Below, piece by piece: positions 1 to 60,054 of a stretch of 60,054 nucleotides of DNA. The translations under genes and the position numbers were made by a program. The stretch spans positions 1-60,054 of the forward strand of contig JANPJS010000108.1 of NCBI GenBank assembly GCA_031425655.1, given 5' to 3'. The notes beneath the pieces are model-generated. The model ran no database searches, was not told the origin of the DNA, and saw nothing but the letters and a program-made list of their open reading frames with translations. Origin of the DNA: Abditibacteriaceae bacterium (GTDB lineage: Bacteria; Armatimonadota; Abditibacteriia; Abditibacteriales; Abditibacteriaceae). Numbering within the stretch: position 1 is the stretch's first letter; every line of letters begins with the position of its first letter.

Positions 1-2
1 CG

Positions 3-115
3 ATAAACACGGATGACAAGCGATTTTGCCTTGTGCTGACAAAGGCACAAGGCAAAATCAACAAATCGAAATCCGTGTTTATCGGGTGCCCTCTGGGCGG
101 ATTCATCAGTGGTTT
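3..115. repeat. Palindromic repeat related to family A
   Basis: ataaacacggat...atccgtgtttat and gattttgccttgtgc/gcacaaggcaaaatc inverted pairs; 18-mer motif at 83-100. Confidence 0.6.
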
Positions 116-147
116 ATTTCTTTAGGCGCTCTTAAAGACGATTTTCG

Positions 148-1098
148 ATGAATGTTTCTTACCGAAACGGCCTGCATTTGCCCGACAGCGATTTGTGGCT
201 TGACCCGCACCATGCGCGCGAAATGGCGGTCGTGACGCACGCGCACGCCGATCATATGTGCGCGCATCAGCGCGTGCTGGCCACGCCCGCGACGGTGGCC
301 ATGATGCGCGTGCGAGGCGCGAGGCGATGCAATTTTCAGCCGGCGGAATGGGGCGAAGTCGTCGAAATCGGCGGCGCTGAGGTGACTTTAGTGCCCGCCG
401 GCCACGTTCTCGGTTCGGCGCAAGTGCTGGTGGAACACGATGGCGTGCGCCTTTTGTATTCCGGCGACTTCAAATTGCGGCCCGGCCTGAGCGCCGAAGC
501 TGCCGTGGTGCCGCCCGCCGACATTTTGGTCATGGAAACCACTTTCGGCCTGCCGCGCTATCGTTTTCCCGCCGCAGAAGAAGTGCATTCGCGCATCCGC
601 GAATTTTGCCGCGAGGCTTTGGAATGCGGACACGCGCCGGTTTTGTTTTGTTACAGTCTGGGCAAAGGTCAGGAAGTGTTAGCCGGGCTGAGCGGCGTGG
701 ACTTTCCGATTTATCTGCACGAAAAACACTTCGAGATGACCAATTTGTATCGCGCTTTCGGCGTGACGCTGCCGCATTATCAGCTTTACCAGCCGGGACG
801 CGCTTTAGATGGAGTTCTGCTCTGCGCGTCGGGTTGCCGCAAAGGGCGCTGGTTCGCCGAACTCGAACGCACCCACGATTTACGCACCGCGTATATCTCC
901 GGCTGGGCGCTGGATGCGGGCGCCGCGTGGCGTTACGGCACGCACGAAGCGTTCCCGCTTTCCGACCACGCCGATTACGATGAACTCATGCATTACGTTC
1001 GTGCCAGCGGCGCCCGGCGCGTTTACACCACGCACGGCTTCGCCGCAGAATTCGCCGCCGATTTGCGCGCCTGCGGACTGGATGCGCGCCCGTTGTAA
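148..1098 (+). CDS. MBL-fold/beta-CASP metallo-hydrolase (DNA ligase-associated exonuclease-like)
   Basis: Motifs THAHADH, AGHVLGSA, YSGDF, ETTFG, LSDHADY typical of beta-CASP nucleases. Confidence 0.85.
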   Translation: MNVSYRNGLHLPDSDLWLDPHHAREMAVVTHAHADHMCAHQRVLATPATVAMMRVRGARRCNFQPAEWGEVVEIGGAEVTLVPAGHVLGSAQVLVEHDGVRLLYSGDFKLRPGLSAEAAVVPPADILVMETTFGLPRYRFPAAEEVHSRIREFCREALECGHAPVLFCYSLGKGQEVLAGLSGVDFPIYLHEKHFEMTNLYRAFGVTLPHYQLYQPGRALDGVLLCASGCRKGRWFAELERTHDLRTAYISGWALDAGAAWRYGTHEAFPLSDHADYDELMHYVRASGARRVYTTHGFAAEFAADLRACGLDARPL

Positions 1099-1128
1099 GA
1101 AACCGCCTGACAGAGAAATCGCGCCGCA

Positions 1129-1162
1129 AAAAGGGCGAGGAGTCATGACTCCTCGCCCTTTT
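1129..1162. terminator. Bidirectional intrinsic terminator
   Basis: Perfect 34-bp palindrome aaaagggcgaggagtcatgactcctcgccctttt between convergent genes. Confidence 0.85.
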
Positions 1163-1179
1163 CACATCGGTGCGCCGTT

Positions 1180-1734
1180 TTACATCTTTTTCATCGCCGG
1201 TTTGGCAGCGGGCTTGGAAGCGGCGTCCTTTAACTGCGCCATCGTCATGCCGCACTTCGTGCATTTGCCGTTCGACAATTTCACTTTGCACATGGCGCAC
1301 ATCGCGGCGGCAGTCATGCCGCACTTGGTGCATTTCATCGTGGTGCCGTTGATGGATTTCATCGGCGCCTTGCAGTGAGAACACGTCATCGGCGACAACA
1401 TACACTTCGCTGCCGATTTGGCGGGTTCACCTTTCAACTGCGCCATCGTCATACCGCACTTCGTGCATTTGCCGTTCGACAATTTCACTTTGCACCCGCT
1501 GCACATCGCGGCGGCGGTCATGCCGCATTTGGTGCATTTCATTGTGGTGCCGTTGACGGATTTCATCGCGGCCTTGCAGTGAGAACACGTCATCGGCGAC
1601 AACATACATTTCGCTGCCGATTTGCCTTTGCTGCTCGACACGGCGGACTTTTCTCCGGCTTGCGCGGGCGACACGATTAGCGTGTTCGCCAGCAACCCCA
1701 GAACGACTGCGACGACTGTCAATTTTCCAAACAT
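1180..1734 (-). CDS. Exported Cys/Met/Lys-rich protein with two 68-aa repeats (CxxC, heavy-metal-binding-like KCxKCGM)
   Basis: Signal peptide ending AQA; SD AGGAG upstream; 204-nt direct repeat; 18 Cys and 19 Met in the mature part. Confidence 0.8.
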   Translation of the reverse strand: MFGKLTVVAVVLGLLANTLIVSPAQAGEKSAVSSSKGKSAAKCMLSPMTCSHCKAAMKSVNGTTMKCTKCGMTAAAMCSGCKVKLSNGKCTKCGMTMAQLKGEPAKSAAKCMLSPMTCSHCKAPMKSINGTTMKCTKCGMTAAAMCAMCKVKLSNGKCTKCGMTMAQLKDAASKPAAKPAMKKM

Positions 1735-1825
1735 GGTCTTGCTCCTTTCCCGGCTGATGCCGGGCTACCACGCTCAATTTTTGCGTGCGGTGTTCATAAA
1801 ACCGTCACAGTGACGGGAGGAGAAT

Positions 1826-2737
1826 TCATTTTTTCTCGTCGAACTTCAGCGATACCGAATTGATGCAGTAACGGAGTCCGGTCGGCTTCGGGCCGTCCTC
1901 GAAGATGTGGCCTAAGTGCGATTCGCAACGCGCGCAATGCACTTCGGTGCGAACCATGCCATACGCCGTGTCTTTGGTCGTTTCCACGTTGTCGGCTTCA
2001 ACCGGCTGATAAAAGCTGGGCCAACCGGTGCCCGAATCGAACTTGGTTTCCGAGCTGAACAGCGGCTCGCCACAGGCAACGCACTTGTAAACGCCGTCTT
2101 TGTGGTTGTTCACATATTCGCCGGTGAAGGCGCGCTCGGTGCCGTGCTGGCGGGCCACCTGATACGCTTCCGGCGACAGCGCGGCACGCCATTCGGCGTC
2201 GGTTTTTTCGATCTTTCCCATTTTCGCTCCCTTTGAATTCTGTGTCACGGTCTCGAAACCGCCATTTTTCGCGTCGGCGCGCAGCGTCACTTTGCTGGCG
2301 CCACCCGCTTGGACAGCAAACGGCAAACGATAACTCAGCGGCTTAATCAGGCAGTTGCGTTCGCCGTCGTCGCAATACATCACGCGGGCACTGACCACGA
2401 CCGTGCCCTGCCCGCTTTGCCCCGTCGCGAACGCCAATTTCAGCGGCAACGCGAATTGTGTTCCCGTGACTGGCATTTTGCCGGGCAGCGTCAAGCCCTT
2501 GCCTTCCACGCGCGCCTCAAATTTTTGCGGCGCCTTTTTGTTGAGATGATAGCCGTCGGGAAAATTGACCTCGAAGGTCAATTCGCCTTTGGCGCCGGGC
2601 GCTAAGGCCAGTGCTTTCGCCTGAGCTTTCGGCTCCGCCGCGCCGCCGGCGAAAAACGGCACGAGAGCGAATCCGGCCAGCGTCGCAAAACTCCAACCCG
2701 CTAAAAGGCGCACGCCGCGCGATGATCCTTGATTCAT
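1826..2737 (-). CDS. msrB: Exported fusion: Ig-like Cys-pair domain + peptide-methionine (R)-S-oxide reductase MsrB
   Basis: C-terminal [34 protein letters not shown]-terminal hydrophobic signal; ATG at 2737 with TAAGGAG SD. Confidence 0.9.
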
Positions 2738-2839
2738 AATTTTCTCCTTACAGCGTGCCATTTCCAGCAACGCTTTGTTGACACACGATGAAACACGCAA
2801 TGCGCTGCTTTTGTTCCCGTTTGTTACAGATTCAACCCG

Positions 2840-4189
2840 TTACGGATGAGGCCGATAAACATCGCGAGACAAGCGTTGGCGCTGCTCGCCGTCGGCGGTC
2901 TTGCTGATGCGATACGCTTCGGACACCAAGCCGCTTTTGCGCGAAATCGTGCGCGATTCGACTAAAAACGTGCCCTGACGGGGCTGCGTGCCCCACAATC
3001 GCGCATGAAAGCGTGAGCGGCGCAGGAAAGTTTCGACATAAATAGGCCCGCCGCTGTTGTTGCGGAACTTCATGTCTTTGCTGCCCCAATAAATCGCGGC
3101 ATCGCGCGAAACCGGCACATAAGTCACATGAAACATATGCGGATGGCGCTCGATAATCGGCAAACCCGCCATGAGCGCGGCGTTGTAAACCGTGCTCGAA
3201 CACTGGCAAATGCCCGATCCGACGCCGCTGACAACCTGCCCCGACACGAACATTTTGGCTTCTTTCCAGCCGTCTGCGGCGTGGCGCGGCCCGATGGCCT
3301 TATTCGCCGAAAAAACGCCGTCTTCAGGCACAATCGTGCCGTTGACCAACTTGGCTGCCATGCGCAAATTGTTGGTGCGCCCGCGAATGCGCGCGTCGTA
3401 AGGCGACGCGTATTCAGCTAAAAGGTGCGGAAAGCCCTCCGGCGCGCCCGGCGTTGCGGCATTTTCAACCGGCGCCGTCGTCGCAGTGCGACTAACCACG
3501 AGTGGCACGTTCAAGCGCGGCGGCTGCGCTTCGAGCGCGTCTTTTGCGCGCCACGCCGAGCCTTCGACAGCCAAATTCACGCGCGTCCAGCCCGAACTGA
3601 GGCCAACAGCCACATCCGTATTGTTGGCGGTTTGTGCAGACTTTTCGACGCGGTTGACTTTGTTGGAAAGCGCCGTCATCACGCGTTGAGCGGCTTCGAT
3701 TTCTAATGAGAAACGCAGTGGCACATCGCGTTTCAGAGAGCGCGCCTGCGCCAGCAACGCGCGATACGGAATCGTCACGCCGAGTGCGGCACGGCTCAGC
3801 GTCCAAGTTCGCGCGCCGTCGTCTAACTTAACTTCGCTTTGCAGCTTAGCGGCAAAAGCGGCCTTGAGATTTTGCAGCGCCTCAGCATCGCTCAGGCCGT
3901 AAACCGAAACGCCGCCGACACTGGAAATCGTCGGCGCAATCGGCGTGGCGTCGGGAAGCGTTCCACGCACCGGCGGCTGATTCAGCAAATCGTCGGGCGG
4001 ATGCGGCGTGTCCGTAATGATGACAACGAGCGGAATCAGCGGAGGTTTGGCCGCCGGCGTGGGTTTGGCTGTGGCACGCACCGGCGTTGATGGAATCACA
4101 TCGGCGGGCGCCGGCAAATTTTGCGCGAAAGCGCCGCGCGCACTCAGCAACGCGGCGATGGACAGATAGCGAAGGATACAATTCGACAA
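2840..4189 (-). CDS. VanW family protein, exported
   Basis: RTNNLRMAA, FSANKAIGPR, GSGICQCSSTVYNAAL, ERHPH, RDAAIYWG, DMKFRN; likely TTG start at 4189 with GAGG SD. Confidence 0.85.
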   Translation of the reverse strand: MSNCILRYLSIAALLSARGAFAQNLPAPADVIPSTPVRATAKPTPAAKPPLIPLVVIITDTPHPPDDLLNQPPVRGTLPDATPIAPTISSVGGVSVYGLSDAEALQNLKAAFAAKLQSEVKLDDGARTWTLSRAALGVTIPYRALLAQARSLKRDVPLRFSLEIEAAQRVMTALSNKVNRVEKSAQTANNTDVAVGLSSGWTRVNLAVEGSAWRAKDALEAQPPRLNVPLVVSRTATTAPVENAATPGAPEGFPHLLAEYASPYDARIRGRTNNLRMAAKLVNGTIVPEDGVFSANKAIGPRHAADGWKEAKMFVSGQVVSGVGSGICQCSSTVYNAALMAGLPIIERHPHMFHVTYVPVSRDAAIYWGSKDMKFRNNSGGPIYVETFLRRSRFHARLWGTQPRQGTFLVESRTISRKSGLVSEAYRISKTADGEQRQRLSRDVYRPHP

Positions 4190-4261
4190 CGTTTCGACCT
4201 CGTGAAATTTCAGGATTGGTTTTAGTTTGGGCAAAAATTCGACACCGTGCAGCAACAGGTC

Positions 4262-4363
4262 ACCCGATGGTAAACCACCGGGCTGAAACACGAAGCCCCT
4301 CCGGGGCTGAGAGCATAGCCCCGGAGGGGCTTCGTGTTTCAGCCCGGCCATTCATGGCCGGGT
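4262..4363. repeat. REP-like composite palindrome
   Basis: Perfect 31-bp inverted arms 4278-4308 and 4317-4347, each with an internal AGCCCC-N3-GGGGCT hairpin, plus flanking small hairpins. Confidence 0.8.
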
Positions 4364-4380
4364 TTCGTTGGGCTAACGCC

Positions 4381-7320
4381 TCATTCTTCGCCCCGTGCGC
4401 GACGTTTGGCGCGGCGCAAACGCTCCATCGGATCGTCAGCGTCCTCTTCGACAGGCGGCGCAGTCTGCGGCGAGGGCGCACTCGAAACCGGAGGCGGCGC
4501 CGAGGCAATAGGCGGCTGCGACGGCGCAGCCACACCGCCCGGCGGAGCCGTCGGCGCTGCCGTCTCGCGTCTCGCGTCTCGCAACTCCGTGTCTCGCAAC
4601 TCCGTGTCTCGCGTCTCCTGCGCGGCGCGCTGTTTGGCTTTCAGCAAGGCGCCCATCGCTTCGTCGCGCGGCGGCACAGCGGGTTTGTCGGTTTTGGTGC
4701 CGCGCGGCGTTTTGGGACGCTTCAGACGCGCCCGCAAGTTTTGCAATTCGGTTTCGCCCCACATCAGGCGGCGCACCGCCACATCCAGCGGAAACAGAAT
4801 CGCCGCGAGAGCTAAAAGCGGCAGCCAGATGTCGCGCGGCGCACGGGCTGGAATGCGCGGTCGTGTGAACACTTTTCCCGCATCTTTCAGTGAAAAGCGG
4901 TCGCCGTTTGCGGTGTCGCTGAGTTGGCCGAGCAGAAAATCGTTGGTGCCGATGGCGTTGTATTCCGGCGAATATGGCAGCACCGCGCCGGTGATTTGCG
5001 AGGTTTCCTTGCCGCCTTGTTTGGTGCGGATGTTCGCCAGGTAAGTGCCCAGTTGGCGCGCGTCGAACGTGGCTTCGTAGCGGCCCGGCCCGGTCTGGTC
5101 GAGCGACAAATCCTGCGATTTCATGTTGGGCATGACAAGGCGCGCTTTCGGGTCGAGGAAGTTCAGGAAATTGCCCTTCGCATCAATCGCTTCGATGCTG
5201 ATTTTGCCTTTGCCTTTGTCAATGTCCACCAGAGTTTGCAGGTTGTCCGACGAGCTTTGCCTCATGCTCCAGCGCACCGATTGCGCCCAGAATTTGGAAT
5301 AGCCCGCCCACGGCAGCCACGCCGCCGCCCAGCGTTGGCGCGCGTCGCTGGTGAACGCCACAGCCTTGCCCAAACCGTATTGCCACGTCGCCAAAACCGG
5401 GTCATCGTTATGGCTGATTAAAACTTTTTTAGCGGTTGGCTTGATGCTGGTGCCGACGTAGCCAAGCAACGGCGGCGTGCTGGAAATACCATTGAGAATC
5501 GTGCTTGGTGCGCCTTGTTTGGGCGAGAAAGTTTCTTCGACAATGGTTGAGCGCGAAACCGTGGCGGCCTCTTTAAGAAAGATATTGGGAATCTGGTTCG
5601 GGCGCATCACAATATAAGCGCGCCCGTTGTGCTGCCGGGCGATTTGCGCCATAGATTTCGTGGTTTGCCCGCCGATGCCGTCGTGAGGATTGATAATAAT
5701 CGTCGAAACCGTGATTTTCGCGGCTCGGAATTTCTGCACAAGGGCCGGGCGCGGCGGCGACGGGTCGCCGTCACTGAGAATGATGCAGTGCTTCAGCGCC
5801 GCTTTAGTTTTCATCAGGCCGTCGTAGCAGACTTGCAGCGCGGCGTCGAAATCGGGCATATCGCCGGGATTGACTTTGCGCGTCATGGCCAGCATCCGCG
5901 AGCGATTCGGCCCCACGCGCAGCATTCCGCCGGGGAAAAGCCACGTCGCGTCGAAGCCGTAAACGCAGATGCCGGCCCAATCGTTGTCGCCGAGTTGGCG
6001 AATCACCTGCGAGCCGATGGATTTCGTCCAATCGTTGCCGCCCTGAAACTCGCAGGAGTGCATAATCATCGCAACCGCGCCGCCGGGGATGATCTGCATA
6101 TTTTTGATGTCCATCGTGACGGGCAGCGTTTCTTCGACCACCGTTTCACGATAGCCGCCCGGCCCAAACGAGTATTCGCCGCCGACCATGACCAATCCAC
6201 AGCCCAAATCGCGCACGTAGGATTGCAGCGAAAGCATCTGTTTTTCGGTTAAATCCCACGCCGGCACGTTGTCCAAAATGATGGCGTCGTAAGGCTGCAT
6301 CGCCGTCAAATTCGCCGGCAATCCGCCTTGACCGCGCATCTCGACGGTGACTTTTTCGCGTTGTAGCGCCCGCGCCAAAAACGCCGATTGTTGCGTGTCG
6401 CTGCCCACCAAAAGCACGCGCGGCTTGCCCTGCACGTTGACAAAACCCAGTGCGCGGTTGTTTTCCACGGTTGTGTCGGCGGTTTGCGGCGACTCGATTT
6501 TCGCCTCGAAAGTGCTGGCGCCGGCTTTCTGCACGGTCTGGGGAAACACGAAAACATTTTTGCCGGGCGTCAATCGCACCGCTTTGGAGCCAAGATATTC
6601 GCCGTCGCGGAACAATTTCAGCGTGGAATTGGCTTCCTGAGTCGAGCGCACGACGGCTTTGATTTCAATCGGCTCGCCGATTTTGGCTTCGCTGGGCACC
6701 GTCAGCTTTTCGATCAGCACTTCGTGGCGTTGAGGAGAAGTCAACGGCACCACGTCAATCGCCACTTCGTTGTTGCCCGCCACTTGCGCTTCGCCTAATG
6801 CATCGCCTAAGTTTTCGTTGCCGTCCGAGAGAATCACTAATCGCTTTTGCTTGCCGTCGGGCAAACTCGCCATCGCCAGACGAATCGCGCTGGCCATATC
6901 GGTAAATTCGCTGGCCGTAACGGTCTGAATTTTGTCAATTTTGGTAATTGGGCCGGGGGCGATTTCGACATACGGGTCGCGTCCGAAAACGACGACACCG
7001 GCCCAATCGTCCTTGCTTTTCTTACTTTTCAGCGCATTATTGATGAATTCCTGCGCCGAAACTTTGGCGTTCGCGCCGACGGAATCGGAAAAATCCACGA
7101 CGAACATCGTGGCGATGTCGCGGTTGAAGCGCACGAATTGCAATCCGGCTAATGCCAGCACTATGAGCGTGAGGACAACGATGCGCAACCCGACGGCCAC
7201 GCGGCGCCGCAGCGTCGAAAGGTCGGCGAGGGAACGCCCGGCCAGCAGCGCGAAATAAAGCGCAAACGGCGGCCAGAGCAAAAGCGCCCACGGATTGGTA
7301 AAAGACAGGCCGAAATTCAT
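4381..7320 (-). CDS. Membrane protein with vWA and glutamine-amidotransferase-like domains
   Basis: N-terminal TMs, MIDAS-like DFSDS, LSDGNEN, GGEYSFGPGGY, second vWA (LSDG), WQYGLGKAVAFTSD, C-terminal TM and Pro-rich tail. Confidence 0.85.
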   Translation of the reverse strand: MNFGLSFTNPWALLLWPPFALYFALLAGRSLADLSTLRRRVAVGLRIVVLTLIVLALAGLQFVRFNRDIATMFVVDFSDSVGANAKVSAQEFINNALKSKKSKDDWAGVVVFGRDPYVEIAPGPITKIDKIQTVTASEFTDMASAIRLAMASLPDGKQKRLVILSDGNENLGDALGEAQVAGNNEVAIDVVPLTSPQRHEVLIEKLTVPSEAKIGEPIEIKAVVRSTQEANSTLKLFRDGEYLGSKAVRLTPGKNVFVFPQTVQKAGASTFEAKIESPQTADTTVENNRALGFVNVQGKPRVLLVGSDTQQSAFLARALQREKVTVEMRGQGGLPANLTAMQPYDAIILDNVPAWDLTEKQMLSLQSYVRDLGCGLVMVGGEYSFGPGGYRETVVEETLPVTMDIKNMQIIPGGAVAMIMHSCEFQGGNDWTKSIGSQVIRQLGDNDWAGICVYGFDATWLFPGGMLRVGPNRSRMLAMTRKVNPGDMPDFDAALQVCYDGLMKTKAALKHCIILSDGDPSPPRPALVQKFRAAKITVSTIIINPHDGIGGQTTKSMAQIARQHNGRAYIVMRPNQIPNIFLKEAATVSRSTIVEETFSPKQGAPSTILNGISSTPPLLGYVGTSIKPTAKKVLISHNDDPVLATWQYGLGKAVAFTSDARQRWAAAWLPWAGYSKFWAQSVRWSMRQSSSDNLQTLVDIDKGKGKISIEAIDAKGNFLNFLDPKARLVMPNMKSQDLSLDQTGPGRYEATFDARQLGTYLANIRTKQGGKETSQITGAVLPYSPEYNAIGTNDFLLGQLSDTANGDRFSLKDAGKVFTRPRIPARAPRDIWLPLLALAAILFPLDVAVRRLMWGETELQNLRARLKRPKTPRGTKTDKPAVPPRDEAMGALLKAKQRAAQETRDTELRDTELRDARRETAAPTAPPGGVAAPSQPPIASAPPPVSSAPSPQTAPPVEEDADDPMERLRRAKRRARGEE

Positions 7321-7529
7321 TCGTTGGGTGTTGGGTTTTGGGTGTTGGGTCTTGGAATATTCTGCGGCGGAATTTCATCGCCTGTGAGCGTGACGATTTG
7401 GCCGTCGCGCCAGATGACGATGCTTTCGCCGAGCCGCCGGTGCCGTTCAATCGCTTCGGCGACGGCTTGTTGTGCGACGACGAGCATTTTCGCGGTTTCG
7501 TCACTCATTTGGGATAGCGTAGCCTGCAT
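7317..7529 (-). CDS. Small protein, putative partner of the zeta-like ATPase
   Basis: AVAEAIERHRRLGESIVIWRDGQIV resembles small proteins coupled to COG4185 ATPases; GGAG SD; overlaps upstream gene. Confidence 0.65.
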   Translation of the reverse strand: MQATLSQMSDETAKMLVVAQQAVAEAIERHRRLGESIVIWRDGQIVTLTGDEIPPQNIPRPNTQNPTPNE

Positions 7530-8082
7530 AAATTCTGCTCCATGCTTCAAAGTCAAAAATAAGAGTAGGTTTCTGATGCCCGCCCTCGGCAATCACAGTT
7601 TCGGAAAGTGCAGCGTTGTTGAATATGCGCCAAGTGTCCGCGAGTGGTTTATAAAGCTCAATGAAATTTTTTCGACCCGCTTCATAACGCCGCCTGATTA
7701 CGTCTTCGGGAATGTTATGTCCGCCTGCGCGCACTCTGGCCGCCACGCGCGCCACGTTCATTTCGGCGTCCGGCAGCCAAACGAAAATCAAATTGAAACG
7801 ATAACCACGTTTTCGGCATTCTTGTATAAACGGAACATAAGCCCGCGCCGCTAATGTGCTTTCAGTCGCAAAATTCACGCTTTTCGCGGCCAATTCGCGC
7901 AGACGGCGCATCATCAAAAATCCGGCTTTGAAATCTACGCTGTCCGGCTGAAATGGCGATAATCCTCCGGCGATGAGATCAGCATTGACGAATTCGCGGC
8001 ATCCCAATTCCGGCAGCAGTTTGAGCGCCAACGTTGTTTTGCCGGCACCGTTCGGCCCGCCGAAAAGAAAAAAATCAGGCAT
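7501..8082 (-). CDS. Zeta-toxin-like P-loop ATPase (COG4185)
   Basis: GGPNGAGKTT, FVNADLIA, ESTLA, RVRAGGHNIPEDVIRRRY. Confidence 0.85.
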   Translation of the reverse strand: MPDFFLFGGPNGAGKTTLALKLLPELGCREFVNADLIAGGLSPFQPDSVDFKAGFLMMRRLRELAAKSVNFATESTLAARAYVPFIQECRKRGYRFNLIFVWLPDAEMNVARVAARVRAGGHNIPEDVIRRRYEAGRKNFIELYKPLADTWRIFNNAALSETVIAEGGHQKPTLIFDFEAWSRIYAGYAIPNE

Positions 8083-8629
8083 CGCTTTTGGCTTTCCACC
8101 GCTCCGCCGACGCGCGCACGCTTTCCAGCGCTTGTTCGCGGGTTTTGAAGCCGGTTAACGTGATTTCGTTGCCTTCAAACGTTTGATAATCCTTCAAAAA
8201 GCCTTCGATTTCGCGCAGAAGACGCGGCGAAACGTCGTCGAGCGAGCGCATTTCGTCCCACGTCGAGGCGGCGCCTTCGAGAGAAACCGGGCAGCAGATT
8301 AAGCGGTCGTTTTCGTCGCCGTTTTTGATTAAGCCGATGGCGCCCAAAACGCGCGCCCGCACCAGACAACCGGGAAAACACGGCTCATCAATGAGCAGCG
8401 CCACATCTAAAGCATCGCCGTCGTCGGCGTGGGTTTGCGGGATGAAACCGAAATCGCAGGGCCACGTCATGCCGCCGCGCAAAATGCGGCGCAGTTCGAT
8501 GACGCCGTAAGTTTCCTTAAACGCGAACTTGTTGCGCGTGCCGCGCGGCGTCTCAACGATGACGTTGACCGCATCTTTTTCGATGAGGTCGCAAAACGGC
8601 GGAATGTGATCGAAAGAATAAACAGACAT
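8075..8629 (-). CDS. ppa: Inorganic pyrophosphatase family I (divergent)
   Basis: VIVETPRGTRNKF, DFGFIPQT, DGDALDV. Confidence 0.8.
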   Translation of the reverse strand: MSVYSFDHIPPFCDLIEKDAVNVIVETPRGTRNKFAFKETYGVIELRRILRGGMTWPCDFGFIPQTHADDGDALDVALLIDEPCFPGCLVRARVLGAIGLIKNGDENDRLICCPVSLEGAASTWDEMRSLDDVSPRLLREIEGFLKDYQTFEGNEITLTGFKTREQALESVRASAERWKAKSDA

Positions 8630-8635
8630 GGTTCA

Positions 8636-8710
8636 AGTGTGGAGTGTGGAGTGCGAAATTCGGAGTGCGGAATTTTTCACTCCGCACTCCGAACTTCGCA
8701 CTCCACACTC
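8636..8710. repeat. Inverted heptamer tandem repeat (GGAGTGY / RCACTCC)
   Basis: About 5 units followed by about 5 reverse-complement units, filling the Uma2-ppa spacer. Confidence 0.85.
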
Positions 8711-9344
8711 AGATGAGTTTCCAATCGCGCAGAATTTGAATCAAATCGGGTAGCGGCTCCTGCCATAACCAGAAGGGTTTGATCCATAGCCCCGGCATCT
8801 GCGTGCTGTAATAAACACCGTTTTGGTCGGGCAAGACTTCGTGATATTTACCCTCGCGCCACTGGTTGAATTCTACGCGCTGCAAGCGCGGATCAACGAT
8901 CCAGTATTCCGGCACGCCCGCTGCCTCGTATTCACGATATTTATCAACGTAATCGCGTTCAGGATCGTCGGGGCTGACGATCTCGACCACTAAATCGGCG
9001 GGGCCGTCAATGAAATTAGCACGCAGACGCGACTCATGCGCAGCAGCTACAAAAGTGATGTCCGGTGCCCGGCCCGGCAAGCCAGAACCCAGTTTCATGA
9101 CGACTGGGTCGCGGTAAACCGAGCCTAAACGATGATGCTCGGCAAAGCAGCGCAGAGCCGAGCAAAGAAAACCATTGAGATCGTCGTGTAAAAGGGAAAC
9201 CGCCGTCACTTCGTCCACCTCGCTGTGAAGCCACAGGACTTCTCCATCCACCCACTCGACGTGCGAGCCGTCGCTATATTTTTCCAGAAATTCTTCGAAG
9301 CAAATCTTTGTCGCGGTTTGCGGAGTCTGAGTTTCGCTTGCCAT
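8709..9344 (-). CDS. Uma2 family endonuclease
   Basis: EWVDG, PDITFV, ADLVVEIVSP, K..EYEAAGVPEYWIVDP. Confidence 0.9.
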   Translation of the reverse strand: MASETQTPQTATKICFEEFLEKYSDGSHVEWVDGEVLWLHSEVDEVTAVSLLHDDLNGFLCSALRCFAEHHRLGSVYRDPVVMKLGSGLPGRAPDITFVAAAHESRLRANFIDGPADLVVEIVSPDDPERDYVDKYREYEAAGVPEYWIVDPRLQRVEFNQWREGKYHEVLPDQNGVYYSTQMPGLWIKPFWLWQEPLPDLIQILRDWKLI

Positions 9345-9380
9345 GAACAGGCCTCCTTTCGTCCAAGTCCTCCACGCAGT

Positions 9381-10355
9381 TTAGCCCGCCGCCGCAGGCG
9401 CAAAACGAAACTTTTGGATGCGATGGTTGCCCGTATCGGCGGCGTAAATCGTGCCGTCGGACATGACGGCCAAGCCCCACGGATTGAAAAGCTGGCCCGG
9501 CGCCCGTCCCGGCGTGCCCCAAACGGCGACGAATTTTCCGTCCGGCGTCCATTTTTGCACGCGGCTGGCGCCGTATTCGACGGTGTAAATGAAACCGGCT
9601 TGGTCGGTTGCCACGCCGTAAACGTAGTTAAGCTGGCCCAGCGCCCGGCCCGGCGTGCCGATTTGGCCTTTGAACGCGCCGGTTTTTCGGTCGAGGCGCT
9701 GAATACGGTGATTGCAAATATCGGCGACCAACAAATCGCCTTCGCGCGAAATCGCCAGTCCGCAAGGCCGTCGAAACTGGCGTGGGCCTTCGCCGTGTCC
9801 GGGCCACGACGCGATGAGTTTGCCGTCTTCGGTCCACTTGGAAATGCGGTCGTAATCGCCGCCGTAATCGGCAATATAAAGAAAACCGTCGCTGTCCACG
9901 CAAATGCCGGTCGCCAGCAAAAAGCCGCCGGGCTGCATCCCGTAAGTGCCGAAAGTTCGCACCAACTTGCCGTCCGGCGAATAAATGCGAATCTTCGAGT
10001 AATGCGTGTCGCAGACCGCGATATTGCCGCTTTTGCAAACCGCAATGCCTTCAGGACGGCCTTTATCCGTCGAAGGCACGCGCCACGCTTTGACGAATTT
10101 GCCGCTGTCCGTCCACTTTTGAACGCGGCCCGTCGAGTCCACGATATAAACAAAATGATTTGCCGCGAGAGTCAACGCGCGCGGCTCGTAAAACTGCCCC
10201 GGCCCGTCGCCGCGCCCGTTGCCCCAGATTTGGAGCGGTGCGGGCGCGTTCGCTTTTGCTATCGGCGGCGCGGTGCGATGGCACCCGGACAGAAATGCAA
10301 AATGCAAAATGCAAAATGTAAAAAACACGAGCCGCAGAGGGTGGAATTTTTTCAT
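9381..10355 (-). CDS. NHL-repeat beta-propeller lipoprotein
   Basis: Lipobox LSGC after MKKFH...; repeated GQFxxPxGL, ADTGNHRIQKF motifs; start set at ATG 10355. Confidence 0.85.
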   Translation of the reverse strand: MKKFHPLRLVFFTFCILHFAFLSGCHRTAPPIAKANAPAPLQIWGNGRGDGPGQFYEPRALTLAANHFVYIVDSTGRVQKWTDSGKFVKAWRVPSTDKGRPEGIAVCKSGNIAVCDTHYSKIRIYSPDGKLVRTFGTYGMQPGGFLLATGICVDSDGFLYIADYGGDYDRISKWTEDGKLIASWPGHGEGPRQFRRPCGLAISREGDLLVADICNHRIQRLDRKTGAFKGQIGTPGRALGQLNYVYGVATDQAGFIYTVEYGASRVQKWTPDGKFVAVWGTPGRAPGQLFNPWGLAVMSDGTIYAADTGNHRIQKFRFAPAAAG

Positions 10356-10378
10356 TTTTAATTTTGCATTTTGCATTG
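10293..10378. repeat. Inverted heptamer repeat (AAAATGC / GCATTTT) overlapping two CDS ends
   Basis: aaatgca x4 ... ttttgca units; encodes FCILHFAF of the NHL signal peptide and CKMQN at the methyltransferase C-terminus. Confidence 0.85.
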
Positions 10379-10984
10379 AAAAATTCGGTAGCCGCTTTTG
10401 ATTGCGACGGTTTCGCAGTGTCCAAACTGCGCTGAAAGTCGTTTTTGCCAGCTTTTGGCGCCTTGCGCAGTGCGTAAAACCACCCAAAGCGTGCCATCGC
10501 TTTTTAAACAGCGTTGCGCATCGTCGAATAAACGCGCGATGGTCTGGTTGCCGGCGCGGATGGGCGGATTGCACAGAATCGCGTCGAAAAAATCGTCGCG
10601 CGCGGCTTGCAGGCCGTCGCCGCACCAGAAAAAAGCGTTGTTCAACTGATTTTCCTCGGCGTTGAGACGAGCGAGCGACACGGCACGCGCGTTGATGTCG
10701 CAGCCAAAAACGTGCGATTCCGGCGACAGCGCCGCACAAAAACACGACAGCGCGCCCCAACCGCAGCCTAAATCGCACGTTCGCGCGCCGCTTTTCAACG
10801 GTGAGCGCAATGCGGTTTCGAGAAGCAAACGCGAGCCTTCATCCAGCCCACTGCGCGCGAAAACACCGGCGCCAGTGGCAAAACGCAGCGTGACGCCGCA
10901 AACATCGGCGGTTGTCCAAGTCGCTTCGTCCGGCGCTAAAAGTGTTTCTTGACGCGAAAAATAATGCGAAACAGGCTGGCTCAT
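10358..10984 (-). CDS. Class I SAM methyltransferase, RsmC/MTS family
   Basis: SHYFS, GVFARSGLDEGSRLL, DLGCGWG, NPPIRAG. Confidence 0.85.
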   Translation of the reverse strand: MSQPVSHYFSRQETLLAPDEATWTTADVCGVTLRFATGAGVFARSGLDEGSRLLLETALRSPLKSGARTCDLGCGWGALSCFCAALSPESHVFGCDINARAVSLARLNAEENQLNNAFFWCGDGLQAARDDFFDAILCNPPIRAGNQTIARLFDDAQRCLKSDGTLWVVLRTAQGAKSWQKRLSAQFGHCETVAIKSGYRIFQCKMQN

Positions 10985-11141
10985 GGCGTGGGTGCAACGA
11001 CGAAAATCAGTGTAGCAGACGCCGAAGTGCGTTCTGTTCGGCGTGCGGCTTTGGGCACACGCCTCACATCGGCTATAATTGGAAAAAGCGCCTTTTTTAT
11101 GACCTTGTCACGAAGGCGCAAAACCCGTCGAGCGGAAACTG

Positions 11142-12218
11142 ATGAATCACACTACGCGCAAATTCGGAACTGTATTTTGTGGACTGGCCCTGTGCGGCAT
11201 CGCCGGCGCCGAAGACGCTCGAACGCCGGACGCTCAGCCAACGGCTACGGTGCAAACCATCGCGCGCGATCTGAATATGGAGCGCGACGTGGCGCACCGT
11301 CTCGAAGACGAAGCGCGCTTTTCCCTGTCGCTGCGCCGCGAACCTTTGGCGCAGATGCTGTCCTTAGTCGAGAACGCTACAGCCCTGCGTTTTCGCTGCG
11401 GCGCATTGCCCGACGCGCCGATTTCCGTGGACGTGCAGGACGCGCCGCTTTTCGCCACGCTTGAGCCACTCTTGCAGGAAATGGGCTTCGCGCTGCGCCG
11501 CGACGGTTTGAACGTGTTTCTTTTCAGCAATCGCGTGACGGGCGGCGACAACGCGCCGGACGTGCCCGCTGCGTGGACGGTCTGGAAAAGCGCCGCCGCT
11601 CCGCCGCCGGGCTGGTCGAATCCTCGCCCGCGCGTTGCATCGCCGACCGGACGCATTAGCGCCGATGCTTTGGTTCACGCCGCGCCTTTATCTGTGCAGT
11701 GGAACGCCCCGCGCAGCGATAATGGCGGCAACGCCGGCTGGTCGCCCGCCGCGCTGCAAATAGATGGCTCTAATCATCCCGGCATCGCCGTCAGCGTTGT
11801 TTCGGCCACGCCGCACGCCGAAAACGCGCCGGTTTGGATGCGCTGGCCGCTTGATTTGCGCGAAGTGCCCGCCGGCGCACAATTAACGCTCGAAACCCCG
11901 TCCGACGTGACGCTTTTCGTCAACGGCGCGCCGCTTATCTCCGGGCGGCGCGGCAAAATGCAAGTCGCCTTAGACCGCGTGCTAAAACCGGGCGCCAACT
12001 GCCTCGCATTACACTGGCCGCGCGTGGCTAAAAGCGCCGCGCCTCTGCTGCGCTACGAATGGTTCATCGGCGGCAAACCCGACGTGCAAGCGCCGGCACA
12101 AGCAGGTGCGCGCATGGATAATCAGAATCCTCAAATTTCACTACCGATTCTTATTCAGCCCGACAACGGCCAGCGTCCCGGCGATACCGGCTCCTCTTTC
12201 GCCGACGCGCCGCGCTGA
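11142..12218 (+). CDS. Exported hypothetical protein (secretin N/STN-like domain + beta-sandwich)
   Basis: Signal-like N-terminus; SLSLRREPLAQML...ISVDVQDAPL resembles STN/N0; LFVNG...LKPGANCLAL resembles sugar-binding sandwiches. Confidence 0.6.
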   Translation: MNHTTRKFGTVFCGLALCGIAGAEDARTPDAQPTATVQTIARDLNMERDVAHRLEDEARFSLSLRREPLAQMLSLVENATALRFRCGALPDAPISVDVQDAPLFATLEPLLQEMGFALRRDGLNVFLFSNRVTGGDNAPDVPAAWTVWKSAAAPPPGWSNPRPRVASPTGRISADALVHAAPLSVQWNAPRSDNGGNAGWSPAALQIDGSNHPGIAVSVVSATPHAENAPVWMRWPLDLREVPAGAQLTLETPSDVTLFVNGAPLISGRRGKMQVALDRVLKPGANCLALHWPRVAKSAAPLLRYEWFIGGKPDVQAPAQAGARMDNQNPQISLPILIQPDNGQRPGDTGSSFADAPR

Positions 12219-12245
12219 CGATAAACCTCCGTTCCTCTGATATTG

Positions 12246-12388
12246 AAGCTTTCAATGGAACACGGGCCTTCGGCACACGGAAACAACCACAGATTTACAC
12301 GGATTTTTGATTAAACCGTGTAAATCCGTGTCGTTTCGGGCGCCCTCTGGGCAGGATCGGCGCAGCCGCCGTGTTCCATTGAAAGCTT
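12246..12388. mobile_element. MITE-like element, family A
   Basis: 20-bp TIR aagctttcaatggaacacgg; internal cacggattt-type repeats; homolog at 54428-54559 in opposite orientation. Confidence 0.7.
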
Positions 12389-12522
12389 GAAGCCACCAGG
12401 GCAATCGCATTAGGATTTTTCTGGGCCACAAAGGATTTTTAGCAGGTAGTTGTGCGGTTTCACGACCTTCCGCGCCCTTTCTCGGATGTGGTGGAATGAC
12501 CGACGCATCGTTAACCGATGCG

Positions 12523-13824
12523 TTAGCGCAGCTTCCACAAGCGTTTAAAGCGCCAGTAGACGCTGAAAGCGAACATCGCGGCGATCCACGCGCCGGCGAA
12601 AACGGCGCCGCGCGGCCCCAGCAGCGGAAAACGCGCTAATATTCCTAAAAACAGCGCGCCCAGCGGCGCTGTGCCGATGAGCGCGAGCGAATAAAGAGAA
12701 AGAACGCGGCCTCGCATATCGTCCGGCGCCAGCGTTTGCACTAAGGTGTTGCCGGTCATCAGAAAGGTCAGCAGGCACCAGCCGGCGACGATTAAAAACA
12801 CGCACGCCGTGTAGAAATCGGGTGCGACGGAAAACGCCATCACGCTCAGGCAAAACCCGAAGGCGCCGAGCAGCAATCGTTTGCCGCGATGCCGCATTCG
12901 TCCCGTAAACGCAAGTGAAAACGCCGCGCCCAATGCGCCCAGGCCGTTGCACGACAGCAGAATCGAAAAGCCACGCGCATCGGTTTGAAACACGTCTTTG
13001 GCGAAAACCGAAAGCAGCGTGCCGAAACTCATCGCGCAAGTCGAGCAAACGCCGACCAAAAGCGTGACCAGCCACAGCGTTTCGTGGCCGCGCACGAAGC
13101 GGTAGCCTTCTTTCAAGCCTTCCCAGCCGTGTTCGGCTCGTTTCGGCTCGTGCGGCGGCAAATCCATGCGCGCAAGGCCGAAAATCAAGGCCAAAAACGA
13201 AACCGCGTTGGCCAAAAAGCAGCCGGCCATGCCCAATGCGTGAATTAAATAGCCACCCAGCGCCGGGCCGACGACGCGCGCTCCGTTGAAGGCCGTCGAG
13301 TTCAAAGCGATGGCGTTGGGCAAATCGTCGGGCGGCACCATTTCCGAGTTGAAAGCCTGTCGCACCGGCACATCGAAAGCGTTGACGACGCCGCCAATCA
13401 GCGTCAGCAGCGCCACGTTCCACAGAGAAACTAATTTCCAATAAACCAGCGCCGCCCACAACAGCGCGAAGCCCGCCGCAATGGCGTTGAGCACAATCAG
13501 CGTGCGCCGCTTGTCCACGCGGTCGGCTAAAACTCCGGCGTGCAGCGTAAAAACCAAGAACGGCGCCGTGCCGCAAGCCGCGATCACGGCGATGATGAAC
13601 GTGTTGTCGGTGAGCCAGTCGCGCACCAGCCAGCTTTGCGCCGCCTGCTGCGCCAGATTGCCGAGCAGCGAGACCACGTTGCCGAACCAGAAAAGCTGAA
13701 AGTTGCGATGCCGCAGCGCGGAAAATCGCCGGTCGCGCGGCTCCGGCGAAGGTTTTTCGGTGTTTGGTTCTTCCCAATCAACGGCGGGGCGAGGTTCTTC
13801 GTAGGGTTCAACCAAACGGGACAT
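12523..13824 (-). CDS. MFS transporter (MFS_3/DUF894-like)
   Basis: ALRHRNFQLFWFG, GVLADRVDKRR, NAIALNS, MRGRVLS; about 12 TMs. Confidence 0.9.
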   Translation of the reverse strand: MSRLVEPYEEPRPAVDWEEPNTEKPSPEPRDRRFSALRHRNFQLFWFGNVVSLLGNLAQQAAQSWLVRDWLTDNTFIIAVIAACGTAPFLVFTLHAGVLADRVDKRRTLIVLNAIAAGFALLWAALVYWKLVSLWNVALLTLIGGVVNAFDVPVRQAFNSEMVPPDDLPNAIALNSTAFNGARVVGPALGGYLIHALGMAGCFLANAVSFLALIFGLARMDLPPHEPKRAEHGWEGLKEGYRFVRGHETLWLVTLLVGVCSTCAMSFGTLLSVFAKDVFQTDARGFSILLSCNGLGALGAAFSLAFTGRMRHRGKRLLLGAFGFCLSVMAFSVAPDFYTACVFLIVAGWCLLTFLMTGNTLVQTLAPDDMRGRVLSLYSLALIGTAPLGALFLGILARFPLLGPRGAVFAGAWIAAMFAFSVYWRFKRLWKLR

Positions 13825-13857
13825 GAGGAGTTCTTCAGTCTACTTCCATCATAAAAT

Positions 13858-13926
13858 GCGGGGCTATCGCCCTCTTCCAAACAAGTCTTTCTTCTCAACT
13901 TGTCTGGAAGAGGGCGATAGCCCCGC
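13858..13926. repeat. REP-like palindrome, family C
   Basis: gcggggctatcgccctcttccaaac ... gtctggaagagggcgatagccccgc; copies at about 21748-21808 and 30320-30386. Confidence 0.8.
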
Positions 13927-13935
13927 CCAACTGCC

Positions 13936-14412
13936 TCAAACTTTTCGCCGCAAGCCGCCAAAGCCCAGCGCCAACGCCAGCACGACGTAAATCGCCAGCA
14001 GCGAACGCTTCGAGAGGTGCGCCTCGAAGCCGGGCGTCAAGCGTTTGGGCACGAGGTGAAAATCGAGAACGTAAGCGCACGCCGCGACAGCCGCGCCGCC
14101 AGCCAGCGAAACCGGCACGTTGCCTTCGTCCTGATAAGCGCCGAAAAGCATTTCATGCAAAACCGCCCACGAGGCGGTAAACGATTTCGTCAGTAACAAG
14201 CCGCTGCCAGTGTATTTCAGCGAGGCGCCCTGTTGCGCAAAGGCTTCGTCGCCGAACGTGATATGGCTCACGTCGTTAATTGGCTGAATCGCATCGCCGT
14301 TTTCCAGATGGCCGCACAGCGCGATGGCGGCGGTTGTCGCTAATGCCGTGATTGTAGCTTTGCGGGCGCTGTCCTCTGCCGCACTCCGGCCCAATTTCAG
14401 TTTCCAACTCAT
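13936..14412 (-). CDS. Hypothetical membrane protein
   Basis: 158-aa ORF with GGAGG SD and hydrophobic segments; PINDVSHI and LVPKRLTPGFE motifs. Confidence 0.7.
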   Translation of the reverse strand: MSWKLKLGRSAAEDSARKATITALATTAAIALCGHLENGDAIQPINDVSHITFGDEAFAQQGASLKYTGSGLLLTKSFTASWAVLHEMLFGAYQDEGNVPVSLAGGAAVAACAYVLDFHLVPKRLTPGFEAHLSKRSLLAIYVVLALALGFGGLRRKV

Positions 14413-14433
14413 AATTATGCCTCCGGTTGCGTT

Positions 14434-17400
14434 CTATTCTCCGTTATTCATGCTTTGTTTTTCGCGCATGAACTGCGTCATCGCGTCGGCGCCCAGTGGG
14501 CGGGCGAAATAATAGCCCTGCGCCAAAGCGCAGTTCATCGAAAGCAGGCGCTGGGCTTCGCGTTCGGTTTCTACGCCTTCGGCCACGACGGTGAGGCCCA
14601 GATTGTGCGCCAACTCAACCATCGAAGTTACCACCACTTCGTCACCGCCGACTTTGCTCAGACCGGCCACAAAACGACGGTCGAGTTTTAGGTAATCGAG
14701 GGGAAACGAGCGCAAATAAGATAGCGATGAATAGCCGGTGCCGAAGTCGTCAATGGCGAGGCCCAGGCCCAGCGCCCGCAGCGCGTGCAGCGTCGTGACC
14801 GATGTTTCGGCTTCTTCCATGATGACGTGCTCGGTGATTTCCAACACAAATGTGCGCGGGTCAAGTTGCGAGGCTTGCAGCACGCGGCTGATGTTTTCGA
14901 CTAAGGCCGGGTCGCGCAACTGGCGCGCTGAGATATTAATGCTGACAAACGGAAATGGCGTTGCCAAATCGTGAAACTCTTGCTGCCACAGGCGTGTTTG
15001 GCGGCAAACTTCCTCGAAAACCCACCAACCAAGCGGCACGATCAGGCCGGTTTCTTCGGCCAAAGGAATGAAATCGAGCGGCGGAACCAGGCCGCGTTCG
15101 GGATGATTCCAGCGAATCAAGGCTTCCATACCGGCAAGAGCGCCGGTTTTCAGCACGACTTCGGGCTGGTAATGCAGCACAAACTCGCCGCGTTCCAAAG
15201 CACGGCGCAAATCGTTTTCAAGGTTCAATCGCTTGAGCGCCGCCACGTTCATGGTGGCCTGAAAAACCGCGAAACAAGCGCGGCCATTTTTCTTGGCTTC
15301 ATACATCGCGGTGTCGGCGTTGCGCAGCAGCTCCTCGGCTTGCGAACTGGCCCGCGCCGCGTCGGAAAAAGCGCCCTCGAAGGGCAATTCGGCGGCGCGC
15401 GTGCCCAACGCGATGCCGATGCTCGGCGTAATCGTCACTTCGCGCGCGGTCAGCATCAGCGGCGTGCGCAGCGATTCCAAAATGCGTTCGGCGACGTGAA
15501 TCGCTTGTTCCGGCGCGCTCAAATTGTCCAGCAAAATCGTAAATTCGTCGCCGCCGAAGCGGCTGGCCGTGTCGCCGCCGCGCAAGCAGGTTTGCAAGCG
15601 GTCGGCGACGGACACCAACAATTGATCGCCGGTCGAATGGCCCAGACTGTCGTTGATGAACTTGAAATTGTCTAAATCAATGAACAAAACGGCGACAGCC
15701 TGCCCGGTGCGAATAGTGCGGCTGAGCGCCACGTCGAGACGATCTAAAAACAAGGCGCGGTTCGGCAAACCCGTTAACACATCGTGAAACGCTTGGTGCG
15801 CCAGGCGTTCTTCGAGGGCCTTTTGCAGCGTCACGTCGCTGGCCGAAAGCACCACGCCGCTGATTTCGCCGCTAAGGTCGAGCAATGGCGCGGCGTTGAC
15901 CGAAAGCCACACGCGGCGGCCTGTCGGGGTTTCGATGCTGCATTCCACGCCGCGCACCGCTTCGCCCGAACGTATCACGCGCTCGAAAGGCAGTTCCTTT
16001 TCCGAAAGCGGCTCACTTTCCGGCCCCAGCAAGCGAAAAACCGTCTGGTTATAAATGCCCTGCGTAATTTCCTCGCGCGGCAGGCCGAGCATCCTCTCGG
16101 CGGCGGCGTTGGCGAAAGTTATTTTGCGCTCGCGGCCCGCGATGAGAATCGCGTCTACGCTGGTTTCCACGACGCCGGCCAAACGGCTTTCGCTGCGCCG
16201 CAAGGCTTGCGCGGCCTGTTCGCGCGCCGTCACGTCGCGGAACGAAACCACGCTGCCCGTCACGCGCCCCGCCACGCGCTGCGGTTTCGAGGTGCGCTCG
16301 TAAATGTGGCCATCTTTGAAGCGCAGCACGTCATGCCATTCGCTTTCGGGATGCAGTTTTAATTCATGAACGCGCTCCAAATACGCCTGCGGGTCGGCAA
16401 GTTGATTTTGCGCGAAGGCGAGCAAACGTTCGTTGTCGCGGCTGGCCAAGAGGTCTTCGGGAATGCGCCACATGCGCGCAAACTGCTGATTGTAATTCTC
16501 GATGCGGCCTTGCGTATTCACCACCATGACACCGTCCGCCGTAGATTCGAGCGTGGCGCGCAAAAGCGATAACGAACGCGCCAGTTCTTCGTCGGCACGA
16601 CGGTATTCGGTGATGTCGGTGCAAGCGCCAATCAGCACGGTCTGGCGCGGCGTATCCGCATTGGCATCGAGTTGCAAGGGCTTGCCCCTGTCCAGCCAGT
16701 AATGATAAGTGCCGTCTGTCTGACGAACGCGGTATTCGATGTCGTAAGCCAAACTCTGGCGTCCCGGCGACTCGCGCGACTCATTTTTCTCGGTCACGCT
16801 TGCTGCTTCAGCCAGTCCGACCGAACGCTTTTCCAGCACATAATCCACGTCGTCGGGGTGCAGGGCTTCGCGCCACGCTTCTATGCTGCGGTCGAAGCCA
16901 CCGGGGCGGTAGCCCAGCATGGCGTCAATTTGTCCATACCATTGAATGCGGTCTTCGTCGGGATAGGCCACATAAAGCGCGTCGGAAGCATTGAGTGCCA
17001 TCTGCCGGAAAAGCTCGTCGCCTGCACTCTGGCGCTCCTGAGCGAGTTCCAGCGCGTGCAACATCCGATTAATATCACGGCTCAGATTGTCCAATTCATC
17101 GTGCCCGCGGCTTTCGGGAATCGGCACACGCTCGCGCAAATCGCCGTGCGCACTGATGGCACCGACGCCGCGACTAAGGCGCATCAGACGCGACAACACC
17201 AGCCTTTCCATCAAGCCGGCGCCGACCAGAGTGAAAACCGTGCCCACCGCTAACAAAGAAAGCAGCAGCGCACGCAGGCTATAAAGTCCCTGCCGATAAA
17301 TCACGCGCGGCACGTCGGCGCGCAGGAGAAAAGCCGGCTTGCCGAAGGCATCGCGCACGAGGGTGTAACTCGAAATCGTCGCGTCATTTCGCACCTTGAT

Positions 17401-18090
17401 ATACGGATCACGCTGCTGAAGCTCGAATTTGGCCTGCTCGAAATCGGGTGGCAACGCTGCGCCGCCGAGGCGTTGCGAGACAATGCGACACTGCGCGCGT
17501 TGCTCTAAGCGGAGGAACTTTTCGCGGTCCAGAAGGCGGCCCTCAATAAAGGTGCCGCGCGATGGACCGGATTTATCCGAGCGCAAAATCGGGCGCGCCA
17601 CGAAAAAAAAAGCGCCCTCTGAAAGCATGAGAATGCCGCGTTTGACACCCTCCGGCTTCGTGCCCGTCACCAGCACGCCCTGCGGCGTGAGATAGCTTCC
17701 AAAATCGCGTGGTAACGCCTTAGCGCGCCCCGCTCGCGGATCAAACCCGGTGCCCCACACCAATTCACCTGAAGGCTTAGCATAAGCGATCAAGCTGACT
17801 TTCAGGCCGCTCAGCGTTTCGTTGTTCAGCGTGGACTGAATATATTCCGCGTTTCTGTCGTTGATAAAGCGATACGTGTCGTCCCAGTGCGCCCAATCGG
17901 TAGTTAAGGTGTCCAGATCATTTAAATCGCGTAATTCGTCTTTTACGCGCTCGACCCTTCTCAGTGCGCTCTCGCTTTCGGCGTTGGCGAAGCCACTGAG
18001 CAGAATCCGCGATGAGGTCGCGTAGAGCGCGACAACAAGCAAAATCAGCGTGAGGCCGGTAATCAGCAGCGTTTTCTGGCGCAAATTCAT
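14434..18090 (-). CDS. CHASE4-HAMP-PAS(x3)-GGDEF-EAL diguanylate cyclase/phosphodiesterase
   Basis: DWAHWDDTY (CHASE4), HAMP DELDNL, PAS motifs, RFGGDEF, EALIRW, DDFGTGYSSL. Confidence 0.92.
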   Translation of the reverse strand: MNLRQKTLLITGLTLILLVVALYATSSRILLSGFANAESESALRRVERVKDELRDLNDLDTLTTDWAHWDDTYRFINDRNAEYIQSTLNNETLSGLKVSLIAYAKPSGELVWGTGFDPRAGRAKALPRDFGSYLTPQGVLVTGTKPEGVKRGILMLSEGAFFFVARPILRSDKSGPSRGTFIEGRLLDREKFLRLEQRAQCRIVSQRLGGAALPPDFEQAKFELQQRDPYIKVRNDATISSYTLVRDAFGKPAFLLRADVPRVIYRQGLYSLRALLLSLLAVGTVFTLVGAGLMERLVLSRLMRLSRGVGAISAHGDLRERVPIPESRGHDELDNLSRDINRMLHALELAQERQSAGDELFRQMALNASDALYVAYPDEDRIQWYGQIDAMLGYRPGGFDRSIEAWREALHPDDVDYVLEKRSVGLAEAASVTEKNESRESPGRQSLAYDIEYRVRQTDGTYHYWLDRGKPLQLDANADTPRQTVLIGACTDITEYRRADEELARSLSLLRATLESTADGVMVVNTQGRIENYNQQFARMWRIPEDLLASRDNERLLAFAQNQLADPQAYLERVHELKLHPESEWHDVLRFKDGHIYERTSKPQRVAGRVTGSVVSFRDVTAREQAAQALRRSESRLAGVVETSVDAILIAGRERKITFANAAAERMLGLPREEITQGIYNQTVFRLLGPESEPLSEKELPFERVIRSGEAVRGVECSIETPTGRRVWLSVNAAPLLDLSGEISGVVLSASDVTLQKALEERLAHQAFHDVLTGLPNRALFLDRLDVALSRTIRTGQAVAVLFIDLDNFKFINDSLGHSTGDQLLVSVADRLQTCLRGGDTASRFGGDEFTILLDNLSAPEQAIHVAERILESLRTPLMLTAREVTITPSIGIALGTRAAELPFEGAFSDAARASSQAEELLRNADTAMYEAKKNGRACFAVFQATMNVAALKRLNLENDLRRALERGEFVLHYQPEVVLKTGALAGMEALIRWNHPERGLVPPLDFIPLAEETGLIVPLGWWVFEEVCRQTRLWQQEFHDLATPFPFVSINISARQLRDPALVENISRVLQASQLDPRTFVLEITEHVIMEEAETSVTTLHALRALGLGLAIDDFGTGYSSLSYLRSFPLDYLKLDRRFVAGLSKVGGDEVVVTSMVELAHNLGLTVVAEGVETEREAQRLLSMNCALAQGYYFARPLGADAMTQFMREKQSMNNGE

Positions 18091-18169
18091 CGAATGGAAT
18101 CCGTAGAAATATGGACACTTTTATTCTATCAAGGCGCGCCGCACGGCTTTGGCAAATCCGCGCGGAGAT

Positions 18170-21091
18170 TTACACCGCCGTCGCAATCTCGCCGCACAAA
18201 GCCGTAAAAGCGCGGCGCACCAGAGCGCGTTCGTCGGCTAAAAACGCCACGGCCTGCTCGTGCGGCGGCAATCCGAGGGCATGACGCGCCCGCGCCACGG
18301 CCAAGTGCAGCTGCCACGTCCAATCTTCGCGCACGGCGGCACGGGCCGTGGGCGCTTCGCCCGCTCCGCCAAACTCGGTTTGCGTCAGCGCACGCTGCAT
18401 CGGCGCGACCGCGTTGGGCGCCGGGGCTTCGATCAATTTCCAGAGTATTTCCAACACCTGCTGATGCTCTTCGGAGGTTAAAGCGTGCCGAGCCGCGATG
18501 GCTTCGACGGCTAAAGCAATCGCGGTGCGCGCGTTGTGAACCAAGTTCGCCTCGCCGGCTACTTCGTCCAAAAGCCGCAGCGCGGCGGGCGAACCGGCAC
18601 GGCGCAGAAGCGACAAGGCCATCATCCACTGCGGCACACTGCGCTCTGTGAATTTCGTTTCGTTCGGAGCGTGGCGCTTTTCGATTTCACGCAGCAGTCG
18701 CGCTTCCGCGCGCGATTCGTTCCACATCGCGCCAATCGCAGAGGCGCGCCACGAGGCGATTTCGTCGGCCTCGTCGAGTAGCGTCAAAACGCGCTCGCGC
18801 ACCATTTCATCGTCCTGCCCGGCGCGATAAAGGCGCCACGGCGCGACGCCGGCTTCGGCGCTCCGCAACTCGTCCAACCACGCGGCGATGTCTTCCGACG
18901 CAGGTGTGACCACAGCATCGCCCTTCGTATCGGGGCCGAAGGTGTCGCCTTCGGCTTCCTGTTTTTCTAACGCGCCGCTGCTTTCCAACGCGGCGCGCAG
19001 AGTTTCAAAAGGCACACTGCGGCTGGAGCCGTTATTTTGCAGCGCCAGCGATGCCGCGATGCCCGACACTTCGCCGATGCGCTGCATATCGCGCTGCATT
19101 CGTAGCGAGTGGTGCGCATCCTGCGACACGCCCAAAGCGCGGCAGGCCAGCCAGACATTGTCAAGGTTTTGCGGCAGCAAAATGCGATAGGGAATCTCGC
19201 AGCCGGTTCGTCCGCGCCACTGCCCGCAAACCCAGACCCAGAACAAGCCTTCGTCGCTTTCAAACTCGTAATCGGAGGCGTGGTTATCGTAGTGGCAGCC
19301 GGTCAAGCCGACGGAATCCGCAAAAGCGCGGCGTTCGATAAGGTCGGAAAGTTCCAGCGTATAATCGGTAATAATGTGGCGCGATTGGCGCAGGCCAAGC
19401 GCCGGAGCGATATAAGTTGGACGCTCGATTTCGGCGTATTCGCGCTGCAAATACTGGCCGATGCCTTCAATGCGGGCGCGCGTTAAATCTTCGCTGTCGG
19501 TCGGGTCAACAAAACCGGCGTCGAAGTTGATGACCTGCATGAACGCCTTGTCGTTTTTCAAATTGGCGCGCCCCGACGATTGTGAATAAGCGTGCAAAAG
19601 TCCGTCGCCGTCGCGCCCAAAACGCACGCCGGCGCCGGCCCTCGCCGCTAAATCGCCGTCGCCTGTGCTGTCAATCCACGCTGCTGCGGCAAGGCGAATC
19701 GGGCCGTGCGGCGTGGCCAAAAGCGCGTGCGTCACGCGCTGGCCGTCGCGCTGCACATCGAGCAAGGTCGCGCCAAACATCAAGTTCACGCCGCTTTCGC
19801 GCAGCATATTTTCCAGCACGCATTTCTTGGCGTCGGGATGAAAACCCTGAATCTGGCCCGTCGGCGCGAAAAGCGGCATGACATCGCGCTGCCGAACGTC
19901 CAATTCTTCCTGAAGTCCGCCTTTGACGCCGAAATAATACCAGTGAATGCCGCCGCCCGCACCGATGCCGCCGCAAAACGGCAGCGGGTCGAACGCCAAA
20001 ACTGCGCCGCCGTGCCGCGCCGCCGCTAAAGCCGCGAGAGCGCCGCCAGTTCCCGCGCCGGCGACCGCGATTTCGCACGATTCCTCGCGCCAGTGAATTT
20101 CGCCCGCGAAAGCGCGATTTTGAGGCGCGGCGCGCGGCAAATCGAAGGCGCGGCGCGCGGCGTGCGCGCCGATTTCAAAGCGCCCGGCCAAAAACGATTC
20201 CGCCGTGCCGCGCCGCATCCACGGACTGGCCGCAATCACATTCGGCGGCACCGGCTGCAACTGCGTCACGCGCGAAAATATATCCAACGGCTCAACGCTG
20301 CCGTGTGTGAGAACTGCTTCGCGCATGGCGTCGGGAAAGGCCGCGTGCAAGGCTTGCAAAGCCGGAATCCACAGGCCGCGCAGCATCGCTCCGTATTCTT
20401 CGCCCGCGCCGCTCACCGTTAATGTCAGGCAGCGTTCGTTGGGCCACAACGACCTGTTCCATTCCAATCGGACGCCGGCAATCGGCTGATTTTCCAGCGC
20501 GCCAAGCGGAAAATCGGGCCACGCGGCGTGACGAAAATACAAATTGACAAGGCGCATCAAGCGAATGGGATTTTGCCAGTCGCGTTTTTGCGCCCTTGCG
20601 AAAAGTTGAAGCAATTCGCCGCTATCCGTTGCGTCAATCCATTGCTTGGCCGCCACGCGCCGCAAGCCGCCTTTGGTGCCGATTAAAACCGCGTCTAACA
20701 ACTCGCCGCGCATGGTGTCGCCGCCTTCCAAAGCCAGCGGCGCCGCGTAATACAGCGTTTGCAGCTTGCCTTCGCGGCGCATTTGCCGCGCCCAATTTGT
20801 CGCCACGACTTCGGCAATCGCGCCGTCAATGCGCCCATTTTCCGCTGCTCCCGCCGCTTTCAATTCGTCGCACCAATCGCGCCACAGGATGCCGTTGACA
20901 TCGCCCGCGATGGAGGCGAACGACCAGCCGCTTTCGACTAACAACGCCGCGCGGCGGTCTATGAGCAGCACTTTTCGGCCTTCTTCGATTAAAGCGCGGG
21001 CGGCGGCGAAGCCGGAATAACCGGCGCCGAAAATCGCCACGTCGTGAACTTGATCGAAGACCGAATGAAAAGAAGCAGAAGAATCGGGCAT
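18170..21091 (-). CDS. FAD-dependent oxidoreductase with tandem FAD-binding domains
   Basis: GAGYSG and GAGTGG Rossmann motifs, IDATDSG / IDSTGDGD, EIPYRILLP. Confidence 0.8.
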   Translation of the reverse strand: MPDSSASFHSVFDQVHDVAIFGAGYSGFAAARALIEEGRKVLLIDRRAALLVESGWSFASIAGDVNGILWRDWCDELKAAGAAENGRIDGAIAEVVATNWARQMRREGKLQTLYYAAPLALEGGDTMRGELLDAVLIGTKGGLRRVAAKQWIDATDSGELLQLFARAQKRDWQNPIRLMRLVNLYFRHAAWPDFPLGALENQPIAGVRLEWNRSLWPNERCLTLTVSGAGEEYGAMLRGLWIPALQALHAAFPDAMREAVLTHGSVEPLDIFSRVTQLQPVPPNVIAASPWMRRGTAESFLAGRFEIGAHAARRAFDLPRAAPQNRAFAGEIHWREESCEIAVAGAGTGGALAALAAARHGGAVLAFDPLPFCGGIGAGGGIHWYYFGVKGGLQEELDVRQRDVMPLFAPTGQIQGFHPDAKKCVLENMLRESGVNLMFGATLLDVQRDGQRVTHALLATPHGPIRLAAAAWIDSTGDGDLAARAGAGVRFGRDGDGLLHAYSQSSGRANLKNDKAFMQVINFDAGFVDPTDSEDLTRARIEGIGQYLQREYAEIERPTYIAPALGLRQSRHIITDYTLELSDLIERRAFADSVGLTGCHYDNHASDYEFESDEGLFWVWVCGQWRGRTGCEIPYRILLPQNLDNVWLACRALGVSQDAHHSLRMQRDMQRIGEVSGIAASLALQNNGSSRSVPFETLRAALESSGALEKQEAEGDTFGPDTKGDAVVTPASEDIAAWLDELRSAEAGVAPWRLYRAGQDDEMVRERVLTLLDEADEIASWRASAIGAMWNESRAEARLLREIEKRHAPNETKFTERSVPQWMMALSLLRRAGSPAALRLLDEVAGEANLVHNARTAIALAVEAIAARHALTSEEHQQVLEILWKLIEAPAPNAVAPMQRALTQTEFGGAGEAPTARAAVREDWTWQLHLAVARARHALGLPPHEQAVAFLADERALVRRAFTALCGEIATAV

Positions 21092-21171
21092 GAAGAAAAC
21101 CTCGGCGGCAGTTTAGGGCAAATTTCACAGGCTTCGCTGTTCGTGCTATAAACCACTTACCGGGAGAAAAT

Positions 21172-21567
21172 ATGAAACGACAGAATTACGCGACGGGATC
21201 GAAGTGGGAGCCGATAATCGGCTATTCGCGCGCGGTGCGAGTCGGGGCGTTCGTTCAGGTTTCGGGCACGACGGCGTCGGGCGAAGGCGGCGTTTTCGTC
21301 GGCGAGGGCGACGTTTACGCGCAAACCGTGCAGATTTTGAAGAATATCGAAGCCGCTTTGCGCGGCGTTGGCGCCGAACTTAGAGACGTGACGCGCACGC
21401 GCATTTACACCACCAACATCGCGGAATGGGAGCTTATTGGCCGCGCGCACGGCGAGGTATTCGGCGAAATTCGCCCGGCCACGGCGATGGTCGAAGTCAG
21501 CAAATTGATTTCGCCGGAAATTCTCGTGGAAATCGAAGCCGAAGCCATCATCGCCGACGAGGATTGA
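21172..21567 (+). CDS. RidA/YjgF family protein
   Basis: WEPIIGYSRAVR, VSGTT, RPATAMVEV, VEIEAEA. Confidence 0.92.
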   Translation: MKRQNYATGSKWEPIIGYSRAVRVGAFVQVSGTTASGEGGVFVGEGDVYAQTVQILKNIEAALRGVGAELRDVTRTRIYTTNIAEWELIGRAHGEVFGEIRPATAMVEVSKLISPEILVEIEAEAIIADED

Positions 21568-21590
21568 AAATGGAAGGCGGTGCTTGCGCC

Positions 21591-21747
21591 CAATGGCATT
21601 AAGTTAAGCAATTGCGAAACGTAGCTTCCCTCCCTCCGGGAGGTATTGAGGGAGGGCAAGACGGCGGCTTTGCCGCCGTCAACCCCCACCTAACCTCCCC
21701 CAAAGGGGAGGAACTACGCCTCGGAATGCCTTAACTTAATGCCATTG
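21591..21747. mobile_element. Non-autonomous MITE with IS4-like ends
   Basis: Perfect 18-bp TIR caatggcattaagttaag (similar to the IS4 end TAATGCCGATCAGTTAAG); degenerate 10-bp flanking duplication tgcttgcgcc/ggctgacgcc. Confidence 0.75.
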
Positions 21748-21808
21748 GGCTGACGCCCTCTTCCAAACGAGTCGGCTTACTTTGTTTGGAAGAGGGCGCA
21801 GCCCCGCC
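21748..21808. repeat. REP-like palindrome, family C, interrupted by the MITE
   Basis: ggctgacgccctcttccaaac ... gtttggaagagggcgcagccccgcc. Confidence 0.75.
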
Positions 21809-21831
21809 CCACCAGATTGCGCTAATCCCTT

Positions 21832-23121
21832 TTATTTATCGGCGGGTTTGGCCAAATGTTCGGCGTCAATCGTGAAACCGAAAAAGGCGATGCACATTTC
21901 GTCTCTGGTTTCTTCGCCCCAGCCTGTGAGGCGCGGCGGATTGCTGGGATTTCGCGGGTTGTCCGTCGAGTTGTCGTAGTGCGCGACAAGGCTGATCATC
22001 GAGCCGGCGGGTATTTTCACTGGCTCTTTGAAAGTGTAAGTCGTTTGCCAGTTGAAATCCCAGTCGGGCACGCGCACTAAGTCCTTTCTTGTGCCGTCGG
22101 GCAGCGTGGCCCAGACCGTCATGTCGCGCGCCAAAAGGTGCATATGCGGCGCAATGCTCAGCACGGTGGCGTCTATCGGCGAGGGAAAACTGGCTTTGAC
22201 TTCGTGGTTTTTTTCGCCCGGCGGAATGCTGAGAATCAGCGGCGCTAAAGGCAGAATGCGCAGCTCTTTATCAACCGGGCCTTCGCAAAAATAAAGGCCG
22301 ATTTTGCTGCGATCTATTTCTTCTTTGCCGCTGCGATGATAATGCACTTGCAGCACGATGTCGGCGCCTTTGGGCAAGCGACTGCCGACGCCCTGCGGCA
22401 AACGACGCGGCAAATTGCCCGGCGCCCAGCCGCCTAACGTGCCGACGGGCGTAAATCCGGGGCCGCCAAACGAGGTGTAGCCCGGCCCGGCATCCGCCGC
22501 GTCTTTTTTGCGCGCCTGTCCGCTGGTATCAAGATAAACGATGACGTGATGCACGACGGCGCGATTGCCCGGACGCACTTCCATCGCCGAAACCCAGCGG
22601 TCTTCGGCGAAGCTGGACGGCACCACGAAACAGCGATAAATATCCTCGCCTTCAGCGCCCAACGTATAGCTCTCGCTCGGCTCGACGACTAAATCGGGCG
22701 TTCCCGATTGCCAACCGCTGGCAAACTTCGGGGCCGGCGGCAAATCGGCGGCTTTGCCTTCGGGCGCGCCGTCGTTGGCCCATTGCTGAATCAGGCCGAT
22801 TTCCTGCGCGCTCAAACGCCGCGCGTCGTGGAATTTTTCCTTGCCTTCGTCGGCCTTCCACGGCGGCATCGAACGGTCGCCGGTCACGCGCGCAATGAGT
22901 TTTGCGTGCTTTTTTACGTCCTTATAACTTTGCAGCGTAAACGGCGCGACTTCGCCGGGACGGTGGCAAGTCGAGCAATTCTCGAAGACAATCGGCGCAA
23001 TCTGTTTATTGAACGTCACGCTGCCTTTAGCCACGGGAACGTAGACCGGCTCGTCGGCGGCCAAAACGGGCAGAGCAGCGACCAAACTGAGCGCCGCCAG
23101 CCAAAATTTTGCATAAGTCAT
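21832..23121 (-). CDS. Exported cytochrome c + copper type II (PHM/DBH-like) monooxygenase domain protein
   Basis: Signal peptide, CSTCH heme motif, VVHHVI, QVHYH, PHMHL, DEMC. Confidence 0.85.
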   Translation of the reverse strand: MTYAKFWLAALSLVAALPVLAADEPVYVPVAKGSVTFNKQIAPIVFENCSTCHRPGEVAPFTLQSYKDVKKHAKLIARVTGDRSMPPWKADEGKEKFHDARRLSAQEIGLIQQWANDGAPEGKAADLPPAPKFASGWQSGTPDLVVEPSESYTLGAEGEDIYRCFVVPSSFAEDRWVSAMEVRPGNRAVVHHVIVYLDTSGQARKKDAADAGPGYTSFGGPGFTPVGTLGGWAPGNLPRRLPQGVGSRLPKGADIVLQVHYHRSGKEEIDRSKIGLYFCEGPVDKELRILPLAPLILSIPPGEKNHEVKASFPSPIDATVLSIAPHMHLLARDMTVWATLPDGTRKDLVRVPDWDFNWQTTYTFKEPVKIPAGSMISLVAHYDNSTDNPRNPSNPPRLTGWGEETRDEMCIAFFGFTIDAEHLAKPADK

Positions 23122-23136
23122 CGGAAAATTCTCCTG

Positions 23137-23736
23137 TTATTGCGGGGCGTTGGCGGGCGCCATTCCGGCTGCCGCATTCGATAAAGTGCCGAAAAACGCG
23201 CCGGTAACGCCACCGATAAACCCGGTTTCGTCGCCGGTGAAGCCCATTAAGGATAAAAACGCGGCCAAACGCGGCTTTTTCGTGAATCCGATTTCCGCAT
23301 CAAGGTCAACAAGCTGCTCTTTGCGGCGTTCCCTGGCTTTGGTTTCGGCGGCTTTCAAAGCGGCCATCAAAAGCGTGATTTCCTGATCGGCGGTCGCGTT
23401 GTTGATAAGCGCCTGCGAGATTTTGCGATGCGCCTCGCGCACCGGCTCCAACGATTTTTCCTGCTGGTAAGCGAAGTCTACAACGGCGTCCTGCAACGCT
23501 TTATCGTTGTAATTCAGCCTGTCAAGCGAACCGCGCAGAACCTGCTCGACCATCTTTTGCCCAGCCTCGCGGCGCTGTTCGGGCGTCATTTTTTGCCAGT
23601 CGGCGCCGCCGGGAAACGGCAGCGCAATCGCTGGATTAGCGCCTTTTGGCTGGTTACCCACGTTGGGCTGCGCCTGCGCCGTTGCGGCACCGATCATGGC
23701 GAAAGCCACGGTAAGAACACGAACTTTGATTTTCAT
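23137..23736 (-). CDS. Exported helical hypothetical protein
   Basis: Signal peptide ending AQA, helical Spy-like character; co-oriented in the operon. Confidence 0.7.
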   Translation of the reverse strand: MKIKVRVLTVAFAMIGAATAQAQPNVGNQPKGANPAIALPFPGGADWQKMTPEQRREAGQKMVEQVLRGSLDRLNYNDKALQDAVVDFAYQQEKSLEPVREAHRKISQALINNATADQEITLLMAALKAAETKARERRKEQLVDLDAEIGFTKKPRLAAFLSLMGFTGDETGFIGGVTGAFFGTLSNAAAGMAPANAPQ

Positions 23737-23746
23737 GATTTTCTCT

Positions 23747-24325
23747 TTACTTCGCTGCGGCGAAGTCCGAAATATAGCAGCCAAAAGCCTTAGTTATCGG
23801 CTGCGCGACGGCTTTGCCGCCTAAAATCGCGTCTAAGGCATCGCGTAAATCGTGCGTCGTGGCCTGCGCGCGGCGCTTGCCCAAACCGGCGTAAAGGTCG
23901 TTGATGCGTCCCAGATAGCGGCGCTTGCCGTCGGGCGTGAAAACCGCGACTTCCGGCGTGATCGTCGCGCCCGCCAAATGCGCCAATTGCTGTTTGCCGT
24001 CAAGCAGCGCCGGGCGGGGATAACCAAACGCCGCGATGTGTTCGCGCGCTTTTTTCGCCGTCAAATCCGGCTCGATGTAGACAATATGAAACGCCACCTT
24101 TTTCGGCGCATACACTTGCACCACGCGCTTGATTTCGGGCGCATATTGATTGGAAATCGGGCACTCGTGCGCCACGAACAACAGCACGACAGCTTTGTGA
24201 TCCTTGCCGCCGAACGGCTTGATTTTCGCGCCGTCCACGCTCGCAATTTCCACCTGCCGCACGTCCGGCGGCGCGGCCAAAACCGGCAGCGCGCTCAAAG
24301 CCAAAAGTAAAAATAATCTCAACAC
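23747..24325 (-). CDS. Exported redoxin (AhpC/TSA-like)
   Basis: VLLFVAHECPIS, GATITPEV, YLGRIND, GCYI; GTG start with GGAG SD. Confidence 0.85.
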   Translation of the reverse strand: MLRLFLLLALSALPVLAAPPDVRQVEIASVDGAKIKPFGGKDHKAVVLLFVAHECPISNQYAPEIKRVVQVYAPKKVAFHIVYIEPDLTAKKAREHIAAFGYPRPALLDGKQQLAHLAGATITPEVAVFTPDGKRRYLGRINDLYAGLGKRRAQATTHDLRDALDAILGGKAVAQPITKAFGCYISDFAAAK

Positions 24326-24343
24326 GGCATCTCCAGATAGATA

Positions 24344-24363
24344 TAATGATAGATGTATCACTA
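24344..24363. promoter_or_regulatory. Candidate TetR-family operator
   Basis: Imperfect palindrome taatgatagatgtatcacta in the divergent intergenic region. Confidence 0.55.
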
Positions 24364-24431
24364 AGCGTTTGCAAGGGCCGGGGCTTAGCTGCGGAAAAAG
24401 TTTTGTGCGTCTTTGAACGCATGGTTCGGTT

Positions 24432-25082
24432 ATGAGTTCAGCGATTTCGAGCGACATAGAAATTCCGGCGCGCCGCCAGCGCGGCACGCGCGAAGCCACG
24501 CGCGAGCGTTTGGTGCAGGCGGCCATTGAGTTGATTCGCAAGGGCGGCATCAGCGCGGTTTCGACAGTGAGCGTGACACAGGCGGCGGGTTTCGCGCAGT
24601 CGAGCTTTTATATGCACTTCGCAAACATGGATGAGTGCTTGAACGCGGCGGCGGAGAAAGTCGGCGCGGAAATGCGAACTTTTATTGCCACGCATCGCCG
24701 CCAAACGCAAGAACGCGGCGAAAAAGATCATTTTCAAGCGGTTCTGAACTTGTTTTTGCAAGAACGCCGGTTCGCCGAATTATTGCTGCGCCATCGCCAT
24801 GATTCTTCGCCTTTGGGCCGCGTTTTGGGCCAACTGACCGAGCAGATTCGCGCCGATTTAATCAGCGATTTGTGGCACTTGGCGCAGTCGGTGGGGATTG
24901 GCGAAGAGCATTATCCGCGCGTGGCTTTGCAGTCGGATTTCATTTTGGCCAGCGTTTTTGCGGCGGGCGAAGCCTTGCTCGCCGGTCGCGTCGGGGATGC
25001 TAACCTGGTGGCCGAGGAATTGTCTCTTCTTACCGAAGCCGTTTTCACGGCGACTTACCTTCGTTACGGTAAGAAAGACTGA
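24432..25082 (+). CDS. TetR/AcrR family regulator
   Basis: TRERLVQAAIELI...VTQAAGFAQSSFYMHF HTH. Confidence 0.88.
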   Translation: MSSAISSDIEIPARRQRGTREATRERLVQAAIELIRKGGISAVSTVSVTQAAGFAQSSFYMHFANMDECLNAAAEKVGAEMRTFIATHRRQTQERGEKDHFQAVLNLFLQERRFAELLLRHRHDSSPLGRVLGQLTEQIRADLISDLWHLAQSVGIGEEHYPRVALQSDFILASVFAAGEALLAGRVGDANLVAEELSLLTEAVFTATYLRYGKKD

Positions 25083-25092
25083 AAAGGCATTG

Positions 25093-25246
25093 AGAGTCTG
25101 TATGCAAATACAGTTATTGCGGTTACGGGTGGCTAAAATCGGCGGTTTTCTGCGGCAATGAGCGCTTAAAATAGCCTCCAAAAGCGCGTTTTAACCTCAT
25201 TTCCCGGCCTGCCAGCCTGCAATAACTGTATTTGCATACAGACTCT
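25093..25246. mobile_element. MITE with 28-bp perfect TIR
   Basis: agagtctgtatgcaaatacagttattgc ... gcaataactgtatttgcatacagactct; no ORF. Confidence 0.8.
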
Positions 25247-25292
25247 AACTCATGTTACGCGGTGAAACTATAGTAGCGGTGCAAAGAGCCAA

Positions 25293-25521
25293 GGCAATCG
25301 CATTAGGATTTTGAAGAGCCAAAGAGAGTGTCATTCCGAGCGAAAAAACGAGCCTCAGCGAGTTTTGGAGTCGAGGAATCTTGCCGTAGCACCGAAAATC
25401 AAGATTCCTCGACCCTGCCCAAAGGGCGCCCGTTAGCTCGTTCCACTCGCAAATCCTGCCCAGAGGGCGCCCGCTCGGAACGACACCCTCTTTGGCTCTT
25501 CAAAATCCTAATGCGATTGCC
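25293..25521. mobile_element. MITE with ~50-bp TIR (GGCAATCGCATTAGGATTTT ends)
   Basis: Arms 25293-25342 and 25472-25521 differ at 2 of 50 positions; a solo end occurs at 12399-12420. Confidence 0.8.
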
Positions 25522-25656
25522 CTACCCAACTTGCTACCTATTCGGTTTTTTTGGAGTGCGCGAACCAGTTCACGCACTCCAGAGGCAACAAGTCGCTTTC
25601 ATTAAAGCGTCTTCCGGCGCTGCTGCTGTGCTTTGGATGAGCTTGTGCGGCGGCAA

Positions 25657-26727
25657 TCATTCGCCGTCGTCCTCGACTGCGGCTAACCACGCGGCGAATT
25701 CAGTAGGAAACTCAACCATGCGCTTATCGAACCATGCAGGCAGCGCCGAATCGTAATAGCCTCCGCGATTGAATTTAGCCTCGAAGTCGTCTACCGACAT
25801 TCCCAGATGAATCGCTAAAATCGAATAGCGCACGCCCAGATTATCGTTCGGATTGGTTTGCAGGAGCTTGCGAAATAAGTCCAAAGCCGCTTCATTCTCG
25901 TCGTTTTCCCAGAGCGTCTGGGCTTTGGCGTGCAAAGCTCGAATGATGTGGCGATTTTCCAGCCAGCCCCACTCCAGACGCTGAGGCCAGTCGCCTTTTT
26001 TGTTGGTAATCACTTTCAAGGCGCGCTGGAAGGCTTCTTCGAGGAGCGCATCGCTTTCGTCGTCACGATCCAAATCGAGCAGTAACTCGCCGAGCATCGC
26101 ATAGGAATCGAAAAAATCAGGGTCATCGGCGATAAGGCGGCGCAAGGCGGCTTCGAGCTGCGGCGCCGAAACGCCACGCCCGGCGCGCTCGTTCAGAGCG
26201 TAAAACTGATGCATCACGGGGCGGTCGCGGTCAATGAACTCTTTTTCACTGGAAAGGCGCTGGCCAAAATGCGGCATTTCGGCGCGGATTTCGTCCAGAG
26301 AAACGCCCGGCAACAGAGCGCCGATGGTTTCCACCATCATGTTTTTCAGTTCGTCCTGCTGCTTTCGCGTGGCTTTAGTGGCGAACTCGCTTTCGAGGTG
26401 ATCCATGCCCAGCCAGAAACGGATGTTGGTTGATTTCTGGCCGGAATTATTGGGCTTCACGCCGAAGATTTCGGCGATGTCCTTGGCGCGAATGTGCGGT
26501 TTTGACGACTTATCGAAGAGAAAATTGGTCGTTCCCAGCGCGTGAATGATCGCCGCCGCCCACGAATTTAAATCGCCGCCAAACGTGGTGAACTTATTTT
26601 GCGCCAATTGCTTGATAACTTTAGCGCACAGCTTTTTGTATTCGGCGTTCAAGTGCGCGTCGCAAAACTCGGCGGTTTTTAGCAGAAGCGCGTCCTGTCG
26701 TTGCTGCAAATCTGTTGAATTAGTCAT
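25657..26727 (-). CDS. DUF6398-like + TPR domain protein
   Basis: WAAAIIHALGTTNFLFDKS (DUF6398-like); WGWLENR...NPNDNLGVRY helical/TPR C-terminus; GGAGG SD. Confidence 0.7.
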   Translation of the reverse strand: MTNSTDLQQRQDALLLKTAEFCDAHLNAEYKKLCAKVIKQLAQNKFTTFGGDLNSWAAAIIHALGTTNFLFDKSSKPHIRAKDIAEIFGVKPNNSGQKSTNIRFWLGMDHLESEFATKATRKQQDELKNMMVETIGALLPGVSLDEIRAEMPHFGQRLSSEKEFIDRDRPVMHQFYALNERAGRGVSAPQLEAALRRLIADDPDFFDSYAMLGELLLDLDRDDESDALLEEAFQRALKVITNKKGDWPQRLEWGWLENRHIIRALHAKAQTLWENDENEAALDLFRKLLQTNPNDNLGVRYSILAIHLGMSVDDFEAKFNRGGYYDSALPAWFDKRMVEFPTEFAAWLAAVEDDGE

Positions 26728-26818
26728 TGGTTCCTCCGAATCCAGTTCAAACCGCCGGCGCAGCGATTTTACAGCAGAAATTGGACTTTCAGAAAGAACT
26801 GGATAAACACGGCCACCG

Positions 26819-26997
26819 CAGCATTTTCATCATCAGGTAATGTTCAATTTGCCGAATGTGCCGTTTTGCGCCAGCGATAATTTCTTCGAGTTGTATCCCG
26901 GCGTGCCGCACACCGTTGAACTACGTTTAGAAGAAAACCTTTCGCAAACGCAGCTCCAAAAGCGGCTTGAAGTGATGTCATATGTGGCCTCACGCAA
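26819..26997 (+). pseudogene. Probable C-terminal remnant of a GH2 beta-mannosidase
   Basis: HQVMFNL...SDNFFELYPGVPHTV resembles the mannosidase C-terminal Ig domain; no catalytic domain upstream. Confidence 0.45.
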
Positions 26998-27093
26998 TTG
27001 CTCTGACCCGGCGCACTCAGGTGCCGGGCTTGGCGCGAGGGCTTGCTATACTTCTCCTGCGCGATAAATTTGGTCGCGGGAGAATCGTTTTTT

Positions 27094-29637
27094 ATGGCTG
27101 CAAATCCGACAAATCCTCCGATGGGCGCGGCGCCCCTCGCACCGCAAAAGCCCGTTAAGTTTCGCCACTCATTCTGGTGGTATCTCAAGTGGGCGTTTTA
27201 TACGTTGGCGCTTTTGGTGTTTTGCGTGTTCGTGGCGGTGCTTTCCATCGGCTACGGCATCTACAATGAGCTTGAGAAAGTCGTGCCCGACACGCGCGTG
27301 ATAACGCGGCGCAGCAAGGTGGACACCACGCGAATTTACGCCGCCGACGGCAAAACGCTTTTAGCGGCCATTAAAGGCGAAGATCGCATCTGGAAGCCGT
27401 TCGACGAGTTGGTCAAAGATAAAAACGTCTGGATGAAGCTGCGAACGCCCGAAGACAAGATGTATAACGTGCGCAATATCCTTAAAGCCACATTGTCCAT
27501 CGAAGACGCGCGCTTTTATACCCATCCGGGCATGGATACCAAGCGATTGGCGGGCGCTCTGGTTTCCAACATGAAAAGCGGTAATATGGGGCAGGGCGGC
27601 TCGACGATTACCGAGCAACTGGCGGTTAATCTTTATCAATCGCGCGATAAAAGCGTCAGGCGGCGCTTGCAGGCGGCATTGTTGGCTTTGCAAATCGAGA
27701 GGCGTTTCAGCAAAGACGAAATTCTCGAACTTTACGTCAACGAAATCTATTACGGCAACGGCGCTTACGGCTGCGAGGCCGCGGCGCGCACCTATTTTAA
27801 CAAAAGCTCCGACCGCCTTTCGATAGGCGAAGCCGCGCTTTTAGCCGGCCTCCCGCAGCGTCCGAATTTTTACGATCCCTTCGACCGCTTCGACAACGCC
27901 AAAAAGCGCCAGCGCATCGTGCTGAGCGAGATGGTGGAAAACAAATACATCACGCGCGATCAGTATCGCGCGGCGGTCAACGACAAATCGGTGCAGCGCA
28001 CCATCGAGCGCGCCGAGCTTCGCCGCCGTCGTGAAAAGCGGTCGCCCGACCGCTGGGTCGCGCCTTATTTCGTGGCTTACGTCAAAGCTTATCTCGCCAA
28101 ACAATGGGATATTTCCGAAGATGCGCTGAAAAAAGGCGGTCTGAGAATCGTCACCACTTTGCAGCCGCAGTTGCAAAAGGAAGCCGAAAATACGCTGATT
28201 TCGCAACTGAAGCGCTTGTCGCGGCGTGGCGATTTGCAGGGCGCTCTGGTGTGCATTGATCCGTGGACGGGACACGTCGTTTCGATGGTCGGCGGGCGCG
28301 ATTATTATGATGAAGCGCATCGCGGTCAGTTCAACCGCGCGACGCAAGCGCGCCGCCAGCCCGGTTCGACGATGAAGCCTTATATTTATGCGGCGGCAAT
28401 GGAAATGGGCTACGCGCCGAAATCTCTGGTGATTGACAGCCCTCTTCATGTGGACGGCACACACGAGATACGCAAATCGCGCAATAGTCACGAGATCAAA
28501 AACTACGACTTTATTCATCGCGGCGGGCTGAGTTTTCAGCAAGCCATCGGGATGTCGAACAACGTCGCAGCCACGCGCGTGATGCTCAAAGTCGGCATTC
28601 CCGCCGTGATTCAAAAAGCGCATTTAATGGGCATTCAAAGCCCGCTTCGTCCGTGGGCGACTTTGGCCTTAGGCACCAGCGAAGTCACGCTTTTGGAACA
28701 CGTTTCGGCTTACGGCGTGTTCGCCACGCGCGGTTTGCGCGCCGAGCCGTGTCCGGTCGAGCGCGTGGAAAATTCGCTGGGCGAAGTGTTGGTAGATCAT
28801 CCGCACCCGGTGCGCGGCGCTCGCGTGATGAGCGCCGATGCCGGCAACAAAATGTGGGATATGCTGCGCTACGTTGTCACCAGCGGAACGGGTAGAGCGG
28901 CGGCGATTCCCAACGCCAGCGCCATCGGCAAAACCGGAACGACCAGTTCCAACAAAGACGTGTGGTATATGGGCGCCACCAAGCAACTGGTAACCGGAGT
29001 GTGGTTGGGCTACGATAAGCCGCGCGAATTGCGCGGCTCGTCGGGCGGACGCTGGTGCGCGCCGGTCTGGCGCAATTACATGAAGGATGCGGTTGAATTC
29101 TGGAACAAGCGCAACGTCGTCGAAAAGCTCGTCGAAGACTCGCGCCTGACCGAAGCGCGGCGTTTGGGCGCCAAGCAGGACATGAAATTGATTCGCGTGA
29201 ATTTGTGCAACGAAACCGGCCTGGTAGCGACGACGGCGTGTCCTTCGACGCGCGTCGAAGTTTATTCGTCGGCCAGTGGCGCGCCGCAGCAAGTCTGCTA
29301 CGTCCATGTGCCCCAAGCCCGCCCCGCTCGCTCGCTGGGCGACGGCGCCAACTCGCGCCCGAAACGCGGCGACTTGGGTTTCGATCCCAATCAGCCGGAT
29401 AGCGGCCAGCAACCTGCTGAGCCGCGTCCCGGCGAAGAGCGCGCCGACGACGGACGGTGGCTTGACCAGCCTGCGGCGGACAGCGGCGACGTGATTATTC
29501 ATTCCGACGGCACCGAGTCGCGCGGCATTCCCTCTAACGAAGGCACGCCGCTACGCTCGGAGGAAGACGCCGCGCCGCGCCGCGAACGCATCGCGCCCGA
29601 AGTCACTGCGCCTCCGGCGGGCGGCGACGGCTATTAA
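27094..29637 (+). CDS. Class A penicillin-binding protein (PBP1A family)
   Basis: EDARFYTH, GGSTITEQL; SxxK (STMK), SNN, KTG; N-terminal TM; ATG 27094 with GGAG SD. Confidence 0.93.
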   Translation: MAANPTNPPMGAAPLAPQKPVKFRHSFWWYLKWAFYTLALLVFCVFVAVLSIGYGIYNELEKVVPDTRVITRRSKVDTTRIYAADGKTLLAAIKGEDRIWKPFDELVKDKNVWMKLRTPEDKMYNVRNILKATLSIEDARFYTHPGMDTKRLAGALVSNMKSGNMGQGGSTITEQLAVNLYQSRDKSVRRRLQAALLALQIERRFSKDEILELYVNEIYYGNGAYGCEAAARTYFNKSSDRLSIGEAALLAGLPQRPNFYDPFDRFDNAKKRQRIVLSEMVENKYITRDQYRAAVNDKSVQRTIERAELRRRREKRSPDRWVAPYFVAYVKAYLAKQWDISEDALKKGGLRIVTTLQPQLQKEAENTLISQLKRLSRRGDLQGALVCIDPWTGHVVSMVGGRDYYDEAHRGQFNRATQARRQPGSTMKPYIYAAAMEMGYAPKSLVIDSPLHVDGTHEIRKSRNSHEIKNYDFIHRGGLSFQQAIGMSNNVAATRVMLKVGIPAVIQKAHLMGIQSPLRPWATLALGTSEVTLLEHVSAYGVFATRGLRAEPCPVERVENSLGEVLVDHPHPVRGARVMSADAGNKMWDMLRYVVTSGTGRAAAIPNASAIGKTGTTSSNKDVWYMGATKQLVTGVWLGYDKPRELRGSSGGRWCAPVWRNYMKDAVEFWNKRNVVEKLVEDSRLTEARRLGAKQDMKLIRVNLCNETGLVATTACPSTRVEVYSSASGAPQQVCYVHVPQARPARSLGDGANSRPKRGDLGFDPNQPDSGQQPAEPRPGEERADDGRWLDQPAADSGDVIIHSDGTESRGIPSNEGTPLRSEEDAAPRRERIAPEVTAPPAGGDGY

Positions 29638-29642
29638 AAGCA

Positions 29643-29674
29643 GAACGGGCCGCTACAAATGTCGCGGCCCGTTC
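29643..29674. terminator. Hairpin terminator between convergent genes
   Basis: gaacgggccgc ... gcggcccgttc followed by gttt. Confidence 0.65.
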
Positions 29675-29703
29675 GTTTGCGATGCTACTTTTGTCTGGGA
29701 TTC

Positions 29704-30306
29704 TCAACGTCCCAGTGTTTTGAGCAGAACTTTCTTGTGCGGCAAGCCTTCCCACACAGCACGCGCATTTCCATTCGCACCAACCACGATAACCGTCGGC
29801 ACACGACGCACGCCGTAACGCGCTGTAATTTGGCTTTTGCCGTCAATCACGACCGGGAAAAACAGCTTCCCCGACGCGAAAGCCGGGCGCGCGACAGGTT
29901 GTTGCGAGGCGTCAACAGCAACAATCACGAGCTTAACGCCGCGTTTTTCCAAATCGCCGCGCAGTTCGCCAAAATAGCGCGTTGCGTCTTTCCACGTGTC
30001 GCACCAGAACGCCCAAAACACGACGACCGTGGTTTTTTGTCCGCGCCAGCGCGCGAAATCGAGATCAGGCGCGCCTTTTTTAGCAAAGGACGAATCGCTC
30101 GCCAGCGGCAAAACCCAGCCCGGCGCGGCTTCGCCAACTTTGAGCGGCGCGCGATCTTCCCAGTAAGAGCCGGGCAGCAAAACCGAAGGCGTTTCTTGCA
30201 AGTTCGCGTCGCGGGCGGAAGCGGCGCCGTTTTGCGCATGAGCGCTGGGCGCCGCTAAAACGCACAGCAGCCAAAGCCAGAACGTGGTTATTGAAAAAGA
30301 ACGCAT
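29704..30306 (-). CDS. Exported TlpA-like redoxin with a single active-site Cys
   Basis: LKVGEAAP, VVFWAFWCDTW, YGVRRVPT; signal peptide ending AHA. Confidence 0.8.
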   Translation of the reverse strand: MRSFSITTFWLWLLCVLAAPSAHAQNGAASARDANLQETPSVLLPGSYWEDRAPLKVGEAAPGWVLPLASDSSFAKKGAPDLDFARWRGQKTTVVVFWAFWCDTWKDATRYFGELRGDLEKRGVKLVIVAVDASQQPVARPAFASGKLFFPVVIDGKSQITARYGVRRVPTVIVVGANGNARAVWEGLPHKKVLLKTLGR

Positions 30307-30319
30307 AAGAATCAAGAAT

Positions 30320-30386
30320 GGCGGGGCTATCGCCCTCTTCCAAACATGATGGCGCGACCTGTTTGGAAGAGGGCGATAGCCCCGCC
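30320..30386. repeat. REP-like palindrome, family C
   Basis: ggcggggctatcgccctcttccaaaca ... tgtttggaagagggcgatagccccgcc. Confidence 0.8.
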
Positions 30387-30392
30387 TCAATT

Positions 30393-33300
30393 TTACGGCG
30401 CCGACTCTGCCGCGACAGCCACGCTCGTTTGCGCCGAACGCGCATTGATGTTGGGACGATACATCGCTTCGATGCGCGCCGGCAGCGCAACGCGCGTTCC
30501 GGCTTGTTCGGGGCGCAAAATGTAACGCAAGTAAAACTGGCGCGGGGCATCTGCATCGCGCCGTTTGCCGGGCAAAAGCGACATGAAAAACGCCGCGCGG
30601 TCGTCGCGGTTTTCCCGGCGCGTGACCGGCAAAGGTTCCCAGCCAACTGGCGGATCAATCTGAATGCGACGGCAATCACAGGTCGGGTCAACTTCGTAGG
30701 CGATTTTCTGCGCCAGAGCGTCGTCTTCGGGCCGGAACTCGAAGCCGGAAGGAATCGGGTCTTCGAGCAGCAAATATTGATACGCCTTGCTCGTCGTGAC
30801 GCGCAAATCCACGCGCACCAAAGCGCCGTCGGGAAGCGGGCCGCTGATGGGCTGCCAGACGCCTGCGGCATCGCGGATAGAATAAATGCGCTCCAATCGC
30901 AGACCGTTTTGCGTGCTTGCGTCCAGCTTTTCGGGTGTGTAAGCCGTCATTTTCGCCGAATAATAAACCGCGCCCGCACCGTTGCGCTCGATGTCAATCT
31001 TCGCCCCGGCGGACAAATGCTCCAAGCGCACCAATGGGTCTTCACTGCCGATATTGGCCTTTGTAAAGCGCAGCACGCGCGCGACTTGGCCGTTTACCCG
31101 CAGCGTGATGGTTGCATTCGGCGCCAGTTCGCCCGCCGTGCGAAGATATGCCGCGAGAGCTAAAACGGCCTGCGAAGTGTCTTTGGTCGAGCGCCACGTC
31201 GCGCCTTCGCGTTGCAGCATCAGCCAGCGCAAGCCGGGCAAAATCAATGGCGAATTGGGTCGGGCCGCAATTTCAGCTTGAAGGGCGAGGGCTGTAGTTT
31301 CGATGTCCGAATCGCTCCAACCGCCGTCGCCGGTTTCGTTTTGCCACCAAACGCCCTCGCCCGACGATAGTGTTTCGCGTTTGGCGCGAGTTTCCAGTTT
31401 CGTCAACAGCGCGCCGGCTTGCGGATGCGAAATCTTTGTGGCTGCCAGCGCCAATGCGGCTAAGCCATAATTCGACAGCTTGTCCTGCACGCCGACGACG
31501 GCGCCGATGTAATCGTCTTTGGTGCCCAGTTCTTTGGCGATATTGACTTTGAACGCGCGCACGGCGCTGGCATAGCCCAGCATCATCCAGGCGCGAATAT
31601 CGGGTGAAATCGGCGTTGCTCGATCAGGGCGATCCGATTGCTGAAACAAGGTTTGCACAGCGCGCAGGCCAAGCACGATGCGTTCGCGCTCGACCGCGTA
31701 ACCGGCTTCGTGCGTCAGGGCCAAACCATAAAGCACGGCGCCGGTCATGGACGGGTCGGAATCGTCTTCGCGCCACCAGCCCCAGCCGCCGTCATCGTGT
31801 TGAAAAGCGTAGAGAATTTTCAGGCCCGCCGCGACTTGTTTGGGCAACTCTTTCATGCTCGCGGGCAGCGGTTGTTGAAGGTCGCGCAGCGTTTTGGCAG
31901 CGACCACGGCGGGCACGAAGCGCGACAAAGTTTGCTCGGTGCAGCCGTAAGGATACTGCGCCAAATTGGGCAAAGCGGCCAGCATCGGCCCGGCCAAAGA
32001 CGGCGACAGCGTCACTTCCAAGCGCGAAGCGTTTTCAATCGCGCCGGGCACGCTTAAATCCAAAGTGGCGTTTTTGGCCGTTCCGCTCAACGCGCCGCCG
32101 CCGATTTTCTGGACGCGAACGCCGTGCGCTTTGACCGGAAAATTCAGCTTCATGGCATCGGTCGAATCGTCGAAAGTGATGCCTGTTCCTTCGCCGCGCG
32201 CCGTCGAAGTCAGCGACATTTGGCCGGTCGGCGGCACGCTCGGCGCTTCGACATCCCAGTAAAACGAGGCCGAGCCATTCGCCGGCACGCTGCCGCTTTG
32301 CGCGCCTTGCGTTTCGGCCCCGACTGCACCGATTCCGGCGTTTTCGCCGCGCAGAGAAACGCGCAAATCCTGCTTAACCGATGTATTGTTTTGCACGATG
32401 ACTTGCACGCGCACACGGTCGTGCTGCGTCCAGAAGCGCGGCGTGATAAGGCGCACCAAAAGCGGCTTTGTCACTAATAATTCGGCGGTTGAAGCGCCGA
32501 TTGAGGTATCGAATGTGACGCCGCGCGCCGTTGCACGCCATGTTGTCAGGTTGTCCGGGAGGGGAATGCTAAGCTGCGCCACGCCCGCCGCGTCGGTTTG
32601 CACGAACGGGTTCCAATAAGCCGTATCCTCGAAGCGCGAACGCACCGTCACCGGCTTGTCAATGCGCTGATAGGAGCCGCCGTTCAGTTCTTCGGGCTGC
32701 GACCATTGCGTTGCCACGCGGTCGGCGCGCTGGGCATAAAAGAAGTCTTGCGGGTCGGGCGTTTCATCGGCGGCGAGGCTGTAAATCGCTTTATCCACAA
32801 GGCCGAGCGAGATTTCGGCGCTGCGCGGTTTGCCGGTTCCATCGGTGGCTTTGAGGCGATAAAGCGCGGTTTCGCCGGGCCGATATTTCAGTTTTTCGGG
32901 CGCGATGGCGATTTTTAACTGCTGCGCGGGCGACAACGAGCGCAAATACACGCTTTGCGCGTCCCACTCGCCGCCGCGCGCGAAACCGACCGTCAAATGC
33001 GCGCCGGGCGAAGCCGCAGCCGGCATTACGAACGAAAACGGCGTCGCCTGCGAAGTCAGATGCAGCACGCGATGAAAGAAAATGCGGTCGCTTTGCAACG
33101 TCACCAAAGCCCACGCGCCGGGTTCGGCGGTTAGAAAAAGAGCTTTGACGGTTTCGCCCGGCGCGACATCGGTTTTGTCGGCCAAAAGATCGAGGGCGGG
33201 AAAATCGAAGCCATAATAATTGCGCTCGCCGGGTTTAATGACCCACGTCGTGGCTTCGCCCACTTTTTCGCGGCCCAAACGGTCGGAGGCGCTCAATCGC

Positions 33301-35219
33301 GCGCGAATGTAGCCCCATTTGCCCAAACGCACCGAAATCGAAGCGCGTCCGCGCGCATCGGTTTGCACCCCTTCGTTAAAAAACTCGATTTCCTCGTTGA
33401 TGGTTCTCAATGCCAGCGTTTCGCGGTCTTTGACGGTTTTGGAGCGATAATAAAACAAGCGCACGCGCGCCTCGCCTGTAATCGGACGCCCGGCGGGGTC
33501 GCGCAAAGTCGCTTCCAATCGCGCGGTATTTTGCAGATCGTAAACCGCGCGGTCGAATTTCAGCGCGGGATTGACTTCGCTCCACGGCGCGGAAATCTGC
33601 GTGGTAGCTTCGACGATGCGATTGGCCGCATCCGTGACTTGCACGCGCAAAGTGCGCGTTTGGTCGCTACGAGACGAATCTTCGCGGTTGAGGACGTGGA
33701 TTTTGTGTTCGCCACGCGCGTCGAGCGTGGTTTCGCCGCTTTCATCGCCGGAAAAAACGATTTTCGCGCCTCTGACCGCGCCTCCGAAAAAGTAGCGCGC
33801 CTGCACTAAAACGTCGAAGGCTTCGCCCTGCGTCGCCCACGTTTTGCCGGGCTTCAAAAGCGGCGTCAAAATCACTTCGTATTCCGGCTTGCGATATTCC
33901 TGCACCGCGAAACGATTGTAAAACGGCGACGATGTTTTGCCGTCGGCCTCGAATAATTTCGTTTCCACCGAATAGCGGCCAACCGCCGCTTCGTCGGGCA
34001 ATTGCAGCGAGCCGGCGAAGGTGCCCATGCCGTTGGTTTTGAGTTCCAGCGTTTCGATTTTGCGATTGGCCGCGTCCGTGATTTCCACCGCGACACGCCG
34101 CGAAACCAGCGGTTTGTAAAGCGAATCTCCCGCGCGCATTCCGCGTAGCGCCAAATCTTCGCGCGCGATGCCTTTGAAAAACACTTTCTGGCCGGGCCGA
34201 TAAATCGGGCGTTCGGTGTAAAAAAGCAGCTTGTGCCCCGAATCGTCGCTTTGCGCCAGAGGCGCCGCGACTTCCTGAAGCGAACCGTCGGCGGATGTCG
34301 CCACCACTTTCATATCCCCGCTATCGGGCACGTTGTAAAAGCGCGCCACGCCATCGCTGCCCGCTTTTACGGCGCGCGGCGGGCCGGGTTTGCGGAGCCA
34401 AATCTCGCGCCCTTTAGCATCGGTTCCGCGCACTCCGGCGTCGTCCAAGCGCGCCGAAGCGCCTGCGATGGGCAGGCCGCTGGATAATCGCACCGCATAA
34501 ACCAAAACCTCGCGCGGTGCCCGTTTCACGGCGAGTCCCATGTCGGAAATTCGCACGTAGGCCAGCGATTGCAAATTGCCCGCGTGCGCCTGGGCCAAAT
34601 AAAGCCCCGGCGTCCGCAAAGGCACACGGAATTCGATGCTGTTCGGGTCGTCTTCGTCCTTCTTAACTTTTTTGCGCTGCGCGATTCCCTGCCACGCCGC
34701 TGTTTGCGAATTGCCTTCGCCGATTTTCCAAATTTGCAAGCGCGCGGTCTGCAAACGCCAGTTCGAGGCGGAAACCGTGAACGGCACTGCCGAAGACGGC
34801 TGCATCGTTCCCGGCGCGCTCAGCGACAGCGTTTTTACCGCAACGACAAAAGGCACAAGTCGAAATAATTCGCTGCTGGTGGCCATGCCCGCTCTGGCTT
34901 CGGCCAAATAAAGGCCGGCTGTTTTCAGAGGCGCGTAAAACGTCGTCTGGCCGTTTTGGGCCGCTTTTTGACCCGAAAAAACCAGATTTTGCGGTGTCAA
35001 GGCGCTGTTGGCGCTTTTCAAACTCCAAACGCGCAAACCCACATTTTCTAACGCGTTGCCTACAACCGTAAAAGGCACCTGACCGTTGGCAGGCAAGCCT
35101 TCGGGCGGTGCTAATGTAATCACGCGCGGGGTTGGCGCCGCCGCGAGAGGCTGAAAACCGCTGCACAACAGGCCGATGAGTAAAATTGTGAAGCGCAAAC
35201 GAGAAGGAGTATCAGTCAT
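30393..35219 (-). CDS. Bacterial alpha-2-macroglobulin family protein
   Basis: YTERPIYRPGQ (MG2), LPDNLTTWR, thioester YPYGCTEQ, STKDT, IEAMYRP; signal peptide. Confidence 0.93.
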   Translation of the reverse strand: MTDTPSRLRFTILLIGLLCSGFQPLAAAPTPRVITLAPPEGLPANGQVPFTVVGNALENVGLRVWSLKSANSALTPQNLVFSGQKAAQNGQTTFYAPLKTAGLYLAEARAGMATSSELFRLVPFVVAVKTLSLSAPGTMQPSSAVPFTVSASNWRLQTARLQIWKIGEGNSQTAAWQGIAQRKKVKKDEDDPNSIEFRVPLRTPGLYLAQAHAGNLQSLAYVRISDMGLAVKRAPREVLVYAVRLSSGLPIAGASARLDDAGVRGTDAKGREIWLRKPGPPRAVKAGSDGVARFYNVPDSGDMKVVATSADGSLQEVAAPLAQSDDSGHKLLFYTERPIYRPGQKVFFKGIAREDLALRGMRAGDSLYKPLVSRRVAVEITDAANRKIETLELKTNGMGTFAGSLQLPDEAAVGRYSVETKLFEADGKTSSPFYNRFAVQEYRKPEYEVILTPLLKPGKTWATQGEAFDVLVQARYFFGGAVRGAKIVFSGDESGETTLDARGEHKIHVLNREDSSRSDQTRTLRVQVTDAANRIVEATTQISAPWSEVNPALKFDRAVYDLQNTARLEATLRDPAGRPITGEARVRLFYYRSKTVKDRETLALRTINEEIEFFNEGVQTDARGRASISVRLGKWGYIRARLSASDRLGREKVGEATTWVIKPGERNYYGFDFPALDLLADKTDVAPGETVKALFLTAEPGAWALVTLQSDRIFFHRVLHLTSQATPFSFVMPAAASPGAHLTVGFARGGEWDAQSVYLRSLSPAQQLKIAIAPEKLKYRPGETALYRLKATDGTGKPRSAEISLGLVDKAIYSLAADETPDPQDFFYAQRADRVATQWSQPEELNGGSYQRIDKPVTVRSRFEDTAYWNPFVQTDAAGVAQLSIPLPDNLTTWRATARGVTFDTSIGASTAELLVTKPLLVRLITPRFWTQHDRVRVQVIVQNNTSVKQDLRVSLRGENAGIGAVGAETQGAQSGSVPANGSASFYWDVEAPSVPPTGQMSLTSTARGEGTGITFDDSTDAMKLNFPVKAHGVRVQKIGGGALSGTAKNATLDLSVPGAIENASRLEVTLSPSLAGPMLAALPNLAQYPYGCTEQTLSRFVPAVVAAKTLRDLQQPLPASMKELPKQVAAGLKILYAFQHDDGGWGWWREDDSDPSMTGAVLYGLALTHEAGYAVERERIVLGLRAVQTLFQQSDRPDRATPISPDIRAWMMLGYASAVRAFKVNIAKELGTKDDYIGAVVGVQDKLSNYGLAALALAATKISHPQAGALLTKLETRAKRETLSSGEGVWWQNETGDGGWSDSDIETTALALQAEIAARPNSPLILPGLRWLMLQREGATWRSTKDTSQAVLALAAYLRTAGELAPNATITLRVNGQVARVLRFTKANIGSEDPLVRLEHLSAGAKIDIERNGAGAVYYSAKMTAYTPEKLDASTQNGLRLERIYSIRDAAGVWQPISGPLPDGALVRVDLRVTTSKAYQYLLLEDPIPSGFEFRPEDDALAQKIAYEVDPTCDCRRIQIDPPVGWEPLPVTRRENRDDRAAFFMSLLPGKRRDADAPRQFYLRYILRPEQAGTRVALPARIEAMYRPNINARSAQTSVAVAAESAP

Positions 35220-35281
35220 AACATCACTTTGTAAGTTACCGTTAAGAATTGTATCGTTGTTTGCGAAAAAGGCAAGGGCAG

Positions 35282-35394
35282 GCCGGTTGAAACCGACCAC
35301 TGGAAAAGCAAAGCCTGCCTTCGCAGGCTTAAATCAAAGGCCTGTGAGTCCGCGGAGGCGGACTTCGCCTTTGCAGACGCCGGTTTCAACCAGC
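35282..35394. repeat. REP-like composite palindrome
   Basis: ccggttgaaaccg / agcctgccttcgcaggct ... agtccgcggaggcggact / cggtttcaacc paired hairpins. Confidence 0.65.
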
Positions 35395-35412
35395 GGCACG
35401 CCGCGTCGCATT

Positions 35413-36024
35413 TCACGGTGCGCTTTCCCGAAAGCGCACGGCGACGAGTTCGAGCAATTGCGCGGGCGCGTTTTCGCTTAAGCCGGCTTTGCGCTTAGCC
35501 CATTTTTCGTGAATCGCCGCGTCGCGGCCCTCGAACGGCAGCACGATGCCGATTTTCGAGCCGCTGCGGGCGATGAGGCCGTTTTTTTGAGCGTCGTGCG
35601 CGGCTAATGAAGCTATCGGCTGCACGCGCAGCACAACGGTCAGCGAGATTAAGCATTGCGGCAGTTCGTTCAAGCGTAGCGGTTTAACGCGGCGGTCGCG
35701 CGAGCAGGCGGCGACTGTGTTGCGAATGATTTCCTCGCCCAACGTGCGCGAAACCGGCTGCAAAGTGCCTCGACAGCCGCGCGGCGCGATTTGGCCGCGC
35801 TTTTCGACGGTCACAAATACGGCGCCGCGTCGTTTCAGGGCGGGCGGCAGATTCGCGGGCACAAGCAGAATTTGCCCGTTCGTCAAAAATGTTTGCATGG
35901 CACGGCGCGCTAAGCTCAGCGCGGCGTTTTGCACCGGCGCCGTTTCGAGTTGCGCGGCCCAATCGTCGGCGCAAAGCGGAAGCGCCGCGAAGGCGACAAA
36001 ACAAAGTAAAATCTGAAAGCGCAT
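35413..36024 (-). CDS. AMMECR1-domain protein with signal peptide
   Basis: GAVFVTV, RGCRGT, DRR..PL...EL, GIVLP, AKRKAGL; hydrophobic N-terminus. Confidence 0.82.
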   Translation of the reverse strand: MRFQILLCFVAFAALPLCADDWAAQLETAPVQNAALSLARRAMQTFLTNGQILLVPANLPPALKRRGAVFVTVEKRGQIAPRGCRGTLQPVSRTLGEEIIRNTVAACSRDRRVKPLRLNELPQCLISLTVVLRVQPIASLAAHDAQKNGLIARSGSKIGIVLPFEGRDAAIHEKWAKRKAGLSENAPAQLLELVAVRFRESAP

Positions 36025-36159
36025 GGAGTTTTAAATCACCTGAAAAGGCGCATAATGGCAAGCGAGCAAAGTGTCATCGCTCAGCACATTCGGGACAATA
36101 ATTCAATGCGCGATTCCAAAGAAATACAATGGAAACGCCCTTGTGGCAAGCTTTAAAAC

Positions 36160-37665
36160 ATGATGGACGCTTCGGTTTTGCGGCGTTTTGAAAATTTGAT
36201 TCGCGCGCGTTCGGGGCTGAATATGCGCCCGCAGGAAGCGCATCTGCTGGGCAAAACGCTGGCGGCGCGGATGCAGGCGTTTCGCTTCACCTCGCCCGAA
36301 CCCTATCTCGATTTGCTGATTTCCGATAGGGCTGAGGATGAATGGACTCATTTATTCGTGCTGTTGACGAATCAGGAAAGCTATTTTTTCCGTGATTACG
36401 GCCAACTGAAAGCGATTCGTGACCATATTTTGCCCGAACTGGTTCGGCGCCATCATCACTCGCGCACGCTGCGCATTTGGAGCGCGGGCTGCTCGACGGG
36501 CGAAGAACCGTATTCTCTGGCGATGATGCTGGACGAAGTGCTGCCTTTTCGACAAGGCTGGCAGGTTTTGATTTTGGGCACCGATCTCAGCCAATCCGCT
36601 TTGGAGCGAGCGCGGGCCGGCGTTTACGGCGCTTGGTCGTTTCGCGCCTTCGATAAAGCCAAACAAGAGCGGTTTTTCACGGCGCGCGGCAACAAATGGG
36701 AAGTCAAGCCGCACTTGCGCAGCAGCGTGACTTTTGCCTCCGGCAACTTGCTGCTCGACGAATTTCCTAATGGTTCCAGCGAATTGCATGACATAGATTT
36801 GATTCTGTGCCGCAATGTTTTCATTTATTTTGGGCGCGATGCCGTGGCGCGTGTGCTGCGTAAGTTCCGCGCGACTTTGCGGCCCGAAGCTTATCTGGTC
36901 ACGGGGCACGCCGAGTTGCACGATGTGGCGCTGGGCGATTTGCAGGCGCGCACTTTTCCGCAAACCGTGATCTATCAGCGAGGCGGTGCCGTGCCGCGCG
37001 AAAGCAAAGCCGCTGCGATTCCGGCCAAACCTGAACCCGCTAAGCCCGAATCGGCCAAACCAACACTCATGGCGCCGAATGTCGCGCCGGCTGCCACGCG
37101 CCCGCCCGCCCAAAGCAATTTCATCGCGCCTAAAGAAGTTTCAATCGCGCCGGCTGCCGAAACGGCGGACGTGACGCTCGAAGCCACGAAGTTGCTTCGG
37201 TCGAAGCGTCATAAAGAGGCGCTGGAAATTTTGTTGGCTTTATTAGAACGCGAGCCGCGCAATTTAGCGGCGCTCTGTCTGGCGGCGCAGGCGCAGGCCA
37301 ACGCGGGGCGTTTGGACGAGGCCGAGTCGCTGTGCCGCCGTGCCATCGAAATGTCGTCGTTTGTGCCGATGCCGTATCATTTGCTGGCGCGCATCGCCGA
37401 AGAGCGCGGCGACAGCGCAGATGCCAAAGTTCTGCTGAAAAAAGTGATCTATCTCAATCCGGCCTCGGTGCGTAGTTACCTCGAACTCAGCGCCATTTAT
37501 GCGCGCGAAGGTGATGCGCTGCGTGCCTCGCAAATGCAGCGCACCGCGCTTGAAGTATTGAACGATTTAAACGAAAACGAGGCGCTGCCCGCCGACGAAT
37601 ATGCCATCGAGCAACACTTAACGGTCGGCGAACTCAAACGCCAATTGCAAACCAACATCGGCTAA
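36160..37665 (+). CDS. cheR: CheR-type methyltransferase with C-terminal TPR (WspC-like)
   Basis: ESYFFRD, IWSAGCSTGEEPYS, CRNVFIYF, TPR tail. Confidence 0.92.
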   Translation: MMDASVLRRFENLIRARSGLNMRPQEAHLLGKTLAARMQAFRFTSPEPYLDLLISDRAEDEWTHLFVLLTNQESYFFRDYGQLKAIRDHILPELVRRHHHSRTLRIWSAGCSTGEEPYSLAMMLDEVLPFRQGWQVLILGTDLSQSALERARAGVYGAWSFRAFDKAKQERFFTARGNKWEVKPHLRSSVTFASGNLLLDEFPNGSSELHDIDLILCRNVFIYFGRDAVARVLRKFRATLRPEAYLVTGHAELHDVALGDLQARTFPQTVIYQRGGAVPRESKAAAIPAKPEPAKPESAKPTLMAPNVAPAATRPPAQSNFIAPKEVSIAPAAETADVTLEATKLLRSKRHKEALEILLALLEREPRNLAALCLAAQAQANAGRLDEAESLCRRAIEMSSFVPMPYHLLARIAEERGDSADAKVLLKKVIYLNPASVRSYLELSAIYAREGDALRASQMQRTALEVLNDLNENEALPADEYAIEQHLTVGELKRQLQTNIG

Positions 37666-37667
37666 AA

Positions 37668-37845
37668 GTTTGTGTCCGAATAAAGTTATTTGAGTAAAAA
37701 CGGCCCGATGGCAAAAAATGGCGGGCAAAAAATAACAGCATCCTTGGTCTTTCGGATGATCAATGCCACTTTTTCGCTATTTTTTGCCACTCCATTTTTT
37801 GCCACTCAAAGGCAAAGCCCTCAATAACTCTTTTCGAACACAGGC
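37668..37845. repeat. Degenerate MITE-like palindrome
   Basis: Imperfect TIR tgtgtccgaataaagttatt / aataactcttttcgaacaca; internal ggcaaaaaat / attttttgcc inverted units. Confidence 0.55.
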
Positions 37846-37891
37846 ATAAGGCTACGCGACAACTTCTGCCGCGTTAAACTTCCGGCACTTC

Positions 37892-39064
37892 ATGGATTTC
37901 CCCGGCTCCGCTCTCGAATTGCTTTTCTCTTCCGATTTTTCGTCGGCGACCGCCGCGTCGGGCGCGAACGCGTTGGGCGAAAGTGCGGCGCATAAAACGG
38001 AGTTTGTCGAGGCGCCGTTTTTGATTTTTCGGCTGGGCGCTTCGCTATTTGGCGTGCCGTCGTTGGCCGTGCGCGAGATTCACGCGCTGCCGGCGCTGTC
38101 GCCGTTGCAGGAAACGGCGCCTTTCATCGTGGGCGTGCTTAATTTGCGCGGCACGATTGTGCCGGTCATGGATTTAAGCGCTCGCTTTGGCCATCCTGCC
38201 GCGCCGTATCGCCTGGATGACAGCGTAATCGTGATGAACTGGAGCGGCGCGGATGTGGCGATTATCGTCAACGAAGTGCGCGCGGTGGGGCGCATTGCGG
38301 CATCGCAAATTGAGGCTGCGCCCACGCACGGTCGCCCGCGCGATTTGCCGGCGCCGTTTATCGCCGGCGTGACGCAAATCGAAGGTGCCATCGTGATGCT
38401 GCTGCACTTGCCGCATCTGCTGAACTGGCCGGCGCCGGAAAATTCCAATTCATCCGTGCTGGCGCCGCAAGTTTTAGCGCCACGCTTCGACTTGCAGGAA
38501 TGGACAACAGCCGAGCGCGCGGTTTTGGCAGCACGCGCCGCGCGTCTGCGACTTGTCGCCACAGACGAGGCAGAAAGCAATGGAGAACGTGCGCCGGTCG
38601 CGGTTGTGGCCTTAGGCGGCGAAGAGTTCGGTGTCGAACTCAGTGTGGTGCGCGAATTCGTGTCAATTAACGCCGTGGCCGCTGTGCCGTGCTGTCCGCC
38701 GCATATTCTGGGGCAAATCAACTTGCGCGGCGACATCGTAACGTTAGTTGACGTGCGCCCGACGCTTCGGACATCGCGCACCGCGCCGCCGTATTTTGAT
38801 GGCGTTTCCAGGCAGCGCGGGCCGGTTTCGGTTGTGGTGGTGCAGCACGAAGGCGCGCCCGTCGGCATCGTGATTGACGACGTGCGCGATGTGCTTTATC
38901 TTCGTGAAGACGAGCGGTTGGCGCTGGATGCGAATATTCAGGGCGGAGGGCAAAACGGGCAGTATTTTGCCGGAGGCACACTGCACGAGGGGCGCTTATT
39001 GCCTTTGCTGGATGTGGCGAAGTTGCTGACTGAAGGCGAACTCGAAGTGGACGAGGGCGCGTGA
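37892..39064 (+). CDS. cheW: Tandem CheW-CheW adaptor
   Basis: Two CheW motifs [15 protein letters not shown] and [14 protein letters not shown]. Confidence 0.9.
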
Positions 39065-39084
39065 ACATTAAAGGAGAATTGGAT

Positions 39085-40584
39085 ATGGGTGGCTCGAAAG
39101 TGATGAAGGTTAAAACAAAATTGACGTTGCTTGTGGTGCTTTTTACGGTCGCATTCGGCGCATTCTGGGCGCTGTCTTATGCGACTATTGAAGCCGTCAA
39201 AGTCAGCGGGCCGTATTACCGCGAGATTGTGAGCGGCAAAGACCTCATCGCCGATATTCTGCCGCCGCCCGTATACATTATCGAAGCGTTTTTAGTGGCG
39301 CGCCAGATTTCCGACCAGAATTATCGCGCCGAACTGCCGGCTAAAATCAAAAAAATGGAGGCGCTGGAACGGGATTACATCACGCGCCACGCTTTCTGGG
39401 ATAAGGAACTGCCGCGCGATAGCCAATCAGACAAAGATATGCGAATCGCGATGCTCGAAACGTCCTACGAACCTGCCGTGCGCTTCTTCGACACGGTGCG
39501 CAACCGCTTGAAGCCCGCCGTAGAAAAAGGTGACTATAACACCGCAAAAGCGCTGATTTATGGCTCACTGCAAAGCGATTACAACCAGCATCGCATCGCC
39601 ATTGATAGCGTGGTGAAGATGTCCAACGAACGCAACACGCGCGTCGAAAAGGAAGTTACGGATACGATGGCCAAGCGCAGTTTTACGCTGACGGTCATCG
39701 GCTTGGCTATCATTGCGACGGCGCTCATCGGCATCGGCTATTTTCTTAATCGCTCGATTGCCATGGCTTTGCTCGAAACCGCCAGTGCGCTGTCCAGCAC
39801 GTCGTCGGAAATCGCCTCGACTATCGAAGAACACGAGCGGACGGCGATGCATCAAAGCGCCGCCGTGCATCAAACCACGGCGACGATGGACGAACTGGAT
39901 GCTTCCTTTAATCAAACCGCCGAAATGGTAACGACCGCCGCCGATACGGCGCGCCAAGCCGCGCAGATGGCGCAAAACGGCATCCTCACGGTGCAGCAAA
40001 CGCGCGACGGCATGGTCAGCTTGAAAGAAAAAGTCGCCATCATCGCCGAGCAGATTTTGAGCTTGAGCGAACAAACCAGCCAGATTGGTAGCATTACCAG
40101 CTTAGTCAGCGACTTGGCAAATCAAACCAATATGTTGGCCCTAAACGCCGCTGTCGAAGCCGCGCGGGCTGGCGAGCATGGCAAAGGTTTCACGGTTGTG
40201 GCAAGCGAAATTCGCAAATTGGCCGACGAATCGAAAAAATCCGCCGAGCGCATCAACGCTTTGGTTGAAGACATTCAAAAAGCCACCAACTCGACGGTGA
40301 TGGCGACCGAAGAAGGCACCAAAACCGTAGACCAAAGCATTCGCTACGCCGAAGAAACCGTTCATGCTTTCGACAACGTGCGCGCTTCTTGCAACAGCGC
40401 CAGCGATGCCGCGCAGCAAACGCTGCTCAGCGTTCCGCAGCAGGTGACCGCCGTGAAACAAGTGCTGATTTCGATGGATTCGCTCAACACCGGCGCCCGC
40501 GAAACCGCGGATGGCATCGGCCAAACCAAAATCGGCGTCGAAAACCTGCGCGTCACCGCCCTTAAATTGAAAGAAATGATCTAA
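39085..40584 (+). CDS. Methyl-accepting chemotaxis protein
   Basis: Two TMs around a periplasmic domain; [26 protein letters not shown] 39085 with AAGGAG SD. Confidence 0.93.
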
Positions 40585-40589
40585 ACGGC

Positions 40590-40669
40590 AGTTTTGAGTT
40601 TTAAATTTTGAGTTTTGAGTTGAATTCAAAACTTAAAACTTAAAACTCAAAACTCAAAACTCAAAACTC
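40590..40669. repeat. Inverted heptamer tandem repeat (AGTTTTG / CAAAACT)
   Basis: About 5 units then about 6 reverse units filling the MCP-cheA spacer. Confidence 0.88.
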
Positions 40670-40671
40670 TG

Positions 40672-43116
40672 ATGATTGAAGACGACGAGCTGCGCGAACT
40701 TTTTCAAACCGAAAGCGAAGAGCATTTGCAAATGCTCGACGATGGTTTGCTGCGTCTCGAAACCAACCCCAACGATAAATCCACGCTCGAAGAAGTCTTC
40801 CGTGCCGCGCACAGCCTCAAAGGCACGGCGCGGATGCTGGGCGTAACGGACGTGGAAACCATCGCGCACCACATGGAAGAAGAGTTGGGCAGCGTGCGGC
40901 GCGGGCGCGGCGTTCTGACTTCGGCTCATATTGATCGCCATTCGGTCGGACTGGCCGCGATGCGCCGATTGGTGCAGGAAGCGGTTAGCGGCACCGACGC
41001 CGGTGTTGATGTCACGCGCGTCCTGGGCCAACTCAGCGGCGAAATTCCGCTCGAAATCGTGCCCGCCGGCGCGCCTGTGGAAGTGGCGACCACTTCTCCG
41101 CCGATGATCGCGCCGCAAATTTCCGTGCCGCAAATGAGTGCGCCGCCGGTGATGGTCGCATTAGAAGCGCCGGCCATCGCGCCTGAATTGCATCATGAAG
41201 CGCATACGGAGCCGGAAGTTACTGCGTTTGCGCCCATTGATTTTGGGTCGGCGGGCGCCGAGTTGGCGAAACGCGAAAGCGCGCCGTTGGCCGTTGCATC
41301 TCCGCCTGAAACTGAAATCGAAGAAACGCAGGAAAACGCCATCGAAGTCGCCGACGATGCGCCGCGCGATGACTTTAAGATTCAAACCATGCGCGTGCCG
41401 CCCGCCAAATTGGACGCGCTGATGACCTTAGCCAGCGAATTAACCGTTACCACCACGCGCGTGATTCGTGGGCTGGCGGCTTTTGAAGAAATCGGCGCGC
41501 TGTGGGAAGAATGGAACAAAGACATGGCCGGCCAGCGCCCTTTGCGGCAGTCGGCGGACCATGCACGCGGCGACACGACCAAACATTCGGCTGATTTTTA
41601 TGCCCGCGACCAGGCGCGTTTGAACCGCTTAAAAGTGCTGTGGGAGCAGCTTAAAGAAACCACTTACCAGGACGTGACGCGCCTCAATTTCGTGGCCGAT
41701 GAACTCGAAGAAGGCATCCGCAACGTGCGTTTGCTGCCGCTTTCGCAGATTTTTAATTTGTTTCCGCGATTAGTGCGCGATTTGGCGCGCGAGTTGGATA
41801 AAGAGATTTACTTCGTTGTCGAAGGCGGCGAAACCGCCGCCGACAAGCGCATTTTGGAAGAACTCAAAGACCCTTTGATGCATATGCTGCGCAACGCCAT
41901 TGATCACGGCATCGAGTTGCCGCACGAGCGCGAAAAATCCGGCAAAACGCGCGTGGCTTCGATTCGCCTGCGCGCTTATCAAACCGCCAACAACGTCATG
42001 GTCGAATTGCAGGACGACGGGCGCGGGTTGAATATTCCGGCCATCAAAGCCATCGCGCTCAAGCGCCGTTTGCACAGCGAAGACGAATTGGCGGCGATGT
42101 CGCGCGAGCAACTGCATTTGCTGATTTTCGCGCCCGGTTTTTCGACCAGCGCGATGGTAACCGACGTGTCCGGGCGCGGCGTGGGCATGGACGTGGTGCG
42201 CATCAACATCGAGCGCCTCAAAGGCAGCATTCGCGTGCAATCCGAACCCGGAAAAGGCACGACATTTACGATTCGTCTGCCGTCCACTTTAGCCACCACG
42301 CGCGTGCTTTTAGTGACGGTTGCGGGCCGTCCGTATGCGATTCCCGTCGAATGGGTGCAAACCATCGTGCGCGTGACGCGCAGCCAGATTTTCAGCATCG
42401 AAGGCCGCCAGACGATTGTGCTGGACAATCGCGCGCTGCCGATTGTGCGCTTGTCGTCGCTGTTGGAATTGCCGCCCGGCACGCCAAACGACGCCGAGAT
42501 TTATGTGATTTTGGAAGTGGGCGAAGAGCGATTCGGCGTGCAGGTGGACGGTTTGGTGGACGAGCAGGAAGTGATGCTCAAGCCGCTGGGCGCGCTTTTA
42601 AAGCGCGTGCGCAACGTGTCGGGCGTGACGATTTTAGGCGCCGGCGAGATTTGCATGGTGCTGAACGCTCACGATCTGGCCAAAGCCGCTTTGCACCTTG
42701 CGAAGCATCACGCGCCCGCTCTGGCGTTGCCTGAATCTGCCGCAGACGCACCGCGCAAAGTGATTTTGCTGGCCGAAGATTCAATTACCACGCGCACGCA
42801 GGAAAAGCGCATTTTGGAAAGCGCCGGCTACGAAGTCGTGACGGCTGTGGACGGCGCCGATGCCTTTCAAAAGCTGTCTTCGCGCGACTTCGACGCCGTG
42901 GTTTCCGATGTCGAAATGCCCAACATGGACGGCCTGACTTTAGCCGCGCGCATCCGCGAAAATCCGCGCTACACCGAACTGCCGATTGTGCTGGTCACCT
43001 CGCTGGCCAGCGACGACGACAAGCGGCGCGGCATCGAAGTCGGGGCCAACGCTTACATCACCAAAGGCACATTCGAGCAAAAAATTCTGGTGGATACGCT
43101 GCGGAGGCTGGTTTGA
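40672..43116 (+). CDS. cheA: Hybrid CheA kinase with C-terminal receiver (WspE-like)
   Basis: Hpt FRAAHSLKG, RNAIDHGIE, DDGRG, SGRGVGMDVV, CheW domain, REC. Confidence 0.93.
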   Translation: MIEDDELRELFQTESEEHLQMLDDGLLRLETNPNDKSTLEEVFRAAHSLKGTARMLGVTDVETIAHHMEEELGSVRRGRGVLTSAHIDRHSVGLAAMRRLVQEAVSGTDAGVDVTRVLGQLSGEIPLEIVPAGAPVEVATTSPPMIAPQISVPQMSAPPVMVALEAPAIAPELHHEAHTEPEVTAFAPIDFGSAGAELAKRESAPLAVASPPETEIEETQENAIEVADDAPRDDFKIQTMRVPPAKLDALMTLASELTVTTTRVIRGLAAFEEIGALWEEWNKDMAGQRPLRQSADHARGDTTKHSADFYARDQARLNRLKVLWEQLKETTYQDVTRLNFVADELEEGIRNVRLLPLSQIFNLFPRLVRDLARELDKEIYFVVEGGETAADKRILEELKDPLMHMLRNAIDHGIELPHEREKSGKTRVASIRLRAYQTANNVMVELQDDGRGLNIPAIKAIALKRRLHSEDELAAMSREQLHLLIFAPGFSTSAMVTDVSGRGVGMDVVRINIERLKGSIRVQSEPGKGTTFTIRLPSTLATTRVLLVTVAGRPYAIPVEWVQTIVRVTRSQIFSIEGRQTIVLDNRALPIVRLSSLLELPPGTPNDAEIYVILEVGEERFGVQVDGLVDEQEVMLKPLGALLKRVRNVSGVTILGAGEICMVLNAHDLAKAALHLAKHHAPALALPESAADAPRKVILLAEDSITTRTQEKRILESAGYEVVTAVDGADAFQKLSSRDFDAVVSDVEMPNMDGLTLAARIRENPRYTELPIVLVTSLASDDDKRRGIEVGANAYITKGTFEQKILVDTLRRLV

Positions 43117-44258
43117 TGCCCATAAATCCGCTCGCAGGCGCCGCCAAAGGCCCGATTCGCGTCTTTTTAGTGGACGATTCGCCGCTCGCTTTAGTGTTGC
43201 TCAAGCGGATGCTGGCGACTTCGCCCGACATCGAAGTGGTGGGAACGGCGCGCAACGGGCGCGAAGCGCTGGCCTTGTTCGAGCGCGCGCAGCCGCAAGT
43301 TATCTGCACCGATTACCATATGCCGGACATGGACGGGCTGGCCCTGATTCAGGAAACGATGGCCGTCTTTCCGCGCCCGATTTTAGTCATCAGCTCAACC
43401 ATTGATCCCGCCGAGCGCCACAAAGCGTTTCCGCTGCTCGCAGCGGGCGCCGTGGACGTTTTTGCCAAGCCCAACGCCGCCACGCCCTTCGAGCAAGCCG
43501 CCGCCGAATTGGTGCGGAAAATCAAGCTGTTAAGCGGTATCCGGGTCATCACGCGCCGTGTTCCAGCCGCCGTCAATGCGGTTTCCAGTGGCGCGGTTGT
43601 TTCACGCGAGCCATTTCCGGCGCGTTTGCCTGCTGCCGTAGCGACGGTTTTGACTGCGCCCCTTTTGCAGCCGCGCAAGGCCAACTTGATTCGCATCGTC
43701 GCCGTCGGCGCTTCGACGGGCGGTCCGCAAGTGCTTCAAACCATTTTCAGCGGGTTGCCGGCGAACTTTTCTTGTCCCGTCGTGTGCGTGCAACACATCA
43801 GTCAGGGGTTTCTCACTGGGCTTGTGGATTGGCTGGCCGCGCAATGCCGTGTGCGCGTGAAAATCGCCGCCAATGGCGAAGCTGCGGTGCCGGGCACGGT
43901 TTACTTTCCCCAGGAGAACACACATCTCGAAATGGATGGACAAGGGCGCTTAATTCACGCGCTGACGCCGCCGGTTGACGGCCATAAACCGTCCGTGACG
44001 GCGACTTTCGAGTCCGTGGCGCGGCACTACAGGCATTCGGCCTTAGGCGTTTTGCTGACCGGCATGGGCAGCGACGGCGCTTCGGGCTTGGAATCCATCA
44101 TGCGCGCCGGAGGCACCACGCTGGCGCAGGATGAAGCCTCGTGCGTGGTTTTCGGGATGCCCAAACAAGCGATTCAGCGCGGCGCGGCGCATTTCGTGCT
44201 GCCTCCCGATGAAATTACCCGCTCCCTGATTCGCCTGACCGCCGCGCCGCAATTATGA
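43116..44258 (+). CDS. cheB: CheB methylesterase (REC + esterase)
   Basis: GASTGGP, VQHI, HKPSV, LLTGMGSDGA, VFGMP. Confidence 0.93.
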   Translation: MPINPLAGAAKGPIRVFLVDDSPLALVLLKRMLATSPDIEVVGTARNGREALALFERAQPQVICTDYHMPDMDGLALIQETMAVFPRPILVISSTIDPAERHKAFPLLAAGAVDVFAKPNAATPFEQAAAELVRKIKLLSGIRVITRRVPAAVNAVSSGAVVSREPFPARLPAAVATVLTAPLLQPRKANLIRIVAVGASTGGPQVLQTIFSGLPANFSCPVVCVQHISQGFLTGLVDWLAAQCRVRVKIAANGEAAVPGTVYFPQENTHLEMDGQGRLIHALTPPVDGHKPSVTATFESVARHYRHSALGVLLTGMGSDGASGLESIMRAGGTTLAQDEASCVVFGMPKQAIQRGAAHFVLPPDEITRSLIRLTAAPQL

Positions 44259-44279
44259 TCAAATCGAACTGAGCCTGCC

Positions 44280-45443
44280 ATGAATCTTCCCCTTCCTTTA
44301 GCGTTGCGCACTGAAATCGAAGTTTTAATCGTAGACGACAGCCGCGTGCAGTCCAAGCTGCTCAAAGACCTTTTGCTGGGCCGGGGCTACATCGTGCGCT
44401 CTGCTGGCGATGGCCGCGAGGCTCTGGAAATGGTGCGCGAGAAAAAGCCGACCTTAATCATCAGCGATGTGGTGATGCCGGTGATGAACGGCTACGATAT
44501 GTGCTTCGCCTTGAAGCAAGACGAGACGATGCGCGATGTTCCCGTCATTTTGCTCACTTCCTTAGCGGATACCTCAGACATCGTCTTAGGACTGATGGCG
44601 CGGGCCGATTATTATCTGACCAAACCTTACAGCCCCGAATATCTGCTTTCCACCATCACGAGCCTTTTGCTACAGCCGCCGCCTGCGCCGGACGACGAAA
44701 CTCTGCAGCCGCTGGAAGTAAATATCGGCAATACGCAGCACCAAATTACCGCCAATCGGCGCCAGATGCTGAGCCTGCTGCTGTCCACTTACGGCAATTC
44801 CGTCGAGCAAAACCGCGTGCTGCTTCAAGTGCAGCGCGAACTGCGGGCGCTCAACGACCAGCTCCGCGAGCAGTCGCAGCAGATTATCGAGCAGCAACGC
44901 AAATTGGAAGAAGCCAATCTGCAACTGCATTCCTTAGCAACGCACGACGGCCTGACCAAGCTGAAAAACCATCGCGCCTTCAAGGAAAAACTCGACGAAG
45001 AATTAGAGCGTACCGCACGCTACGGCCAGCCGCTTTCACTGCTGCTCTTAGATGTGGACTCCTTCAAGCAATACAACGACAGCTTCGGCCATCCGGCGGG
45101 CGATGAAGTGCTGATTACTCTGGCGCGGTTGCTGCGCGAAAACTCGCGCGGCGCCGATTTCGCGGCACGCTACGGCGGCGAAGAGTTCGCGGTTCTGCTG
45201 CCCAACACCGACAAACAATGGGCGCTTTTCATGGCCGAGCGGCTGCGAACGGCTATCGAAAGCGCACCCTGGCCGCACCGCGCTGTCACGGCCAGTTTTG
45301 GAGCCGCGACCTTTGAAGAAACCACCCATCAACATGATGCCGGGGCGGCCTTAATCAAGGCTGCCGACAAGGCGCTTTACCAATCCAAAAGGACGGGACG
45401 CAACCGCGTCACGCACAGCGACGAGATTGCGGAAAGCAGTTGA
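44280..45443 (+). CDS. REC-GGDEF diguanylate cyclase (WspR-like)
   Basis: Receiver domain, coiled coil, RGAD I-site and RYGGEEF. Confidence 0.92.
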   Translation: MNLPLPLALRTEIEVLIVDDSRVQSKLLKDLLLGRGYIVRSAGDGREALEMVREKKPTLIISDVVMPVMNGYDMCFALKQDETMRDVPVILLTSLADTSDIVLGLMARADYYLTKPYSPEYLLSTITSLLLQPPPAPDDETLQPLEVNIGNTQHQITANRRQMLSLLLSTYGNSVEQNRVLLQVQRELRALNDQLREQSQQIIEQQRKLEEANLQLHSLATHDGLTKLKNHRAFKEKLDEELERTARYGQPLSLLLLDVDSFKQYNDSFGHPAGDEVLITLARLLRENSRGADFAARYGGEEFAVLLPNTDKQWALFMAERLRTAIESAPWPHRAVTASFGAATFEETTHQHDAGAALIKAADKALYQSKRTGRNRVTHSDEIAESS

Positions 45444-45598
45444 GCGCAGAGAATGGTTGAGTTGGGTTTCATGTCGCGCTCCGTTGATGGCAGGAATATT
45501 GTTTGTGGCGACTTCGTTTGTGTCATAATTGCGACAAGTGTTTTCGCTGAAGCCAATCGTCGCTCTGCCCAACACCGGTCTTTGAAGTTGTAGCCGCC

Positions 45599-47245
45599 AT
45601 GTCTGATTCCATTCACCACGACACCCCTATTGCCACGCCTTTTAATCCGCCCAGCCGCGAGCGCGCCGAAGCCGTCGCCGAAGCCATGACTGGCCCAGTG
45701 CCGCTGGGCTTGAAGGTTTTGATCGCCGACGATAGCCCGGTGGTAGCCAAAGTGCTGTCGTCGGTTTTACGACGTGCCGGTTACGAAGTCGTGACCGCCG
45801 CCGACGGCATCGAAGCGGCCCAGGCGGTCTACCGCGAACTGCCGGACGTGGTTCTGCTCGATATTTTCATGCCGCGCATGAACGGCTATCAAGTTTGCCG
45901 CCTGATTAAGCAGGACGAGGCCGTTTCTCACATTCCCGTGCTGATTAATACGGCGTCGGAAGGCCGCAGCGCCGAGTTTTGGAGCCTGCACACCGGCGCC
46001 GACGGCTTCATGCTCAAAGGCCTTTCGCCCGATGAGTTGCTGGGTGCCATCGCGCGCGTAACAAGTGGAAAAACCGGCGCTTCATCTCTTCCCGCCGCTG
46101 AGCGGCAAGCGCCCGGCCCCGAAGAAATTCTTTCCAAAGTCTGCGCTCTGGTGGATCAGGAATTGTATGCCACGACCGTCAAAGGCATGGAACTGGAAAC
46201 CATGCTGGCCAACCTGACCGAAGGCATTCTGACCGTAGATAACGCCGGTTGCATCAGCAGCGCCAACCATTTTTTGTGCAATCTGTTGGGCGTGCAGGAA
46301 GCCGAACTCAAAGGCCGCGAATGCGGCGATGCTTTAGGCGAGATTTTAGGCGATACCACGCGCCAACTCATTGAGCAGGCCTTGAACAGTGAACACCCCA
46401 TATCGCGCGAAAGCGAAGTCGTATCGCGCGAGGACAAGGTCACGCCGGTCGAAATCAGCGCGGTTCCAGTCAACGATTATTTAGGCGAGGTCGTGGGCGC
46501 GATCTGTGTGTTTCAAGACATCACGCGGCGGCGTCAAGTCGAAACGCTCAATCGCTTGAAAAACGACCTGACCGACATGATTGTGCATGATTTACGCACG
46601 CCTCTCACGGCGCTCTTGTCCGGCATTGAAACCGTGGAAATGCTGGGCGATCTGACCGCCGACCAAAGCGAATTGATGAATATTTCCATCGGCGGCGGCC
46701 AGATTTTGCTGGGCATGATCAACGATTTGCTCGACATCTCGAAAATGGAAGACGGCTCGATGCAAATCGAGCGTAAAAGCGTGGAAATCGAAGACTTGAT
46801 GCAGCGTGCCTTTCGTCAGGTGACCGCTTTGGCTCAAGCCAAAGGACTGCATTTAATCAGCGATGGCGGCACCGGCATTCTCGCGTTGAACGCCGACGCG
46901 GATAAGATGCTGCGCACGCTTGTCAACCTGCTTTCCAACGCCATCAAGTTCACGCCGAAAGACGGAACCATCACTTTAGGCACGCGCTTCGTTTCGCGTC
47001 CGGGGAGGCGCGATTCGGTGGTTTTCGCGTGTCAGGACACCGGCGAAGGCATTCCCGAAGACGCTTTCACGCGCATCTTTGAAAAGTTCGGACAAGTCGA
47101 ATCGCGCGCCGCCGGGCGCGTTATGTCCACCGGCTTAGGCCTGACGTTTTGCAAAATGGCCGTCGAAGCGCACGGTGGCCGCATCTGGGTGCAAAGCACG
47201 CTGGGCCGGGGCAGCACCTTTTCCTTCGCCATTCCCGTTTGTTGA
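45599..47245 (+). CDS. REC-PAS-histidine kinase
   Basis: REC, PAS (FQDITRR), HDLRTPL, NAIKF, DTGEGI, GLGL. Confidence 0.92.
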   Translation: MSDSIHHDTPIATPFNPPSRERAEAVAEAMTGPVPLGLKVLIADDSPVVAKVLSSVLRRAGYEVVTAADGIEAAQAVYRELPDVVLLDIFMPRMNGYQVCRLIKQDEAVSHIPVLINTASEGRSAEFWSLHTGADGFMLKGLSPDELLGAIARVTSGKTGASSLPAAERQAPGPEEILSKVCALVDQELYATTVKGMELETMLANLTEGILTVDNAGCISSANHFLCNLLGVQEAELKGRECGDALGEILGDTTRQLIEQALNSEHPISRESEVVSREDKVTPVEISAVPVNDYLGEVVGAICVFQDITRRRQVETLNRLKNDLTDMIVHDLRTPLTALLSGIETVEMLGDLTADQSELMNISIGGGQILLGMINDLLDISKMEDGSMQIERKSVEIEDLMQRAFRQVTALAQAKGLHLISDGGTGILALNADADKMLRTLVNLLSNAIKFTPKDGTITLGTRFVSRPGRRDSVVFACQDTGEGIPEDAFTRIFEKFGQVESRAAGRVMSTGLGLTFCKMAVEAHGGRIWVQSTLGRGSTFSFAIPVC

Positions 47246-47274
47246 AAATTCAGACCTCTTTCATAAGTCATGAA

Positions 47275-47395
47275 ACCCCCACCCAGCCTCCCCCGTTGGG
47301 GAGGAGTTATGCTCCGAACAACCAAATGTGGCTTTCGAGGCGTAGTTCCCCTCCCTCCGCGGGCGTCCTATGGGCAGGTGGTTAGGGAGGGCAAA
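47275..47395. repeat. C-rich/G-rich palindromic repeat related to the interior of the 21591 MITE
   Basis: cccccacccagcctcccc..ggggagga and gtagttcccctccctccg..agggagggcaa shared with about 21620-21720. Confidence 0.7.
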
Positions 47396-49271
47396 TCCGA
47401 CTCATGTTAAGAGGTTTTTCTTGTGGCGTCAGCACAAAACGCCGCTCCATCTTGGTGATGAAGCGGTTTTTGTCGTCGTAGACAAAAACCGTCAGGGTTT
47501 GCGCGCCGGGCGCAAGCGACGAGAGATTGAGCGCAACCGTGTGCGCGCCGGGCCGGTTGGCGGCGTAAGTCACTTTGCCGTTGACCTGCAAATAAACTTT
47601 GGGGCGCGGCACATACGTTTTCACGCCGAGAACAAAGCGCGCTACGCCGCCGGGCGCATCGGCGACGCGGATTTTCTGGCCTTCGATCAACGGAAACGGC
47701 AGCGGCGGACGCGCATCGGACAAGTGCTCCGGGCCGCCTAAAAAGTAAGGCGAGGACGCGATTTGGCGATAGCTCGCCACAATATCGGGCTTGTCGGTGA
47801 GTTGATAATTGTTGAGTTGGCGACCGGGCTTGGCGTGCTTCATCGTATTCATGCTGAACCAGTCAACTAATTTGATGCGCGGGAAGCGTGTCGGCAGCGA
47901 CGTGTAAAGCTGCGCCATTTTGTCTACGGCGAAACTCACGCGCAATTTGCGGTCGGCAGCGGCCATGTGGCTGGCGCCGTATTCGCAAATCGCAATCGGC
48001 TTGCGCTTCGCGTAAAGCTTATAAATTGGCTCGATCAGCGTCGTCGGGTTGTCGAGCAGGGCCGGGCGCTGCGGATTGTTGTCGTAAAACGGCACGCTGT
48101 AAAGATTGATGCCGACCCAGTCGCAACCGTCGTCGCCGGGATAATAACGCGCGACAGTTTCCGAGGGCACGCTGTTCACACACCAGATCGTCGCCACGCG
48201 CGGCGCGGCTTTTTTCAGCGCGCGGTGAACGAGACGAAACTTGTCTCGATAAAGCGTCGGATTCTTATGATACGGCGTCCAAAAGCCGTTCATTTCTCCC
48301 GCGAAGCGGATGAAAATCGGCCAATCTGCGCTACGGCAGGCTTGTGCCCAGCCGCGCAGATAAGCATCGTCTTTCACTTCATTTAAGTTTTTCGGCTCCC
48401 ATGCGATGTGCGGAATGACGTTGGACGCTTTGCAGCGCGCGATCCACTTCGCGGGAAACTTTTGGCCGTAGCCGACATACATGAACACAGTGGCATGACT
48501 CACGCCGGTTTTGGCCCGAAACTCTTCGGGCGTGCGGTGTTCCTGCCAGTTTTCGTCGAAGTATTTCTCGCGCAATTCGTCGTCGCGGTCTATGAACGCG
48601 CCGAGATAGCAGCCGACGATGGGTTCGAGCGTGGCGCCGCTGTAAAGCGTGTTGATTTCGGGCTTTGTGGCTTGACGCTCCTGATAAATCTGCACATTGG
48701 TTTCGTAGCGCGCTGCGTCATTTTCCTGCACGAGCGCAGCGTTTATGAAGCCGTCCGTGCGCTTTGCATCTTTGGTTGCCCCGGCCTGCGCGCGATACAT
48801 AGCCGCTTCGGCGCGACGGCAGCGCGCGGTCTCGCTGAAGACGCCATTTTTCAGATAAATATCGCCTAAAAGCCGCCACGCATCATAGGTCGGAAAGCGT
48901 TTTTGCTTGTCCTGAATGCGCGCGATTTCGGCTAAGTCGCGCGCATTGCTAATTTTCGGCGCAACCGACGGCCCCGGCAGTTTTAAAGGCAAGTCATAAC
49001 GCGGCCCGCTGAAGTCAATTTTGGGTGCAGCGGGCGTTGCTTCTGCGACAACTGTCGTTGGAATATCGGGCACTTGCGGCACGCTGGAAACCGGCGCATC
49101 GGGCAGCGGCGTGGCAATCTCCGGCGCCGAAGTTGGGATCGGTTCCACGACTTCAGGCAGGGGTTTCGGTGTCTGATTCTGCGCGCAGGCGCTTAATAAA
49201 TTGACGGCAAGTGCCGCTGTGCAAAGCATAAACGAGCGGCTTTTGGCGTGTTGAAATCGAATGAGTAGCAT
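47382..49271 (-). CDS. GH26 family glycoside hydrolase, probable lipoprotein
   Basis: IRFAGEMNG, YYPGDDGCDWVG, IAICEYG; lipobox LSAC; start uncertain (49229-49301). Confidence 0.85.
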   Translation of the reverse strand: MLLIRFQHAKSRSFMLCTAALAVNLLSACAQNQTPKPLPEVVEPIPTSAPEIATPLPDAPVSSVPQVPDIPTTVVAEATPAAPKIDFSGPRYDLPLKLPGPSVAPKISNARDLAEIARIQDKQKRFPTYDAWRLLGDIYLKNGVFSETARCRRAEAAMYRAQAGATKDAKRTDGFINAALVQENDAARYETNVQIYQERQATKPEINTLYSGATLEPIVGCYLGAFIDRDDELREKYFDENWQEHRTPEEFRAKTGVSHATVFMYVGYGQKFPAKWIARCKASNVIPHIAWEPKNLNEVKDDAYLRGWAQACRSADWPIFIRFAGEMNGFWTPYHKNPTLYRDKFRLVHRALKKAAPRVATIWCVNSVPSETVARYYPGDDGCDWVGINLYSVPFYDNNPQRPALLDNPTTLIEPIYKLYAKRKPIAICEYGASHMAAADRKLRVSFAVDKMAQLYTSLPTRFPRIKLVDWFSMNTMKHAKPGRQLNNYQLTDKPDIVASYRQIASSPYFLGGPEHLSDARPPLPFPLIEGQKIRVADAPGGVARFVLGVKTYVPRPKVYLQVNGKVTYAANRPGAHTVALNLSSLAPGAQTLTVFVYDDKNRFITKMERRFVLTPQEKPLNMSRICPP

Positions 49272-49352
49272 CGAGAAGTTAAGAAGGTAGCGAGATGCCA
49301 AGTATATCGTGCAAGCGCGCCTTGCTCCGGTAAATCAGATAAACCAGAATCC

Positions 49353-50075
49353 GTGTTTGTTTTATTTGATGCCTACGGCACTTTAGTCGAGTTGGACGAT
49401 TTTTACGGACGCCTGCAACGCGGTTTCGCGCAGCACGGCGCGAATCTCTCCGCAGAAGTCGTGCGCGCAGCCGGACACGCCGAAATTCGCCATTATATTC
49501 ACAATGTTTTGCGTGCCCGTGATTTCGATTCGCGCCGAATTGTCGTCAGGGAATGCGCGCAGGTTTTAGGCGATGCCGCGCGCAAACACGGTGGCGCACA
49601 CGACTTGAATAACGAGGCGCTCGTCGAAATTTTAGACGATGCGGTGCGTTTTCGCCTTTTCCCTGACACGCGCGATGCACTTGAAGAATTGCACGCTCAG
49701 GGCGTGCCGATGGGCGTGCTTTCCAACTGGGATTACCAACTTCCGCAACGCTTCGAGGAAATTGATCTCAGCCGCTATTTTCATTTCGTGCAATCGTCGT
49801 CGGAAATTGGCTACGAAAAACCGGCGCCGCAGATTTTTCAGCGCGGTTTGGAATTGGCGCGCGAGGTTGTGCCGCATCTTACGCCGGAAAGCTGCTTTTA
49901 CGTTGGCGATCACTACGAAAAAGACGTGGTAGGCGCACAAAACGCGGGCATGAAACCGATCTGGGTTGTGCGCGAAGAACGCGATTTACCGTCGGGCGAA
50001 ACGCCGCGCGACGACAAGGCAATGGTTGTTCGTTCCCTGCGCGAAATCGTGTCGTTAATTGGAGAAAAGCGCTGA
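49353..50075 (+). CDS. HAD-superfamily hydrolase
   Basis: FDAYGTL, LSNWD, EKP, YVGDHYEKDV. Confidence 0.9.
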   Translation: MFVLFDAYGTLVELDDFYGRLQRGFAQHGANLSAEVVRAAGHAEIRHYIHNVLRARDFDSRRIVVRECAQVLGDAARKHGGAHDLNNEALVEILDDAVRFRLFPDTRDALEELHAQGVPMGVLSNWDYQLPQRFEEIDLSRYFHFVQSSSEIGYEKPAPQIFQRGLELAREVVPHLTPESCFYVGDHYEKDVVGAQNAGMKPIWVVREERDLPSGETPRDDKAMVVRSLREIVSLIGEKR

Positions 50076-50076
50076 T

Positions 50077-50835
50077 ATGATTTCTAAATGGACGCCGGAA
50101 AACCCGTTGCGCCTGGCGATGTGGTCGGGGCCACGCAATATTTCGACGGCGATGATGCGCTCGTGGGGCAACCGCGCCGACACTTTTGTGTGCGACGAGC
50201 CGCTTTACGCGCATTATTTACGAGAAACCGGCATCGCTCATCCCAGACGCGAGGAAGTTATCGCGCATCAGGAAAACGATTGGCGCAAAGTTGCCGCTTG
50301 GCTCACAGGCCCGGTTCCTGAAAATAAAGCGATTTTTTATCAAAAGCACATGGCGCATCACCTGCTGCCCGATATTTCGCGGGATTGGCTGAACGGTTTG
50401 ACGCACTGTTTTCTCATCCGCGAGCCGCGCGAGATGCTGACTTCGCTGCTGCATTTTTTGCCCCATCCGCGCGTGGCCGACACCGGCCTTTCACAGCAAA
50501 TCGAAATTTTCGAGTGGATTCGAGAACGCACCGGACAAACGCCGCCGGTCATTGACTCGGTAGATGTTTTAAATCACCCGCGCGAAATGCTTTTCCAACT
50601 CTGCGCGGCGTTGGACGTGCCGTTTGACGAAGCGATGCTTTCGTGGCCACCCGGCCCGCGCGAAACCGACGGTATCTGGGCTAAATGGTGGTATTCCGCC
50701 GTCGAAAAAACCACTTCGTTCCAGCCACATAAGCCCAAACCCGAACTCGTTCCCGACGAACTGCGCGATGTGCTGGAAGAGTGCGAAGTGATTTATGGGC
50801 GCCTCGCCGCGCATCGTTTGCAACCCGTTACATAA
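50077..50835 (+). CDS. Sulfotransferase-like P-loop protein (BCAT-like associated)
   Basis: MWSGPRNISTAMMRSW, DEPLYA, YQKHM, DGIWAKWWY. Confidence 0.85.
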   Translation: MISKWTPENPLRLAMWSGPRNISTAMMRSWGNRADTFVCDEPLYAHYLRETGIAHPRREEVIAHQENDWRKVAAWLTGPVPENKAIFYQKHMAHHLLPDISRDWLNGLTHCFLIREPREMLTSLLHFLPHPRVADTGLSQQIEIFEWIRERTGQTPPVIDSVDVLNHPREMLFQLCAALDVPFDEAMLSWPPGPRETDGIWAKWWYSAVEKTTSFQPHKPKPELVPDELRDVLEECEVIYGRLAAHRLQPVT

Positions 50836-51034
50836 TTAACCCAAGTTGCCCCGACTCGGCATTTTTGGAGTGCGCGAACTGGTTCGCGCTTTTCAAGCCG
50901 ACTTGTCGGCGTTCAACCTCAAGCATTGGGAATAACGGGCTGTCAAACTTCCAAAACAAAGGGTTTGTGCCGATAAATCGGCTCCTGAAAGCGGCGCCAA
51001 GCCGCCGCACTCCATAAGCAGCAACTTGGGTTAA
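50836..51034. mobile_element. MITE-like element with REP-type GGAGTGCG hairpins
   Basis: TIR ttaacccaagttgc / gcaacttgggttaa; truncated relative at about 25523-25580. Confidence 0.7.
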
Positions 51035-51042
51035 CTAACTCC

Positions 51043-51945
51043 ATGCAACAACAATTCAACGAAAAAAACCGCGACCTCATCGTAAATATCAACGGGCGTT
51101 TGCTGCACCGCGATGAAGCAGGCGTCAGCCCGTTCGATTCATCGGTGCAAGGCGGCGACGCTGTGTGGGAAGGCCTGCGCGTTTATGAAGGCCGCATTTT
51201 TAAACTGCGCGAGCATCTCGACCGGTTGCGCGGCTCGGCTTTAGCCCTTGCTTTCGCTCAAATCCCTTCGCACGATGAAATCATCGCGGAAATCAAGCGC
51301 ACTTTGGACGCGAATCAAATGCACGACGGCGTGCATATCCGCCTGACGCTCACGCGCGGCGTCAAAGTGACTTCGGGCATGGATCCGCGCTTGAACCAGA
51401 GCGGCCCGACGCTGATTGTTTTGGCCGAGCACAAGCCGCCGGTTTACGACAAAGGCGGCATTACTTTAATCACCAGCAGCATACGCCGCCCGCCGCCCGA
51501 TGTGATGGATCCGAAAATCCATCACTGCAATTTGATTCCCTCCATTCTGGCGAAAATCGAAGCCAACGTCGCAGGCGCTGACGATGCGTTGATGTTGGAT
51601 GTGCGCGGATTTGTGGCCGAAACCAACGCCACGCACGTTTTTATCGTCAGCGGCGGCGTGCTGCAAACCAGCCGCGTGCTCGCTTGCCCCGAAGGCATTA
51701 CGCGCTCGACAGTGTTGGAAATATGTGATGCTAACGACATTTCCTGCGAAGAAAGAGACTTGTCACTCACCGAGTTTTATCGCGCCGACGAAGTATTTTG
51801 CACCGGCACAATGGGCGAGTTGGCGCCGGTTGTCACCATTGATGGCCGCACTATTGGCAAGGGCGAATGCGGCCCTCTCACGCGCCGCTTGATGGAATTG
51901 TTCCGCGCCCGCACTGCGGTCGAAGGCGAGGTCGTCGTCTCGTGA
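51043..51945 (+). CDS. Aminotransferase class IV (BCAT-like)
   Basis: GDAVWEGLR, HLDRL, PKIHH, AETNATH, EGITR, GTMGEL. Confidence 0.92.
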   Translation: MQQQFNEKNRDLIVNINGRLLHRDEAGVSPFDSSVQGGDAVWEGLRVYEGRIFKLREHLDRLRGSALALAFAQIPSHDEIIAEIKRTLDANQMHDGVHIRLTLTRGVKVTSGMDPRLNQSGPTLIVLAEHKPPVYDKGGITLITSSIRRPPPDVMDPKIHHCNLIPSILAKIEANVAGADDALMLDVRGFVAETNATHVFIVSGGVLQTSRVLACPEGITRSTVLEICDANDISCEERDLSLTEFYRADEVFCTGTMGELAPVVTIDGRTIGKGECGPLTRRLMELFRARTAVEGEVVVS

Positions 51946-54422
51946 AATTTTCTATTTTATTACTCGCGGCGCTGCTGTTTTCTATGCTGCCCGTTGTCGC
52001 GCAGGGCACAGGCGCCGATTACGAACGCGCCGCCAGCTTACAAAAAAGCACGCAAAATAAAGTGTTTAAATCGGATGTGCGTCCGCACTGGTTCGCCAAT
52101 AATACGCGTTTTTGGTATCGCAACGATTTGCCCGACGAAGCGCGCGAATTTATTGTAATAAATGCCGAACGCGGCACGCGCGAAGCGGCGTTCGATCACG
52201 CGCGCGTTGCGGCTGTGCTTTCGCAAATAAACGGCGCGCAAATATCCGCGAATAAATTGCCGGTTGAGCGCCTGAATTTCCCTGATGATAAAACCGCCAT
52301 TCTATTAGGCCGCGAAAAATCATGGTCGCTGGATTTGGCTTCTTACGAAATCAAACCGTTCGACGGCACGCTTGATGCGTTGGAATCGCTGCCGCTGGAT
52401 AATTTGCCGGCTTCACGCGCGGGCGGCGCGCCGATTAATCTCACATTTATCAACCGCACCGATGGCGACGTGGATTTATTCTGGATTAATACCGAAGGCG
52501 GGCGCCAACAATACGGCACGCTGAAGCCGGGCGAAAAGCGGCGCCAGAATACTTATGAAGGCCACGTTTGGCTCGCGGTGCAAAATAATAAAACGCTCGG
52601 AATATTTCGTGCTGATGGCGACCACGACACGGCGTTTATTGATGATAAAACCAAGCCGCCGCGTCGCTCGGAAGTGCGCCGTGATGAAGCGCTTTCGCCC
52701 GATGGAAAATGGCGCGCGTTCATAAAAACTCATAATTTATGGTTGCGCGAAATTGTCAGCAGAAATGAAGTCACGCTGACGACTGATGGCACGCCGGAAA
52801 ATTATTACGAAACCCCGTTTTTGTGGTCGCCCGATTCGTCGCGCCTTGTGGCTTTACGCACGCAGGCCGGGCAGGAACACAAGGTTCATTTGGTCGAATC
52901 GTCGCCCGCCTACCAGGTGCAGCCGAAGCTGAAAACCATTGATTATCTGAAACCCGGCGACCGCATTGCGCTTTCCAAACCACAGCTTTTCGATGTCGCG
53001 CAAAAGCGCCAGATTCCCGTCAGCGACGCGCTGTTTCCGAATCCGTGGAGCGTATCCGACTTTCATTGGAAGCCTGATTCCAAAGAGTTTTATTTTCTTT
53101 ATAACCAACGCGGCCATCAAATAATGCGCGTCATTGGCGTGGACGCGGCCAGCGGTGCGGCGCGAGCGATCATTGACGAGCAAAGTGAGACATTTATTGA
53201 TTACGCGCATAAAGAATACCTTCGTTATCTCGATGCGACGCGCGAAATTATTTGGATGTCCGAGCGCGATGGATGGAATCATCTCTATCTTTACGATGCC
53301 GAAAGCGGCAAAGTAAAAAAGCAACTTACGCGGGGCGATTGGGTCGTGCGCGGCGTGGAAAGCGTGGACGAAAATAAGCGGCAACTATTAGTGCGCGTCG
53401 GCGGCATTCGTCCCGAACAAGACCCGTATTATGTGCATTACGCGCGCGTTGATTTCGACGGGAATTTAACGCTGCTCACCGACGGCGACGGCACGCACGA
53501 CGTGGTCTTTTCGCCCGACAAAAAATACTTCGTAGATAAATGGTCGTGCGTAGATATGCCGCCGGTCACCGAGTTGCGTGGCGCCGAAGACGGCAAATTA
53601 ATCTGCGAATTAGAGCGCGCCGATTGGTCGCAGCTTCTAACGACAGGCTGGCGGGTGCCAGAGCGATTCGTGGCCAAAGGGCGCGACGGCACAACCGATA
53701 TTTACGGCGTGATTTATCGTCCGGCGAATTTCGATGCGACGAAGAAATATCCGATCATCGAAAAAATATACGCCGGGCCGCAAGGCTCGTTTGTGCCTAA
53801 AGCATTTTCGCTGAACGACGACGCGCGTGAACTGGCCGAACTGGGTTTTATCGTTGTGCAAATTGACGGCATGGGCACCTCGAATCGCTCCAAAAAATTC
53901 CACGACGTAAGTTGGAAAAACTTAGGCGACGGCGGCTTTCCTGACCGTATTTTGTGGCTCAATGCAGCGGCAGCGAAATATCCGCAAATGGATTTATCGC
54001 GCGTCGGCATTTACGGCGGCTCGGCGGGCGGGCAGAACGCATTGCGGGCGCTTTTGGCACACGGCGATTTCTACAAAGTCGCGGTCGCCGATTGCGGTTG
54101 TCACGACAATCGCATGGACAAAATCTGGTGGAACGAACTTTATATGAGCTGGCCGGTTGGCCCGCATTACGCCGAGCAGTCGAACGTCACGCAAGCGCAT
54201 AAATTACAGGGGAAATTGCTGCTCGTGGTTGGCGAACTGGACACCAATGTTGATCCGGCTTCCACGATGCAAGTCGCCGACGCGTTAATTAAAGCCGCCA
54301 AAGACTTCGATTTGCTGGTGATGCCCGGCGTTGGACATGGCGCAGCGGGCACGCCTTACGGCAAACGGCGCTTGCAGGATTTCTTCGTGCGACATCTTTT
54401 GAGCGTTGAGCCGCGCCATTGA
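51942..54422 (+). CDS. S9B/DPP-IV family peptidase with inserted VHL-beta-like domain
   Basis: GGSAGG nucleophile, DTNV, GHG triad; signal peptide from GTG 51942. Confidence 0.9.
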   Translation: MKFSILLLAALLFSMLPVVAQGTGADYERAASLQKSTQNKVFKSDVRPHWFANNTRFWYRNDLPDEAREFIVINAERGTREAAFDHARVAAVLSQINGAQISANKLPVERLNFPDDKTAILLGREKSWSLDLASYEIKPFDGTLDALESLPLDNLPASRAGGAPINLTFINRTDGDVDLFWINTEGGRQQYGTLKPGEKRRQNTYEGHVWLAVQNNKTLGIFRADGDHDTAFIDDKTKPPRRSEVRRDEALSPDGKWRAFIKTHNLWLREIVSRNEVTLTTDGTPENYYETPFLWSPDSSRLVALRTQAGQEHKVHLVESSPAYQVQPKLKTIDYLKPGDRIALSKPQLFDVAQKRQIPVSDALFPNPWSVSDFHWKPDSKEFYFLYNQRGHQIMRVIGVDAASGAARAIIDEQSETFIDYAHKEYLRYLDATREIIWMSERDGWNHLYLYDAESGKVKKQLTRGDWVVRGVESVDENKRQLLVRVGGIRPEQDPYYVHYARVDFDGNLTLLTDGDGTHDVVFSPDKKYFVDKWSCVDMPPVTELRGAEDGKLICELERADWSQLLTTGWRVPERFVAKGRDGTTDIYGVIYRPANFDATKKYPIIEKIYAGPQGSFVPKAFSLNDDARELAELGFIVVQIDGMGTSNRSKKFHDVSWKNLGDGGFPDRILWLNAAAAKYPQMDLSRVGIYGGSAGGQNALRALLAHGDFYKVAVADCGCHDNRMDKIWWNELYMSWPVGPHYAEQSNVTQAHKLQGKLLLVVGELDTNVDPASTMQVADALIKAAKDFDLLVMPGVGHGAAGTPYGKRRLQDFFVRHLLSVEPRH

Positions 54423-54427
54423 GCTTG

Positions 54428-54559
54428 AACTTTCAATAGAACACGGGCTTCGCATCCTGCCCAAAGGGCGCCCGAAACGGCACGGATTTTCGCAGGTCAA
54501 TCCCAAAATCCGTGTCAATCCGTGGCTGTTTCCGCGAAATCCGTGTTCTATTGAAAGTT
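54428..54559. mobile_element. MITE-like element, family A
   Basis: 19-bp TIR aactttcaatagaacacgg; homolog of 12246-12388. Confidence 0.7.
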
Positions 54560-54619
54560 TTGACTTCGCTGCACGCCGTTGTTATGCCTCTGCACTGGTA
54601 AAATGCCTTATGAAGAACC

Positions 54620-55759
54620 ATGAGCGAAAATATCCCCGACGTTTCCAAAGAAGAAATCCTGCGCGCTCTCAGCGCGATTAATGACCCCGATTTAGGCCGC
54701 AACATCGTTGAGCTTGGCTTTGTGCAGAAAGTGCGTTCCTGCGACGGCCTCGTTGCTTTCGACATCGAACTGACCACGCCCGCCTGCCCGGTCAAAGATC
54801 AGATGAAGCAGGCCGCCGAAGATATCGTGCGCGCTTTGCCCGGCGTGAAAAACGTAAATGTGACGATGACCGCGCAGACGCGGCAGGCTTTCGACCCGAA
54901 ATCGGTTATTCCCGGCGTGAAGAATGCGATTGCGGTGGCGTCGGGCAAAGGCGGCGTCGGCAAAAGCACGACGGCGGTCAATCTGGCGATTGCGCTGTCG
55001 CAAACCGGCGCCAGCGTCGGCCTGCTCGATGCCGATATTTACGGGCCTTCGATTCCGATTATGTTGGGCGTGCCCGAAGGCGAGCAGCCGATGGGCGAAG
55101 ACACGCCCGAAGGCCAGCGCATCTGGCCGATTGAGCGGCACGGCATCAAATTGATGTCCATCGGCTTCGTGACGCCCAAAGACAAGCCGATTGTCTGGCG
55201 CGGCCCGATGGTCGGCAAGATGATCCAGACGTTTCTGACTTCCGTGGTTTGGGGCGAACTCGATTACCTTGTGATTGATTTGCCGCCGGGAACGGGCGAC
55301 ACGCAGCTCACGCTGATGCAAAGCGCGCCGTTATCGGGCGCGGTCATTGTGACGACACCCGAAGCGGTCGCTTTAGAAGACGTAATGCGTGCCGGGCGAA
55401 TGTTCGAGACAATGGCGCAGGCGGGCACAGCGGTGCCGATTTTGGGCGTGGTCGAAAACATGAGCTGGTTCGAGGCGCCGGGCGGCGAACGCATCTATTT
55501 ATTCGGCGAAGGCGGAGGCGCGCGTGCAGCGCAGGCTTTCGAGGTGCCACTTCTCGGCCAAGTGCCGCGTGACATAGACATCACACGCGGCGGCGACCGG
55601 GGTCTGCCGATTACAGTCGCCGATGGCGATCATCCCGCTTCGCACGTTTACCGTGAAATTGCCGGCAGTGTGGCGCGCCTTATTTCCACCATCGCCATGA
55701 AAAGCAGCTTCGACCGCGAAACGCTGAAATCGGCGGAAGAAAAAGCCGCGCAGCAGTAA
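54620..55759 (+). CDS. mrp: Mrp/NBP35 (ApbC) Fe-S carrier ATPase with N-terminal DUF59
   Basis: DPDL, LTTPACP, SGKGGVGKST, DADIYGPS, WRGPM, DLPPGTGD, VENMS. Confidence 0.95.
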   Translation: MSENIPDVSKEEILRALSAINDPDLGRNIVELGFVQKVRSCDGLVAFDIELTTPACPVKDQMKQAAEDIVRALPGVKNVNVTMTAQTRQAFDPKSVIPGVKNAIAVASGKGGVGKSTTAVNLAIALSQTGASVGLLDADIYGPSIPIMLGVPEGEQPMGEDTPEGQRIWPIERHGIKLMSIGFVTPKDKPIVWRGPMVGKMIQTFLTSVVWGELDYLVIDLPPGTGDTQLTLMQSAPLSGAVIVTTPEAVALEDVMRAGRMFETMAQAGTAVPILGVVENMSWFEAPGGERIYLFGEGGGARAAQAFEVPLLGQVPRDIDITRGGDRGLPITVADGDHPASHVYREIAGSVARLISTIAMKSSFDRETLKSAEEKAAQQ

Positions 55760-55772
55760 GTTGTTGGTTTTG

Positions 55773-55815
55773 AATCGAAAGGGCGCGGGAAAATATTCCT
55801 GGCGCCTTTTCGATT
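55773..55815. terminator. Hairpin terminator after mrp
   Basis: aatcgaaagggcgc ... gcgccttttcgatt. Confidence 0.65.
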
Positions 55816-55825
55816 ATGTCTGGCT

Positions 55826-58800
55826 TTACGGTAGCGTCGGTTTGCCGGCAATGTCTATTTCGCGGTAAACGTTAAAGCCGTTTTCCCCGCTTTTGAAATC
55901 GAAGCGCACGGCCACCACGCCGCTTGCGCGCACGCCTTTGCCGTTGTCGAGCGGGCCTCCGGTAGCATTGGCAACGATGATTTGCGAGGCGCCGCCGTTG
56001 CATTGAATCGCAAGCGAAGTCGAAAGCGGCACGAATTTATCGGGTGCTCCGGCCAGAGCGATGGAAACGGTGTAATGCTGACTGGCGCGATTGTCATTGT
56101 GCGCGGCAATCGTGGCGATTTTGGTGATGTCGAAGCCGGTTTTGCTTCGCGTAATGTCGAAATAAAAGGTGAGCCAATCGCCGTCGCCATAACCGCGAAA
56201 AGTCTTGCCATCGTCGGCGGTGGCCGCATCGCCCGCGCCGTTCAATGCGGTGCCGTTCCGCAGAGCATCGGCGTTGGTGCCACCGCCAGTGTGCGCGGCG
56301 TGTTCGTCCACACGCAACAGCGAGGAATTGGCGCTGAGCGCGATTAAATCGTCTTTCGCCACGTCTTTCTCGAAAGCCGAGGCGTCGTCGGCGGTTTTGG
56401 CGGTCGCATGGGGTGTTGCTGACAACGACACGACATTGGCGGAAACAGTTGGCGCCTCTTCAGCGGGCAATTCGATGAGCTGGCCGGTCAACACGAATTG
56501 GTGGTTGCCGGCGGGCAGCTTCGCGGCGTGGCCATTCGGCACCGCGCGGCCTTTGAGCGTGACTTTTGGATTCACAAAGCGGGCAACCGGCAGCGTCACG
56601 TCGGCACTCGTGCCGGATGGGATTTTCACGTCCAGCGTCATGCCGGTTGCGGTCAGCTTCCACGACACGTCCACGTTGCCGTGCGGCGTCGGGACGCGGC
56701 CATTGGCCCATTTTAAATCGCACAGCGTGGGACGAATCTCCATGGTGCTGAAAGTCGGCGTCAGCGGCGAAACGCCGAGAATCCGCGCGCTCATTTGAAT
56801 CAAAGGCGTGCCGCCCCAGCCGTGACTGAGATCGCCGCTGTTCCACATTTCGTGAAAGGTTTGGGTGTCGGGCTCGATTTTCCAGCGCCGCATTTGCTGC
56901 GCGCCTAAGCTGTCGAAAAGGCCCGCGTGAGCCAGCGCGCCCAATGTGAAGTGCATAAAATACGGCTGGCAATTCGGCTTGGCGGCCATGACGCGCGCCA
57001 TAATATCGGCTTGTTTTGCTTTAGGCGCCAGGTCGTAAAGCACCGCCAACGAATTATTTTGCGCGCTGAAAGTTTCGATGTCCTTATCAGCAGGCAGCCA
57101 TTGGCTCGGCTTAACACTTGTCACGAACGGTTTGCCGTCGCGGTAAAGTCCCTTTTCGTCGTTCCACAGCTCGCGGTTGTAAGCCTCGGCCACTTCGCCG
57201 CGCAGCTTGTCGTAAGTCGCCGCGCGCGGGGCGTCGCCGGTGATTTGCGATAAACGCCGCGCGTCCAGCAAAGCGCGATAATAAAACGCCGTCATGTAGC
57301 CTTGTCCGATGACGGCGGGCGGATGATGCGCGCCGAAGCCGCCGATGTCCACCCAATCCATGAACATATAGTCGGGCGCCTGGGAAATCAGGCCGGTTTT
57401 GCCGCGCCATCCGGTGAATTTATCCAACAACCCGTGAACCTGCGGCGCCAATTCGCGCAGCGTGGCTGCGTCGCCGGTGAAATCGTAATAATCGAGCAGC
57501 ATTTGCAGCCAGAGCAGCGCGTAACTGGTGTGGAAATTCACGTAATCCGTGTTGACTAAAATCGCCGCGAATTTGCGTGAATCCTGCCGCGTGAGCGCCG
57601 GCTCGTGGAACGTGTAGTAGTTGACGAGCGATTCGATGAGATAATCGCCGGGATCGCTGATCGGCTCCTGATGATCGGGCGAATCGAGATAACGATCCTG
57701 CATACAGATGTGCGTCTGCCAGCGGCAGGCCGTCCAGAGACGGTTGAGCGCGTCGTCGCTGCACGCGAAGCGGCCTTTATAAGCCACCGGCTGCGCGCTG
57801 AAAACCGCTTTTATATTTTGAATCTCGACCGGCGTTTTGACGCCCGTGACTTTCACATTAAGAAACGCAAAGCTGTCGTAATAGGGCGTCTCGAAATACT
57901 GGACGCCGTCGCCGAGCAGCATCGAAGCCGCGTGACGTCCACCGCCGTTGCTTTCGGCGAAATCAATTGTTAGCGTTGCGCCTGCCCCGCCTTTAACCTT
58001 GAGTCCAGCGTAGCCGCTCAATACGCGGTCGTATTGCAGCGTGAAAGCGCCATCGGCGTTCAGCGTGACGCCGCTGCCATTTTGGAAAGGCTTTGCGGGC
58101 ACTTCGAGGCCCGGACTCACGCGCACCGCACGCAGCGCCGGATACGCGATTTCAAGCGTCTGCGGCAGTTCGCTCGGCCAAAGCTTGGGCCAGTGATCGC
58201 CTGCCCCGACGCATTGTGGCCACGCCGCGTCGTCGAAACCTGCGAGTCGCCAACCCACCGGCTCTTTGGCCGCCACATATTTCAGACCGCCTTGCAAATA
58301 CTCGCCGGCTTGGCCGCGCCAGCTTTCATCACTGCGAATTGGCACGACGGATTTATCTTTGAGCGTCGCTTCGGCTTGAAAAAACAGACCACGCGAGCCG
58401 CTCGAACCCCACCACGCGCTGAGACGGTCGCGGAACACCTCGACTGCGATGGCGTTGGCGCCTTTGTGAAAATACGGCGTGAGATCGCAGTAATCGGCGA
58501 AGTAAAGGCCGGTTTGTCCGTTGAGTTTGCCGGGATAGTCGGCGCCGGGATCGGCGGGGCCACGCGCGACTAAATTCCCATTGACGTAAAGCCGATAACG
58601 CCAATCGGCGCTGACCCACGCTGTCACGCGCGACGGCGCTTCGCTCATCGTAATTTGCTTGCGAAAGCAAGCGACGGGCGTTTTCACGGTGTCGGCCTGC
58701 GGCGACAGCCAAACCCACGAAGCCGACCACTTCGGCGTGGCTTTAAGCTCCGGCGACGGCTTATAGCCCGTGGCCTCGACGCCGCCTTCGACTATTCGCG

Positions 58801-58921
58801 GCACAACGCCAGACACGACAATCGGCCCGCGCGGGTCAACGTCAATTTCAGCGGCGCGAACGCCGCCCGGCGACAGAGTTGCGGCAACGATTGCGCTCAT
58901 GGTTAGAATCGAAACTTTCAT
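55826..58921 (-). CDS. Exported GH78 alpha-L-rhamnosidase-like protein with C-terminal beta-sandwich
   Basis: YRLYVNG..VARGP, LNRLW, PGDY, FMDW, TFHEMW..DLSHGWG, VPTPHG. Confidence 0.85.
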   Translation of the reverse strand: MKVSILTMSAIVAATLSPGGVRAAEIDVDPRGPIVVSGVVPRIVEGGVEATGYKPSPELKATPKWSASWVWLSPQADTVKTPVACFRKQITMSEAPSRVTAWVSADWRYRLYVNGNLVARGPADPGADYPGKLNGQTGLYFADYCDLTPYFHKGANAIAVEVFRDRLSAWWGSSGSRGLFFQAEATLKDKSVVPIRSDESWRGQAGEYLQGGLKYVAAKEPVGWRLAGFDDAAWPQCVGAGDHWPKLWPSELPQTLEIAYPALRAVRVSPGLEVPAKPFQNGSGVTLNADGAFTLQYDRVLSGYAGLKVKGGAGATLTIDFAESNGGGRHAASMLLGDGVQYFETPYYDSFAFLNVKVTGVKTPVEIQNIKAVFSAQPVAYKGRFACSDDALNRLWTACRWQTHICMQDRYLDSPDHQEPISDPGDYLIESLVNYYTFHEPALTRQDSRKFAAILVNTDYVNFHTSYALLWLQMLLDYYDFTGDAATLRELAPQVHGLLDKFTGWRGKTGLISQAPDYMFMDWVDIGGFGAHHPPAVIGQGYMTAFYYRALLDARRLSQITGDAPRAATYDKLRGEVAEAYNRELWNDEKGLYRDGKPFVTSVKPSQWLPADKDIETFSAQNNSLAVLYDLAPKAKQADIMARVMAAKPNCQPYFMHFTLGALAHAGLFDSLGAQQMRRWKIEPDTQTFHEMWNSGDLSHGWGGTPLIQMSARILGVSPLTPTFSTMEIRPTLCDLKWANGRVPTPHGNVDVSWKLTATGMTLDVKIPSGTSADVTLPVARFVNPKVTLKGRAVPNGHAAKLPAGNHQFVLTGQLIELPAEEAPTVSANVVSLSATPHATAKTADDASAFEKDVAKDDLIALSANSSLLRVDEHAAHTGGGTNADALRNGTALNGAGDAATADDGKTFRGYGDGDWLTFYFDITRSKTGFDITKIATIAAHNDNRASQHYTVSIALAGAPDKFVPLSTSLAIQCNGGASQIIVANATGGPLDNGKGVRASGVVAVRFDFKSGENGFNVYREIDIAGKPTLP

Positions 58922-59024
58922 ATTTTTCTTGGAAAAGACGACTGCGGATGCCTCACAGCATAGCAAAGCCGCTTTCGATTAACCGGCGGGCATCCCGCGA
59001 AATGCTAAAATCAAAGCAGCTTCA

Positions 59025-59131
59025 ACCGCGAAATCGCCGGCAGCGTGGCGCGTCTTATTTCCACTATCGCCATGAAAAGCAGCTTCGACCGCGAAACACT
59101 GAAAACGGCGGAAGAAAAAGCGGCGCAGTAG
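59025..59131 (+). repeat. Second copy of the mrp 3' end
   Basis: 98/107 nt identical to 55650-55756; ends in an in-frame TAG. Confidence 0.92.
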
Positions 59132-59159
59132 GGGTTGGTATGGCAGAACGGGGTTGGGT

Positions 59160-59627
59160 TTACTCCGAGGGTTTTTTCGTTTCGGCGAGGTCGGCGACGG
59201 CGGCCACTAAATACAGAGTTTCAATGGGTTTATCCAGATGGCTTTGAAAACCGGCGGCTAAGGCTTTTTGCTGAGGTTCAATGCCGGTGTAGCCGGATAA
59301 CGCGATAGCTGGCGTTTGGATGCCGCGTGAACGCACTTCACGAATTAACTCGAAGCCGTCCGGGCCGTCCATGCCGATGTCGCTAATCAAAATGTCGAAG
59401 TTTTCGTGGGCAAGAATCTCCAGTGCATCCGCGGCGTCGGTGGCCTGTGTGACGCCGGCTCCATAAACACTCAGCACATCGGTGATGGCTTGGCGCGCAT
59501 CGGCTTCATCATCTACTACCAGAACGCGTAGCCCTTCAAGCGAAGGATGGAAATCTACCGCTATAGGTGAGGGGCGTGTTGATGGAACGGGTTGCGACGG
59601 GCCGTAGCTTTCCTGAGAAGAGTCCAT
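59160..59627 (-). CDS. Stand-alone response regulator receiver
   Basis: VLVVDDE, ISDIGM, ALSG, HLDKP; start uncertain. Confidence 0.85.
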   Translation of the reverse strand: MDSSQESYGPSQPVPSTRPSPIAVDFHPSLEGLRVLVVDDEADARQAITDVLSVYGAGVTQATDAADALEILAHENFDILISDIGMDGPDGFELIREVRSRGIQTPAIALSGYTGIEPQQKALAAGFQSHLDKPIETLYLVAAVADLAETKKPSE

Positions 59628-59774
59628 AACGATAACGATGCTCCTGTCAATTGTCCTTCGGGTGCAGATTATGCGCGAAGTCGGATGGCATGGGAAATGT
59701 GGAACTACAGTATAAGCAACTCGGTTGCCCCGCGATATAGACATTTGATGCGGCGCTTGAGACTGATTGTATCG

Positions 59775-59839
59775 CCATCGCCATGAAAAGCAGCTTCGAC
59801 CGCGAGACGCTGAAAACGGCGGAAGAAAAAGTGGGGTAG
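59775..59839 (+). repeat. Third copy of the mrp 3' end
   Basis: ccatcgccatgaaaagcagcttcgaccgcgagacgctgaaaacggcggaagaaaaag, reading IAMKSSFDRETLKTAEEKVG-stop. Confidence 0.92.
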
Positions 59840-59853
59840 TAGTTAGCGAGAGA

Positions 59854-59896
59854 AATAAAGAAGCGCCACGGAAAGTTCCCGTGGCGCTTCTTTATT
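59854..59896. terminator. Intrinsic terminator after the third mrp copy
   Basis: aataaagaagcgccacgg ... ccgtggcgcttctttatt. Confidence 0.8.
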
Positions 59897-60054
59897 CATG
59901 TTGAAGTTACTTCCTCATGTTACGCGGTGGACTTATAGTAAGCGGTGTGAAGAGTGGCTTCGCCACTCCTTAAAACCCCACCTGCCCAGAGGGCGCCCGC
60001 CCTTGGTAAGGGGGCGAAAGAGTAACTTGGCAGAAGAAGGACAGCGTTATTCTT

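Follow-up and report, generated by a model that had tools for sequence, protein, structure and literature searches.

A 19-nt candidate mobile cassette nested in unrelated repeat families of an Abditibacteriaceae bacterium

Why should one short motif recur inside palindromic repeats that are otherwise unrelated? This question was raised by the 60,054-nt window, the whole stretch of DNA that was analyzed, in which a preliminary description had listed seven copies of a motif of about 18 nt. The comparisons of filled and empty host alleles presented here indicate that a discrete 19-nt cassette, CCTGCCCARAGGGCRCCCG, replaces five host bases (a C and four more) at many unrelated sites. Probably, it is a mobile micro-element without genes of its own that a putative trans-acting enzyme would copy in. 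We put the probability of this reading at about 0.6.

Copies, borders, and hairpin of the unit

All seven copies were found where they had been reported, five of them exact matches to the 18-mer and two with two mismatches (Table 1). The 18-mer pattern had no exact match in 100 shuffles. At up to three mismatches, the window gave seven matches, whereas the shuffles averaged 0.31 and never gave more than 2. As the preliminary description had stated, all seven copies fell between long open reading frames (ORFs), and all seven lay inside multi-copy repeats. Scanning the window for Rfam families and tRNAs turned up no match.

Table 1. Cassettes, empty slots, and host repeats in the window
Feature	Coordinates	Strand	Details
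Host multi-copy repeat of the 83..101 cassette	1-138		
Degenerate cassette	83..101	-	2 mismatches in 18-mer, first C -> T
Host palindromic repeat, family A	12240..12421	.	Covered by up to 140 genome matches
Cassette CCTGCCCAGAGGGCGCCCG	12337..12355	-	Preceded by T (12356); host family 'ttcaatggaacacgg...'; empty alleles gccgaC-ACGG-aaacg
Empty slot C-CTCC	21639..21643	-	Paralogue of 47360 host; host group L23/R5
MITE-like palindromic host	25246..25575	.	Two filled slots in one arm
Cassette, AAA loop, G variant	25414..25432	+	Preceded by C; empty allele cctcgaC-TGCG-ttagctcg
Cassette, AGA loop, G variant	25455..25473	+	Preceded by T; empty allele cgctaaC-TCCG-ctcggaatg
Degenerate cassette	47360..47378	-	2 mismatches; preceded by A; host repeat 47252-47394
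Cassette, AAA loop, G variant	54456..54474	+	Preceded by T; host repeat 54425-54568
Empty slot C-GCGG	54532..54536	-	Other arm of 54425-54568 host element
Host repeat reaching contig end	59914..60054	.	
Cassette, AGA loop, G variant	59981..59999	+	Preceded by A; host family 'aaaacccc...cccttggtaaggggg'; empty allele aaaaccccC-AACC-cccttgg

The motif stood as described except for its length, which was 19 nt because a C had to be added at the 5' side of the 18-mer. Its borders were sharp; an information profile of 271 copies gave 1.4 to 1.96 bits within the 19-nt core and less than 0.4 bit in the flanks. The single base before the 19-mer, at the left junction, was variable (T in 151, C in 66, A in 60, and G in 7 of 284 copies; T>C≈A). 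When the inserts were defined by their flanks, 199 of the 19-nt inserts were exact, 55 had one mismatch, 15 had two, and 15 more had three to eight differences.

The unit formed one hairpin of 13 nt with a 4- to 5-bp stem, GCCC/GGGC, or TGCCC/GGGCA in the A variant. Folding indicated that this hairpin was weak (-3.4 kcal/mol; z of -0.5 to -1.3), and a few copies carried compensating stem changes (CCCG-CAAG-CGGG, n = 3; CCCA-CAAG-TGGG, n = 1). The G variant held an 8-bp palindrome, GGGCGCCC, which was broken in the A variant (107 of 284 copies, ~40%). Spacing between the half-sites CCTGCCC and GGGCRCCCG fell in the 3-nt class in 223 cases and at 4 to 6 nt in a few, and a search for a longer parent element between them found no spacing peak up to 4 kb.

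The 5.98-Mb genome carried about 300 cassette copies, or roughly 1 per 20 kb: 137 exact, 255 with up to one mismatch, ~285 to 309 with up to two, and 361 with up to three. The strands were balanced (106 versus 105 exact copies). Outside any ORF lay 186 of 285 copies, compared with about 9.5% of the genome outside the ORF map, a crude map of greedy longest ORFs that covered 90.5% of the genome. Other repeats enclosed 257 of the 285 copies, and their flanks fell into 113 left and 80 right clusters that paired mostly one to one; a single host family carried the cassette at three different positions. Thus, the hosts were not one family and the motif was not equally common in coding DNA, the two outcomes that the preliminary description had named as telling against an added motif.

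The copies showed no preference for divergent or convergent gene pairs and no replication-strand bias (81 agreed with the local GC-skew sign and 70 disagreed), and nothing recurrent was found among genes bracketed by cassette pairs. Neighboring cassettes were less than 200 nt apart in 36 of 130 pairs, at irregular distances and in mixed orientations. One in-frame coding copy was located in a conserved 580-aa membrane protein (contig C128), within a loop whose length varied among eight orthologues, so no clean empty allele was readable there.

Filled and empty host alleles

Filled hosts differed from their empty paralogues in a fixed way: five host bases, a C and the four after it, gave way to one variable base plus the 19 nt, and nothing was duplicated. 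Paired flank matches were separated by 19 nt in 720 pair counts and by 4 nt in 650, and no gaps of 0 to 2 nt were found between paired flanks, meaning no allele from which the cassette had simply been excised. Distinct sites with a gap of 0 to 12 nt numbered 368. Empty alleles were present in 42 of 142 host groups, and 34 of these groups had a modal gap of 4 nt. Just before the gap stood a C in 40 of the 42 empty consensuses, whereas the filled consensuses had T in 22, C in 10, A in 8, and G in 2. The same slots were reused in diverged host copies. The earlier proposal of a plain micro-insertion was therefore corrected to a replacement in which five bases starting with C leave and 20 enter. 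The signature of a MITE-type element, terminal inverted repeats plus a target-site duplication, was absent, given that there was no duplication, five bases were lost, and there was no full-length parent.

Two hosts in the window illustrated the swap. In the element described as the 25293 MITE, both copies (25414-25473) did lie in one arm, with the opposite arm free of them, and its paralogues at C217:8205, C226:7737, and C215:6625 were empty at either slot. The relative near 21630-21660 that had been compared with the 47360 copy proved to be an empty allele. Abundant empty alleles, near-identical hosts that differed only by the motif, and host palindromes that were complete when empty all upheld the idea that unrelated repeats already in place had gained the motif. 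Across 139 flank bases, three filled/empty host pairs had identities of 99.3%, 97.8%, and 95.0%, and they differed only by the swap. Targeting of hairpin loops was not borne out; the replaced bases were not preferentially in predicted hairpin loops, and in single-stranded DNA folds the unpaired bases among the five replaced positions were distributed like those at control C positions.

The direction of change was probably gain rather than loss, since it is in the empty state that the palindrome of the host is complete. The mode appeared to be copy-in rather than cut-and-paste. Changes of filled state on flank trees were almost as frequent as for shuffled labels (17 versus 19.0, 13 versus 13.8, 12 versus 17.9, 13 versus 15.6, and 4 versus 3.7), although part of this may be tree noise or gene conversion, since the trees rest on 139 short repeat-derived columns. 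Species of the genus shared about 70% DNA identity and were too diverged for clean orthologous empty sites, with synteny lost at the 12337 locus; nine cross-species alignments yielded one shared filled site (C44:12418 versus L044) and otherwise unalignable spacers. Three public runs, all from one study, consisted of assembled contigs that broke at these repeats, so filled/empty polymorphism was unreadable from them.

A second cassette, CCGACCCGCAAGCGGGTGCCCCG, was 23 nt long, had 15 copies and the same CC...CCCG ends, and occupied the same slots with the same C -> T/A change. The first cassette was also found in a different phylum: the Thermomicrobiales (Chloroflexota) genomes G042, G043, and G044 had 16, 31, and 10 exact copies, respectively. 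There, the empty form of one host hairpin was CCCTCTC-CATTG-CGATGGAGA and its filled form was CCCTCTC-A+19 nt-CGATGGAGA, which is again a five-for-twenty swap; the filled form made up 15 of 144 matches. None of the flanks adjoining the cassette was common to the two phyla.

These data also bear on the possibility that the cassette has no dedicated mobility, the motif having entered a few repeats long ago and then spread by ectopic recombination, gene conversion, or template switching at hairpins. Chimeric joints, in which the cassette has one family's left flank on one side and a different family's right flank on the other (L0/R1 at C25:8794; L0/R6), fit such a history, as do a palindromic hybrid in G042, CCATCG-CGGGCGCCCG-CGATGG, and the mixing of filled and empty copies on host trees, which conversion between copies would also give. 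However, the hosts are non-homologous beside the cassette, yet 34 of 42 groups had base-identical borders, and a C was the first base lost in 40 of 42. Moreover, the same geometry recurred in another phylum with only the cassette in common, and a second, different cassette sat in the same slots. We therefore considered recombination alone unlikely.

A binding site or uptake signal under selection, read for example by a regulator or nucleoid protein or by a receptor for DNA uptake, would account for 19 nearly invariant nucleotides kept exactly across two phyla and for the palindrome of the G variant. It seemed very unlikely, however, because most copies are housed in selfish repeats, neither orientation prevails, divergent and convergent gene pairs are not favored, ~40% of copies are of the A variant and have a broken palindrome, and the density is low. 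In addition, selection leaves the fixed replacement of five bases unexplained, and a protein-binding site does not account for the way in which the motif was acquired.

The copied-in cassette may belong to something broader. As a tentative extension, to which we give somewhat less than even odds, hairpin cassettes of 19 to 24 nt with CC...CCCG tails would form a superfamily, a distinct class of mobile DNA that parasitizes other mobile repeats. Its members would be written in by an undiscovered enzyme that swaps exactly five C-initial bases and is active in at least two phyla sharing only the cassette.

Candidate enzymes and a proposed route

The preliminary description had suggested looking for copies that flank, or are split by, a full-length insertion sequence, RAYT, or group II intron. 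Such a footprint was not supported, as there was no longer element between the half-sites, no copy within 1.5 kb of the five Y1 genes examined, and no RVT_1 match in G000 to G002. The cassette could still be a REP-type element, in which a RAYT or IS200-like Y1 (HUH) transposase binds the hairpin, cuts its single-stranded tails, and pastes it into single-stranded targets. In its favor, the unit is short and forms a hairpin, its tails are conserved and unpaired, and its hundreds of copies lie mostly outside genes. Y1_Tnp had six matches in G000 and at least one in every cassette-bearing relative surveyed, and a classical GTAG-headed REP was also present in the genome. On the other hand, none of the five Y1 genes examined (of the six matches) in G000 had a cassette copy, at up to three mismatches, within 1.5 kb. 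Y1_Tnp was not found in the carriers G042, G043, and G044, whose completeness was not given, and eleven genus-g2 genomes had Y1 genes and no cassette. The cassette lacked a GTAG or CGTC head, and IS200/IS605-type insertion is generally known to take away no target bases. We rated a Y1-driven origin as quite unlikely.

A retro-cassette, in which a reverse transcriptase copies hairpin-bearing transcripts into nicked targets, would explain both the variable base at one junction, as expected of untemplated addition, and the absence of an excision footprint. It appeared highly improbable because no RVT_1 (PF00078) match was found in the three most cassette-rich genomes, G000 (97% complete), G001, and G002, and G003 had only a weak and broken one.

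Among 26 ORFs scanned around eight cassette loci in low-copy genomes, there was no common gene family, only ordinary housekeeping genes; Transposase_31 (Rpn) did not correlate with cassette presence; and viral contigs with the cassette (five loci, three of them distinct) held no clue to an enzyme. Overall, the Y1, RVT_1, neighbor-gene, and Transposase_31 searches produced no enzyme candidate for cassette mobility. An inventory of the mobilome showed that the multi-copy proteins of G000 formed only 38 small groups.

In the route that we propose, a putative trans-acting enzyme would copy the 19-nt cassette into new sites, and recognition would rest on the small hairpin (GCCC/GGGC or TGCCC/GGGCA) and the conserved single-stranded tails. 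More speculatively, the variable base at the left junction could reflect untemplated addition, prior to joining, of a base to the opposite strand (A>G≈T>>C).

If the cassette moves in this way, it would be near the lower size limit of mobile DNA and likely one of the smallest mobile elements known. An enzyme would be implied that swaps a defined five-base stretch for a 20-base payload with no duplication and no need for homology, an activity of practical interest for small scarless insertions; we know of no described transposase, recombinase, or retroelement that performs such a five-for-twenty replacement. Repeats living within repeats would add a second layer of parasitism, which can blur the classification of repeat families and disrupt or change hairpins in MITEs, REPs, and repeats associated with nucleases. 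Because the exact 19-mer is a simple marker that can sort carriers from non-carriers across thousands of genomes, a phyletic search for the enzyme is feasible.

Comparison with known systems

Two familiar kinds of repeat were considered and rejected. A DNA uptake sequence (DUS/USS) occurs about once per kb in genes and terminators, whereas the cassette had about 300 copies in 5.98 Mb, mostly outside ORFs. For a CRISPR repeat, cassette spacing was too irregular and orientation too mixed, and the true arrays of the genome carry another repeat.

IS200/IS605 elements act on single-stranded DNA and have hairpins at their ends; they and their gene-less derivatives (PATEs) insert 3' of a retained 4- to 5-nt target and need two end hairpins. 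The cassette resembled them in having a hairpin, no terminal inverted repeats, and no target duplication, and it differed in having one 13-nt hairpin and in the loss of five target bases.

With REP/REPIN-RAYT systems, as portrayed in the available parts of PMC3116915 and PMC3733652, the cassette appeared to share the form of a short extragenic hairpin repeat with hundreds of copies, conserved unpaired tails, and occasional in-frame genic copies. Set against the REP size of a 20- to 40-nt imperfect extragenic palindrome, the cassette was 19 to 20 nt, with 186 of 285 copies outside ORFs and a 4- to 5-bp stem of -3.4 kcal/mol. Unlike REPs, it had no GTAG or CGTC head on either strand and replaced host bases; none of the five Y1 genes examined was flanked by copies, and some carriers had no detectable Y1.

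NTS/SRM repeats are hairpins that serve as cleavage substrates for the Ssn family of GIY-YIG ssDNA nucleases (Chenal et al. 2025, available part of PMC11893778). According to that part, they occur in many phyla and, like the cassette, have oriented non-palindromic flanks and hundreds of copies. Judged by eye, the cassette had no GTC head and did not fit the SRM search word HGTCWY...RNCYNB given there. One of its host families, tGTCATTCTGAGc-TTGC-gAAGAATC, did fit that word by eye.

Mosaic repeats, such as the BIMEs of Escherichia coli and the NIMEs of Neisseria with dRS3, likewise join a short conserved module to other repeat modules (available part of PMC11893778). In contrast to those mosaics, the flanks of the cassette paired almost one to one, and its empty alleles indicated replacement with no module shuffling.

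In the literature searched, which left the original description of SDR1-8 outside its range, a five-base swap by a hairpin cassette was not described. These small dispersed repeats, SDR1-8 of Nostoc and its relatives, were reportedly described by Elhai et al. in 2008 and are said to be 21 to 27 nt long. To our knowledge, no enzyme that moves them is known. SDRs are presented as geneless, possibly mobile, and nested in other repeats in the available parts of PMC4390886, PMC3116915, and PMC2884548, and the first of these cites SDR5 insertion as falling exactly between bases 3 and 4 of HIP1. Compared by description only, the cassette differed in its length of 19 to 20 nt, in its probable distribution (Abditibacteriaceae and Chloroflexota rather than Nostoc), and in its fixed five-base replacement starting from C. 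Like SDRs, taken as units of ~20 to 27 nt, it was dispersed and geneless, with sharp borders and no longer element between half-sites, and it was inserted in otherwise conserved sequence and often in other repeats. On the best reading, the cassette would be a micro-element that has no gene, is copied into its sites, and is comparable to these cyanobacterial repeats.

The 19-nt cassette

In the preliminary description, an 18-nt motif was reported seven times in the window, and this observation was real. All seven copies were recovered at the same places and on the same strands, with five exact matches (0 in 100 shuffled sequences) and seven matches at up to 3 mismatches (shuffle mean 0.31, maximum 2); the copies at 83 and 47360 carried two mismatches each. 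All seven were located between long ORFs and within multi-copy repeats, as listed in the table. An Rfam scan of the window produced no match, and a tRNA scan of the window found none.

Multi-copy repeats hosting the cassette, and loci of the second cassette and the hybrid form
Feature	Coordinates	Location
Multi-copy repeat hosting the cassette	1-138	window
Multi-copy repeat hosting the cassette	12240-12421	window
Multi-copy repeat hosting the cassette	25246-25575	window
Multi-copy repeat hosting the cassette	47252-47394	window
Multi-copy repeat hosting the cassette	54425-54568	window
Multi-copy repeat hosting the cassette	59914-60054	window
Second cassette / hybrid loci	C231:12352, C27:4740, C304:6790, C150:3642 and 11 more (contig:position)	window's genome (G000), outside the window

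The window is contig C108 of G000, a 5.98-Mb genome in 327 contigs. In this genome the motif was present in 137 exact copies and in 255, 309, and 361 copies at up to 1, 2, and 3 mismatches, respectively. An information profile of 271 copies yielded a 19-nt core, C+CTGCCCARAGGGCRCCCG, at whose edges the information dropped from 1.4-1.96 bits to less than 0.4 bits within one base. This core, which we refer to as the cassette, was polymorphic at two positions (A or G in the loop, G or A at position 15). Its single-stranded fold contained only a small hairpin, GCCC-ARA-GGGC (-3.4 kcal/mol, z -0.5 to -1.3), and the stem was kept by paired changes in the rare variants CCCG-CAAG-CGGG (3 copies) and CCCA-CAAG-TGGG (1 copy). 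A longer element between cassette half-sites was sought in G000 and none was found.

Replacement of five host bases

The 40 nt on either side of each cassette copy were searched against the genome, and the matches were paired. The paired flanks were separated by gaps of 19 nt (720 pair counts) or 4 nt (650 pair counts), and no gaps of 0-2 nt were observed for any cassette copy in G000. Gaps of 0-12 nt were found at 368 distinct sites, and 42 of 142 host groups had such empty alleles; in 34 of these 42 groups the modal gap was 4 nt. Directly before the gap, 40 of the 42 empty consensuses had C. Among the corresponding filled consensuses, the base before the cassette was most often T (22), followed by C (10), A (8), and G (2), and among all 284 copies it was T in 151, C in 66, A in 60, and G in 7. 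Because of the two gap classes and the changed base before the gap, the event is a replacement: C plus four host bases, which we call the slot, give way to one variable base and the invariant 19 nt. Alignments of single filled and empty pairs made the swap visible to the base, and the junctions had no duplication and no homology. Thus, the micro-insertion into pre-existing repeats proposed in the preliminary description was right in substance, and what was taken as an insertion is now refined to a fixed 5-for-20 replacement starting at C.

In palindromic hosts, the empty form completed the palindrome and the cassette broke it, which indicates that the cassette was the later arrival. For example, the empty host CCCTCTCCAT-TGCG-ATGGAGAGGG has a 10-bp stem and a TGCG loop, and the swap takes out CATTG, the last three stem bases and two loop bases. 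Filled and empty copies could be close relatives over 139 flank bases: C90 (filled) and C121 (empty) were 99.3% identical, C128 and C258 97.8%, and C86 and C180 95.0%, whereas the nearest filled relatives of the filled copies were at 57%, 83%, and 72%, respectively. Changes of filled state on flank-only trees of five host families, compared to those with shuffled labels, numbered 17 versus 19.0, 13 versus 13.8, 12 versus 17.9, 13 versus 15.6, and 4 versus 3.7; since the trees drew on short columns and would look no different after gene conversion among host copies, we read them only as indicating that a family had more than a single event. The cassette was located at three different positions in one host family. 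No simple cut-out allele, with the cassette removed, was seen among the paired-flank matches, which favours copying in over cut-and-paste.

The only feature common to the targets was the leading C; no other common word was seen. Single-stranded folds of 38 host groups did not support hairpin-loop targeting, as the five replaced bases and the control C positions were unpaired at similar frequencies. There was no orientation bias relative to local GC skew (81 versus 70) and no preference for any class of gene pair. At one locus, C44:12418, a cassette was found at apparently the same position as in another species of the genus (locus L044), with homologous coding flanks; the two cassettes differ at the G/A position.

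Other units in the slots came to light when inserts were delimited only by their flanks. In G000, a second cassette, CCGACCCGCAAGCGGGTGCCCCG (23 nt, 15 copies), took the same C-GCGG and C-GCCT slots as the 19-mer, with the preceding C likewise changed to T or A, and the two cassettes had a common CC... start and ...CCCG end. A hybrid of the two, CCTGCCCGCAAGCGGGCGCCCG (3-4 copies), occupied host slots of the 19-mer with the same five-base swap. The same slots, the same ends, and the hybrid form point to a single mechanism, one in which the tails and a stem are read instead of a particular sequence. The Thermomicrobiales genome G042 contained a palindromic hybrid at C92:399-432, CCATCG-CGGGCGCCCG-CGATGG; it looks as if cassettes on both strands of one host hairpin recombined at GGGCGCCC.

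Hosts, placement, and distribution

On a crude ORF map (greedy longest ORFs, covering 90.5% of G000), 186 of 285 cassette copies were fully outside ORFs, 97 were inside, and 2 were partly inside. Forty of the 97 were in ORFs of less than 150 aa, and many others were close to ORF ends; 17 copies were deep inside ORFs of at least 250 aa. Five bases out and 20 in is a net gain of 15 nt, so the reading frame is kept. The deep in-frame copies included C28:18941, C128:17693, C267:5874, and C150:9387, and the peptide inserts included PAQGAPA and SCPEGAR. In the case of C128, the cassette was within a loop of variable length, in a membrane protein that is conserved throughout the family.

The flanks of 257 of the 285 copies were similar to those of another cassette-bearing locus. 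They formed clusters, 113 on the left and 80 on the right, with almost one-to-one pairing and a few chimeras. At the chimeric joint C25:8794, a left flank from the 'gtcattctgagt' family and a right flank from the 'aaacggctttgaagg' family meet at the cassette, which looks like the outcome of recombination between two hosts across the cassette. By eye, the hosts included MITE-like palindromes with a common 20-nt terminus, C-rich hairpins, elements built of tandem 9-nt words, and hairpins resembling SRM/CGTC repeats, which Chenal et al. 2025 (PMC11893778) tie to Ssn single-stranded DNA nucleases. The window host at 25246-25575 and the G000 family 'gtcattctgagc-TTGC-gaagaatc' matched, by eye, the GTCAT-headed SRM/CGTC repeats of that study, with the cassette overwriting the hairpin centre. 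The 20-nt word TAACCCAAGTTGCTACCTAT (about 70 copies genome-wide, with a variant in the window at about 25523-25541) formed an outer end common to several MITE-like families that otherwise differed, so one transposase would serve many host families.

The exact 19-mer was counted in 41 related genomes. It was present in all four genomes of the window's genus (211, 109, 23, and 44 copies), in four of six genomes of genus g6 (3, 2, 14, and 4 copies), in one of two genomes of genus g4 (1 copy), in none of the 11 genomes of genus g2, and in no other family among the 41. A scan of species genomes found at least 87 loci with the cassette. Carriers among the matches listed were MAGs titled Abditibacteriaceae, Thermomicrobiales, Thermomicrobia, Chloroflexia, Herpetosiphonaceae, and Ardenticatenaceae, together with single matches in further phyla, some of which may be due to chance. 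Judging by flank similarity, the MAGs titled Abditibacteriaceae probably belong to the window's family. Counting G047 and G003 as one genome, exact copies numbered 16, 31, and 10 in three Thermomicrobiales genomes and 14 in one Chloroflexia genome. A host hairpin of the Thermomicrobiales genomes (G042-G044) showed the same swap, with the empty form CCCTCTC-CATTG-CGATGGAGA and the filled form CCCTCTC-A+19 nt-CGATGGAGA; 15 of 144 matches, counted without G045, were filled. No conservation between phyla was found adjoining the cassette. Five cassette loci were on viral contigs.

Candidate enzymes and known systems

We infer that the cassette is mobile. G000 had six matches to Y1 (HUH) transposases, and none of the five genes examined had a cassette within 1.5 kb. 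Y1 had no match in G042-G044, and searches of G000, G001, and G002 for the reverse transcriptase domain RVT_1 gave no match; all of these are MAGs that may be missing genes. Even so, neither of the two obvious classes of enzyme is consistent with the full set of carriers. The presence of Transposase_31 did not track the cassette, and no gene family was common to the neighbours of eight cassette loci in low-copy genomes. The responsible agent would belong to a family not yet recognised or be a universal host enzyme.

Two other repeat systems were observed in G000. A classical GTAG-headed REP, (gta)GGGGCGCAACCTGTTGCGCCC, was present in 26-28 copies, often as inverted pairs (e.g., C69:30987 and C209:4526/4568), so the cassette shares this genome with a system of the REP/RAYT type. 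CRISPR arrays were located at C194:15959-16706 and C240:12889-14003; their 29-nt repeat CGGTTCATCCCCGCACCTGCGGGGAACAC, at a spacing of 61 nt, is presumably of type I-E.

The cassette does not qualify as a REP/RAYT element, as judged by the head motif and by Y1 linkage, or as a MITE, as judged by duplication and terminal repeats. Insertion of the IS200/IS605 type keeps the target, whereas five host bases are lost to the cassette. The nearest described counterpart is the small dispersed repeats (SDR) of Nostocaceae, reportedly the subject of work by Elhai et al. in 2008. Our literature search, outside which the original SDR description lay, returned no description of a hairpin cassette that takes the place of five bases. 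According to PMC4390886, which cites the SDR work, HIP1 is entered by SDR5 exactly between its third and fourth bases; this is an insertion, whereas the cassette is a swap.
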